Shown here one piece after another: positions 1-40,268 of a stretch of 40,268 nt of DNA. Origin of the DNA: Reclinomonas americana ATCC 50394 (Eukaryota); contig PS015129.1 in NCBI GenBank assembly GCA_048213135.1, forward strand, positions 79,369 through 119,636, read 5' to 3'. Both the position numbers and the translations under genes were made by a program. The notes below the pieces were generated by a model. It worked only from the letters and a program-made list of their open reading frames with translations, did not search any database and was not told where the DNA came from. How positions within the stretch are numbered: the stretch's first letter is position 1; each line of letters starts with the position of its first letter.

Positions 1-4
1 TTAG

Positions 5-1266
5 AGAGCAACACCCATGATGGACACAGACAGAAGAACTGACCCCACGATTGCGTAAGTTAGGAGGCAGAGCGGGTTCAAGAAGAACAAGCCAAAGGAA
101 ATATACGCTCGACAGAGAGAGTAGCGGCTGCAATTCCGAGAGTGCAGAAGGGATTCCTGGAGAAGACAATGAGGAGAGAGTGGAGTAAGAGATTGTGAGA
201 GAGAGATTGTGTGAGAGAGGTTCAAGAACAACAGGAGTGGAAGTGTCGTGCAGACAGAAGACTGACACGCGCAACGATGCCCGCTCCGAGAGGCAAGGAA
301 GATTGTTGTGAGGATAGTGAGGAGAGGGGAGTGAGAGACAGTGTGGGAGAGAGATTCAAGAACAGCAGGAGTGAAGGTGTCGCACAAGATCGACGCCTGC
401 TCTCGAGCATGCAAACGAGAGTCTTTGAGAAGAAGGAGAGAGGGGAGTGAGAGACAGAGTGTGAGAGACGATTCAAGAACAACTGGAGTGGAGGCTTCGT
501 GCAGCAGAAGACTGACTCCTGCTCTTGACAAGACAGATGGAGGGAAAGAGAGTGATTGAGAAGAGGGAGAGAGGGGAGTGAGAGAGAAAGTGGGTGAGAG
601 ACGATTCAACAACAGCTGGAGTGGAGGTGTCGTGCTGACAGCTGACTGCACTCGCAACGGAGCCCGCTCCGAGAGGCAGGGAAGATTGTGAGAAGGAGAC
701 TGGAGTGAAAGGTTGTGGGAGAGAGGTTTCAAGAACAGCAGGAGTGGAGGTGTCGCACTGCACAAGATCGACGCCTGCTGTTGGGTATGCAAACGAGAGT
801 CATTGAGAAGAAGGAGAGAGGGGAGCGAGAGACAGAGCGTGAGAGAAGATTCAAGAACAACTTGAGAGGTGCTGCTCTTGACAAGACAGATGAAGGGAAA
901 TGAGAGTGAGTGAGAGAAGAGAGGGGGGGCACCTAACAGTGAAGAGCAACACGAACACGCGGCGCTGCCTGCTCCGAAAATGAGAAAAAGAAACGCGACA
1001 GATACCTCCTTCTCCAGCATACGACCTCCCTCTCCAACACACTGACTGATTGCCGCTTTTGCAGAAAACTCACGGCACGCTCCAAGGGCGGGTCGACCAC
1101 AGTGAGTGCGGCCAAGAATCGCGTGCAACAACTCGAGTCGCTGCTGGCGGAGGAGGAGCAGAGAAGAAAACATGCAGAGGAGGAGCTGAAGATGACGGAG
1201 AAGCAGCTGGATTTCTTGGAGACCCTCGTGGTCACGGTGCCGACTTCAAAAGACAACAAGTCGTAG
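5..1266 (+). CDS. 3' part of a hypothetical protein with a C-terminal coiled coil (partial; tentative exons ~5-54 and ~945-1266)
   Basis: Open frame ending ...KLTARSKGGSTTVSAAKNRVQQLESLLAEEEQRRKHAEEELKMTEKQLDFLETLVVTVPTSKDNKS* (TAG 1264-1266), with a heptad-like pattern. GTAAGT donor at 55, CTAAC at ~933 and a phase-compatible AG at 943-944. An alternative acceptor exists at 1064. Exon boundaries are uncertain. Confidence 0.45.
205..920. repeat. Degenerate ~125-bp tandem repeat, six units in an ABC-ABC higher-order arrangement (probably intronic)
   Basis: Anchor ttcaa(g/c)aac...ggagtgga at 221, 355, 472, 605, 728 and 850 (last copy degenerate). Unit-specific motifs recur about 380 bp apart: gcccgctccgagaggca, cacaagatcgacgcctgct and gctcttgacaagacagatg. 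Confidence 0.85.
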
Positions 1267-1830
1267 TAGCGAGCGCGGATGTGAGGAGGAAGCGTGTTTG
1301 TTGGCGTGTTTTTTGTACTATTTTTACGACGGCCCAGTTTGTGCTGGTGTAGTTTTGTGTGGCGGGTGTGCGTGTGTGTAGTGAAGGCCTCCTCCGCGTT
1401 GGTTCTTGAAGGGGAGGAGAGGGAGGGAAGGAGTTGCGACACAGCAACGTTCTAAGGAGAGGGAGCAAGAGTTTTGGAAGCGAACAACAAGCTCCGGCAG
1501 CTGTCTTGATCGCAGCTTCGTCTGCGTGCACAAAGACTTGTCTCTTCTGCCACGGCGTCGCTTGAACGGCTCTTTCGTCTCCCAAACGCAGGCCCGACTT
1601 CAAGTCCATTCACCGGCAAACAACAATGAAGTGGCATTTGAAGTCCTCTGCGTCCTCCACAAACACATCCGCATCGCACCATGGCAACGACCAAGGTACG
1701 GACTCTCCCTCTCCCCCTCCCACTCCCTCTCCCTCCCCCTCCCACTCCCTCTCCCTCTCCCCCTCCCTCTCCCTCTCCCTCTCCCTTTCCCTCTTTCCCT
1801 CTCCCCCTCCCCTCTCCCCCTCCCTCTCCC

Positions 1831-2234
1831 NNNNNNNNNNNNNNNNNNNNNNNNNNNNNNNNNNNNNNNNNNNNNNNNNNNNNNNNNNNNNNNNNNNNNN
1901 NNNNNNNNNNNNNNNNNNNNNNNNNNNNNNNNNNNNNNNNNNNNNNNNNNNNNNNNNNNNNNNNNNNNNNNNNNNNNNNNNNNNNNNNNNNNNNNNNNNN
2001 NNNNNNNNNNNNNNNNNNNNNNNNNNNNNNNNNNNNNNNNNNNNNNNNNNNNNNNNNNNNNNNNNNNNNNNNNNNNNNNNNNNNNNNNNNNNNNNNNNNN
2101 NNNNNNNNNNNNNNNNNNNNNNNNNNNNNNNNNNNNNNNNNNNNNNNNNNNNNNNNNNNNNNNNNNNNNNNNNNNNNNNNNNNNNNNNNNNNNNNNNNNN
2201 NNNNNNNNNNNNNNNNNNNNNNNNNNNNNNNNNN
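1831..2234. other. Assembly gap (N run); further gaps at 3644-3663, 11794-12424, 13216-13598, 15163-15371 and 18475-18740
   Basis: Runs of N, mostly abutting (CT)n/(GA)n/(CTCCCT)n microsatellites. Confidence 1.
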
Positions 2235-2393
2235 CTGGCGGGGGAGGAGGTGGAGGCGGCGAGGGTGGCGGTGGGGGTGGTGGGGGGGATGATGCGGGGT
2301 GGGGAAGAGGAGTGGGTTCTTGTGGATGTGGTGTTGAGGTGTTTCTTGGTGGAGGAGGCGGAGGTGGTGCGGTGGAGGGCGGAGGGGTGGTAG
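2235..2393 (+). CDS. C-terminal fragment of a probable paralog of the WD40 gene at 27625-28704 (rest lost in gap)
   Basis: LAGEEVEAARVAVGVVGGMMRGGEEEWVLVDVVLRCFLVEEAEVVRWRAEGW* aligns by eye with the WD40 tail LASDELSQARAAMQAVQQM...EEEE...LPEMVLRCFIVEDASVVLNRCRGDPGSWW*. Confidence 0.65.
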   Translation: MAGEEVEAARVAVGVVGGMMRGGEEEWVLVDVVLRCFLVEEAEVVRWRAEGW

Positions 2394-3099
2394 GAGGACA
2401 TGGCAGTGAATAGTATTATGTGAATCGCATTGCCCAGCGGCGACGTCACCTACGTGACGAAGCCCACGCTCCCCCTCCATATATTCCATACTATTGATCC
2501 CTAACCCTTACTCCGTCGTTTGACCCGTCGCCCGGACACCAGGGCACCCTCCTGATGTGACCGAGTTTACGTGGCTACCTTAGCAGTGGGAGGCCGTGTG
2601 GATTTTCAATGGAAGTGGCGCTGACGGTGCTGAAGCGGGAGTAACTGACCCTGATGAACGGCCACGTTGCGATTCTGCAGCTGGGATAAATCACGGTCGA
2701 ATGGTCGACGGATATGCACCCCCGTTCCATGCATGATGCCGTTCAGCACGACCTGAAACGCATACTTTGACGTAGAGTCGATCGAGGACCTCAATGTACA
2801 GGAGACACAGATACAAAGCAACTGATCATTCACTGCTTATGAGGGAATGATCTTGCAGGCCACACAGTTGAGTCAGTCGTCATCCGCACTCCTGCACGCA
2901 CCGCACGAAAGAGAATCAGTGCCAAACTCCAAATCGGTGCACAACCCCAACACGAATGCACAGAAGGAGATCGACTCAGACTTGAGTGTGTTGATCGCAT
3001 GCGCCCTCCTCGGGCATCAGAAGTAGCAAATATTGTTTAACATCATTGTTTCTCTCCTTCCCAGACCCTCCTCTTCCTCTTCTCCATCCTCCCCGCCAC

Positions 3100-3477
3100 T
3101 CACCTCTGCTTCTGCTCCTCCTCCTCCTCCACATCGCCACGGCGCCGCTTCTGCTGCTTGCGCAAAAAGTCCTCATAAAAGATGCGCGCCACATTGTGCC
3201 GTCGACTGAGCGGATGCACCAAATGCCGCAGCGTTCGCTGCTTGCGCACTGCACACAAGAAGGGAATGAGCGACCATGTCCTGCACGAGTCAATCTCAGA
3301 TTATAACGCAACATGCCACCGCCACTCGCTCATCAAACGACGCCACATCCATCAGGCACGTCATGGCCGACAGTCGGGCACGCATCACGGCCGACGACTT
3401 GCCGTTTTCGCAGCACACCAAGTCCACCAGCTCGGTCACGCCGTCCATCGAGAGCAGCACGGCGGCGTTTTGAGGGT
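3100..3477 (-). CDS. Last two exons (3313-3477, 3100-3248) of a hypothetical, possibly ARM/HEAT-like protein (partial)
   Basis: Splicing (cag acceptor, GTTGCG donor at 3312, gtgcag acceptor) gives PQNAAVLLSMDGVTELVDLVCCENGKSSAVMRARLSAMTCLMDVASFDERVAVALRKQRTLRHLVHPLSRRHNVARIFYEDFLRKQQKRRRGDVEEEEEQKQR*. The family call is only an impression. Confidence 0.65.
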
Positions 3478-3499
3478 CTGCACAGGGGGAAATGAGGAA

Positions 3500-3663
3500 T
3501 GGAGAGGGAGAGGGAGAGGGAGAGGGAGAGGGAGAGGGAGAGGGAGAGGGAGAGGGAGAGGAGAGGAGGAAGAGAGGAGAGGGAAGGAGAAGGAGAAGGA
3601 GAGGAGAAGGAGAGGAGAGGAAGAAGAGGAAGAGGAAGAGAGANNNNNNNNNNNNNNNNNNNN

Positions 3664-3729
<66 letters not shown>

Positions 3730-3795
3730 TCTTCTTCTTCTTCTTCTTCTTCTTCTTGTTCCTGTTCCTGTTCTCCTCCTCCTCCTCCTCATCCT
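3500..3795. repeat. Microsatellite block (GAGAGG)n / gap / (TC)n / (TTC)n
   Basis: Directly visible. Similar tracts occur at 1703-1830, 13010-13205, 15097-15162 and 29712-29815. Confidence 0.95.
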
Positions 3796-3816
3796 CTGCT
3801 CTCTCTCTTCACACAG

Positions 3817-4523
3817 GTGCATTTGAGGAGGCGCTGGCCAAGTACACGGATGCGCTGGTGCTGTGCGCCGACGATGACGTGTCGGTGAAGGCGCTGTTGC
3901 ATGGGAACAAGGCCGCGTGTCTGCTCAAGCTCGTTGCGTTGTGTGTGATGTGTGAGAGATGGGAGAGAGTGATGGGAGAGTGACTTGTAATGAGAGCATT
4001 GTTGTTATCAGCTTCGTATCGCTGTCTCTCGTTCGTTGTTGCCCTCCTTCTGCCTGATCGTGTTGAGCGCATGGTGGCGTTGCTTCACTACCTCCGCGCT
4101 GAATGAGGGATGCGTCGTTGTTGTGCGCTCCTTGCTGCATCGCTGTCTCTCGTTGTTCTTGTTGTTGCCTTCTTCCCTTTCTCTCTGATCGTGTTGAGCG
4201 TACGGCGGACTCGATTCACCTCCTGGCACACTGAAAGAGCAATCCGCTGTTGCTCGTCTCTGTTGCTGTTCCTTTGCATTGTTGTCGCTGTCGCCTTCTT
4301 CCTTTTCTCGCCGTGCTCACTGCGTGAGCATTCCGCTGTTGTTGTGTCTCCCTTGCTGTAACATCGTCGTTGTTGTTCTTGCCTTGTTCCCATCTCGCCT
4401 TGTTCCCTTCCTACCTGCTGCATTCGGTTCTGAACCCTGGCACGCTTCAAAAACAACGCGCTGTGCTCTGTCTTTCTTGCCGTGTCTTTGTCGTCGTTGT
4501 TGCTGTTACCTTCTTCTCTATCG

Positions 4524-4565
<42 letters not shown>

Positions 4566-5119
4566 CTTTGGTCTCTCCTTCCCTTCTCCCTTCCCTTCTC
4601 CCTTCCCCTCTCCCTCCGTACCTCCCTCCCCCCCTCACATCACCCTTCACAGAAGCGATACGACGATGCTGTGCAATGCTGCAACGACTCACTGGAGTGC
4701 GACGACAAGTACGTCAAGGCGCTGTACCGGCGAGCGGTGGCATACGAAGAGTCGGATCGACCAGTGGAGGCACTGACAGGTGCGCATCGCTCGCTCCCTC
4801 CCTCTATCCTTCTCCCTCCCTCACCCCATCCTTCCCCCTCCTTCCCGCAGACATGGAACAAGCCGTGGAGCTCGCACCCGACCTCGCCGAGGGCCACGCC
4901 GCACTCCCTCGCCTGCGCCGCAAGGCCGAGGCGAAAACCGAGCGCGACAAGACCGAAATGCTCGACAAGCTCAAGACGCTCGGCAACAGCATTCTCGGCA
5001 AGTTCGGCCTCTCCCTCGACAACTTCAAGGCCGAGAAGCAGGAGAACGGCCAGTACAGCATCAGTTTCGGCAAGCCAGGCGACGGTGCCAGTGGTAGTGG
5101 AGGCGCCCCTGGTCGTTGA
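3817..5119 (+). CDS. TTC1: TPR protein, TTC1-like (5' end missing; exons 3817-3932, 4653-4779, 4851-5119)
   Basis: TPR motifs FEEALAKYTDAL, LHGNKAACLLKL|KRYDDAVQCC and YVKALYRRAVAYE, plus the characteristic tail EMLDKLKTLGNSILGKFGLSLDNFKAEKQENGQYSISF. Confidence 0.85.
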
Positions 5120-5430
5120 AGTGAAAATCGATGTAGAATTGACGTGGGTCGACAATCACTACGCAGGAGAACTGACAACGACGACGTTTTCTCCGAAGCT
5201 GCAGCAGGACAACTCGATCTCCGAAGCGCAGCGTGCGCGCTTCCTCTCTCCCTCTCCCTCCCTCTCCCCTCGTATGCTTCTTCGTCTTCTCCCTCTCTCC
5301 CATCGATTACCACACGTCGGTGAGCCGTCGACACCGTCGTGATGAAGTCGTGCCGACAGGAGAATCCAGGCACACTCATCTGACTCCCGTGTGCGTGCAC
5401 GCAGTCACTCACACGCCTGCACGCCACCTC

Positions 5431-8400
5431 ATGGCCTCCTCCTCCTCCTCTCCCTCCTCACCGGCTCCCAGTCGACCTCCGCTCTCCTCCGGTCGCTCCG
5501 AAGCCTCGGTGTTTCGCGATCGGTCGCCCGGCGACAAGTTCACCAATGCACTCATCGACGAGAAGAGCCCGTACCTCTTGCAGCACGCTCATAACCCAGG
5601 TCTTGCCTCACATCATCCTCTCGGTGAGGAGAGGCACGCTCGTTAACCCCGGGCCCTCCACGCAGTCAACTGGCTTCCGTGGTCGCCCGAAGCCATTCGC
5701 GAGGCCAGCGAGCGCGACTGCCTGATCTTCCTGTCGATCGGCTACAGCACGTGTCATTGGTGTCACGTTGCGTTCCGTGGTGGGACTCTCTCTCTCTCTC
5801 TCGGGAGGAGAGCGATCTGACGGCAGTGGCAGGTCATGGAGCGAGAATCGTTTGAGAATCCGGCCATTGCCGCCATCCTCAACAAGGACTTTGTGAGCAT
5901 CAAGGTCGATCGGGAGGTGAGTGGCGGGCATCATGACTGGGATGCAGAGAGGAGAAGCAGGGATTCGATTGCAGCGATGCAGGCAAAGACTGCACGTTTG
6001 TGGCTTCACAATGGCGCCTCGTGAGTTTCCTGTCTTCTCCTCTCTCTTTGTCTCTGCTTCGAAGTGTCTGTTGTTATAGCTTGTCTTCGCACTTCACTGC
6101 ATCGCCGATCTGCAGCCTGTTGTCGTCGACAGTCTCCTCAGTGATCTCTCCTCGTGCAACTGTTGTCATGCAGCTGGTTTTTCTTCATTTCATCTCTGCC
6201 CCGCTGCTTCAATGACTCTACATCACTGTTGCATAAGTAGACTTCCTTGTGCACTCCACTGCATTGCTTATCTGCATCCTGTTTTGCCGACAGTTTCCTC
6301 AGTGTCTTCCTTCTCCTCGTGATCCGAAGCGAATGTTGTCATTCATGCATGGTCTTTTCTTCATTTCGTCTCTTTCCCGCTGCTTCTTCTACTCGAGGTC
6401 ACTGATGTCCCTTCCAGTTGCACAAGTGGACTTCAATGTGCACTTCAGTTGATCTACAACCTGTTGTTCTGTTCAGTTTCCTCTGTGCAAGTGATTTTTC
6501 TGCTGCTTCTGTTGCTTCACGATTCGCCTTGTTCTCTCTCAGCTTCTGCTTTTCTGACTTTTGGTCACTGTTGCACAAGTGGACTTCCTTGTGCACTCCA
6601 CTGCTTTGCTTTTCTGCAGTCTGCGATTGCCGACAGTCACAGCAAGTGGTCTACCTTCTCCTGACTGTTTCTCTCCTCCCATTCCCTCCCTGCTTCGCTG
6701 CTTCTGTGACTCGAAGTCACTGTTGTTCTGTTCCATCCCCCTTCAGTTTTCTCCTTCTCACCAACTCCTCCTCCACCGCTCAGGAACGCCCTGATGTCGA
6801 CGCGGTCTACATGGTTTGGCCGTCGTAGATGCAGAGCACGATTCCATTTTTCATGCCCTCCTCATGCACATCCGCAGCGATTCCTGCAAGCGACCACTGG
6901 CTCTGGTGGATGGCCACTGAATGCATTCCTCACTCCCGATCTGAAACCGCTGGTGGCAAGTGCGTCTTCGGGTGACTCTCTCGTTCAGAGTCGAGATCAC
7001 TCATGTTTCCTCTGCGCAGTGACGTACCTGCCACCCGACGATCGCAGTGGACGGCCCGGCCTCCCCCGCGTGCTGCGCAATCTGGTGAGTGATATTCCGC
7101 TGCATGCAGCGAGCGCTTCCCTGTTCACCGTCCTCGCCTCATTTCGCAGGCTGCCGCGTGGCGCACCAGTCGCGATGAACTTGTTGCGAAAAACATTCCC
7201 GTCGGCCTCTTCTTCCTGCCCTATCTTCATCACTTTTCCCTCTCCTCCCAGATCTCACAAAGCCAGCAAGTTCTCGACGCACTGAAACAGGACCAGCATG
7301 GGTCCGAGTTGGGCGAGAAAGCCGCCGAATCCATGTTACAGCAGGGCCGCCAGATTGCCGAGTTGAGCGACAGCAAAATACGTGCGCACGCTGCTCTGCT
7401 TCGCACTCACTCGACTTTGCAGGTCGTGCGTTCGCCTGTTTGCTGCTCAATACGACGAGGCGCGCGGTGGCTTCTCGCGTTCACCCAAGTTCCCTCGCCC
7501 TGTGGAACTCCAATTCCTCATGCAGGCGCATGCCATTGGTCTCGGCGGAGGTCAGCACATCATCGTTGTTGTGACTTGCGTGACGAGTCCGGAGTGGCTC
7601 ACCTCTCCACTTCTGGCGGTGCAGATAGGCGCCGTCGACACACTGCCTTGCAGATGGTGACACGCACGCTCGAGTGCATGGCCCGTGGCGGCGTGTACGA
7701 CCATCTTGGTGCGTGCTGGAGAGAGGGATGTCTTGGTGTGCTGTACACTCACCCTTTGGTGCACTGCAGGTGGTGGTTTCCATCGCTACTCCGTGGACGA
7801 GTACTGGCATGTGCCGCACTTTGAAAAGAGTTACTGATGATTCTTGGTGGCGTGGGGGGGGGGGGGGGGGTTGTCGGAGAACTCACTGACGTTTTCTCGT
7901 GTCGATCAGTGATGTACGACCAAGCGCAGCTTGTGTGCGCTTACCTAGACGCGTACTTGCTCACCAAGGACGAGTACTTTGCACGTGGTGAGTGCGGTAT
8001 GAGTGGATAAGTGGGTGCTCCGAGAGCGAACACACACAAGAAAACCTACCGCTGCCCTCAAGACTGGTGTTAGTGTCGATGTTTTGAATATCGCTGCACT
8101 TGGTCAACGAGACAGCTGTTGCATGTTTGTTGATGAACGAATTGTGGTGACCCTGTATGCCCTTGCTACTCTCTCAGACTCCCAATGATGATATGATCTT
8201 TTCTTCACTCTTTCTTTAGTTCGCTGTGAGATCACCTGCAGTTGTCCTTGTTGACCAGCATGCCCTTTCTACTCTCTCCGCTCCCTCCTACTGAATTCTT
8301 CTTCCCTGTTCAAGTGGGCGCTTTCCGTGAGATTTCCTGCAGTTGTTCTTGTTGCCGCGACCTGCCACCACCACTCTCTACTTCTCCATGCCCTCTCTCT

Positions 8401-10768
8401 GCATGACCAGTGTGCCGTCTCTACTTTCTCAGCTCCCTCCTACTGAATTCTTCTGTCCCTTTTCAAGTGGCGCTTTCAGCACTCTTTCTCTCGTTCGCTG
8501 TGAGTCCGCCTGCTATTATCCTTCTCCCCCTTCTAAGCTCTTCTTCCCCTTTTCAAAGGTGCTTGCAACACTCTCTCTTTCGCTGTGAGACCTCCTGCTG
8601 TTGTTCGTCTTTCTACTGCCCATTCTATTCCCATCTCCCTTCTTGGCATTTCCTTCCCCTTTCCCTCTCTATCTCTCTCTCATGCCTGTTGACCCATTCT
8701 TGTTTCGGTTCTTCTTTATTCCTCTTCACTTCACTTCTTCCATTTTTTCTCTCTTCTTCTCATCTTCTTCTTCTCCCCCACTCCGCAGTGGCTCGCGAAA
8801 CTCTGGAATACGTCGAGCGTGACATGACACACCCCTTTGGTGGCGTGTACTCGGCCGAGGACGCCGACTCTGCCGTCTCACCGGGCGGCGAAAAGGTACC
8901 GTGCCAAGAGTTACTCGTCCACTCCCGCCCGCCCGCCCGTGCTCACTCCATCGCTGCGCAGAAAGAGGGCGCATTCTACTTGTGGGACGCTCGCGAGATC
9001 GAGTCCCTGCTCACTGCCGAAGAGTACGAGGCCTTCTCCGCCGCCTGCGGTGTGCAGGTCGGCGGTAACATTCGTCCGCGCTCCGATCCGCACCACGAGA
9101 TGCGCGGCCTGAACTGCTTGTACCGCCACCTCACCGACAGCGAAGTGGCCGACAAGATGAACTCTTATGTGCGTCAGTAGCTTCTCCACTCGCCGCTCAC
9201 TCTCTCATGAGTACGTGACAGGAGGAGCACGTGGTGGAGCTGCTGAAAAGCGCCAAGCGCAAGCTGTTGGAGGCTCGGTCGTCGCGCCCGCGTCCCCATC
9301 TCGACGACAAGTGTGTCACAGCGTGGAATGGTCTGTGGCTGTCCGCACTGGCCAAGGCGTATGGTGTACTCGGTCAGTGTGAGATAGCGTCGAAGACCGT
9401 TGGCTAAGGAGTGTTTGCGTGCTCACCTCTTGGGTGCAGGAGACCACGTGTACTTGGAACGCGCATCACGACTGGTGCGTTTCGTGCGAATGCACCTGTT
9501 CGAGAGTGCATCCAACACGCTGTGGCGCTCGTTCCGCGGCGAGGAGCGGTCCTCCATCCCGGGATTCGCTGCCGATTATGCATTCTTCAGTGCGTAGTCC
9601 GTCTTGGAGAATGAACCTCCTTTGTCTCACTCACGCGATTGCAGTTGCTGGACTGCTGGACCTGTACGAGGTGTCGGGAGAGGTTGAGCACTTGGAGGTG
9701 AATTTTATGTTGTGGTGTTTCCACTGCCACTGGGAACGACATGCACTCACTCGCTCTCACTCGCGCGCAGATGGCACTCAACCTGCAACACACGCAAAAT
9801 CGACTGTTCTACGACTGCTCAGCGTCGTCCGGCGATGTGGGTGGCTACTTTGACGCTGCCGGCTCCGATCCGCACCTGATTCTGCGCTTGAAGGACACGT
9901 ACGGTGCGTTCCTCTGTGCTTGCGCGGCTGGAACTGTCTTCGTTTCGTTCATTCTATCACTTTGGCAGATGGCGCCGAACCGTCGCCCAACTCGGTCACC
10001 GTACTCAACCTCACTCGCTTCAAGTGGTTGTTCGGGGAAAATCGATTCACGCCAGACATTGCCAACACCAACTTTGAGTCGATGGCACAGGCCACGGTCG
10101 GCACGGTGATTGGCCAGCTGCGGTGAGAGGGACACAAGCTGCTGGAACCGCGTGCTTCTTTTGTGTGACTGAAAAAGCCACCTGCAGAGAGGTCCCGCAC
10201 TCGCTGCCGCTCATGCTTTGCGGTCTACTGGCGCTCACTACCTCGCCGGTTCGCATCGTACTCGTTGAGGCCGAAGACGGGCAGCAGGTGCTGTCACTCA
10301 ACAGTGCCATGATCACGGTTGGTTGACAGCATTTGCGTGCTCCCCTGCTGCGTTGCAATCGCCACTCACCGGCGTGCCTCCAGGCGGCCAACTCGGTCTA
10401 CCTGCCACACCGGTACTTGCTGCGTCTGGATCGCTCCGATGGCACCGAGTGGCTCCTCGCCAACTCCACAGTTGCGTCCGCTCTCGCGTTCCTCATCATT
10501 CGAATCGTCGTGTGTGACCGCCGTCGACAGAGTGGCGATGAGTTGCAAGCGTACGTGCGCGAATCGCCGGCCGACAAGCCGCGCGCCTTTGTCTGCCGTG
10601 AACAGACGTGCCAGCCGCCAGTGGACAAGGTGTGGGCGAGAGGAATGATTGGGTACTGCTGATCGGCGGACTGACATGTGTTGCTCACAGCCCGAAGACC
10701 TGGTGCGACAGCTGGTGGAGGCGCAGTCGCTGGCGATGGGCGAGAGTGCTGCTGAGCGCGTAGGGTAG
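5431..10768 (+). CDS. SPATA20: SPATA20/YyaL family protein (thioredoxin-like plus six-hairpin glycosidase-like), about 20 exons
   Basis: Spliced motifs [130 protein letters not shown] and [16 protein letters not shown] 5431, TAG 10766-10768. Confidence 0.95.
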
Positions 10769-12440
10769 ATGCTGAATGAAGGCACTCTCATAGATGGACA
10801 TGGGCGTTCGAAAAAAGTTTCGGAGTGTGCGCAGCATTGCTTTGTGTGCCAAACAGCAAGTGGTGTGGTGTGGTGGATGGGGGCCCGTAGTGAGCGACGG
10901 ATGGGTCGGGGCGGGAACAGCAAGTCCGTCAGTTGCGAATCTATCTCGACGAAAAACGGTAGATTTGCACGATTTACGCGCGCAGACAAGTTGCAAGACA
11001 CAGTTCTGCACTGCTCTTCTTCTTCGCCTCCCTGTTAGACTTCTTTTTGACACGCACACACACACGCACGTGTGTGCATCTGCATCGCACTCTTTATTTT
11101 GTTAACATCTCTGTTTTGCGGTGAGTAGTGTCGGATTGCAGCAGTGGGCAGTTGTCGTGATCGCTCTCTCCCCTTCTCTCTGTGAATGTGTGTGCGTGTG
11201 TGTGGCAGAGCGTTGGTCAAGTGCACTTGTTGTCACCCCATCTCTTCCCCTACTGCGATGCGATCGTCTTGGTTGTGGTTCATCTCTCTCTCTCAGTCAT
11301 GCAGAGTCGATGCTCGCATGCGAGCTCTCTCTCCCTCTCACTCTGTCTCTCGTCGCCGAAGTGGACCTCCACGAGACACACACCTCTGTGCGTCTCTGTG
11401 TGTGTGGCCGTGGTGGGCGTCGCCGTGACTGCTCGTGTCTGTCGCTTGTTGGTTCACGACGACATCTGTCAGCCGTGTGTTGTCTGCTTGCTCTGTCTTC
11501 CATGTCTCTGCGTCAACGCTGGCACTGTGATTCACGTGGAGAGCTGACGGACTGGCCGAAGCAGAGCGCAAGAGAACCACAATGCACTGTGCTGCCTGCC
11601 AGCTGGAGAGCAGACGACACGCCAGAACGAAACACGGCCGTGTCGTGTTCCCTCTGACCGCAGTTGTCGCTGCTTTGCACTCTCCCGAAGCAACTCTCAC
11701 TCTCCTCTCTCCTCCATGCTGCATGTTGGTGTGCACGACACGAAGAGACAACTCATGGCCATCGTTCTTCGTCGTGCACTGTCTCGCCCTTTGNNNNNNN
11801 NNNNNNNNNNNNNNNNNNNNNNNNNNNNNNNNNNNNNNNNNNNNNNNNNNNNNNNNNNNNNNNNNNNNNNNNNNNNNNNNNNNNNNNNNNNNNNNNNNNN
11901 NNNNNNNNNNNNNNNNNNNNNNNNNNNNNNNNNNNNNNNNNNNNNNNNNNNNNNNNNNNNNNNNNNNNNNNNNNNNNNNNNNNNNNNNNNNNNNNNNNNN
12001 NNNNNNNNNNNNNNNNNNNNNNNNNNNNNNNNNNNNNNNNNNNNNNNNNNNNNNNNNNNNNNNNNNNNNNNNNNNNNNNNNNNNNNNNNNNNNNNNNNNN
12101 NNNNNNNNNNNNNNNNNNNNNNNNNNNNNNNNNNNNNNNNNNNNNNNNNNNNNNNNNNNNNNNNNNNNNNNNNNNNNNNNNNNNNNNNNNNNNNNNNNNN
12201 NNNNNNNNNNNNNNNNNNNNNNNNNNNNNNNNNNNNNNNNNNNNNNNNNNNNNNNNNNNNNNNNNNNNNNNNNNNNNNNNNNNNNNNNNNNNNNNNNNNN
12301 NNNNNNNNNNNNNNNNNNNNNNNNNNNNNNNNNNNNNNNNNNNNNNNNNNNNNNNNNNNNNNNNNNNNNNNNNNNNNNNNNNNNNNNNNNNNNNNNNNNN
12401 NNNNNNNNNNNNNNNNNNNNNNNNTCTCTCTGACTCTCAC

Positions 12441-12661
12441 CAGAGGAGCGCACATAGTCGACGGCCTGCGCCGGCGTAAAGTCCTTGTGCAGCTTGTTGG
12501 TGTTCCACTGAGAGAGAGAGGAGGATGTGTGAGAGAGCGCGCGGGAAAACCATTGACAGCAAGACACACACACACACCTGCAGGTTGAGCTGCGGGAGAG
12601 TGGTGATGGAGCGCGCTCGGGTCGCGGTGAGACCCAGGCGGCGAGACAAGTGGCCGAGCAT
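12441..12661 (-). CDS. glnA: First two coding exons (12578-12661, 12441-12507) of the glutamine synthetase, including a presequence, on an apparently inverted contig
   Basis: MLGHLSRRLGLTATRARSITTLPQLNLQ|WNTNKLHKDFTPAQAVDYVRSS+G ends in phase 1 and joins the phase-1 exon at 13672 (GT GCG AAG ATG), giving TPAQAVDYVRSSGAKMLDFKFVD, a typical GSI N-terminus. Confidence 0.8.
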
Positions 12662-13135
12662 TCTGTGCGCGTGCGAGTGTGGGTGAGACATGTCGCAACA
12701 AAAGGCGGAGAAATACAACACGAAAAAAGAGAGGAGAGTCTCGCGTTTGTGTGAGGGGGGAGAGTCGGGGCACAAGTGTTCGCCGCACACGCATGAGTGA
12801 CAACAGACACACAGAGAGAGAGAGGACATGCAGGAGGCGACTTTCTTTGTTGCGTTTGTGTGTGTCTTGTGCGCTCTTCTCACCGTGAAAGCGCGAAACG
12901 AAAGCACAAACAAAAATGCGGCGCCAAAAACCGAGCGTTGCGTGATATCTCTCTTTGATTATCGCGTGGTGCGAGAGGAGACGAGGTGGTCTTGCTTGCG
13001 GGGGGTGCAGGGAGGGAGAGAGAGGGGGGGAGGGGGAGGGGGAGGGGGAAGAGGGAAGGAGAAAGGGGGAAGAGAGGGAGAGAACGGGAGGTGTTTTGCG
13101 ACTGTAATCGGAAAAATCGGTGGTGGAGAGGGAGA

Positions 13136-13191
<56 letters not shown>

Positions 13192-13671
13192 GAGAGAGAG
13201 AGAGAGTAGTAGTACNNNNNNNNNNNNNNNNNNNNNNNNNNNNNNNNNNNNNNNNNNNNNNNNNNNNNNNNNNNNNNNNNNNNNNNNNNNNNNNNNNNNN
13301 NNNNNNNNNNNNNNNNNNNNNNNNNNNNNNNNNNNNNNNNNNNNNNNNNNNNNNNNNNNNNNNNNNNNNNNNNNNNNNNNNNNNNNNNNNNNNNNNNNNN
13401 NNNNNNNNNNNNNNNNNNNNNNNNNNNNNNNNNNNNNNNNNNNNNNNNNNNNNNNNNNNNNNNNNNNNNNNNNNNNNNNNNNNNNNNNNNNNNNNNNNNN
13501 NNNNNNNNNNNNNNNNNNNNNNNNNNNNNNNNNNNNNNNNNNNNNNNNNNNNNNNNNNNNNNNNNNNNNNNNNNNNNNNNNNNNNNNNNNNNNNNNNNGA
13601 CTCTCCCTTTTTCGGGTCGCTTGCTATGTGTCTTTTTGGACGCGGTTGCTGATTGATTACATTATTCGCAG

Positions 13672-15074
13672 GTGCGAAGATGCTCGACTTCAAGTTTGTC
13701 GACATGTTTGGCACGTGGCAGCACTTGGGTGTGCCGGTGGCCAGCAACCTCTCGGAGTCGCTGTTTGCCAATGGACTCGGATTCGATGGTTCCTCCATTC
13801 GCTGCTGGGAGGTGCGTGAGGGTTGTCTTGCACTTCTCTCTTTGTTTATTTGTTGTGTGTCTGGGTGGCTGCGAGTGGGACGGTGCATCGTGAGCGGGCT
13901 GTGCTGGGTGTGGGGTGTGATGAGATTTTCCTGTATTGAGTTGTTCCGTCTCCCGTATTGTGTTTCATGCTTTCTTGGGTGCAGTCGCATGGACTTGCTG
14001 CTGCATTTACCTTTGTCTCTTCACGTGTCTTGTGTTGCATTCTCTGTGCGTCGTCTTCGTCTCTTAAGTGTTCTGTGCATGGCTTGTCGTTTTTCACTTG
14101 GCTCAACACCTCATTTCGTTGCTGTTCTGTGATCCTCTTCCGCCGACTATTGACCAAGCTGCTGCTCTCTCTTGCACACCATCTTTGTGCATGGCTTGCC
14201 GATCTTCACTTTGCGCACTTTTCCTTTTCTGTCTATGCATGTAACTTGCTTTGTTGTTCTCTGTGATCCTCTCCACACATCGGCTGTTCTGACCAAGCTG
14301 CTTTTGTATCTGCTCTTGCCTGTGATCATGCATTCTTACTCTCTTTCCCTCTCCACACAGGGCATTGAGAACTCGGACATGGTGCTGGTGCCTGACGCCA
14401 AGACCGCCGCTGTGGACCCGTTCCACAAGGAGAAGACCGTCTCGTTCACTTGGTTGCGTTTTGCTTTCCTTCCTTCCCTGACCCTTCTCCCTTCTGATCG
14501 TTGTTCGCAGCTCGATCAACAACCCCGATGGCACGCCGTACGACCGCGATCCACGGTTCATTTTGGACCGTGCGCACAAATACTTGCAGTCGACCGGCAT
14601 TGCCACCTTCTTCAACGTGGGACCCGAGGCCGAGTTCTTTGTCTTTGACGGTGTGTTGACATTTCCTGCCATTGTGTGCTACAACGCCTCTCTCACCCCT
14701 CACCCCCACCCCACAGGCGTCTCGTACGAGCTGCGCCCGAACTCTGCCTCGTACTCCCTCGAGTCCGAGGAAGGGCCGTGGGAGACCGGCAACAAGTTCT
14801 TCCGCGGCAAGCCCAACCTCGGCTACAAGCCGCGCGTCAAGGGCGGCTACTACCCCGTGAAGCCGAACGACTACGTGAGCGACGTGCGTGCCGATATGGC
14901 GTTGGCGATGGAGGTGTGTTTGCATTTTTCTTCGCAATTCGTGTGGACGGGAGTCTGATTGTTTGTACACAGAGCTTGGGCATTCCCATTGAGGCGCAGC
15001 ACCACGAGGTCGGTGCCGGCGGTCAGTGCGAGATTGGCATGAAGTACAACGAGGCTCGCTTGATGGCTGATCAG
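13672..15074 (+). CDS. glnA: Type I (GSI-beta-like) glutamine synthetase, partial (exons 13672-13811, 14361-14452, 14511-14650, 14717-14913, 14973-15074; C-terminal half absent)
   Basis: LDFKFVDMFGTWQH, GLGFDGSSIRCWEGIENSDMVLVPD, PYDRDPR, VGPEAEFFVFD, NLGYKPRVKGGYYPVKP and EAQHHEVGAGGQCEIGM are GlnA signature motifs. Confidence 0.95.
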
Positions 15075-15090
15075 GTGCGTGACTTTTTCC

Positions 15091-15162
<72 letters not shown>

Positions 15163-15980
15163 NNNNNNNNNNNNNNNNNNNNNNNNNNNNNNNNNNNNNN
15201 NNNNNNNNNNNNNNNNNNNNNNNNNNNNNNNNNNNNNNNNNNNNNNNNNNNNNNNNNNNNNNNNNNNNNNNNNNNNNNNNNNNNNNNNNNNNNNNNNNNN
15301 NNNNNNNNNNNNNNNNNNNNNNNNNNNNNNNNNNNNNNNNNNNNNNNNNNNNNNNNNNNNNNNNNNNNNNNTTCCCCTCTCTCTTTCTCTCTCTCCCTCC
15401 TTTCAGGATATGAATGCAAAACGAGAAAAACACAAAATGCGTTTCTTGCTCACAAGGCGACCGACAGTACTGCTTCACTATGGTACAACACAATATGCGT
15501 TTCTGGAAACGCTGTAGCGACGCCACCACCATTTGACAACACAAAATGCGACACTGTGTAGACAGAACCTTACAAGCGTCGCTGTGGTGTTCTCAAGGCG
15601 ACGACGAACCACCCAACCTGCACATGCTTCTCGGCTCCGCACTGTCAATCGATACGTATGCCCCGCTCGTCTGGCACCCAATCCACCATCCAACCACGCG
15701 CTAGCAAGCGATTAGCAGAAGCCTGGACTGCTGCTGCCGTAAAGACACACCTGCCAAGCAAAGCAGTCGTTGCTGACTCTTCAGCACGATGCATTGATGC
15801 CATGCAAGAGAGTTACTTTTGCTTCGCCCATGACTAACGCCAGCACGGCGTGCTTGTGCCTCGTATCACCTTGCCCCCCCCCTACTCCCCAACTACATGT
15901 ACAACACGCGCACGTTGCGGCTCTTTTCATTTTGTATTGAATCAGTCGCACGCAGCAAAGCACAAAACAGAGGGCGCTGT

Positions 15981-16264
15981 TTAGAGGCCCAAGTTCTCCA
16001 GGTCGTTGACGACAGTGCCGACGCCCGCGATGGCCTGGCCGGCCGACGAGAGGCCGCCACCAATGTTCGGCGGCTGCGCCGAGAACTCATTGTAGGCGTT
16101 CTGGCCCGCAGAGAACACCGAGCCGGCGTCCTGCACCGTCTGGCCGATGCCTGTTAAAAGAAGAGGAGGACGGGGAGTGAGAACAATGATGAGATTGGGG
16201 GGAAAAACGTGAGTGCGAGAAGTTTCGCACCTTGGAAGATGTTTCCCATCGATGGGCTGCTCAT
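15981..16264 (-). CDS. 67-aa Gly/Ala-rich small protein (exons 16231-16264, 15981-16150)
   Basis: An A-rich leader precedes the ATG, followed by a G|GTGCGA...TAACAG intron and GC3-rich codons: MSSPSMGNIFQGIGQTVQDAGSVFSAGQNAYNEFSAQPPNIGGGLSSAGQAIAGVGTVVNDLENLGL*. Confidence 0.75.
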
Positions 16265-17230
16265 GATTGCTGATTGTTTTTTGTTGAAGGGAAACTGTGA
16301 TGGTGGTGGGGATGGCATCAGTGAGCACAAGGAGAAGGGCGAAGAGGGGAGGGAGCGAGGAGGCATGGCCAAGAGAGCAAGTGCGAAAATTAGACATGAC
16401 GAGTGGGTGAGAGTGGGCAGCAGCGAGGGAAAGGAGAGGCGAGGTGCCTGTGTGCTAGGGTAGAGAGGTCACGTGTGGATCGTCGTGGCCACCGCGTTAC
16501 TCACCGACAAAAATGCGATGAAGGTCGTGAAAATTCCACTGTACTCATGCAAATGTCAAGGTTACAAAAGAAACGGACGAGCCCACCACGCTGCCTCCAA
16601 AGCATCAGCACAACATCCTGTTGACGGGAGCTGTGGATTTTTTCTGCATCCAATCTTGCGCTTGACTGCGAAGCATGACCGGAACCGTGGCGTTTTCTGT
16701 TGTCGCATACGATACATCAAATCTACGCTGCAGTGAGACAGCAGCAGCAGCGATGCCTCGCGGTGGTGACCTAAGAATGTGAAGTGAACACTGGACAACG
16801 ATCAAGCGAATTCCATGACGCGCAGCGCAGTGAGGCCCGCCACACTCCACGCCGTGCGGTACGTCTCCACTCCCTTCTATCGAGCGGCTTGTCGATGTGC
16901 CTATCTGTTGCTTTCTTTCCTTGTTCTCTTTGCCTCCTCTCGCTCTTCTCCCCTCATCATTTCCACTCATTTTTCTGGCCATGGTCCCTGGCCTGGCCCT
17001 CATCATCTACGACACCCTCTCTTCCATCTCTTTCCCCCCTCCCGCCTCCCCCCGCGACAACGTCATGACGGTGTGTACGCACCTTTCACTAAAAAAGAAG
17101 AAGAAGAAGAACCTCAAAAAAACCCCAACTGAGACTGAGACGGTGGAGGGATCATTTCTACCTGCCTTCTCGCAATCACTTATTCCCTCTCTCCCTCTCC
17201 TCTCTCTATCTCTCCCCCCACACGCATGTT

Positions 17231-19790
17231 TTACACGCGGTCGCTCCTGGCCGAGTGGCTGCCATCACGAGGCGACGCAGCGTGCGCGTGGATGTTGTGT
17301 CCGTTGACGACCAGCGGTGCACTGGCCTCGTCGTCGTCGTCGTGGTGCGCAAACGAAATGTTGCTGTTGCGCTTGCCAATGGCACTGGCGGCGTCGTGGC
17401 ACAGCCACATGGCGAACTCGGGCTGCTTCGGCACGGCGTTGTAGTCGTCCGGCACGTGCCACTCGGTGTGATCCTGGAACAGCTGGTCCTTTGGCGGCAC
17501 CGTGGGGCAGAAGACACGCACAATGAAGCCGCTGAATGCGCCGCAGCCGAGGCCCATGGCCAGACTGATGCCAGTGGAGGCCAACTGGTACAGCGCCTGG
17601 TCATCGCCACGAGCGAACAGCGAGTTGAAGTCCTGGCCGTACACAATGGAGGAGGCCGTGGCTGTGCTGACCACACCCGAGATACCGCCGAGAATGCCGG
17701 GCAGGCCGTGCAGCGCCAGCACGCCGCAAGTGTCCTGCAGACCAATGGTGCGCTCCAGGAACGGAATAATGTACTTGTAGGTGATGCACGACAGAATGCC
17801 GGCGACAAAGCCAATCGTGGCGGCGCCCTGTGCGTGAGCAGGAGCAGTGGGGAGTGAGGTGGTGGATCGGAAAAATTAGGAAATGGTGAGTGACACGCAA
17901 CACCAGGCCCGATAATAAGATCCGACGACGTGCCGACAGCGACACCGCCAGCCAGAGTGGCGTTCTGGATCATGACCATGTCAAAGTGACCGTTGGTGAG
18001 CTTGCTCATGGCGAACGTGCTGATGACGCTGGACGAGAGCGACAGCACAGTGTTGATGACGACGCGGAACTGCGAGTTGCCAGAGATGGCGGCGTTGAAC
18101 GACGGCCAGCTGCAAGACAAAGAGGTGAGCACGACAGCGAGGAAGACATGGAAGAAGGCCGCCGCTGCAGCGGTGCGTCCACGAAACTAACTGTAAAGAG
18201 GAGAGTAGCATGTCAGAAAATGAAACGAACAAGAGAGAGAGAATGATGGGTACGCAACATCCACAGGAAGAACGTTCCAATGACGGCGAAGCTGCAAACA
18301 AGCAAGGACAGGATGTGAGGCGAACAGCGCACGCGAAGTGTCTCTGACAGGTTTGCAAATCACACACACACACTCACATGTCGCTCTGGTAGCTGGAGGT
18401 GCGATCGGACGCGGTCTTGCCCTCCTTCGGCGACAGTACCATGCTGGCCGCCAGGCCAAAGAAGGCACCGAACTNNNNNNNNNNNNNNNNNNNNNNNNNN
18501 NNNNNNNNNNNNNNNNNNNNNNNNNNNNNNNNNNNNNNNNNNNNNNNNNNNNNNNNNNNNNNNNNNNNNNNNNNNNNNNNNNNNNNNNNNNNNNNNNNNN
18601 NNNNNNNNNNNNNNNNNNNNNNNNNNNNNNNNNNNNNNNNNNNNNNNNNNNNNNNNNNNNNNNNNNNNNNNNNNNNNNNNNNNNNNNNNNNNNNNNNNNN
18701 NNNNNNNNNNNNNNNNNNNNNNNNNNNNNNNNNNNNNNNNNAATGAGGGCGCCAAAGCTGATGAGGAAGGCAATGGCGGCAAAGTTGCCGAGGATGAGGT
18801 TGTTCACACTCAGCGACAGTGTCTCCCAGTGGCCCGTGGCCACATTGTGCCAGAACGCCTCGGTCAGGATGCCCCACTCAATGCACACAGCGGCCAGAAT
18901 CATGGTGAAGCCGAGCGCGCCAAAGCCGTAGCGACGCAGGAAGGTCATGAGGTAGCCGAAGCCTGTGTGAGTGAGAGAGTGGAAATGAGAGATTCGGCAT
19001 CGAGACATATACGGAAAAAGCAGGGAGATCTGCATGCGTGCGTCTCACACACCGATGAATGTCATGATGCAAATGCCTGTGGCATGTCGCACACACGTCA
19101 GTTTGGATGCACACCACTCACACACGGAAAAAAAGTAATGGTGAGTTGTGTGTGACGCAACCACTATAGAAGGTGTAAAACGAGGCGACGCGGAACTCGG
19201 GGCCGACTTGATCGGGAATGGAGAGGCCATTCGAGTAATCCGTGAGCGTAAAGTAGAGAATGATAATGGAGACTTGGAAGATGACGAGCGGGAGGAAGAG
19301 ATCCGTCACACGCGACGTCCACGAGCGCGCAATGTGATGATCGTGCGCGCTCATGGTCTTGGAGCGCGCATGCTGAATGTCGCGGTCGACCTCCATCAAC
19401 TGCGTGTCCATGCAGCGCAGGTTCAATTGCAAGCCAACAGTGATGCAGCAACAAAGCGAACACACACACGCAACTCGATTGCGCCGCTGGCGCAGCTCAA
19501 TGAGGTTGCGCTCCAGCTCCGCCACCTGCGCATGCGAATCTCCCTCCGCCGCAAGAGTGCCTGCGCGCGTGCATGCATGACACACAAGTCACGCACTTGC
19601 ACACCAGTGTGCGCCAGCAAAGTGAACATAGATACGGAACGAGAGAGGGCCTCCAGCGTGGAAATCTCCTGCGCGCTCAGTGACGCCAGTTGACGCGACA
19701 GTTGACTGCATGCACACAATGAGCAACACACGCACGCACACTCATGCACGCACAGAGAGAGAGACGCAACTCATTGCTTGTGTGCGCCAT
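17231..19790 (-). CDS. Rh-type (Rh50/Amt superfamily) ammonium transporter 1, interrupted by gap 18475-18740
   Basis: [65 protein letters not shown] and DTCGVLALHGLPG. The start was rebuilt as MAHTSND (exons 19771-19790, 19641-19705, 19475-19560, 19162-19399, 19053-19076...). Confidence 0.92.
18188..18190 (-). other. Predicted 3-nt microexon (TTA) in Rh transporter 1
   Basis: ctttacag|TTA|gtttcg. It restores LW-I-Y-WPSFN. Confidence 0.75.
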
Positions 19791-19941
19791 TTTCCTCTGC
19801 TCACTCGCTCTCTTCAAGCGCACTAACTCCTTTCGTTGTGCCGGATTTGGCAGTGGCGACCAGGTGTCTTTTTGGACCGCGGGGAAATTTTAAGAAAGGG
19901 AGAGTCAGTGTGTCTTGCCAACCAAGAAGCGAGAAGAAAGA
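19791..19941. promoter_or_regulatory. Putative bidirectional promoter between the divergent Rh genes
   Basis: Only 151 bp separate the predicted ATGs at 19790 (-) and 19942 (+). No specific element was identified. Confidence 0.5.
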
Positions 19942-22448
19942 ATGGACTATGAGATGCGAGAGCTGGGCCAGCCGCATGGCGCGTGGCCATTGGGCGGGAA
20001 CAACAAGGAGGCGGCGAACCGGTATGTGCGCGGAGTGGAAGTGCGTGCATGCTTACGTGAGCCCAATTGAACTGATGCGCGCTGTGTGCAGTTTGGTGAC
20101 CGAAGTGGCGCAGCATGCAGAGGTAATAGTCGTCGGTGCTGTTGGTGCGCGCGCAGTGCTCATTGTCGTACACACGCACAGAGGCTCAAGCAAAGAGAGC
20201 AGCATGCAGTCGACGATTTGAACAGTTGCGCTCTCCCTTCCTGTTTGTGCACTCTCCACATTGCTCACACGACGCGCAGACAAACTGTCGGATGCCACTG
20301 TGGCGCCGCACGAGGTGGACACTGCAGAGGTGGCGCTGGCCAAGGCGCGCCGCAAGAGTGAAAAGGTACACGGAGACTCTCCCTCTCCCTCACTCTCACT
20401 CCCAATGCGCTCACTCTGGCGTGCAGATTACGGAGTACCTGCAAGAGGCCAGCAACATTGCGCATCGCGAGTCCGTGGCGCAGCGAGTGTATCCACTCCC
20501 GCACGATGACAAGGGCGCGACGCATGATGGTGGCATTGATGACGTGACTGAGGCGCACCCGCACTCGTCGTTCTGCGACCGCCTGCTCACTGTCATTCCG
20601 GCGCTGCTCTTCGAGACGGTGATGATCATTCTCTTCTGGCGCCTCACGGCCTACGACTTTGCCGTGCTCAGTGCCGCGCAGAGTGGCGCGCCTGCTCGTG
20701 TCACTGATTTCTACGAGTTGAGAATCTCCACTCTCCGCATTAGTCGTGTCTCTCTCTTCTGTCTCGTTCGCTCACCCCTTCTTTGTCTGTGTGCGACGCA
20801 GCATGTACACGGGCATTGCACTCATGGTGTTGGTCGGTTTCGGCTTCCTCATGACATTTATGCGCTCGCACGGATTCGGTGCGCTGGGACTCACCTTTTT
20901 CGTCACGGCCGCCGGCATTCAGTGGGGCATGCTGTGCGTCGCCTTCTGGGAGGTGGTGCACACGGGTGAATGGGATCACCGCTTCGAGCTCAGCATCCTT
21001 CTGCTGATCGAGGGTCTCTTTGCCGCCGCCGCCGTGCTCATCACGCTGGGCGTCGTCATTGGCCGTGTCTCGTTTGTGCAAGTGCTGTACATTCTCGTCC
21101 TCGAGATCCCACTCTACTCGATCAACTACTACATTGGCAAGCACCACTTCAAGGCCTCCGACATTGGCGGCAGGTGAGCGAGAGAGGGGGGAAACGCAAA
21201 GATGTCTCGTGCAGCACGCTGACGACAGTCTCGTGTCGCCACAGCATGTACATTCACTTGTTCGGCGCCGTGTTCGGCCTCACTCTCTCCAAGTTCCTGA
21301 AGGAGGACGCGGTGGCGGCGCGCCAGCGCTCCTCTCAGGAGGACGCCGCCACACGCTACAACAGCGAGCTCACCGGTTTCCTCGGCACTCTGTTCCTGTG
21401 GATGTTGCGTGCAGTGCGCTGTCTGCTGCGTCTCTTTTTTTTTGTCTTAGTGCTCACTCTTCCCCCTCCACATTACTCCCCTGTTTGCCATGCTCAGCTA
21501 GTTGCGTCTGCCACGTGAGCTGTTTTAAGATGCAATCATGCCCTTATGCTTACCATCCTTCTTCTGTCGTCCTCGCAGCTGGCCATCGTTCAACGGCGCG
21601 TTCGCCGGCGACAACCAGTACCGCGTGGTCATCAACACTGTGCTGGCGCTCCTCGGTGCCGTGATTGCCACCGTGGCCACCTCCCACGTGTGCAAGGGCC
21701 AGTTCGATATGGTGACCATGCAGAACGCGACGCTGTGCGGCGGTGTGGCCGTCGGCACTGCTTCCGATCTGGTCATTGGCTCGGGAGTTGCGATATACTC
21801 ACCCGGCCACGCTCTCCTTCTTCTTTCCTCAACTGTCACTGAACGTCCTCCTGTGCAGTCTGCCATCATTGTCGGCACCTGCGCCGGCATCGTCTCCACT
21901 CTTGGCTTCCTGTACATTACGCCATACCTGACCGCCCGGTTCGGCCTGAAGGACACGTGCGGCGTGCTCAACCTGCACGGCGTCCCCGGTGTGATTGCCG
22001 GCATTGGTGGCATGTTTGCCACGGCGCTGGCCAAGGAGATCAACTACGGCCAGGAGTTCGCGCTGCTGTTCCCCAACAACAAGAAGCAGCCGGCGTACCA
22101 ACTGGCCACGCTGGTGGTGTCCATTGGCATTGGATTTGCCGGCGGCTTCCTCTGTGCCATGTTCCTCAACCTCGTTGCGTTTTCACCTCCCCTTTTAAGC
22201 ATCCTTTTGCGCGTCGGACTCACGCAGTGGCGCAGACTCGCTGCATGATGTCACCGGTGAAGCGCTGGTACAGCGACAAGGTCGAGTGGCACACACCAGA
22301 CGACATTGTCGTGCACCCGCTGATCGCCAAGAACATGCAGCTGCGAGTTGCGTTTGCTTGCTCCAATCCTCTCCGTGGTCTATACGTGTGCGACTCACAC
22401 ATCATCGTGCATGCATGCATCCCACAGGCGGCCACAAGTGCCCTCTAA
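19942..22448 (+). CDS. Rh-type ammonium transporter 2
   Basis: [70 protein letters not shown] (both pore His present) and YSDKVEW. ATG 19942, TAA 22446-22448. Confidence 0.94.
21498..21500 (+). other. Predicted 3-nt microexon (CTA) in Rh transporter 2
   Basis: atgctcag|CTA|gttgcg. It restores LW-I-Y-WPSFN. Confidence 0.78.
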
Positions 22449-22723
22449 ACCACCATAGTACCCTTTTTACACGAGAGACGACAAGAGATCTCGTCAGTGT
22501 CGCTTGCTCGCTCTTTTTTTCTCTCTCCATATCTCTTTGCACTCTCTTGGCCCGTCGAAACACACGTAAGTGAAGACGTTGACACGCGGTGTGACTTTGC
22601 GACGAAGAACGAAGACTGTTGTCCCGTCAAAATCCGGCATTTTGTCGTGTCCGAGAGCTCACGCCAGCGCCACGCACACACACACAAGACAACAAGCTGG
22701 AACATATATAGAAGAGTGAAAGG

Positions 22724-24975
22724 ATGGCCGCGCAACCAGCCGCCGCTGAGCAAGAGCGCCTGATGGCGGAACTGTGCGATATTTGCGGCATTGACAGAGC
22801 TCACGCGTTGCCGCTGCTGCAGCGCACACACTGGGATGTGGCTGTTGCGTGTATGTGCGCTTTCTCCACACACATAGCAGTGACCAACACATGTGTGCAG
22901 GAGGCTGCCATGATGCAACTCGAGGAGGCTCAACAAGTGCCCGACTTGCCGCCGAGTGTTTCGTCTCTCCCTCTCACTCACACACCCACGCTCTCCCTCC
23001 CTTGCGCACACACTCACACTCAAACCAATGTGCCACTACGCAGGGCGATTTCGCAGTCGCGTTGGCCCTGGCGGCAGCGGACGAAGGGGCTGCTGCATGG
23101 AACCCACCTGCTGCGCGACACAACCAACCCCAACCTGAGCAGCCGCTGTCCGTGCCCGCAGCGCCCGCACCTGCACGCGCGGCACCCGTTCCCGCACCAG
23201 CGCAGCAACAATTTGCAGACGTGGAGCGTCGTGTGGCGCACTCTCTGGCCTCTCCGCTGGTGGCACAAGCCGGTCCGGTGGCCGAAGCTGCTCCGTATCG
23301 CGCAGCAGCACAACCGCAATCACTGCCGTCGTACCCGGAAGCATCGCCACCGCGTGCGCAGTATGTTCCACCGGTTCCGGCGCCATCGCCAGTGGTATTA
23401 CCACCACCAGTGGCTCCTGCGCCCGTGGTTCCACCCGTGGCTGTGCAACCAGCTGCTGCTGCCGCGGCTGCAGCTGCACCTCCTGCTGCTGTCGGCGACT
23501 ACGGAGACGAGGCGCTGAATGACGAGTGGGCACTGGCGATTGCAGCGGCGGCGGCGGAACCCGAGCCGCCCGAGGCCGACTTGCCGGCGCGCGTGCTACA
23601 CCTGGAGACGATGAATGCACGGGTGCGTGGTTGCATGTGCTGGTCGTATTGTGGTGTGTGACACTCACCTCTGTGCAGCTGATTCGTTTGCTGGCCGAGA
23701 GCCAGGCTGAGGTGTGTGTATCGTCGGCAATGTATTCTCTCTCCCCACGAATTGACTGACTTGGTTCGCAGGTGGAGGAGCTCACCGGTCAGATGAGTGT
23801 GCTGCTGATGCGCCTGGTGAGTCGAGACAAAGAGAGGGACGCGCTCCACGGTGATTTGACGTTTCCACCATATACAGGATGCCACGGAGCGGGCGGCGAT
23901 GGCTGCTGGTGTGGAGCTGCCGCGTGTGGATTCCCCCGCTGCTGCAGCGGCACCGGCCAGGCCGTTCCCACTCATGGATCTGGCGGCGCAGCGGCAGTCT
24001 CCACCGCGGTTCCGCGCCGAGCCCGTGGCAGCAAGAGCAGCGGCACCAGCGGCAGCCGCGGCAGCCGCCGCACCTGCCGGCGATCCTTCTGAGCGGCCTA
24101 TAACTGTGCGCATGCGACACGGCGCAAATCTCACAGACAGTTGCGTGCACTGACGTGAGAGACCTCGAATGTGCTTCCATTCTCACCGTCGATATTACGC
24201 AGTTCGTGTCAGACCTTCGGCAACGATTGCCGAGTGGAAGCGGAGTTGCGTGTCCACTGCATTGTGCTCTTGTGCTTGCAGTGTGTGTGTGTGTGTGACC
24301 ACCATTTGATGTGCAGTTGTACGCGCGGCCATCCCAGCTTTCGCGCACACGACAGACATGTCGCTGCGATTGATCCGCCGTGGGCGTGAGGTGGTGGATC
24401 CCAACACCGTGGCCGGTTCTGGCACAGAGGAAGGCGAAACCGTAATGGCGATGCAGCGGTGTGTGAGCACGCACAGTCACCTCCTGCAAGTGTCATTGTT
24501 TTCACTCACGCGCTGCCACAGGATTGCGGGCTCGGACCGCCGACTCAAGACCGACCTTCAGCGCCTGGCACACGGTGTTGCCAAGCGCTTGCAGGGTGTC
24601 CACGCATACGACTTTGCGTGGACGCCCGACGCGCATGTCATTGGACACGAGCCCGGCCAACGCGAGTTTGGCGTGATGGCACAAGAGCTGGAAGCGGCCT
24701 TTCCGACGCTGGTCGGCGACGCAGGCCTCGTGGCCACAGGCCACGTGACAACCGCCGACGACAGCAGCGTCACCTTCAAGGCGGTAGCGTACGACCGCAT
24801 CGCTGTGCTGCTGGTGGACGCCCTCAACGAGCACACCGAAGCCCTGGAGCGGACCGAGCGAGCACGACAGGAACTCGCGGCGCTGGTTGATGCACAGGCG
24901 AAATTGCTTGCGGCGCAACACGAGGCGTGCGCGGCATTACTTGCGAGAGTCAACGCACTAGAAAATCAAGAGTGA
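22724..24975 (+). CDS. UBA-like / coiled coil / ubiquitin-like / peptidase S74 (ICA) fusion protein, paralog A (exons 22724-22843, 22901-22957, 23044-23622, 23679-23711, 23772-23816, 23878-24139, 24203-24244, 24317-24458, 24522-24975)
   Basis: UBA-like: ELCDICGIDRAHALPLLQRTHWDVAEAA. UBL: ITVRMRHGANLTDIRVRPSATIAEWKRIVRAAIPAFAHTTDMSLRLIRRGREVVDPNTVAGSGTEEGETVMAMQRIAG. S74: SDRRLKTD...FGVMAQELEAAFP...VAYDRIAVLLVDALNE, then a coiled coil. All nine exons are phase-consistent. Confidence 0.88.
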
Positions 24976-25151
24976 AGTGGCTGAATTCCCGAACACACTT
25001 CACAACTCGGCAATGCCGCGCGGCAAGCAAACGCCAGACTGCCTGTGGACAGTAGCAGCAGCAACCACGAAGGGACGGCGACACGAGCGACGAGTTAATC
25101 GCGTTCGTGTCCTGTGATCGCGGCAATCGTTCTATCTTTGAGGAGAAGCCC

Positions 25152-27514
25152 ATGAGCAGACCCAATAGCATTGGAGGCGGCAACGCACAGCAGCCGGTGG
25201 GCGGTGATGTGCCGGAGCAGCCGGGTGGTGGGCGCCTGTCACACACCGAGCAGGAGGCCGCACTGCAGGAGATGTGTGACATTTGTGGCATTGATCGCGA
25301 TGCAGCGCGACCAGTGCTGGAGCGCGCAAACTGGAACGTGCATGTTGCGTGTGGGAGGGAGAATCAGAGAGAGAGAGAGAAAGAGAGTGAGAAGAACATG
25401 GACACAAACACGAGCAATCACAAGTGTTTTTCCGCGTGATCGCTCTTCTGCTGCTGCTCGTGATCCGTCTCTCTGTGTGTACATGCTCTTCCTTACACTC
25501 TCTGCTCTCACTGCTGTCCATCAATACCGCGTTTCTTGCTCACTCTTTCTCATTCTCTGTCGTGTGCTGTTGTTGTCCACTCTGCGTTCACAGGAAGCCG
25601 CCTCGCATTACCTCGACAGCGTGCATGCCATTGATGAGCCGGAGCCGGTGATGATTGGCGGCCCTGGTGTGCTGCTCATGCGACTGGTGCGTTGTCTCGT
25701 TGTGCTGCTTGTGTGTGTACACAGCGCGCTCATGTCTCGGACAATACCAACAATCTCGCAGGCGGCTGCTGTCGGTGCGGAACAGAGTCAGGCACGTGTG
25801 CAGGAGCTGGAGACGCAGAATGCCGAGGTAGGTGTCCTTCCAGCGTTGTTGTTGTCGTTGTTGTGGGGAGTCTCACTGGAATGCATAGTTGACGCGGCGG
25901 CTGGACGAGAGTCAGAGTCAGGTGCCGTGACTTGCGCGAGTCTTTCTCTGTCTGGTGTTGTGTCCTCACTGTTGTTTTGTATAGTCGGAGGCCCGTGCTC
26001 GTCACGTGCGTGAGCTGCTGGCACAGGTGGAGCGACTGCAGCAACAGCTGGTGTGTGTATGTGTTTGTGGGTTCCGTTTGTTTCTGCATGCTGGATTGTT
26101 CACGTTTCCGCTCCACTGACAAGGCCCGTGCGGAGAAACACGTGGAGGACATGCGCGCGGAAGCCAATCGTGTGGCACAAGCGGCAGCCACTGCAGCAGC
26201 AGCAGCTGCCGCCGCTGCCGGCAACATGTACCAGCCAAGTGGTGAAGCATCAGGTGCCGCTGCCGCTGCTGCAGCTCCGGCCGCCGCACCAGCTCCAGCC
26301 GCTTCTCCTGTGGAAGCACCCGCTCCAGCCGCCGCAGTGCAGGCACCGCCCGCAGCAGCAGCCGCTGCGCGTAATGCGCCCGCCGCTGGACCCGTCCTGG
26401 TGGCGCCACCGCAGTCCATGCGCAACATGGATGCTGCCGCTCCACCACCAGCAGCACCAGCAGCAGCCCCCGCGCACCCTGCACCGCACCCCGCACCTGC
26501 ACCCGCACCCGCTGCAGCGGCTGCCGCAGCCTCGGCCGCCGCGCCTGCTGCAGCAGAGGACAGCAATCGCACGCCAGACGGACCCCAACCACCTGCCAGC
26601 TCCGAAGGCAGAAGAATCAATGTCCGCGTGCGCGATGCTCAGCATTTGCACACTGGTTTGTCAAGTGATCCCGTTCTTCTTGTCCTCTCCCGTGCCTCTG
26701 CTCAAGCACAACATTGCGCACAGTGACTGCCATGACCAACGAAACCATCAGTCAGTTGAAGCAGAGTTGCGTATCTGTGTGCGGCATGTACAGGTTTGCT
26801 TTTCTTGAGCACTTATCTCTACTTGACAGCCATCCGCACTGCGTTGCCACGACTGGCGCACCTGAGTGACGAAGACATGCGACTGGTGTACCGCGGACGC
26901 GAGATCTCGCTGGACTCCTCCACACTTGCATCGGTGCCATTCGAGGACGAGGGCGTGGTCACCATTGTGCAGCGGTAAGTGGACGCAGTGGGGGTGTGTC
27001 TTGGTGAGTGCGCTCAAAGTGATACTATTTTCCCTGCAGCATTCGCGGCTCGGACATGCGCTTCAAGACCGATTTGCGACGCCTTGAGGGCGGCGTGTCG
27101 GAGCGGCTGCGCGCAGTGCACGCGTACCAATTTGAGTGGAATTCCGAGGCTGCGCGTGTCGGCTACACACCAGGCGATCGCGAGTTCGGTGTCATGGCGC
27201 AAGAACTGGAGGCCGCCTTCCCGTCGCTGGCTGGCGGTGCGGAGAGTGGCGGAGTGGTCGTCGACACGCAGGTACCGCCATCGAGTGGGTCGTCGGCGCC
27301 GGCCTCCTTCAAAATGGTGGCCTACGAGCGCATCGCCCCGATCCTCATCGATGCCGTCAACGAGCACACCGAGGCGCTGCAGGTGGCGGAGCGCGACTGC
27401 GATCGGCTGCAGTCGCTGGCCGACCAGCAGGCGAAACAACTGCGGGCACAGCAGGAACTTCTCACCATGTTGCAAGCACGTATCGAGGCGCTGGAGAAGG
27501 CGCCAAAGCAGTGA
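25152..27514 (+). CDS. UBA-like / coiled coil / ubiquitin-like / peptidase S74 (ICA) fusion protein, paralog B (exons 25152-25343, 25594-25686, 25762-25827, 25889-25921, 25985-26050, 26124-26655, 26724-26765, 26830-26974, 27040-27514)
   Basis: UBA-like: EMCDICGIDRDAARPVLERANWNVHEAASHYLD. UBL: INVRVRDAQHLHTVTAMTNETISQLKQTIRTALPRLAHLSDEDMRLVYRGREISLDSSTLASVPFEDEGVVTIVQRIRG. S74: SDMRFKTD...FGVMAQELEAAFP...VAYERIAPILIDAVNE. The UBA and UBL intron positions and phases match paralog A. Confidence 0.88.
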
Positions 27515-27624
27515 TGCTCGTGCTCATGCCACCATTTTCCATCATGCTTTGACAAAATGAAAACGTGACCACTACACTGTTGACAGGCTGAAGGGAAAAG
27601 TTGCTTTCGTGCTTGCATTGTATC

Positions 27625-28704
27625 TTACCACCACGACCCAGGGTCGCCGCGGCAGCGATTGAGCACGACGGAAGCATCCTCGACAATGAAACACCGCAAA
27701 ACCATCTCTGGCAAGCAACGCGAATCCGGTTCTTCCTCCTCGTCGGGCTGCATCTGCTGCACTGCTTGCATCGCCGCCCGCGCCTGACTCAACTCGTCAC
27801 TGGCCAGACCGAGTGGAGCGGCCCACACACGCATGGTGTCATCACGGCTGCCACTCACAATGTGTAGATTGTCTGCGGAGATGGCGACGCACGACACGAG
27901 GCGAGTGTGCCCTTCTAGTCGTCGGAGTTCGTCGCCCGTCACCAGCGACCACAGTCGCACAGTGCAGTCCTCACTCCCGCTCACAACGTATTGACCGTCA
28001 GGAGAGACGGCAACGCAGCGCACAGGGTGGCTGTGGCCTGTCAGTTGCAGCACCTCTTCATCGCCCACCAGCGATCGCACATGCACAATGTTGTCGGCAC
28101 TCCCAATCAGCACGCGCTGACCGTCGGGAGTGACGGCGACACACAGCAAGCGAACCTCAAACGTCATGCGATGCAGTTGCTCGCCAGTCGCCAGTGACCA
28201 CACCCGCACTGTCTTGTCGCGACCTGCACCCCCGCTCACAATGAACTCGTTGTTGGGAGTGACGGCGACCGACATTACCCAGTCGGTGTGACCAGTCAAC
28301 AGTCGCACTTGTTCTCCATTCGCCAGCGACCACACTCGCACTGTCTTGTCATAGCTCCCACTCACGACGTGTTGCCCGTCGCGAGAGACGGCGACACTCA
28401 TCACCACATTGGTGTGGTTCTGCAACTGGCGAACCTCCTCGCCAGTCGCCACTGACAACACTCGCACAGTCATGTCACCAGCACCACACACAATGTGCTG
28501 CTCATCGGGAGTGAAGGCGATGGATGACCACACGCGCCGGACGCCGTCGAACAGCCGCACTGTCTCGCCACTCAATAGCGACATAACACGCACAGTCGTA
28601 TCCCAGTTGCTGGCGACAACATGCTGGCAATCGCGCGTAATCGCCAATGCCGACACGAGGTTGCCGAACTGATGAACGCGCGGAGGAGGCAGTGGATGTG
28701 ACAT
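27625..28704 (-). CDS. Intronless WD40-repeat protein (~359 aa, about 7 repeats plus a helical C-terminal tail)
   Basis: Repeats such as NHTNVVMSVAVSRDGQHVVSGSYDKTVRVW, GHTDWVMSVAVTPNNEFIVSG and GHSHPVRCVAVSPDGQYVVSGSEDCTVRLW. Likely start is MSHPLPPP at 28704; the longer ORF start overlaps the exportin gene. Confidence 0.92.
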   Translation of the reverse strand: MSHPLPPPRVHQFGNLVSALAITRDCQHVVASNWDTTVRVMSLLSGETVRLFDGVRRVWSSIAFTPDEQHIVCGAGDMTVRVLSVATGEEVRQLQNHTNVVMSVAVSRDGQHVVSGSYDKTVRVWSLANGEQVRLLTGHTDWVMSVAVTPNNEFIVSGGAGRDKTVRVWSLATGEQLHRMTFEVRLLCVAVTPDGQRVLIGSADNIVHVRSLVGDEEVLQLTGHSHPVRCVAVSPDGQYVVSGSEDCTVRLWSLVTGDELRRLEGHTRLVSCVAISADNLHIVSGSRDDTMRVWAAPLGLASDELSQARAAMQAVQQMQPDEEEEPDSRCLPEMVLRCFIVEDASVVLNRCRGDPGSWW

Positions 28705-28797
28705 GGTTGGCAAGCAGGCGATGACTGGAGGGTTTGTGTAAGTTCGCGTCGTAAAATTCCGCCTGTCTTTGCGTTTTTTGTTTGTTTGGGAGGGCGA

Positions 28798-31700
28798 ATG
28801 GCAGACGAAGGGGCGTCGTTCGACAACGCCGTGTCGTGTCTGTACGACCCGAGCTCGCCACAGCAGAATCGCGCACGGCAATACCTCGAGCGCGTCAATG
28901 ACAACTGGCGCTTCTTGGCCGACCGCCTCTACCACTCACCCATGGTGCAGTCGGTGTTCCACTCACTGTCTCTGCTGCACGAGTTTGTCTCCAATCGGTG
29001 AGCACACACACGCGTGTGTGTGCAGTGCGTGTGCAGTGGGGGCGGGAGACATGTTCACTGACATCTCTGACACAGACTGGGCATGCTGCCGCTGAGTGAG
29101 CAGCAGGCGTTCCAGGAGTTCCTCATCACGTTTGTGCACGACCACACCACGTCGCCGTCGGGAGTGAATCCTGTGCACGATTCGCAGCTGTTTGTGCGCA
29201 CCAAGTTTGCGGTGGTGTATGCGCATGCGATTGTGCAGCAGTACCCGGCGCAGTGGGAGACGGCGTTCACTGCGCTGCTGGCGCAGGCGCAGGCACTGAT
29301 GCAGCAACTACCGGAGGGACCCGATGCATCGGTGTGTGTTTGAGAGAGAGAGGGTGATTGAGGATGTTGATGAGGATGAGGATGATGGTCCGGAGCTCTT
29401 CTCTGCTGTCTGAGTGTCGAGGATGCAGCGTGTTTCAGACTCTGATATCGTGTGACTGCCCCCACCTTTGTCTCCGTTGTGTTCTTTCTCTGCATGTTCT
29501 CCTTCTTGTTCTTCTTCCCTTCAGTTCTCGCTCTTCTCTCTCCCTTCCCTCCCTCCCTTGCTGTGCTGTGAGTCTCATTTCTCTGTTGTCTGAGTGTCGA
29601 GTTTCGAGAGTGTTTCTGACTCTGCTTTCGTTTGGTTGTCTCCTCCTCCACTTGCGTGTTCTGCATGCTCTCTTTCTTGTGCTTCTCCGCGAGACTCTTT
29701 CGTTCCTACTCCTCTCTCTCTCCCTCTCCCTCTCCCTCTCCCTCTCCCTTCCCTTTCCCCCTCCCCTTTTCTCTCCCTCTCCCTCTCCCTCTCCCTCTCC
29801 CTCTCCCTCTCCCTCCCGTGGGTCTCTTTGAATGTTGCTTCCTCTCGTCTCTCATCTTATGTTCCTATTCCTTCGCTCCAGGGCTACGGTGTCGGCCTCA
29901 TCGAGTACCTGCTGACAATCTTCACCACCGTCGACGACGAGGTGGTCAATCGTGAGATCCATCGCACCAGTGTGATGCACCAGGCGGGCATTCGTATTGT
30001 TGCGTGGATTGGTGTTTCTTCTCTCCTCGTGTCCACGTGCGTGTGTGTGTGTGCTGAATGGCATGGGGGAGTGCAGAAGGACGCTCTGCGTGAGCAGTGC
30101 ATTGGGGAGATTGTGAACTTTTGGGTCTGGGTGCTGGCTTCATGTCGCACGCACCACCCGTCACTTGTGCGGCAGTGTTTGGACGTCTTGTCGCGTTATG
30201 TCGGTGCGTTGTGTTTTTTGGTAGCAGAGGATAGCATTCACCTCATGGCTTCTCACGTTGTTGGCAGAGTGGATCGACATTTCGCTGGTGGTCAATTCAG
30301 CGCTGCTGGCACAACTGTACCAGTACCTGCAGGACGGAGAGACGCGCGCCGAGGCCGTCAATTGTGTTGCCAAGGTGAAGTTCGATTGCTTTTTTTCACC
30401 TGCACACTCTCCGCACTCACGCGTGCTCCCATTGCAGATTGTCGAAAAGGGTATGGACCCACCACAGCGCAAGATCTCTCTGCTGCAGGAGCTGGACATT
30501 GCAAATCTGTTGGATGCTGCCGCGTCAGCAATAGCGTCGCTGCAAGTTGCGGTACAGTGCCGCTTGTAATGCTGCATTCTCGGTGACTCACAGCAGCTGC
30601 TGCAGCCGAATCCAACGGAGACAGACCTGCTGAACGAAATGTCGGACCCGTACTCGTCGAATGTCGCCATGTTATGCTGCACCGTTGCCATGGAGCTGAT
30701 CGAGGCCGTTCCCATGGTGTGCATTTCTGGCGAGTGGTTCTTTCCAAGCAGTGTTTCATTTTTCATTGTTTCCTCGTGTGCGCAGCTGGGTTCGCCAGAG
30801 GTCATGGAATTCCGCACGTGGTCCCTGGAGGCACTGGATCGTGTGCTGGCGCTCATTGTCAGATTCATGCGAACGTCGCCGCCGGTGGTGGCGCAGGCCG
30901 TCATCGACAGCGTCATGATTTTTGCTCGACAGGTGTGTGAGTGTTTGTTGTCGACCTCTGTTTGTGTCCATTATTGACTAACGACCTCGGTACAGCTCAA
31001 GCGAGGTGACTTGATGCCACTGCCGGCGGAGCCGGGTGCACCAGTGGAATACATGGAATCACATCAGCAGGTGCACTGCTTGTGTTGCTTCCACAGACTA
31101 TTGTGTGTCCTTTCTCCTTCTCATAATTCGTCCATTGTCGTCGCTTAGTTGCTGCTGGAAATGATCGAAGTGATTCACTGCCGCATTGTGGTTCCCGCCG
31201 ACGTGGATTTGCTGGCCGGCGAGTCGGACGATGACACGTTCTTTATCGAGATGCGCGCTGTGCGTTACTCCCCCCTTTTCCTTGTTTAACGACCGTCCTC
31301 CGCCGTCACACTCATCTGCTACTGAGCAGAATATGCTCATCGCGCTAAAGGCGTTGATCAACTCGGCCCCGGAACCCACGCAACAAGTGGTGTACCAGCT
31401 GCTTTCGCGGTGTTGCAGCAATGTCGAGGCGTTTGCACCGGAACTCGAGGCCGCGCTTGCCATGTTTGACATTGTCGGCGAGACTCTGAGCAGTGCGTGA
31501 GGAAGAGCAACTCATGCGCACTCACTTTCTCTGTGACCTCTCACTGCTTCTCATCAGCTTGTGTATCGGAACCTGTTGGTATCATTGCGGACTGCATGAG
31601 ATTACTGCTGACCTCGCCGGTGCGACAGTCGAGCAACCTTATTGTGATCAAGGCCTTTATCGATGTCATTACGCGATACGTGAACTTTTTCCTCGCCGAG

Positions 31701-34011
31701 CAGCAGTACCTCAACGAGGCGCTGGAGTTGCTGCTGGGTCCATCGTTGCGTACGACACGATAAAGGCTTCTTGCGTGTTATCGTATGTTGTTAAACTCTC
31801 TCTCTCTCTCTCTCTCTCTTTCGTGCACACGCTCAGTGGTCTCCAGCACAAGGACGTGCGCTTGAGGAGACACACAGCCTCTGTGTTGCGGCGATTCTTC
31901 ATGCCGCTGCGTTCGGTGCTCGCCGAGGCTGCTCCGGATATTGTCGAGAACTGCATCGTGAGTTGGCGCCTCTCTCGTACCCTTCTCGACTCCACCATTC
32001 ATGACTCACCTTTCGGCCTCGACCAGAACATTGTTTATTTGGACATCTCCTCAATGGCGGCAGCCATGCGGTCGTCTCTCGCCGACGCGGAGCAGTTGTT
32101 GACTGATTGGAACGCAGCATTTCCGTTTTCCTCGCGCCTCGAAGTCAGCGAGGCCCTCGGCGCAATCACGTCCACGCACTCGGCCAGTCGCGATCTGCTG
32201 AAGGTTTTGTTTTCCTTCTGGTGCTCTCGACTTTGTTGGCTCCCAACTCACTTGCTGCCTTCTTGCGTGCAGGCTATCCTCGATCCTGGCATGCAAATGT
32301 TGCAGACTGCGGTGGCCGAAAGATGGTACGAGCTGGACGTGCCAGAGTTCCCGGTCATTACGTTCCTGGTTGGGTACATGGCACGCTTCCTCGGCTACAT
32401 GTCAAAGGGTGTGTCGCCTGTGTGTCTTTTGGCACAACCGTCGCTGAGCACACGGGACTGTACCGCTGACACACTGTCGAGCAGGTTTCCCGCGGGCGAC
32501 GGCACTCGGCAAGAAAATCACCGAGCAGGACATGACCAAGATGAACACGGTGCATCCGGCGGCCGAGTGTTTCTTCGAACTGTGGGTGCCGCTCTCGGAG
32601 CTGCTGCGGTTGTGTGGCGATGTGCGTCCGCGGCTCATTGCACATGATCAGATCCTCTTGTTGGTTCACCATTCTGTCTCCCTTTTGCAGCGGGCTGTTT
32701 CTATTCGGCTACAAGTGATTTTCCTAATGCATCGGCTCATGGAGATGGTCGGCTTGCCGCTGTTGACGCTGCAGCCGCCGGTGCTGGCCCCGGCCATTGA
32801 TCAACTGTTGGCCTACATCCCTGGTGAGTCGCATCTCTTCCCTGTAATTCCACTCGGTGGACGCGTCCGGATGCTAATCATCACGCTGCAGGTGCACTGG
32901 CCAATCCCGGTGCACAGCTGCGACCGATTCAGCTGCAGGACTACACCATGCAGGCCGAGGGCGCCGACTGGTCGCCACACGCCGAGCTCGGCAGCATCTA
33001 CAGCGCCATTACACAGATGATGAGTCGATTCCGGCACCTGGCAGCCGACAATGTTGCCGCGAGTTGCGTCCACTTCCACTGCAAGCGTCGTCTCTCTTGT
33101 CTATCACGCTCATCCACCATGCAGTCTTGCCGTCGTGCGTCGCGGTTGTGCTGGAGTTTCTGCGCCCGGTGGCTGGTGGTGACATTGGAGTGGCGATTGA
33201 GCGCACCGTGTCGATCCGCGATGAGGCGTCGCGTGAGCTGTTGGATCTGTTGGACAAGTTCTTCACATTTGTGGGCTCCATCTCTGCCTGCGGCTGCATG
33301 GACGCGCTGTGGACGCAGTCGGACGGCTCGGTGGTGCCGCAGCTGCTGGAGCTGTCCCTGATTTTGGTGGCGCGCACCAACAATCTGACAGTGGCCCGCA
33401 ACGTACTCGTTTTCCTGCAAACCGCGGTGGAGGGCATGCTGCAGGTGGATGGATTTGCGGCGTACGCCTGTGAGAAGCTGTTGCCGTTGATGGTGGCCTT
33501 TTTCGGCAACCCATACTGCCACCCGACGAGCATGGCGATGGTGCAGGTGCGTGTGTGCGTGCTTCTCTCTCTGCCCGCTGGCCCCGCCGTCCCGTGGTTG
33601 ATGTCACGAGGTTTGATGTTGCTCAGGCAATAATATCTCCTCTCTCCACGTTGCAGTCCATGGAGTCCGTCGGCACATGTTTCCGCATGTTGTACGCGGT
33701 GTGCGGCGACGTGGTGCCGAGCACGTTGATGACGCTCTTTTCACAACTTGCCATCCCCATGCGTGTGGGCCCAGCACAAGAGCCACCCGCCGCCACGGCG
33801 ACACAAGGTAATATGCGATGGCGTGGAATAGGAGACGTCGCGAAGATCGCTGACCTCTCTCCTCCGCGCAGAACCTCTGCAGTACAGTCAGGTGTCGCCC
33901 GACGAGGCACAGGATCTCGTGCAGCAAATCATATCGCCGGAGGTCGACGACAAAACACTAGCCGCACGGCTACAAAACCTAGTTCAGAGGCATCGCTTCG
34001 CCAGCCTATGA
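28798..34011 (+). CDS. XPOT: Exportin-T (Xpo-t/Los1/PAUSED) tRNA exportin, multi-exon
   Basis: FVRTKFAVVYAHAIVQQYPAQW, YLLTIFTTVDDEVVNREIHRT...IKDALREQCIGEIVNFW, CLDVLSRYVEWIDISLV and IVEKGMDPPQRKISLL match the exportin-T N-terminal pattern. TGA 34009-34011. Confidence 0.85.
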
Positions 34012-34064
34012 GTAGTGAAGCGATGTGTCCTACGTAGTACTCAGCAATCTTTTCCACAAGAGCG

Positions 34065-35663
34065 ATGAAACGACGAGGACGAGGTGGTGGCGGTGGTGGT
34101 GGCGATGGTGCGAGTGACCGGAAACGTCGCAAGCGACACTATGTCGTGGGCAAGCCGCGCAACAAGGTCATGCAAAACAACAAGCACACGAAACGAGCAC
34201 ACACAGACATGCACTCACACGAATGCAACAGATTCTGCACGCAGGCAGCAGTGGCTTGCTGTGCACCTTTGTGGAGGGCAAGCGCGGACTGGCGCTGCGC
34301 GAAGTTCTCGGCCTCCTGGAGGATGTTTCGTGCACAATGCGTGAGACTCTCTCTCACTCTTCTTACTCATGCTTCTCTTCTCGCCGCAGTATGGGTTGAA
34401 CGAGATGCAGGCGGCAGAGGGAGCTAGCAAAGTGGGTGCAGTGGGAGCGAGCTCCATACCCGCCGTCCACGATGATGATGATGATGATGAGGAGGAGGAG
34501 GAGGATTTCATGAAGGGGACAAGCACTGCAGCCGCGCTCGAAAGCGAGCTGGTGCAGCTGCGAAAGTGCGTGCTGAAGGGCGCAGGTAGTGTGTTTTCTC
34601 GAGCTGCTTTTGCTTAGCTTGTGTGCAGATCGGGCTTGAGTGGCTCCGATGTGTTTGCCGTGGCCGACGTGCGCAGCGTCAAGGGCCACTTCTTTCTGGA
34701 GCTGCAGACGGCGAACAAGGCCGTGGTGACGTCGACTGCTGCTTCGTCGTCCATGGCAGAGGCGACTGAGGATCGTGTCGACGACAAGGAGGAGGACTCG
34801 GATGCCGACATTGAGGTGGCGGCGCAGAAAGAGCGACTGCGTGCCATGCCACCCATTGATGTCGTGGAGTTGGCAGAGAAGGTGTTTGGCAAGTTGATTC
34901 AGGAGAGCATTGTGCGAACGAGGTAAGCGAGCGCGGTTGCGATGCACCGACAGCGACGACGACCAACATGAGAACGCGTCGCAGATTTGTGTTCCGCTGC
35001 ATCCCGATTCAGATCACCTGCCGCGCCACAGTGGAGAAGATCTGCGAGGTGCTGAAGCCGATGCTGGATGCGACCTTTCCCCGCCCGGCGTTCTGCCCGT
35101 TGCGAGTTGCGTCGTCGTCTGCGTGATCGCCACCTCGGGTGTCTTGCTGAAAAAATCGCCGCGCAGTACGGAGCCGAAATCAAGGTCCGCTGCAACTCGA
35201 GCGTCTCCTCCTCGTCACTGCTGCGTGCCATCACGCAACTCATTCCGCCGGTGCACTTGCTTGTTCTGCGCGAGGCGCCCATCACTGTCGTGTGCCACAT
35301 CGAAGGGGTGCGTTCCGCCCCTCTGCTGCCAGCACATGGACCTGCATCATGCTCACTTGCCAGCTTGCAGACTGTGGCATGTCTCTCGGTGCTGCGCAAC
35401 TTCCAAAAGTACCGATGCTTCAACTTCAACGCCATTGGGTGAGTTGCACACAGAGTTGACTTGGCAAGCACTGTGCTCATCATCAACGTCGCAGCGATCG
35501 GTCGGCACCATCGGCGGGCACGTCAGCGACAACAACGTCCACAGCCGCCGCCGCTGCTGCCGCTGGCGATGGAGAAGATGATGAGGAGGACGATGATGCA
35601 GAGGAAGACGAGGACGAGGAAGAAGAAGATGAGGATGAGGATGAGGAAGAAGCTGCGAAGTGA
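34065..35663 (+). CDS. THUMPD1: THUMP-domain protein (THUMPD1/Tan1-like) with an acidic tail
   Basis: Basic N-terminus, ILHAGSSGLLCTFVEGKRGLALREVLGLLEDY, ALESELVQLRK, TRFVFRCIPIQITCRA, YGAEIKVRCNS and ACLSVLRNFQKYRCFN. Confidence 0.82.
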
Positions 35664-35728
35664 ATAGCGCTGCGCCGTCCCACCAAGTTCGAGGAGAGAG
35701 AAGAGAGACAAGGGGGAAGGATTAAGGA

Positions 35729-37548
35729 ATGGATATGTTGTCAATGGTGCAGCGCCTCGGCCTGCCGAGTGTGACTTCGTTGAATGTGCAACGCAAGGCC
35801 ACCGAGCTCTCCAACTTGGCCACCATTCGCTCCCCTCGCGGACTCGGAGATGTTGCGTGAATGCGAGAGAGAAGGCAGAGAGGAAAGGAGAGGCTCTCAC
35901 TCAACACACATTACAGGGTCAAGTGTGTCTACCTGCAGTGTGCCTCGAGTTGGCCTGTCAAATGTACGCCTCTCATCTCTCACTCACTCATCGTGCATTG
36001 ACTGATTGCATCTCTCTCCCTCTCCCTCTTCCCCTCTTTCACCCTCAGTCACAACATTCCCATTGACCGCGCGGCCTTGATTCGCATGAGTGGCGCACCA
36101 AGTCGCAAGGTCTACGAAGTCACCTGCAAGCAAGCGCAAGGACTGCTGGGCGTCAAGTTCCGTTGCTTCTTCCATCGTGCTTCCGCACGTGATGGCTCAC
36201 TGCGTGCACTGCCCACAGCATCAAGGTCACCATGGAGGAGCTGTCGCGCAAGTTCCAGGCCCCAGAGGTGGCCACACTGGCCGATCGCCTGCTGGAGACG
36301 TTGAGTTGTTCGAAGAGGAGAGTGCGTGTTTGAGTGTGTCTGAGGCGGCGTGACTGGTGCAGGTTCAAGGTTCGCTATCGGAGTCGTCTGGCGACGACCG
36401 CCAAGCGAGAGGCTGCCGACTTTGCGCGATCGGTGTTTGTTGCGGCAGCGTGGCTGGTGGCCTCGCGGCATGTGTCGACGGGGAGTGCGATCAAGCGTGC
36501 CGACGTGGTGCAGCTGGCTTCGTGCGAGTCGCGCGAGTTGGAGCAGACCGAGGTGGCGATCGAGGAGCTGTGCGCGGATCTGCTGAACACGGATCCGACG
36601 GCGACCACCACCACCTCGGTGACGAGCAGCAGCCGACCGACTCCCAAGTCGGCGACTGCTGCTGCTGCCAGTAGTGGCAAGAGAGGCGGCTCGGCTGGCA
36701 AAGGCAAGCGTGGGAGTCGGAAGGCGCTTCGCCTCGACGGTGAGGAAGACGACGACAATGGCGATGACGACGCCGATGGTGATGACGGGGAAGTGACCAT
36801 GCGTTCACCGCCCGCCACCACACCACGCGGCGGTAAATCCGGCAAGCGTGGCGGTTCCACGCGGCGCAAGCCGGTGGCGTCAGAGTTGCTGGAGCAGTTG
36901 CCCGACGACCCGTCTGCGCCGCCGAAGCGCCAGACCCCGGCCACTGCATCCCGCAAGCGCTCTGGCAAGCGTGTCACGCGACTGGCTGCCGGAGTGCTGC
37001 CTCGTCGTCTGTACCGCGACGATAGCGACGCGGATTCCTCCTCTGGCGGCTCCTCGTCATCCTCGTCGTCGTCCACCGATGACTCGGACAGCGACGAGTC
37101 AGACGCGGATGCTGCTGCTGGTTCCCGCCCTCCCCACAAGAGACGCCGCCTCTTGCCGTACGCCGTGCTCCCTCCGCCACCGATGCTGCCTCCGGTGCCG
37201 GTCCTCAACTTGCCAACCGTAGCACCACTGCCACCACCACCGCCGCCGCCACCGCCACCGCCACCACCAACTGCGGGTCGTGGAGGCAAGAGGGGACGCC
37301 CCGCGGCGGCGGCGTCATCAGCACGACGACCTGCACCACCGCCACCACCACCGCCGCCACCGCCAGCACCGCCCATGCTGCTGCCCAAGTCCGGTTCCGA
37401 CGCCGGAGTGACCACGTATCACGCCTTTTCGTGGACTGCCAACGAACGGCGCAGGTACACGAAGAAGGAGTACGCAGCTTGGCGATCGCGCTTCGTCGCC
37501 ATGGTCAACGCATTCGCGCCGCGCATGCCAGAGGTGGCCACCAAGTGA
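35729..37548 (+). CDS. ORC6: Origin recognition complex subunit 6 with a long low-complexity insertion
   Basis: MDMLSMVQRLGL...RKATEL, GQVCLPAVCLELACQ, IDRAALIRMSG, FKVRYRSRL...ADFARSVFVAAAW and the terminal helix EYAAWRSRF resemble plant-type ORC6. Confidence 0.85.
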
Positions 37549-37758
37549 AGTATATGTTCGACGTTGAAATGATTGTGGTATTCATCGACATCGCTCGCAC
37601 AGCAGCAGCAGCGAAATGTCTGTCTGCTTCTACGCTCTATAGTAGATGTGCCGTGGCAGAATACGTGCACACTGGCGAGAACGTCGTCGACGTCGCGAGG
37701 AAAAAAACAACCGTTACGACGTCGAGCTCCGAAACGTTGCATTCGTTGTACAAAATCA

Positions 37759-39911
37759 ATGGCCGACAGTGAGCGGAAAGCCAGAGGGCCTCGTTCAGCA
37801 CTCTCACAGAGCGTCGATGCGGGTGTGCGTGCAGCACAGACTCGCTCAGCTGCACTGCTCCCACCGGTGCCATTCACGCCCACGGGCAAGCTGATTGACA
37901 TTTCGCACACGGGCCAGTGGCAGATGATTACTGACTCGAGTTGCGTGAAGAGAAGGATGAGGAGAACGAGGAGGAGCTTTGTGTGTTTGTGAGAGGAGAG
38001 AGTGAGATCGGTGTGAGCAAAGGAGAGGCGACGAAAACGAATGTCAGAGACGACTTGGTATCGTGCGCGCACACACACACCTGCACGTGCACGTCGAGAG
38101 GAACACCCTCCTGTCGCCCGTGACACCCTGTGAGCGATCGCACTCACTCGCTTCCTCTTGTCAGATCTGTTGTCGCCGGAGCCGTCGCACCGATCGCTCT
38201 CCAGCAGTCGACGAGGCGACGGATCGCCTTCGTTTGTGTCGTTCCGCGGACCCGACGATGCGCTGCTGTCACTGTCGTTTGGCGACACGGGCACTCCTCG
38301 ATTTGCCACGCGTGATTTGCGCGTTGCCGAGGACATTCTGGGATCCACCGACCCGTGGACCGAGGAAGACGACGGCGGCCGTGAATCGTCCAAGATGGTG
38401 AGCGCGTGATAGTAGGCGAGATGCCGATCGTAGAATCGCGCTCATCGCTTCCCCTGCTGCCTCGCAGTTCGACAGCAACACCAAGCCCGGTCGCCTGCTT
38501 CTCGACACGCCGCCCGGCTCCAACGACGACAGCAGTGGCACATCGGATCTGTCGTGCTCGACGGCCTCGTTTGATGGTCAAGAACCGTTGCCGAGCGTAC
38601 GCAATCGCGTGGCTGAGCGCGGAGACGACGAGCTGATTACGATTGTCGGCAAGCCGCCGCGAACACCGACTGGCGCACGACCGACCAATGTGCCGGTGCA
38701 ACCCAAGTGAGTTCTCTCCGTTCCGTTCCGCTCCGCAGTCATCTTTCCTTTCTCTCTCTCACACACACACACACCGCGGTGCAGAGGCATCCCCATGCTC
38801 ATCACGCCAACATCGCCAACGCAATCGCCAGTGCCGCCACTGGTGCTGTCGTCCAAGCCGGTCATCACCCCGCCCAACATGTCCATGGACTGGACGCCGG
38901 TGATCTCGTCGGCTCTGCCGTCGACGCACAGCACCGTGCGTGAGATGGTGCCGGCACATCTGGCACCGTCGCCGATCCAGCACGTCCCGGTCGACGTGAC
39001 AGGCGAACCGGATTCGGAGGCCGATTCCGAGGCTGACGAGTCAGCCACAGAGTCGAGTGTGGTCGACTTTGAGGAGGCGATGCGCAGTGGCCCCGCGCAG
39101 CAGGTGGTGGTCACTGGGTTGACCATGCGCGATGTGATTTTGCTGGCTGGCCCAGCCGCCGATCGTGTGATTTTGCACCGACGCGGCGAGCAGCTGGAGG
39201 TCGAATTGCCGCATGCCGACGGCGACAAGTGTCGCACCACTGTCACCATCGGCCAGGAGCAGGCCGGTGGCGAGCAGGCCGCTCAGATGCAGCTGCAGGC
39301 AGCGGCAGCGGCGGCAGCAGGAGGGTCAGAGGACCACGATGCTGATGCCGAGGAAAGCGACGACATTGATGACGACACGGAGCGCGCACCTGCCTCGGCG
39401 ACACGTGCCGTGCGCTTTGTCGATGAGCAGGTGGCGGTCACCGACTCGGCCTCCCGTCGACGCCGGCAGCAACCGATTGTTGAGAGGCCGCAACAGCAGC
39501 AGCAGCAGCAGCACCAGCAGCCGAGGCGGCAGTCGCCAACCGTGACAAAGGCAACCCAGCATGACGGAGATGGGGAGGAGGAGTCGAGCGTGATGCGCGG
39601 ACAGCGATGTTGCGTTTGGACAGCGTGGGCGATAGAGTGCGGTGGTGGAGGCTTGAGTGACTCACTCTTTGTCTTCTTGTCGCCGCTGCTGCTGCGCAGT
39701 GTTTACGTCGCCGACCACCCGCGCACACAAGGTGGAGCAGGAAGTGGAAGAAGAGTACGTGGTGACCGTGCGACGACGACCACGCCAGCGGTGGACCGCT
39801 GCCGCCATTGTGTGCGCCTTGGTGTGGGCTGTGGTCGTCATAATGCTTGCCCTCGTCTACTATACCATGTCGCGCGAACCGATGTACCTCTCGTCAGGCT
39901 TTGCTGACTGA
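37759..39911 (+). CDS. Hypothetical S/T/P- and acid-rich disordered protein with a single C-terminal transmembrane helix
   Basis: Phase-consistent exons run from MADSERK to ...RRRPRQRWTAAAIVCALVWAVVVIMLALVYYTMSREPMYLSSGFAD*. No family recognised. Confidence 0.65.
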
Positions 39912-40268
39912 TGCGTGAGGTGCTCGTGTGAGTGAGAGTGTCCGTGGTCGTGTTTTCTCTCTCTATTTCTTTCGCTCTGTGTGTGTGTTTCCGTGAATGT
40001 GTGTGTATGTGCAATACTCCCTCGCCGTCTATCTCCTGCTGCAACGACAAGTAGAGGCAGTGAAGGCCAGTGTGCGTGAGGGTACAACGCATCTCATTTT
40101 ATACTTTACAATTCGCGATCGCGTTGACCTGCGGCCTTTCTTGCCGCCGTCCGCAACACCTACACACATTGGGGGGCGACAAAAAGAGTCAGCACACGCG
40201 CAATCGATCTGCGAAGGGTGCCAACACCAGACGCACCGCACTCAGCACAGGATCGCTTCCCCACGCGG

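Follow-up and report, generated by a model that had tools for sequence, protein, structure and literature searches.

The introns in the window, i.e. the whole 40-kb stretch (40,268 nucleotides) that was analysed, are ordinary major-spliceosome GT-AG introns with two classes of 5' end. In the ordinary class, the exon favors a final G and the intron begins GT(G/A)NGT, most often GTGCGT; in the second class, marked by T at position +3 (T class), the exon favors a final base other than G and the intron begins GTTGCGT. The consensus core of the T class is displaced by one base relative to the ordinary class, and the preference for G at position -1 is lost. We suggest, with a probability of about 40%, that one snRNA surface reads both classes by a register shift, with an adapted U1; the identity and sequence of the RNA that reads the T-class site are what we infer from these patterns.

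All counts come from this window, which holds about 14 genes, several of them paralogous, and from gene models that are predictions built in this analysis. In a donor-blind run, a dynamic-programming gene finder used coding potential, acceptor and branch signals and intron composition, and the only demand on the 5' end was GT; it returned 93 introns, 80 of which are 45-200 nt long. A second run used a donor-aware model. An anchored set comprises 35 donors fixed by Pfam profile coordinates, three homologue families and two paralogue pairs. The introns have a median length of 69 nt, end in GCAG and contain a branch box of the CTCAC type; 91 of them interrupt 18.2 kb of predicted coding sequence, about 5 per kb.

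GTTGCG(T) intron starts form a real second major class in the window. On both strands together, GTTGCG is observed 55 times while 35.3 +/- 6.4 are expected from dinucleotide shuffles (55 was reached in 0/100); GTTGAG is not enriched in the window (25 observed, 31 expected). The donor-blind finder placed GTTGCG at 16/93 introns, and among the 80 introns of 45-200 nt it is the top donor hexamer with 15 cases, followed by GTGCGT (13), GTGTGT (6) and GTGAGT (5). Against a background of 55 GTTGCG among 4890 GT in the window (1.1%), 15/80 corresponds to a binomial p of 2e-14. In the predicted genes, sense-strand GTTGCG is a donor in 24 cases vs 3 exonic occurrences, and 8 antisense copies lie in exons. 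The original prediction held GTTGCG to be dominant. It is the commonest single hexamer, with 19-28% of the window introns; however, +3T donors (31-36/80) are about level with +3A/G donors (42-44/80) and have no majority. Within the +3T donors, GTTGCG accounts for 15/31 in the donor-blind and 22/36 in the donor-aware run, and the anchored donors include 12 GTTGCG, 2 GTTGAG and 18 T-class sites in all. Each of the 25 coordinates put forward as GTTGCG donors reads GTTGCG on the given strand, and 14/25 were recovered as donors by the donor-blind and 21/25 by the donor-aware run, which missed 3933, 7183, 10471 and 35852; the GTTGAG donors predicted at 7362, 20717 and 36300 were all recovered by the donor-blind finder. 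Further +3T donors seen in the window are GTTTCG, GTTCCG, GTTACT and GTTTGG.

In the thioredoxin-domain (SSP411/YyaL-like) gene, the motif CHWCH|VME had been proposed to fix the cut at 5767, and it does so. The 66-nt GTTGCG intron at 5767..5832 (plus strand; -1 C; donor-blind) is preceded immediately by the last residue of the PF03190 profile segment 21-53 and followed immediately by the first residue of segment 54-81, a 22-residue gap is found at this intron in 3/3 homologues displayed, and there is no other frame-keeping GT-AG within 12 nt. The GTTGAG intron of the same gene at 7362..7422 (plus strand; -1 A; donor-blind) has no alternative GT-AG, and homologue alignments restart at 7424. A GTTGTT donor called at 7565 as a +3T site was wrong, and homology places this donor at 7551 (GTCAGC). 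In the glutamine synthetase gene, the exons flanking the GTTGCG intron at 14453..14510 (plus strand; -1 G; donor-blind) match Gln-synt_N 48-75 and Gln-synt_C from position 2.

Two paralogous Rh genes lie on opposite strands. In the minus-strand gene, the GTTGCG intron at 17828..17901 (-1 T; donor-blind) has a position equivalent to that of the intron at 21787 in the plus-strand paralogue, and tblastn of the homologues P0121/P0122 halts at GPG and restarts at GAATIGF with a matching residue count. After LFLW, a GTTGCG intron at 18191..18258 (-1 T) and a GTTTCG intron at 18110..18187 (-1 A; donor-aware model) enclose the 3-nt microexon TTA at 18188..18190 in the donor-aware model; this microexon is placed because two residues are required between LW and WPSFN, as in 3/3 homologues (P0121, P0122 and L001). 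Further minus-strand GTTGCG introns are at 18963..19161 (Rh gene; 199 nt; -1 G; donor-blind; of uncertain extent, with an in-frame alternative GT at -3), 19400..19474 (-1 A; donor-aware model only) and 19706..19770 (-1 A; donor-blind; no alternative GT-AG). In the plus-strand gene, a GTTGCG intron in the N-terminal part (20225..20279; -1 A; donor-aware only; no alternative GT-AG) is followed by a GTTGAG intron at 20717..20801 (-1 A; donor-blind), after which homologue alignments begin at 20803-20806. Here, too, LFLW is followed by a GTTGCG intron (21404..21497; -1 T; both runs), a 3-nt microexon in the donor-aware model (CTA, 21498..21500; by the same two-residue reasoning) and another GTTGCG intron (21501..21578; -1 A; donor-aware model). 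The 72-nt GTTGCG intron at 21787..21858 (plus strand; -1 A; donor-blind; no alternative GT-AG) is in frame and free of stops, and would, if read through, be a 24-residue insertion relative to P0122 and P0121. Excision of the GTTGCG intron at 22174..22235 (plus strand; -1 C; donor-blind) brings EWHTPDD into frame, the counterpart of EWHVPDDY in the paralogue. Near the Rh C-terminus, a GTTGCG intron at 22347..22427 (plus strand; -1 A) is in the donor-aware model only, the blind model having chosen the GT at +6.

Two plus-strand UBA/Peptidase_S74 genes provide a second paralogous comparison. The GTTGCG introns at 22844..22900 in gene 1 (-1 T; donor-blind) and 25344..25593 in gene 2 (250 nt; -1 T; donor-blind) both follow UBA_4 profile position 29. 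In gene 1, the GTTGCG intron at 24140..24202 (-1 A) shares its position with the paralogue at 26656, with a gap-free protein alignment across it, and that at 24245..24316 (-1 A) shares its position with the gene 2 intron at 26766..26829 (GTTGCG; -1 A; donor-blind; no alternative GT-AG). The GTTGCG introns of the plus-strand exportin gene are at 29999..30269 (271 nt with an uncertain 3' end; -1 T; donor-aware only), 30546..30596 (-1 A; GGTACAG at +6, also in frame, is an equally possible donor), 31745..31836 (-1 C; donor-aware and first blind run) and 33063..33124 (-1 A; donor-blind; no alternative GT-AG). Elsewhere, donor-blind calls are a GTTGCG intron at 3249..3312 (minus strand; -1 T), a GTTGAG intron at 36300..36362 (plus strand; -1 C) and a GTTGCG intron at 39609..39699 (plus strand; -1 T; no alternative GT-AG). 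The four proposed plus-strand donors missed by the donor-aware run fared as follows: that at 3933..3938, for which the motif LKL|KRY had been put forward, and that at 10471..10476 are absent from the final models; that at 7183..7188 was used by the first blind run alone, for an 84-nt intron, and later runs treat this region, which is unconserved in homologues, as exon; and that at 35852..35857, where only the first blind run began an intron (65 nt), is likewise absent from the final models.

The predicted association between positions -1 and +3 holds within the window: G is at -1 in 5/31 +3T donors vs 27/44 +3A/G donors (blind set; p=1e-4). As claimed, GTGNG donors mostly follow G (27/44 blind, 28/42 donor-aware, 11/15 anchored). 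In the anchored set, G is at -1 in 2/18 T donors vs 11/15 ordinary donors (p=4e-4), and in none of the 14 GTTGCG and GTTGAG donors. The -1 bases of the 24 donor-aware GTTGCG donors are A11 T8 C3 G2, and the two with G are exactly those singled out beforehand, at 14453 and 19161. Part of this link is the compensation between exon side and intron side that, according to the available part of PMC11732430, is general in many eukaryotes. The depletion of -1 G exceeds this general compensation, since G is at -1 in 2/18 core T donors vs 9/19 perfect GT[AG][CA]GT donors (p=0.03).

The displacement is by exactly one base. In the blind set, the base make-up of T-class positions +5, +6 and +7 equals that of ordinary positions +4, +5 and +6 (p=0.09-0.75), while the two classes compared in the same register differ at p ~1e-8. 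Position +7 is T in 14/16 blind and 21/24 donor-aware GTTGCG donors, mirroring T at ordinary +6 (T 29/44, C 10/44; blind set). On the exon side, T-class -1 (A10 C6 G5 T10) resembles ordinary -2 (A19 C8 G6 T11; p=0.80) and is unlike ordinary -1 (p=0.0016), as a register shift predicts. The proposal of one signal in two registers is partly supported, by the intron-side displacement and by position -1; however, the equivalence breaks at T-class -2 and +8. The C expected at -2, opposite U1 G11, is depleted (1/31 vs 15/44 at ordinary -3, p=0.008; also below the exon level of 30%, p=3e-4), and +8 is T-rich vs the G-rich ordinary +7 (p=0.05). T and A are equally frequent at T-class -1 (10/31 each), yet only A would pair with U1 U10. 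The observations on -2, on T at -1 and on +8 all count against the shift. Because the classes do not differ in intron length (68.5 nt in the T class vs 69.5 nt, p=0.84), composition or branch motif, a single machinery is likely.

How might one surface read both classes? A heptamer G-(G/U)-U-G-C-G-U would be read first by the U1 5' end and later by U6. If its second letter is G, the cut would fall after the first G; if it is U, the sole GU would begin at the first G and the cut would lie one base upstream relative to the paired core. The U1 of the organism would carry G opposite the preferred C, i.e. a 5' end of the ACGUAC or ACGCAC type like that reported for Mastigamoeba, and would pair with UGCGU along all five bases without a break, in addition to a G:C pair at +1. 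This G is proposed because donors strongly favor C opposite U1 position 5 and because textbook U1 cannot hold GUUGCGU. In a duplex energy model that ignores pseudouridine and U1 proteins and uses textbook or hypothetical U1 ends, textbook U1 forms no stable duplex with GUUGCGU in any register, and its median energy on GTTGCG donors is -1.8 kcal/mol vs -2.5 kcal/mol on exonic decoy GTs (AUC 0.39). The modelled consensus duplexes reach -1.8 (GA|GUUGCGU) and -8.6 kcal/mol (AG|GUGCGU) with the textbook end, and -5.6 (shifted register) and -14.5 kcal/mol with an ACGUAC-type end; with this change of end, the per-donor AUC against exonic decoys is 0.76-0.80 instead of 0.39 for GTTGCG, and 0.85-0.87 instead of 0.78 for ordinary donors. 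Because textbook U1 pairs GUUGCGU no better than decoys, a plain shift of standard U1 is insufficient and weight moves to the second option proposed beforehand, variant snRNAs. An adapted, Archamoebae-like U1 or a second U1 is likelier than a simple shift of standard U1. No snRNA gene was found within the 40-kb window.

A dedicated second U1, or variant gene, with a 5' end fully complementary to GUUGCGU would serve the T class without any shift, one U1 per class. The stereotypy of the T class (GTTGCG in 15/31 blind and 22/36 donor-aware donors, +7 T in 21/24) suits such an RNA, a hypothetical perfect complement separates GTTGCG from exonic decoys with an AUC of 0.99 (0.81 for ordinary donors), and expressed variant U1 genes exist in humans (PMC3561869, available part). 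Nevertheless, the identity of the cores after displacement by one base, expected under a shift, would then be coincidence, and GTTTCG, GTTCCG, GTTACT and GTTTGG would pair poorly, so we regard two U1s as unlikely. Similarly doubtful is a T class independent of U1 pairing, i.e. an extreme intron-side form of the two general 5' splice-site classes, selected at U6/U5 transfer or by proteins such as U1C or LUC7, in which the free -1 position is ordinary compensation. Compensation does operate inside the ordinary class (-1 G in 18/25 degenerate vs 9/19 perfect donors), and the failure of textbook U1 on GTTGCG fits this explanation; however, -1 G is rarer than even in perfect ordinary donors (2/18 vs 9/19, p=0.03). 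Moreover, U6 ACAGA pairing requires +5 G and +6 U, while T-class donors carry C at +5, with G and U at +6 and +7, so that the pairing of U6, too, would have to be displaced or bulged.

A bulged-U register, with C8 on +1 G, C9 on -1, one U of +2/+3 bulged and the rest as in GUGCGU, explains the intron-side displacement equally well. With an ACGUAC-type U1, ViennaRNA predicts such a bulge for AG|GUUGCGU, at -9.9 kcal/mol the strongest of the GUUGCGU pairings, and a +2/+3 bulge is accepted for a few human sites, with 68 predicted (PMC4856993, available part). This register expects G at -1 to be kept or enriched and does not predict the likeness of T-class -1 to ordinary -2; with -1 G found in 5/31 blind, 2/24 GTTGCG and 0/14 anchored core donors, it is quite improbable. 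The rarity of G at -1, in spite of that best pairing, also means that U1 thermodynamics alone are insufficient to explain the depletion. Finally, the real junctions could lie elsewhere, e.g. at the +6 GT within GTTGCGT, or the segments might not be introns: the gene models are computational predictions, the blind model took the GT at +6 in four cases (22352, 24250, 31750, 35857), and 12/27 GTTGCG/GTTGAG donors have another frame-keeping GT-AG pair within 12 nt. However, 15/27 have none, the Pfam junction at 5767 is residue-exact, homologue gaps equal the intron length exactly at 5767 and 21787, paralogue pairs share intron positions, and the blind enrichment is 15/80 vs 1.1% background, making a modelling artefact highly improbable.

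Human shifted-register sites have the core UAAGU; by contrast, the core here is UGCGU, which textbook U1 holds very weakly. As in the mammalian shifted register, +3 is U, the remaining consensus lies one base downstream, -1 G is dispensable and the U1 register does not determine where the cut falls. That human cells use this shifted register is well established (Roca & Krainer 2009, cited by Tan et al. 2016; PMC4856993), where, in the available part of that paper, all validated noncanonical registers together make up 1.5% of 201,541 sites, unlike the 19-28% of window introns that begin with GTTGCG alone. The human bulge +2/+3 register (Roca et al. 2012, in PMC4856993) shares the intron-side displacement but keeps exon-side pairing, while -1 G is not kept here. 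General two-class 5' splice sites likewise link -1 G negatively to a strong intron-side motif; however, they use one register with +5 G, while the window motif is offset by one base, with C at +5.

The available part of Roy & Bowser (bioRxiv 10.1101/2022.06.08.495308) describes co-evolved U1 and donors in Archamoebae: GUUUGU(U) with U1 AACAAAC (ACAAAC) in Entamoeba and GUGCGC with U1 ACGUAC in Mastigamoeba. These are a precedent for U1 5' ends adapted to the atypical donors of one lineage. The lineage-wide atypical donors, with +3 U in Entamoeba and +4 C in Mastigamoeba, resemble those of the window, and the Mastigamoeba ACGUAC-type U1 would fit GUGCGU and, in a shifted register, GUUGCGU. By contrast, Entamoeba has a single class with +5 G and +6 U in the normal register, Mastigamoeba donors prefer +6 C while T prevails at +6 in the window, and that part of the preprint describes no second displaced class for Archamoebae. 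GYGCGY donors in Mamiellales and +4C donors in Thecamonas trahens, which occur with standard U1 (same preprint; Irimia & Roy 2008, PMC2483917; available parts), recall the GTGCG-type ordinary class and the strong branch boxes, and imply that C at +4/+5 need not mean an altered U1; these lineages are, however, described as intron-poor with one consensus, unlike the intron-dense window with its two classes. Intron starts whose conserved core lies one base further from the cut are a rare curiosity in humans, while in this intron-dense microbial eukaryote they look like a routine mark of introns.

The 5' splice sites in the window fall into two classes, namely an ordinary class with A or G at +3, in which GT(G/A)NGT, mostly GTGCGT, typically follows a G, and a T class with T at +3, in which donors of the GTTGCGT type typically follow a base other than G. 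The use of GTTGCG as a donor is real and strong in this window. The hexamer occurs 55 times compared to 35.3 +/- 6.4 times in shuffled sequences, with none of 100 shuffles reaching 55; GTTGAG is not enriched in the window over shuffles. For calling introns, a dynamic-programming gene finder was written, and the window itself served as training data for its coding, acceptor/branch and intron-composition models. In the donor-blind version, 'GT' was the sole knowledge of the 5' splice site, and training left out the first 8 bases of the introns. This version returned 17 genes and 93 introns, including 80 short introns of 45-200 nt (median 69 nt), 77 of which end in CAG. Among the 80 introns, the most frequent donor hexamers were GTTGCG (15), GTGCGT (13), GTGTGT (6), GTGAGT (5) and GTTGAG (3). 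With 55 of the 4890 GTs in the window (1.1%) followed by TGCG, the binomial p-value for the enrichment of GTTGCG is 2e-14. A gene finder relying on codon usage only was abandoned after it gave numerous antisense shadows and spurious introns.

When rerun with a donor matrix for two classes, the gene finder gave 24 GTTGCG donors among 91 introns; this donor-aware rerun is partly circular and, therefore, serves as a consistency check only. In the donor-aware model, the 55 GTTGCG copies include 24 donors, three sense exonic copies, eight antisense copies in exons and 15 intergenic copies. For 15 of 27 GTTGCG/GTTGAG donors, no second GT-AG pair within 12 nt would keep the frame. A model without class-specific donors chose a wrong GT at four sites and merged the introns flanking microexons. 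All 25 positions at which the original prediction listed GTTGCG carry this hexamer; 14 of them were recovered as donors donor-blind and 21 in the donor-aware rerun, the remaining four being donors in neither, and the three GTTGAG donors it listed were all recovered donor-blind.

The window is a gene-dense scaffold piece of 40,268 bases from a eukaryotic nuclear genome with a GC content of mostly 50-62%, six N runs and genes with many short introns. Genes were named based on Pfam searches of open frames and later exon work. They include a TPR gene (from about 4434), a thioredoxin-domain SSP411/YyaL-like gene (5431-10126, plus strand), a glutamine synthetase gene (13680-15042), two Rh/ammonium-transporter paralogues arranged head to head (17231-19790, minus strand; 19942-22448, plus strand), two UBA/ubiquitin-like/Peptidase_S74 paralogues in tandem (22724-24975 and 25152-27514), a WD40 gene (27625-28704, minus strand) and an exportin gene (28798-34011) with several further genes downstream. 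There are two local duplications, the Rh pair (17231-22448) and the UBA/ubiquitin-like/Peptidase_S74 pair (22724-27514), and within both pairs the paralogues have intron positions and, mostly, donor class in common. The WD40 gene encodes 359 residues and is intronless among intron-dense neighbours. Searches with its protein returned generic WD40 proteins only, the named best matches including cyanobacterial ones (e.g. Nostoc, 38% identity), and the gene may reflect horizontal acquisition or plain generic repeat similarity. An Rh exon query against a large protein collection found just two relatives (42-43% identity), and an Atlas protein search matched the Amt family alone. One search of a public collection, covering proteins of 346-2000 residues, found no full-length protein of the Rh genes of the window, a weak hint consistent with a genome that is unannotated or mis-annotated. 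The one metagenome locus obtained (L001) carries an Rh gene that lacks introns and is AT-rich (26.7% GC); it is not a relative.

Homology fixes many of the splice junctions independently of the gene finder's donor model. In the SSP411-like gene, the exon upstream of the intron at 5767..5832 matches PF03190 positions 21-53 to its last residue and the downstream exon matches positions 54-81 from its first. Ten full-length homologues of this gene were run by tblastn and the alignments of three inspected; all three have an exact 22-residue gap at donor 5767, and the same three alignments place another 16 of its junctions. On the basis of homology, the call of a GTTGTT intron at 7565 was replaced by an intron from 7551 (GTCAGC) to 7625. 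In the plus-strand Rh gene, the 72-nt intron at 21787 appears as a 24-residue insertion relative to two Rh protein homologues (P0121 and P0122) in tblastn, and the junction recurs at 17901 in the paralogue. Donors follow LFLW at 21404 in the plus-strand gene and at 18258 in the minus-strand gene, and the match of EWHTPDD to EWHVPDDY of the paralogue confirms the frame after 22174. UBA_4 profile position 29 marks the end of the first exon in both UBA genes (donors 22844 and 25344), and the alignment of the ubiquitin-like domains of the paralogues runs through 24140/26656 and 24245/26766 without a gap. In total, Pfam coordinates, homologues and paralogues anchor 35 donors, i.e. 12 GTTGCG, two GTTGAG, four other +3T, 15 +3A/G and two +3C donors, which are not fully independent because they come from five genes in three families and four junctions are paralogue pairs. 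Together with the CAG ends of 77 of 80 short introns, these anchored donors place the introns with the U2-type (major) GT-AG introns, whose removal restores an open frame and homology.

The gene models of the Rh paralogues also contain apparent 3-nt microexons, CTA at 21498-21500 on the plus strand and TTA at 18188-18190 on the minus strand, in the context CAG/YTA/GTT with two short +3T introns on either side. A predicted microexon is needed here because two residues (I-Y) lie between LW and WPSFN in all three homologues. The SSP411-like gene (plus strand) has two long introns, of 867 nt (5917-6783) and 801 nt (7988-8788), both with GTGAGT donors after G, among other introns of about 55-90 nt; no conserved exon is seen within the long introns in the homologue alignments, and the gene finder split the gene in two at the 7988-8788 intron.

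Class matrices were built from the 44 ordinary and 31 T-class donors of the donor-blind set. In the ordinary class, G is at -1 in 27, at +3 in 38 and at +5 in 33 of the 44 donors, T is at +6 in 29, and +4 is C in 20, A in 12, T in 10 and G in two. In the T class, the predominant bases are G at +4 (21 of 31), C at +5 (20), G at +6 (24) and T at +7 (20). Positions +5..+7 of the T class do not differ from positions +4..+6 of the ordinary class (p=0.09-0.75), whereas same-position comparisons give p-values of about 1e-8. Therefore, the core UGCGU lies exactly one base further into the intron. In the exon, -1 of the T class (A10 C6 G5 T10) resembles ordinary -2 (A19 C8 G6 T11; p=0.80) but differs from ordinary -1 (p=0.0016). 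The correspondence breaks down at -2, where C is found in 1 of 31 T-class donors compared to 15 of 44 at ordinary -3 (p=0.008), and at +8, where T is present in 15 of 31 T-class donors compared to G in 20 of 44 at ordinary +7 (p=0.05). C is also nearly absent from -2 of +3T donors relative to the 30% C of exons (1/31; p=3e-4), and this avoidance fits none of the models considered. The G at ordinary +7 (GTGCGTG, 20/44) would face nucleotide U2 of the U1 snRNA and is not copied at T-class +8.

As the original prediction had claimed, T at +3 goes together with a base other than G at -1, and this link holds in the window in all three sets. G is at -1 in 5 of 31 +3T compared to 27 of 44 +3A/G donors in the donor-blind set (Fisher p=1.2e-4), in 2 of 18 compared to 11 of 15 in the homology-anchored set (p=3.9e-4) and in 5 of 36 compared to 28 of 42 in the donor-aware set (p=2.6e-6). 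In the anchored T class, G precedes one GTTTGG and one GTTTGT donor, and none of the 14 anchored GTTGCG/GTTGAG donors follows G; in the donor-aware set, 2 of 24 GTTGCG donors do. Part of the link is the familiar compensation between the exon and intron sides, since in the ordinary class G is at -1 in 18 of 25 degenerate compared to 9 of 19 perfect GT[AG][CA]GT donors, in agreement with the two general 5' splice-site classes described by Parker et al. (PMC11732430). In the core T donors (GTTGCG/GTTGAG), G at -1 is lower still (2/18; p=0.03 vs perfect ordinary donors).

Apart from their donors, T-class and ordinary introns are alike in length (68.5 vs 69.5 nt), base composition and branch motif spectrum. 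A CTNAY branch motif lies 5-55 nt from the 3' end in 60 of 80 donor-blind and 62 of 80 donor-aware introns, counts that lean upward because the acceptor score used CTNAY. Acceptors are very strict. Among 63 training introns, about 95% have C at -3 and about 62% have G at -4, and a CTCAC/CTCAT/CTGAC box lies upstream of the intron 3' ends. Such strong acceptor and branch signals usually go with intron-poor genomes; here they occur despite an intron-rich window. U12-type introns have an extended RTATCCTT donor and a TCCTTAAC-type branch box. This minor type was rejected in view of CTCAC-like branch boxes and of donor matrices with G/C/G/T at +4..+7. In an all-against-all blastn of the 80 introns, the only matches were microsatellites of 13-18 nt; the introns are, therefore, not copies of a mobile intron, and an introner-like origin was rejected.

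How might the T class be recognized? Donors from -4 to +9 were folded against the 11-nt 5' end of textbook U1, and scored by AUC against exonic decoy GTs. The ACUUAC core of standard U1 is printed in the Roy & Bowser preprint (bioRxiv 10.1101/2022.06.08.495308). In duplex energies that ignore pseudouridine and snRNP proteins, this end gives medians of -5.7 kcal/mol for ordinary donors (AUC 0.78), -1.8 kcal/mol for GTTGCG donors (AUC 0.39) and -2.5 kcal/mol for decoys; the consensus GA/GUUGCGU also reaches -1.8 kcal/mol. Because GTTGCG pairs no better than decoys, a plain shift of standard U1 is insufficient. An end of the ACGUAC type, as reported for a candidate U1 in Mastigamoeba balamuthi, improves the medians to -7.0 kcal/mol for ordinary (AUC 0.87) and -5.6 kcal/mol for GTTGCG donors (AUC 0.76) compared to -3.9 kcal/mol for decoys, and pairs with the consensus in the shifted register through five contiguous pairs (-5.6 kcal/mol). 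Pairing in the shifted register that is both more stable than canonical pairing and sufficient for binding required a hypothetical end of the ACGUAC or ACGCAC type; textbook U1 did not give it. Thus, the proposal that G/GTGCG and /GTTGCG are two registers of one signal finds support in the one-base shift of the intron side and in the resemblance of -1 to ordinary -2, and fails at -2, at +8 and in the pairing with textbook U1.

We favor a model in which an adapted U1 combined with a register shift would read the T class; the shift would account for its intron side and for -1. A bulged-U register at +2/+3 is unlikely: it would retain G at -1, which is found in 5 of 31 donor-blind T-class, 2 of 24 donor-aware GTTGCG and 0 of 14 anchored core donors. 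Alternatively, either a second U1 exists for the T class or T-class selection happens elsewhere, in U6/U5 or proteins. A hypothetical full complement of GUUGCGU gives medians of -10.2 kcal/mol for GTTGCG donors (AUC 0.99) compared to -7.5 kcal/mol for ordinary donors (AUC 0.81) and -4.55 kcal/mol for decoys. An Rfam scan of the window at gathering score gave no snRNA or other matches. In E-value mode, only sub-threshold miRNA/UTR-like matches were obtained in the window, at 3497-3768 and 26180-26287. The former, a pile of plant miRNA families, Hsp83 3' UTR and snoR125 on both strands around the N run at 3644-3663, is taken for an artefact of the gap and its low-complexity flanks; the latter, at alanine-codon repeats, is treated as an artefact. 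A tRNA search of the window found none. None of the adapted U1, second U1 and U6/U5/protein readings explains why G is rare at -1 or why C is avoided at -2; an ACGUAC-type U1 would form its best pairing with AG/GUUGCGU (-9.9 kcal/mol), yet few donors have G at -1. With a probability of roughly 0.3, we tentatively suggest that in this lineage the 5' cut may be routinely uncoupled from the U1-paired core, with ~40% of introns cut one base upstream of the register of the remaining introns, or that there may be a second U1 with an ACGCAAC-like end.

To our knowledge, U1 registers other than the canonical one have been described only in mammals, and there as rare exceptions. In human cells, shifted and bulged registers are experimentally established, and all validated noncanonical registers together make up 1.5% of 201,541 sites (PMC4856993). 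By contrast, one-base displaced donors account for a fifth to two fifths of the introns in the window. Lineage-specific donors are described by Roy & Bowser (bioRxiv 10.1101/2022.06.08.495308) for Entamoeba, with GUUUGU(U) donors and a matching U1, and for Mastigamoeba, with GUGCGC donors and an ACGUAC U1, that of M. balamuthi being a candidate. As presented there, these systems have a single donor class in the normal register, whereas the window has two classes, one of them displaced; the words 'shifted', 'register' and 'GUUG' are absent from the preprint text. The same preprint reports C at +4 alongside standard U1 in Thecamonas and Mamiellales, and C at +4 can thus coexist with standard U1. 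Mastigamoeba balamuthi is reported to have a GC content of 60.7%, 3.4 introns per gene and a mean intron length of 137 bp (PMC8136499); unlike its GUGCGC donors, those in the window mostly have T at +6, and the introns are shorter and denser. Diplonemid donors are given as (G)/GTATG (PMC12621601). A literature search, mainly of titles and abstracts and covering few subscription journals, found no description of GUUGCG donors, although an earlier one may exist; in the same kind of search, of titles and abstracts plus one passage of PMC13326754, no lineage with a shifted register as a major class was found. We class the system with noncanonical donor recognition and lineage-specific donor/snRNA matching, both known kinds, of which it is a new variant.

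Predictors trained on one donor matrix would miss or misplace GTTGCG introns. If true, the interpretation proposed here would represent a natural two-register or two-U1 major spliceosome and would also account for errors that standard gene finders may make in modelling such genomes. If genome-wide, the two donor classes would provide a natural system for understanding how the cut site is set apart from U1 pairing and for studying the co-evolution of snRNAs and donor motifs.

Follow-up and report, generated by a model that had tools for sequence, protein, structure and literature searches.

Coding microexons of 1–15 nt, among them the 1-nt exons of APC11 and VPS55, have been reported from plants, where RNA-seq and RT-PCR support them (Yu et al. 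2022, PMC8831610). The candidate exon described here resembles the plant microexons of that report in being a tiny coding exon between introns that would preserve a conserved protein, in being shared by gene copies and species, and in belonging to a class that often goes unannotated. It differs from those RNA-backed exons in being predicted from genomic DNA, and at 3 nt it splits two codons. Its host is likewise unlike the plant hosts, as its genes are those of an intron-rich, unicellular-type eukaryote with introns of 52–110 nt and GTTGCG-type donors. No description of GTTGCG as a donor consensus was found in a literature search judged by titles and abstracts. In animals, 3-nt microexons are neuronal, regulated cassette exons, mostly alternative, with long introns and with dedicated enhancers and factors. 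The candidate falls into the same size class, preserves the frame and is similarly difficult to map and annotate, but it is flanked by short introns and looks obligatory for a conserved helix. GC-AG introns are a third point of reference, and known GC donors as a rule fit the remaining donor consensus well. At the loci studied here the outer GT is followed 3 nt later by a GC whose use would also give a family-typical protein; however, unlike known GC donors, these two sites fit the consensus poorly. The gene structure is of an already known kind, with exons of 1–3 nt documented in plants and animals, and opens no new field.

The window, that is, the whole analysed stretch of 40,268 nucleotides, carries two neighbouring genes for Rh50-type ammonium channels, arranged head-to-head and divergently transcribed. 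The minus copy (17229..19396, − strand; ATG at 19396-19394, stop at about 17231-17229) was delimited by three-frame reading, matches of its exons to the Pfam profile PF00909 and homologues; a run of N (18475-18741) masks part of it. The plus copy (20427..22448, + strand; stop TAA at about 22446-22448, 5′ end approximate) was delimited by three-frame reading, PF00909 matches on four exons and solved relatives. Its exons match profile positions 41-123, 154-201, 204-271, and 276-377, two of the four scoring 20.6 and 23.0 bits alone against a whole-protein cut-off of 23.2 bits, and those of the minus copy match positions 204-272 and 277-385, with E-values down to 7.6e-15. The best solved relatives of the plus copy were RhCG (3hd6, E 1.7e-14), RhAG (7uzq), and entries for Nitrosomonas Rh50 (NeRh50), all of them Rh and not Amt/Mep proteins, and the named database matches carry the title “ammonium transporter Rh”. 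The WPSFN motif and two pore histidines are defining features of the Rh family. WPSFN is encoded in both genes, together with IHLFGA and LHGVPG in the plus copy and LHGLPG in the minus copy, whose first pore histidine would lie inside the N run. Profile, solved relatives, and motifs agree in assigning both predicted genes to the Rh branch of the Amt/MEP/Rh ammonium transporter family. The best full-length protein match to the 123-aa exon of the plus copy reached 44% identity, and no spliced transcript of a close relative was found in the protein collections searched. Over the 69-aa Rh exon, the top matches were P0026, a read-through protein with 79% identity, and P0027 with 67%. Elsewhere in the window, a glutamine synthetase exon gave one protein match, with 50% identity.

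Each of the two Rh genes very probably contains a real 3-nt coding exon, TTA at 18190-18188 (−) and CTA at 21498-21500 (+). This is the best-supported reading, and its basis is indirect: splice-site scores, intron lengths, the residue spacing of homologues, the survival of the motif in two old paralogues, and a third relative that is compatible with it. In both genes GTTGCGT directly follows an exon end TGG AT, and the gap closes at C TGG CC(A/G). The original prediction had placed AG-NTA-GTT(G/T)CG inside each apparent intron, and the letters at both loci (18188-18190, −; 21498-21500, +) are as it described. They would encode Ile-Tyr in both copies, ATT TAC in the minus and ATC TAC in the plus copy, again as claimed, and would differ solely in the last base of the Ile codon, a synonymous change. 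The 15-mers that the prediction gave for the three possible mRNA forms are also correct.

In the minus copy, a 33-nt exon (18259..18291, −) ends, by direct reading, in ...TTC CTG TGG AT (F-L-W, then bases one and two of the Ile codon). It is followed by an upstream sub-intron of 68 nt (18191..18258; GTTGCGTAC...CTGAC...TCTCCTCTTTACAG; donor 7.2, acceptor 14.1), both of whose splice-site scores lie inside the range of 22 trusted introns. The proposed exon TTA (18188..18190, in the context ...CTCTTTACAG-TTA-GTTTCGTG; pair score 20.0) would supply the third base of Ile ATT and the first two of Tyr TAC. Beyond a downstream sub-intron of 78 nt (18110..18187; GTTTCGTGG...CTCAC...TTGTCTTGCAG; donor 5.2, acceptor 12.7), the next exon (17902..18109), which carries the profile match from position 204, starts with C TGG CCG TCG TTC AAC, the last Tyr base and then WPSFN.

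In the plus copy, the exon ending in ...TTC CTG TGG AT (21245..21403, +) is followed by an upstream sub-intron of 94 nt (21404..21497; GTTGCGTGC...CTCAC...TTTGCCATGCTCAG; donor 5.9, acceptor 3.2). The proposed exon CTA (21498..21500, in the context ...CATGCTCAG-CTA-GTTGCGTC; pair score 10.1), putatively the third base of Ile ATC and the first two of Tyr TAC, precedes a downstream sub-intron of 78 nt (21501..21578; GTTGCGTCT...CTTAC...GTCGTCCTCGCAG; donor 7.8, acceptor 13.5) and the exon starting with C TGG CCA TCG TTC AAC (21579..21786). The internal acceptor of this copy, GCTCAG, scored below all 22 trusted acceptors (5.3-15.9) and carries T at −4, a base absent from that position in the trusted set.

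Splice-site scores were calculated with matrices built from the 22 trusted introns, the test loci being left out. These introns were picked by eye and by protein homology from the output of a strict exon/intron finder, a first version of which (808 introns called) had been discarded. The four GT donors of the sub-introns scored 5.2-7.8, compared to 4.5-11.1 for trusted donors. The hexamer GTTGCG occurs 55 times in the window against 23.7 expected and forms 7 of the 22 trusted donors, and the outer donor AT-GTTGCGT matches this usual type. A branch-like motif and a pyrimidine tract upstream of each triplet, as previously proposed, were confirmed. In the minus copy the motif is CTGAC, with its A 22 nt from the AG. 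In the plus copy it is CTCAC, at 41 nt the nearest CTNAY to the AG, the usual distance being 12-30 nt; in the downstream sub-intron of the minus copy, CTCAC lies 16 nt ahead of the AG. The CTNAY motif is present in three of the four sub-introns, and the downstream one of the plus copy has CTTAC. In the 22 intron bases preceding CAG, the pyrimidine fraction is 0.73-0.82. Of the trusted introns, 21 of 22 measure 52-110 nt, as do the sub-introns (68, 78, 94, and 78 nt), compared to about 146-175 nt for the undivided gaps. The flanking sub-introns are each self-contained, with a usual length, a pyrimidine tract and a branch-like motif of their own. The AG before and the GT after the 3-nt exon fit the local consensus, the acceptor of the plus copy being weak.

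On 76,708 positions of both strands, 345 AG-NNN-GT sites were counted, of which 15 had a summed acceptor and donor score of at least 10. The minus site ranked 2nd among the 345 and the plus site 14th. Block-shuffled windows yielded 0.005 sites like the internal pair of the minus copy, which matches real acceptor-donor pairs in quality. The plus site would not be convincing on its own, and pairs at its score level are not rare (15 at a spacing of 3 nt, 6-17 at other spacings). As a rough estimate from site and spacing counts, the chance occurrence of both sites at a coding-compatible place would be of the order of 1e-6.

Exactly two residues lie between the aromatic residue, W or F, and WPSFN in 22 of 24 homologues (the other two lack the motif by the pattern used). 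The same two-residue spacing was found in 32 of 32 metagenome loci, in 20 of 20 further proteins, and, within a set of 149 representatives, in 128 of the 130 proteins that could be assessed. The exceptions among the 130, P0026 and P0106, both resemble intron read-through. A spacing of one residue did not occur in any relative of these four sets. In PF00909, the match of the upstream exon of the plus copy ends at position 201 and that of the downstream exon starts at 204, which leaves two profile positions missing. Inclusion of the 3 nt would keep the conserved protein in register. These results speak against skipping of the triplet in all or most transcripts, in which the outer GT donor would be joined to the final acceptor to give W-I-W-P-S-F-N and the internal signals would be decoys or serve a minor isoform: a one-residue spacing is without precedent in the sets examined, and the profile is short of two positions, not one. 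Deletion of one residue from a transmembrane helix turns the helix face, and such a loss beside WPSFN would be expected to do so here. That both paralogues, old as they are, have retained the internal motif also argues for its use. Skipping would be served by a good outer donor and final acceptor (5.9/13.5 in the plus copy, 7.2/12.7 in the minus copy), it gains from the weak internal acceptor of the plus copy, and it is the form chosen for the plus gene by the signal-only exon/intron finder; we nevertheless regard it as highly improbable.

With the spacing always at two residues and two Pfam positions missing, the choice is between the 3-nt exon (W-I-Y-W) and a GC donor (W-M-F-W). The latter would imply a single GC-AG intron per gene with its donor 3 nt downstream (TGG ATG TT-GCGT), an mRNA encoding W-M-F-W-P-S-F-N, and an internal AG-NTA-GTT.CG that is due to chance or to a role other than splicing. 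One ordinary-looking event would suffice and would equally restore the two-residue spacing, and M-F is the commonest residue pair in relatives (41 of 130 representatives, 11 of 32 metagenome loci), I-Y being rarer (8 of 130 representatives, 2 of 32 metagenome loci, 6 of 22 homologues). M-F is, however, not independent support, because AT, the usual donor's GTT, and C yield it automatically. Tyrosine in the second place also occurs in P0027, the nearest relative with the same local length pattern (67% identity over the 69-aa Rh exon), which has L-Y. In the plus copy the GC site GCGTGCAG is like one trusted donor (GTGTGCAT) except at position +2, whereas that of the minus copy, GCGTACCC, has near-zero resemblance to the consensus. 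The two GC donors scored −4.5 and −9.5, and even without position +2 they reached 0.4 and −4.6, compared to 3.7-5.2 for GT sites, and stayed under every trusted donor. None of the 22 trusted introns is of the GC-AG type, and the GC-AG introns would measure 146 and 172 nt, against the 52-110 nt of 21 of the 22. A GC donor would also leave unexplained the internal acceptor-donor pair, shared by two old paralogues whose introns cannot be aligned. Nor would it account for a second pyrimidine tract and branch-like motif, or for the donor of GTTGCG type that P0026 implies 64 nt ahead of its acceptor. We favour the 3-nt exon over the GC donor, which appears improbable to us. Another GT donor of the plus copy, GTGCGC, which lies farther downstream behind TGG ATG TTG CGT GCA, was rejected, as it breaks the frame, and direct reading of the locus revealed no alternative AG near the final acceptor.

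Both paralogues retain AG-NTA-GTT.CG. They have 110 of 215 aligned codons identical (51% identity), their four-fold sites agree in 54% of cases where 38.5% would be expected, and the two genes are old. The flanking introns had been thought to look unrelated, and this held, since their alignment was no better than that of shuffles (z 0.9-1.8). The proposed exon and its splice signals are conserved in both paralogues where the surrounding intron has diverged. A third relative, P0026, is a 142-aa open reading frame on an assembled contig of 971 nt, with 79% identity over the 69-aa Rh exon, and its protein reads through as ...HFAVSCA...HS-WPSFN...LIGPPVAS. In the six-frame translation of the window itself, S-C in that frame marks A-GTTGCG in five of six occurrences of the pattern. 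At the protein level, A-V-S-C-A of P0026 is compatible with G CAG TTA GTTGCG C ahead of the AG-C TGG acceptor.

According to this reading, the 3-nt exon would contribute the third base of Ile and the first two bases of Tyr and would restore the two-residue spacing in the pore-lining helix. It would sit between two short introns (68 and 78 nt in the minus copy, 94 and 78 nt in the plus copy), each of which has a CAG acceptor, a pyrimidine tract, and a donor of the local consensus, either GTTGCG or GTTTCG. The two introns may be recognised singly, across the intron, and such intron definition fits the length of host introns, mostly 52-110 nt. They are probably removed in succession, as 3 nt offer too little space for an acceptor complex next to a donor complex. 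That the mRNA contains the exon, constitutively, as the original prediction had it, or otherwise, and that the introns leave in a given order, we infer from sequence. A wider reading, which we consider doubtful, would make it an old obligatory exon of the Rh lineage, shared by the paralogues and at least one other species and spliced in two ordered, recursive-like steps, by a spliceosome for which donors with U at +3 are routine (GUUGCG, some 40% of donors here), perhaps via bulged U1 pairing, in a genome with many hidden exons of 1-6 nt.

Automatic annotation tends to miss such exons. That gene finders would overlook this one, as had been anticipated, is plausible. A crude exon/intron finder called the 3-nt exon of the minus copy, a call not counted as evidence here, and skipped that of the plus copy. 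Other tiny exons proposed by the finder (3248, 7423-7425, 8343-8344, 13626-13627, 24282, and 34586-34588) were not trusted. The suggestion of more hidden microexons genome-wide found no support within the window, where a 3-nt spacing of acceptor and donor was not clearly commoner than others: at three score thresholds, 15, 9, and 4 such pairs were counted, compared to 6-17, 2-10, and 0-3 at other spacings.

A conserved motif that appears one residue short across an intron of double length may serve annotators as the signature of a hidden microexon. If the exon is real, gene models without it would leave both Rh channels either one residue short or with two incorrect residues in a helix beside WPSFN. 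It would then represent a clean minimal exon, long maintained by selection in two paralogues, and would indicate that an exon too short for exon binding can be maintained where splicing works by recognising introns.

The two Rh-type ammonium transporter genes that concern us lie head to head, the first running from about 19396 to 17229 (minus strand), the second from about 20427 to 22448 (plus strand), as read from their exons. The exons of both match Pfam PF00909, and the best solved relatives are human RhCG, human RhAG and the Nitrosomonas Rh50 protein. Both genes hold the WPSFN motif and the histidine motifs typical of this transporter family. In the minus gene, whose coding sequence is interrupted by an N run (18475-18741), that run would cover the first histidine.

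Ahead of WPSFN, each gene has an exon ending in CTG TGG AT, directly before GTTGCGT, and the next obvious exon starts with C TGG CC(G/A) TCG TTC AAC. The original prediction had placed a 3-nt microexon inside the gap of each paralogue, and the letters of both sites proved exactly as given: cag/TTA/gtttcg (TTA at 18190-18188, minus) and cag/CTA/gttgcg (CTA at 21498-21500, plus). These triplets split the gap into 68 and 78 nt (minus) and 94 and 78 nt (plus), and their inclusion gives ATT TAC or ATC TAC, respectively, Ile-Tyr in both cases. On the sequence evidence, it is highly probable that each Rh gene carries a 3-nt coding exon with the predicted Ile-Tyr form.

The aromatic residue is separated from WPSFN by two residues in 22 of 24 database homologues (the other two are without the motif by the pattern used), in all 32 metagenome loci (31 contiguous; in the remaining one, L007, an intron directly follows the W codon), in 20 of 20 further matches and in 128 of 130 assessable cluster representatives. 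The latter were drawn from 149, of which 12 lacked the motif by the pattern used and seven were too short upstream. The two exceptions, P0026 and P0106, look like open reading frames read through an intron. A spacing of one residue was found in none of these relatives (24 homologues, 32 loci, 130 representatives and 20 further matches), and along the PF00909 profile the match of the upstream exon ends at position 201 and that of the downstream exon begins at 204. Therefore, plain joining of the outer GT donor to the final acceptor, with the triplet skipped (W-I-W), is very unlikely to yield the functional form, and skipping as the main form seems barely credible. The readings left are the 3-nt exon (W-I-Y-W) and, in each gene, a single GC-AG intron with its donor 3 nt downstream of the outer GT (W-M-F-W).

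The M-F pair of the GC donor is commoner among relatives than I-Y (41 and 8 of the 130 representatives, 11 and 2 of the 32 loci; I-Y in 6 of 22 homologues), and the rarity of I-Y was counted against the 3-nt exon. M-F is not independent support, because AT followed by GTT of the usual donor and C yields it automatically. Among relatives that share the local length pattern, the nearest, protein P0027 (67%), has L-Y, with Tyr in second place, a point on the side of the 3-nt exon. The matrices used to score splice sites came from 22 trusted introns, taken from the glutamine synthetase gene, the Rh genes and further clear cases; none of the four test sub-introns was among them. All 22 trusted donors are GT (GTTGCG in seven) and score 4.5-11.1. 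The outer donors (plus 5.9, minus 7.2) and the donors after the triplet (plus 7.8, minus 5.2) fall within this range, whereas the GC alternatives score -4.5 (plus) and -9.5 (minus), and 0.4 and -4.6 without position +2, against 3.7-5.2 for the GT sites. We consider a GC-AG intron improbable.

Some features of the plus copy also speak against the 3-nt exon. All 22 trusted acceptors end in (A/G)CAG and score 5.3-15.9; the acceptor before the minus triplet scores 14.1, that before the plus triplet 3.2, under all 22, with a T at -4 seen in none of them. The plus-copy acceptor is thus weak and its branch-like motif distant, and a signal-only exon/intron finder passed over this triplet. Trusted introns measure 52-110 nt in 21 of 22 cases (549 nt in the remaining one), and in 17 a CTNAY motif precedes the 3' end by 5-57 nt, in most of them by 12-30 nt.

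Nine trusted donors have T at +3 (seven GTTGCG, one GTTGAG, one GTTTTG), beside GTGCGT, GTGAGT and GTGTGT. This unusual class occurs across the whole window, for example at 14453, 17901 (minus), 19161 (minus), 21787, 22174, 22347 and 33063; GTTGCG itself is present 55 times against 23.7 expected. A literature search found nothing on GTTGCG-type donors. GTTGCGT resembles GTGCGT into which a T has been inserted; speculatively, this would be consistent with bulged U1 pairing.

P0026, from the cluster-representative search, is a 142-aa ORF on one 971-nt assembled contig and shares 79% identity with the plus-gene exon; one of the searches that gave it listed no ORF of the window itself. The protein reads ...LHFAVSCARLQNGFPILSLLTHPPPHS/WPSFN...DLLIGPPVASLL... 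and is evidently genomic DNA read through. Its H-S-W fits CAC AG/C TGG, an acceptor place identical to that in the window's Rh genes, and P-V-A after LIGP fits a GTTGCG donor where their next intron lies. The pattern [SPTA][VA]SC[GAVDE] occurs six times in the six-frame translation of the window (80,532 residues), five times on A/GTTGCG, one of these five being the plus-copy microexon. Most likely, then, the A-V-S-C-A of P0026 stands for a GTTGCG donor that follows an A, 64 nt ahead of the acceptor. Judged from the protein alone, it is compatible with G CAG TTA GTTGCG C. The preceding LLLTLCLHF back-translates to pyrimidine-rich DNA.

Both strands of the window contain 345 AG-NNN-GT sites among 76,708 positions, and 15 have a combined acceptor and donor score of at least 10, including both test sites (minus 20.0, rank 2; plus 10.1, rank 14). 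Block-shuffled windows held on average 3.6 sites scoring at least 10 and 0.005 scoring at least 19.9. A rough estimate of chance origin, which takes the rates seen, some 92 and 66 positions eligible in the gaps and a factor of 3/16 for a family-like second residue, comes to about 0.003 (plus copy) and about 0.0002 (minus copy), or on the order of 1e-6 for both together. The plus site alone is unconvincing, since pairs of its score are about equally common at other spacings (6-17 sites); accordingly, the expectation of many more hidden microexons found no support within the window. Other well-scoring pairs lie at 7423-7425 (plus, 16.5), 34586-34588 (plus, 15.4), 23110-23108 (minus, 15.0), 12493-12495 (plus, 13.8) and, within a GT repeat, 24282-24284 (plus, 20.9). 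These five could be additional 3-nt exons or chance; the surrounding genes belong to no recognisable family.

The Rh paralogue proteins share 51% identity across 215 aligned codons, and among four-fold degenerate sites of identical residues 36 of 67 agree, or 54% where composition predicts 38.5%. Aligning the sub-introns of one copy with those of the other gave no better result than shuffled sequence (z 0.9-1.8), and the same held for two other intron pairs of these genes. A neutral motif of 11-12 nt would not be expected to survive such divergence, and inside the triplet the copies differ at the synonymous base only. Between the two genes, the first intron differs in phase and is displaced by about three codons. 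The minus gene also has a 24-nt exon (G-ICIMTFI-G, 19053-19076) flanked by an 85-nt and a 90-nt intron; at the second of these positions the plus gene is without an intron.

The window (40,268 nt, 57.7% G+C, six N runs) also holds, by profile match, a bacterial-type (GlnA-like, type I) glutamine synthetase gene on the plus strand (13672-15075 and beyond, cut at either end by an N run); it has at least five spliceosomal introns, including one of 549 nt, and one exon used as a query returned only one database relative (50% identity). Directly adjoining both Rh channel genes, it possibly forms a nitrogen-assimilation neighbourhood with them. The N run 15163-15371, with long (CT)n/(GA)n runs on both sides (15085-15162 and 15372 onward), looks like a microsatellite that the assembly failed to bridge. 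Two paralogous plus-strand exons (24523-24849, E 1e-11; 27041-27382, E 6e-12) encode a Peptidase_S74 'chaperone of endosialidase' domain, a domain present in MYRF-like membrane-bound transcription factors. At the left end (within 1-1000), two near-identical minus-strand stretches about 383 nt apart (about 270-290 and 650-670) read ctcggagcggg..c/GTTGCG.GTG.CAGTC..CTGTC.GCACGACAC.TCCACTCC and point to a tandemly repeated unit of roughly 380 nt.

Intron placement around the motif differs among relatives. L007 (1080-1270) has an intron, GTAAAG...TTCAG, directly past the W codon of LWMFW/PSFN, and P0050, P0119 and P0155 probably have one directly after the W codon; P0106 (...LLVRY/WPSFN), judged from its protein alone, would be consistent with an intron only where the upstream sub-intron lies. 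In both Rh genes of the window, two complete short introns enclose three bases. Recognition would proceed intron by intron, as expected where introns measure 52-110 nt. The donor complex spans positions -3 to -1 of an exon, and the acceptor complex extends onto an exon's first base; on three bases they would overlap, so that the sub-introns would be removed in two steps.

Microexons of 3 nt are known from animals. For plants, exons of 1-15 nt are described (PMC8831610), which are frequently unannotated. Like these plant and animal microexons, the Rh triplet would be a further case of a known kind of tiny exon; particular to it would be that it is kept in two old paralogues, that it completes two split codons and that its host has many donors with U at +3.

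Follow-up and report, generated by a model that had tools for sequence, protein, structure and literature searches.

Can a ubiquitin-like protein trim its own C-terminus? This question is raised by two adjacent genes, A and B, in a 40,268-nucleotide stretch of DNA (the window) from the intron-rich eukaryote Reclinomonas americana, a draft scaffold interrupted by two N gaps. A first-pass annotation of the sequence had proposed that both genes fuse UBA-like and ubiquitin-like domains to a self-cleaving S74/ICA domain. In line with that proposal, both paralogs encode, in order, a UBA-like domain (UBA_4), an Ala/Pro-rich low-complexity region, a heptad segment, a ubiquitin-like domain (UBL) and S74/ICA.

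Two tandem paralogs with a shared exon-intron structure

Gene A (22724..24975) and gene B (25152..27514) lie in tandem on the + strand, as do all features below, with 176 nt between the stop codon of A and the start of B. Their exon models were built by choosing GT..AG boundaries that preserve a single open frame, which yielded nine exons each and predicted proteins of 577 (A) and 547 (B) amino acids. The exons of A are 22724-22843, 22901-22957, 23044-23622, 23679-23711, 23772-23816, 23878-24139, 24203-24244, 24317-24458 and 24522-24975; those of B are 25152-25343, 25594-25686, 25762-25827, 25889-25921, 25985-26050, 26124-26655, 26724-26765, 26830-26974 and 27040-27514. In both models the frame is uninterrupted across all nine exons, the eight introns are GT..AG (16 of 16; 56-250 nt) and the intron phases are identical (0,0,0,0,0,1,1,2). 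Exon 4 is 33 nt long in each gene, with 22 of the 33 nt identical. We infer the splice junctions from this sequence logic and from conservation between the paralogs.

The full-length proteins align with a blastp E of 2e-82 and 215 of 594 columns identical. Synonymous divergence is saturated (dS 1.0-2.1), and each of the three domains has a dN/dS well under 1: the S74 domain has dN 0.38 and dS 2.11 (82 of 147 residues identical), and the UBL, with the highest dN of the three, has dN 0.66 and dS 1.69. By these measures, A and B are old paralogs, yet constrained.

The predicted fusion depends on intron 8 (24459..24521 in A, 63 nt; 26975..27039 in B, 65 nt; both phase 2), which connects the UBL to the S74 exon. 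If retained in A, it contains no in-frame stop and would separate the UBL from the catalytic Ser by 21 extra residues; if retained in B, it introduces a stop at its first codon, and splicing is therefore required. Since the S74 frame of B opens just nine codons upstream of the Ser, with no Met before it, this exon cannot stand alone with its nucleophile, which argues against a gene-model artefact in which the UBL and S74 exons belong to separate mRNAs, or the genes are unexpressed. Such an artefact would be easier to entertain given that the junctions were derived from sequence, that an unusual donor, GTTGCG, occurs at five of the 16 introns, and that the scaffold is a gapped draft. Against it, the full open reading frame of either paralog depends on one shared set of eight introns with matching phases, GC content is 0.66 in exons and 0.45-0.57 in introns, all three domains have the low dN/dS noted above, and the GTTGCG hexamer is itself over-represented in the window (36 observed versus 13.6 expected on the + strand). 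We regard this explanation as very improbable.

The last exon encodes an S74/ICA domain that is predicted to trimerise

The S74/ICA domain lies wholly within the last exon, at 24532..24972 in A (Pfam core 24532-24714, then a strand-plus-long-helix part) and 27050..27511 in B (Pfam core 27050-27229; C-terminal helix, model residues 95-153, at 27323-27499). Both copies exceed the Peptidase_S74 cut-off of 22 bits (A, E 1.8e-11, 44.6 bits; B, E 1.2e-11, 45.2 bits), and both keep S4, D5, R7 and K9 together with the nearly invariant S74 positions G50, A53, Q54, E57, P61 and Y95. Phage tail-fibre families in PHROG match the domain of A (E 1.2e-11 over residues 3-118); such matches fall within residues 3-130 and always involve the C-terminal end of the PHROG profiles. 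A joint A+B profile reached a single PDB entry, the ICA-bearing T5 tail fibre 6f45 (E 5e-4). The motifs GVMAQE and VxYxxIxxxLxxAxxE reported by the annotation are present in both genes, and a six-frame scan of the whole window found SDxRxK and G[VIL][MIL]AQ[ED] at these two sites only. Thus, the S74/ICA identity of the domain is solid.

Structural modelling bore out the ICA fold and trimer that the annotation had anticipated. An AF2 model of the B domain (mean pLDDT 89, pTM 0.69) had as its best Foldseek match in the PDB 7dc3, the ICA domain of MyRF (E 1.3e-4, TM 0.62/0.68, rmsd 3.0-3.7 A), followed by two phage-protein intramolecular chaperones, 3gud and 3gw6. When modelled as a trimer, the domain scored 0.88, versus 0.01 for the best of three controls, a pass that may reflect likeness to ICA trimers that have already been solved. 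Among proteins solved as pairs of one chain, 21 of 30 attained this mark, whereas none of 23 proteins solved as single chains did; the figure for eukaryotes was 17 of 29, but only one of the seven lacking an older solved relative. The trimer runs share at least 93% of contacts, with partner pLDDT of at least 86. The model brings residues 1-15 of one copy (IRG-SDMRFK..) into contact with residues 20-56 of another, so that the three residues preceding the Ser are already within the interface, and contacts along the C-terminal helix recur at heptad spacing. This predicted arrangement matches the "cable through a donut" and the triple coiled coil that PMC8326128 describes for MyRF.

A predicted Gly|Ser junction shared by both paralogs

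Removal of intron 8, which interrupts an Arg codon, would create the junctions MQR-IAG|SDRRLK in A and VQR-IRG|SDMRFK in B. The predicted scissile site of A (24529..24549) comprises Gly 24529-24531, Ser 24532-24534, Arg(+3) 24541-24543 and Lys(+5) 24547-24549; that of B (27047..27067) comprises Gly 27047-27049, Ser 27050-27052, Arg(+3) 27059-27061 and Lys(+5) 27065-27067. In the spliced models both Ser codons, TCG in each gene, sit exactly where the annotation had placed them, and the Ser/Lys(+5) dyad that it described as intact is kept in A and B, along with Arg(+3). Position 1 of the Peptidase_S74 profile coincides with the Ser in both. The annotation had also equated the Ser with ubiquitin Gly76, which fits the Pfam alignment (B exon 8 residues 13-46 to profile positions 36-68 of 72) when this is continued without gaps, the PF00240 profile being taken to end at ubiquitin residue 74. 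The predicted cut leaves one Gly, not Gly-Gly.

That ICA domains trimerise and cut just before this Ser by a Ser/Lys dyad, as the annotation had stated, accords with published work. Cleavage occurs immediately N-terminal of S911 in endoNF and S767 in MrfA (PMC3828593), and at P586|S587 in MyRF, where it needs ICA trimerisation but no role is described for the upstream fold (PMC8326128); ICA cleavage is autonomous in E. coli and yeast (PMC3742443). A Gly precedes the Ser at 11 of 264 S74 sites, which were found in 257 of 267 matching proteins. Thus, S74 domains tolerate Gly at P1, though it is rare; its presence in both paralogs is nonetheless as expected for a UBL C-terminus.

The ubiquitin-like and UBA-like domains

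The putative UBL spans 24100..24531 in A (78 residues, ending ..QRIAG) and 26616..27049 in B (79 residues, ending ..QRIRG), both ranges including introns 6-8; in A its coding sequence starts late in exon 6, takes in exons 7 and 8 and finishes with the first three full codons of exon 9. The two copies are identical at 29 of 78 residues. Tests of its identity covered exon 8, about half of the domain. In B, exon 8 matched Pfam ubiquitin (PF00240) with E 0.0062 and 16.7 bits, below the cut-off of 25.4, and exon 8 of A alone had no Pfam match. Searched against the PDB, a joint A+B exon-8 profile had nine matches, of which the top seven were UBLs of the Rad23-type and free kinds (E 0.43-0.92), and the Atlas neighbours of B exon 8 were ubiquitin/Rad60-SLD clusters (0.85). 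These three weak, sub-threshold lines agree in suggesting that exon 8 is part of a ubiquitin-like domain. Of the Pfam assignments in the annotation, then, Peptidase_S74 and UBA_4 stand above cut-off in both genes, whereas ubiquitin was recovered below threshold and in exon 8 of B only.

The UBA_4 match lies in exon 1 of both genes, at 22760..22840 in A (residues 13-39; E 7.8e-6, 26 bits, cut-off 21.8) and 25254..25340 in B (residues 35-63; E 1.5e-7, 31.5 bits). In A it spans the first 29 of 43 profile positions, the remainder being expected in exon 2. A crude a/d heptad score of our own picked out segments spanning exons 3-6 at 23617..23883 in A (residues 251-280) and 25777..26186 in B (residues 101-171), which is suggestive of a coiled coil.

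A UBA-like domain and a beta-grasp domain in one polypeptide are also the make-up of shuttle factors and UBA/UBX adaptors (Rad23, Dsk2, p47 and UBXN type), and Rad23 UBLs are among the exon-8 profile matches. The ICA domain might accordingly serve mainly to trimerise or fold an adaptor, such as a proteasome or Cdc48 cofactor, with cleavage absent, slow or incidental; the beta-grasp, which may be a non-conjugated UBL or of the UBX type, would then never act as a modifier. The divergence of the A UBL, which ends ..IAG and lacks a Pfam match, the high dN of the UBL and the confidently modelled trimer all fit such an adaptor. However, trimerisation alone would not need Ser, Arg(+3) and Lys(+5), so their retention in both copies despite saturating synonymous divergence counts against it, as do the kinds of UBL matched in the PDB and the Pfam results for exon 8, where ubiquitin and Dsc3_N appeared but UBX did not up to E 10. 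Known shuttle factors and adaptors differ further from A and B, in which the UBA comes first and the beta-grasp last, ending in a Gly directly before the predicted self-cleaving domain. We judge an adaptor role of this kind unlikely.

Comparison with known systems

Like A and B, MYRF and Dictyostelium MrfA are eukaryotic proteins whose S74/ICA domain faces the cytosol, carries the Ser/Lys dyad of SDxRxK and has a trimerising helix at its C-terminal end, and the MYRF domain is the best structural match (7dc3). The logic predicted for A and B is also that of MYRF, in which trimerisation-dependent self-cleavage frees the N-terminal functional part. Unlike MYRF, A and B have no Ndt80-type DNA-binding domain, beta-helical stalk or transmembrane segment after the ICA; they end with a helix. 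In sequence, their ICA domains resemble bacterial and phage proteins at least as much as MYRF. The closest sequence relatives are phage tailspike and tail-fibre proteins (endoNF, phi29 gp12 and T5 pb1 belong to the same Pfam family) and bacterial tail-fibre-like proteins, with 42-49% identity over the core in the best phmmer matches. In phage proteins, too, the domain is at the very C-terminus, but those genes are viral, whereas A and B are spliced host genes. In 140 of the 150 best motif-carrying matches a beta-helix or fibre-like sequence precedes the Ser, and neither ubiquitin nor UBA is among the 25 Pfam families listed, of 36, for 136 such relatives. In known ICA substrates the part immediately upstream is a trimeric beta-helix or stalk; in A and B it is a globular domain, about five residues before the Ser.

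Ordinary UBL precursors (polyubiquitin, ribosomal fusions, SUMO, NEDD8, UFM1, ATG8) likewise carry a beta-grasp with a C-terminal extension whose removal exposes a Gly; UFM1 and ATG8 end in a single one. There a separate protease acts, whereas removal is predicted to be intramolecular in A and B, whose extension is a 150-residue folded domain, trimeric in our model, and whose UBL bears a 310-350-residue N-terminal part. In ciliate BUBL proteins, as in A and B, the residue that immediately follows the UBL is the nucleophile of an autoprocessing domain (PMC8616854), so the UBL C-terminus could be freed or activated without a deubiquitinase or E1. The BUBL processing domain has a Hint/intein-like fold and occurs in arrays; A and B each pair one UBL with one trimeric Ser/Lys dyad S74/ICA domain and add a long UBA/coiled-coil extension.

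The fusion found here had no relative among 1.84 billion representative proteins or in three contig collections, and none of the literature searched describes it, in agreement with the annotation, which knew of no description either. Within the collections covered, the architecture is confined to one genome.

A model for self-processing

On balance, we lean towards a reading in which the precursor trimerises through its ICA domain, cuts itself at Gly|Ser and releases a UBA/coiled-coil/UBL protein with a single terminal Gly. What the sequence and the models show is the domain architecture, catalytic residues that are intact, the fold of the ICA domain and a confidently modelled trimer; splicing, cleavage, its position and any later use of the freed Gly are inferred. 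The precursor would be cytosolic, with a UBA-like domain, an Ala/Pro-rich linker containing the heptad segment, a ubiquitin-like beta-grasp and the S74 ICA. Three ICA domains would assemble around their C-terminal helices, and trimerisation would thread the Gly-Ser segment of one chain into a neighbouring subunit. There Lys(+5) would activate the Ser hydroxyl for attack on the Gly carbonyl, giving an ester intermediate that is then hydrolysed. This would yield a separate ICA trimer and a free UBA/coiled-coil/UBL protein, whose last residues would be ..RIRG in B and ..RIAG in A. Several points weigh against this reading: the splice junctions are derived from sequence, the UBL scores stay below threshold, a globular domain rather than a stalk precedes the Ser, the three residues before the Ser lie in the modelled interface, the architecture comes from a single genome, and the cut would leave one Gly in place of Gly-Gly. 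Nor does any E1-, E2- or E3-like gene lie near A or B, although neighbourhood means little in eukaryotes.

The exposed Gly might be put to further use. A target amine or hydroxyl, rather than water alone, could resolve the Gly-Ser ester, making the ICA an ATP- and E1-independent dispenser of its upstream chain onto substrates, or a canonical E1 could charge the released ..RG. Acyl transfer of this sort would be convergent with what ciliate BUBL/BIL domains do and with Hedgehog cholesterol transfer. In PMC3828593 the Ser hydroxyl is described as attacking the scissile bond next to it, a chemistry that implies an acyl ester of the Gly carbonyl as intermediate, and BIL2 of Tetrahymena BUBL1 conjugates its upstream ubl to substrates without ATP (PMC8616854). 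The P1 Gly of both paralogs, seldom seen at S74 sites, points the same way. However, we know of no S74 domain that transfers its upstream chain. The S74 cases described in the literature available to us all end in hydrolysis, the product, at 390-430 residues, would be far larger than known modifiers, and its predicted tail is one residue shorter than that of ubiquitin. Transfer or charging seems distinctly unlikely.

Returning to self-cleavage with hydrolysis, both ICA autoprocessing (MYRF) and the fusion logic of the BUBL proteins are already known; a UBL joined directly to S74/ICA was seen nowhere else in the collections covered. We think it probable that the protein trims itself, exposing a ubiquitin-like tail without a separate protease. 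Because this self-cut frees the end of the UBL, the ICA would take over the role that deubiquitinases play with ordinary ubiquitin precursors, and it may also pre-assemble the released product as a trimer.

Gene structure and age of the duplication

Two head-to-tail genes, A (22724-24975, 577 aa) and B (25152-27514, 547 aa), lie on the + strand of an intron-rich eukaryotic scaffold, in the region 22724-27514. In our exon models, GT..AG boundaries were chosen so that one open frame persists, which yields nine exons per gene. The 16 introns of the two genes are 56-250 nt long, fall in the same phases in both (0,0,0,0,0,1,1,2), and have a GC content of 0.45-0.57, versus 0.66 in the exons. Five of the 16 (at 22844, 24140, 24245, 25344 and 26766) have GTTGCG at their start in place of a GTRAGT-type donor. 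The window's + strand contains this hexamer 36 times, against 13.6 predicted from base composition, and its - strand 19 times, against 10.2; GTTGCG is therefore probably an ordinary donor here, and its excess hints at a lineage-specific donor consensus. In view of the spliceosomal introns and a host-like GC content, we reject a viral or contaminant insert. The case is purely computational, built on one draft genome with gene models drawn from DNA alone, and we consider it very improbable that these models are wrong or the genes silent.

Intron 8, which separates the ubiquitin-like domain (UBL) from the exon for the Peptidase_S74 intramolecular chaperone autoprocessing (S74/ICA) domain, sits within an Arg codon three residues ahead of a conserved Ser. 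Its removal is predicted to give the junctions ..MQRIAG|SDRRLK in A and ..VQRIRG|SDMRFK in B, and in these spliced models the Ser codons fall at 24532-24534 (A) and 27050-27052 (B), exactly where the first-pass annotation had placed them. A six-frame scan of the whole window found SDxRxK and GVMAQE-type motifs only at the A and B sites. Retention of intron 8 would lead to an immediate stop in B. The corresponding intron of A (24459-24521, 63 nt) has no in-frame stop; its retention would move the UBL and the Ser 21 residues further apart, and such an isoform would still encode the S74 domain. This domain occupies one intron-free exon (starting at 24522 in A and 27040 in B) that begins three codons ahead of the nucleophile, whereas three introns interrupt the UBL. 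An exon border so close to the domain border is what would be expected if the S74 module arrived by exon capture or gene fusion.

A and B align over their whole length (blastp E 2e-82), with 215 of 594 columns identical. The duplication that produced them is old: dS is saturated at 1.0-2.1 and non-synonymous change is restrained. The S74 domain has a dN of 0.38 and a dS of 2.11 (82 of 147 residues identical), the UBL values of 0.66 and 1.69 (29/78), and the UBA region values of 0.52 and 0.99 (23/50).

Genomic surroundings

Just upstream of A lies a nitrogen-assimilation run, at 13653-15413 (+), 17206-18186 (-) and 20970-22248 (+). Two of its genes, one on each strand, encode ammonium transporters (E 2.2e-10 and 1.5e-23), and it also contains exons of a glutamine synthetase, matched by Gln-synt_N (E 1.3e-11) and Gln-synt_C (E 4.3e-6). 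Directly downstream of B is an intronless WD40 beta-propeller ORF of 436 codons (27625-28935, -), which has generic WD40 matches only; among those with a name, a protein of the chytrid Zopfochytrium polystomum comes first (42% identity), a faint pointer to lineage that is too weak for an assignment. Microsatellites of CT/GA dinucleotides and CTCTCC/GGAGAG hexanucleotides, with scores of 126-166, occur at 1703-1830, 3501-3624, 3664-3726, 13126-13206, 15096-15162 and 29711-29815, and CT-rich stretches akin to them stand ahead of genes, including in the 5' region of A. The scaffold is a draft with runs of N (assembly gaps) at 11795-12424 and 13217-13598, and these two runs account for the apparent low GC at 12-14 kb. 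Neither Rfam nor tRNA searches of the window gave a match.

The S74/ICA domain

The last exon of each gene matches PF13884 (Peptidase_S74) at about twice the curated cut-off of 22 bits, with 44.6 bits in A (E 1.8e-11, profile positions 1-57 of 58) and 45.2 bits in B (E 1.2e-11, positions 1-56 of 58). Profile position 1 is Ser in both paralogs; this first residue of the domain is followed by Arg at +3 and Lys at +5 (SDRRLK in A, SDMRFK in B), and S4, D5, R7 and K9 are invariant between the two. In an alignment of 30 S74 sequences, made up of A, B and 28 of the nearest database proteins, the Ser, Asp and Lys are at least 90% conserved, and A and B keep every nearly invariant position of the family, including Ser, Asp and Lys +5. 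PHROG tail-fibre families match residues 3-130 of the S74 exon, always at the extreme C-terminal end of their profiles. Among PDB structures, a profile of A and B finds the ICA-bearing phage T5 tail fibre 6f45 (E 5e-4), and a wider family profile finds both 6f45 (1.2e-23) and the MYRF ICA domain 7dc3 (3.8e-20).

Structural modeling points to the same family. An AlphaFold2 model of the last exon of B (mean pLDDT 89, pTM 0.69) consists of short strands and helices and, after them, a helix of 59 residues. When this model was compared with known structures via Foldseek, ranks 1-10 were all ICA structures, led by the MyRF ICA domain 7dc3 (E 1.3e-4, TM 0.62/0.68, rmsd 3.0-3.7 A) and continuing with phi29 3gud and endosialidase 3gw6. 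By sequence, fold and modeled assembly, the ICA domain of A and B is thus a full member of the S74 family.

Assembly was modeled with three copies of the B exon, which scored 0.88 against 0.01 for the best of three controls; the mark used for this score is reached by 21 of 30 solved homo-pairs (one chain) and by none of 23 single chains, and on eukaryotes by 17 of 29, yet by only one of seven that have no older solved relative. The B runs shared at least 93% of their contacts, with a partner pLDDT of 86 or more. Since ICA trimers have already been solved, this result shows likeness to them and may simply echo those structures. In the model, residues 1-15 of one chain, including the Gly-Ser bond, pack against residues 20-56 of its neighbor, and the long C-terminal helices touch at heptad spacing; the same arrangement is described in the MyRF crystal paper (PMC8326128). 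The predicted assembly is a homotrimer built on the C-terminal helix, in which the neighboring subunit would hold the cleavage segment.

The ubiquitin-like and UBA-like regions

The UBL is split over four exons, and our searches covered exon 8, whose 46-47 residues form roughly the second half of the domain. The best Pfam match of B exon 8 was the ubiquitin family PF00240 (E 0.0062), at 16.7 bits and so below the cut-off of 25.4, and it also matched the Dsc3 UBL (E 0.15); A exon 8 matched nothing in Pfam. When B exon 8 alone was compared with the PDB by phmmer, no match was returned. A profile of both exons found nine chains at E up to 10, and the best seven are ubiquitin-like proteins or Rad23 UBLs (E 0.43-0.92) that align to the profile at the expected part of the domain. 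A language-model search (Atlas) placed ubiquitin/Rad60-SLD clusters among the nearest named ones (0.85), which we treat as a lead only, and by eye the spliced 78-79 residues show the expected alternation of strands plus a helix. The exon-8 evidence amounts to three weak, partly independent lines that agree, and on these sequence comparisons the region is likely to be a UBL. A UBX adaptor was dropped as a first choice: UBX (PF00789) matched neither exon 8 at E up to 10, a search in which half a domain was used and HMMER filters drop most weak matches, and the UBL-type matches all point the other way.

The end of the UBL is of particular relevance to the first-pass annotation, which had put the Ser nucleophile at the position of ubiquitin Gly76. 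When the Pfam alignment is extended without gaps, the Arg of ..IRG is the last profile position, the Gly is +1 and the Ser +2. This fits the proposed placement if the profile ends at ubiquitin residue 74, which we take to be the case. In both paralogs a single Gly, and no Gly-Gly, stands directly ahead of the predicted cut; conjugatable modifiers usually end in Gly-Gly after processing, and here exposure of the Gly would depend on cleavage. Among the SDx[RK]xK sites of S74 proteins, a Gly at P1 was found at 11 of 264 (4%), these sites lying in 257 of the 267 proteins fetched. Thus, P1 Gly is tolerated but not demanded by S74, and its presence before the Ser of both A and B is better explained from the UBL side.

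Exon 1 of both genes matches UBA_4 above the Pfam threshold. The middle region is Ala/Pro-rich with a heptad-like segment, as judged by a crude score of our own, and its exons have no Pfam match.

Search for relatives of the fusion

A phmmer search of 1.84 billion representative proteins returned 988 matches at E <= 0.001, two of them at <= 1e-10 and none at <= 1e-30 (best E 2.6e-11). The best 150 of the 988 are all tail-fibre or beta-helix-like; the motif occurs in 140 of these 150, in no case preceded by a UBL-like tail. Pfam found Peptidase_S74 in all 136 proteins scanned (the best 150 minus the 14 longest), with no ubiquitin or UBA among the 25 families listed of the 36 in that scan, and the clusters of ten top matches bear no informative names. 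In a word-index search of longer proteins, the B S74 exon gave no match at E <= 0.001 among 5633 candidates; a 30-sequence S74 profile gave 3227 matches among 8000 scored, and neither PF00240 nor PF14555 occurs in the 120 of these that were listed. An Atlas search with the read-through form of A found generic S74 clusters only (0.86), and NCBIfam held nothing relevant. In these protein collections, spliced eukaryotic proteins may be thin, and the window's own proteins are absent.

Contig searches with the A and B alignment gave pattern matches in 33 stretches of metagenome contigs, 27 of viral contigs and 19 of prokaryote genome contigs, with no confirmed relative in any of the three. A degenerate DNA pattern covering ten residues of the S74 core occurred in neither the metagenome nor the viral contigs. 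Its lone match in a genome contig (L001, 5579-5607, -) is due to chance: it belongs to a Humidesulfovibrio MAG and runs antisense to a gene for an NAD-dependent epimerase-like protein. No S74/ICA domain joined to a ubiquitin-like domain was found in searches of the full-text literature or in a look at a review of beta-grasp architectures (PMC1949818). No second example of the architecture emerged from these protein, contig and literature searches, and the UBL-S74 fusion is possibly lineage-specific, as far as sequence collections can indicate.

Comparison with known autoprocessing proteins

Unlike the ICA domains of phage tailspikes and MYRF, those of A and B lack a trimeric beta-helix or stalk immediately ahead of them. 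What precedes the Ser is instead the end of the UBL (..VVTIVQRIRG in B, ..ETVMAMQRIAG in A), with no fibre-like repeats; A and B are not tail fibres. They also differ from MYRF in having neither an Ndt80-type DNA-binding domain upstream, where UBA_4 and ubiquitin are the only Pfam matches of the exons, nor a transmembrane segment downstream, where both proteins end with the ICA helix (in B, four residues after it). Lacking an Ndt80 domain, a stalk and a membrane anchor, A and B do not belong to the MYRF family, and a MYRF orthologue is ruled out by the missing DNA-binding domain and transmembrane segment.

There is a parallel with the BUBL proteins of ciliates, in which, as here, a UBL is joined directly to an autoprocessing domain; in A and B no linker precedes the Ser nucleophile. 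The processing domain, however, is not Hint/BIL: Pfam assigns it to Peptidase_S74 and to no Hint-type family, and its fold is that of ICA. A and B therefore fall outside BUBL, although by analogy they may work like them.

Proposed processing

Published ICA behavior suggests what course these proteins would take. In endoNF (S911) and MrfA (S767) the cut falls immediately N-terminal of the conserved Ser, whose hydroxyl attacks the neighboring bond with Lys +5 as the base (PMC3828593). The ICA domain of MyRF cuts at P586|S587, needs trimerization via the C-terminal coiled coil to do so, and hardly touches the stalk upstream of it; cleavage is not known to require that the upstream parts be folded (PMC8326128). 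The reaction is autonomous in E. coli and yeast, as reported in a further study (PMC3742443). From this cut site, Lys base, trimerization and autonomy, we infer the most likely course, from predicted splicing through cleavage to the events downstream. Three precursors would join through their ICA domains, and each Gly-Ser bond would then be cut. This would release a UBA/coiled-coil/UBL protein with a single terminal Gly, and the ICA trimer would stay behind.

The first-pass reading of A and B as self-processing UBA...UBL-S74 fusions is thus borne out in its architecture, catalytic residues, ICA fold and trimer model; its UBL component is likely, with exon-8 scores below threshold. Our main doubt about cleavage concerns steric fit, as the known ICA substrates are thin trimeric beta-helices, and here three globular domains would sit about five residues from the cut. 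The main role of the ICA domain might instead be to trimerize a UBA/beta-grasp adaptor that is not conjugated and for which cleavage matters little, but the strict conservation of the dyad in A and B speaks against this, and we regard it as unlikely.

Self-cutting at Gly|Ser, our preferred course, could also have a conjugating outcome. The Gly-Ser ester might be captured by a substrate amine in an E1-independent ligation, which is how BIL2 of Tetrahymena BUBL1 works (PMC8616854), or the freed Gly might be charged by E1; the product would be unusually large, and we hold either outcome to be decidedly unlikely. A bolder form of ligation casts the S74/ICA domain as a built-in, ATP-independent activating enzyme. 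Trimerization would turn the Gly-Ser bond into a UBL-O-Ser ester, comparable to the E2~Ub oxyester, and a substrate lysine would resolve it, so that the protein would ligate its own UBA/coiled-coil/UBL part to targets with no need for E1, E2 or E3. We offer this as a long shot; if it were true, the BUBL principle would have arisen twice and independently, here by way of a phage tail-fibre domain.

If self-cutting at Gly|Ser is true, A and B would show the phage-derived ICA domain at work in a third setting, besides the maturation of tailspikes and the release of MYRF, and would be the first link between this domain and the ubiquitin system. They would also be the second known case, beside the ciliate Hint-type BUBL, in which a fused autoprocessing domain, and no separate protease, matures or activates a UBL. 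This raises the question of whether the S74 ester intermediate is usable for E1-independent protein ligation. If so, the finding would bear on the evolution of ubiquitin-like signaling and could offer a compact self-cleaving or ligating tag.
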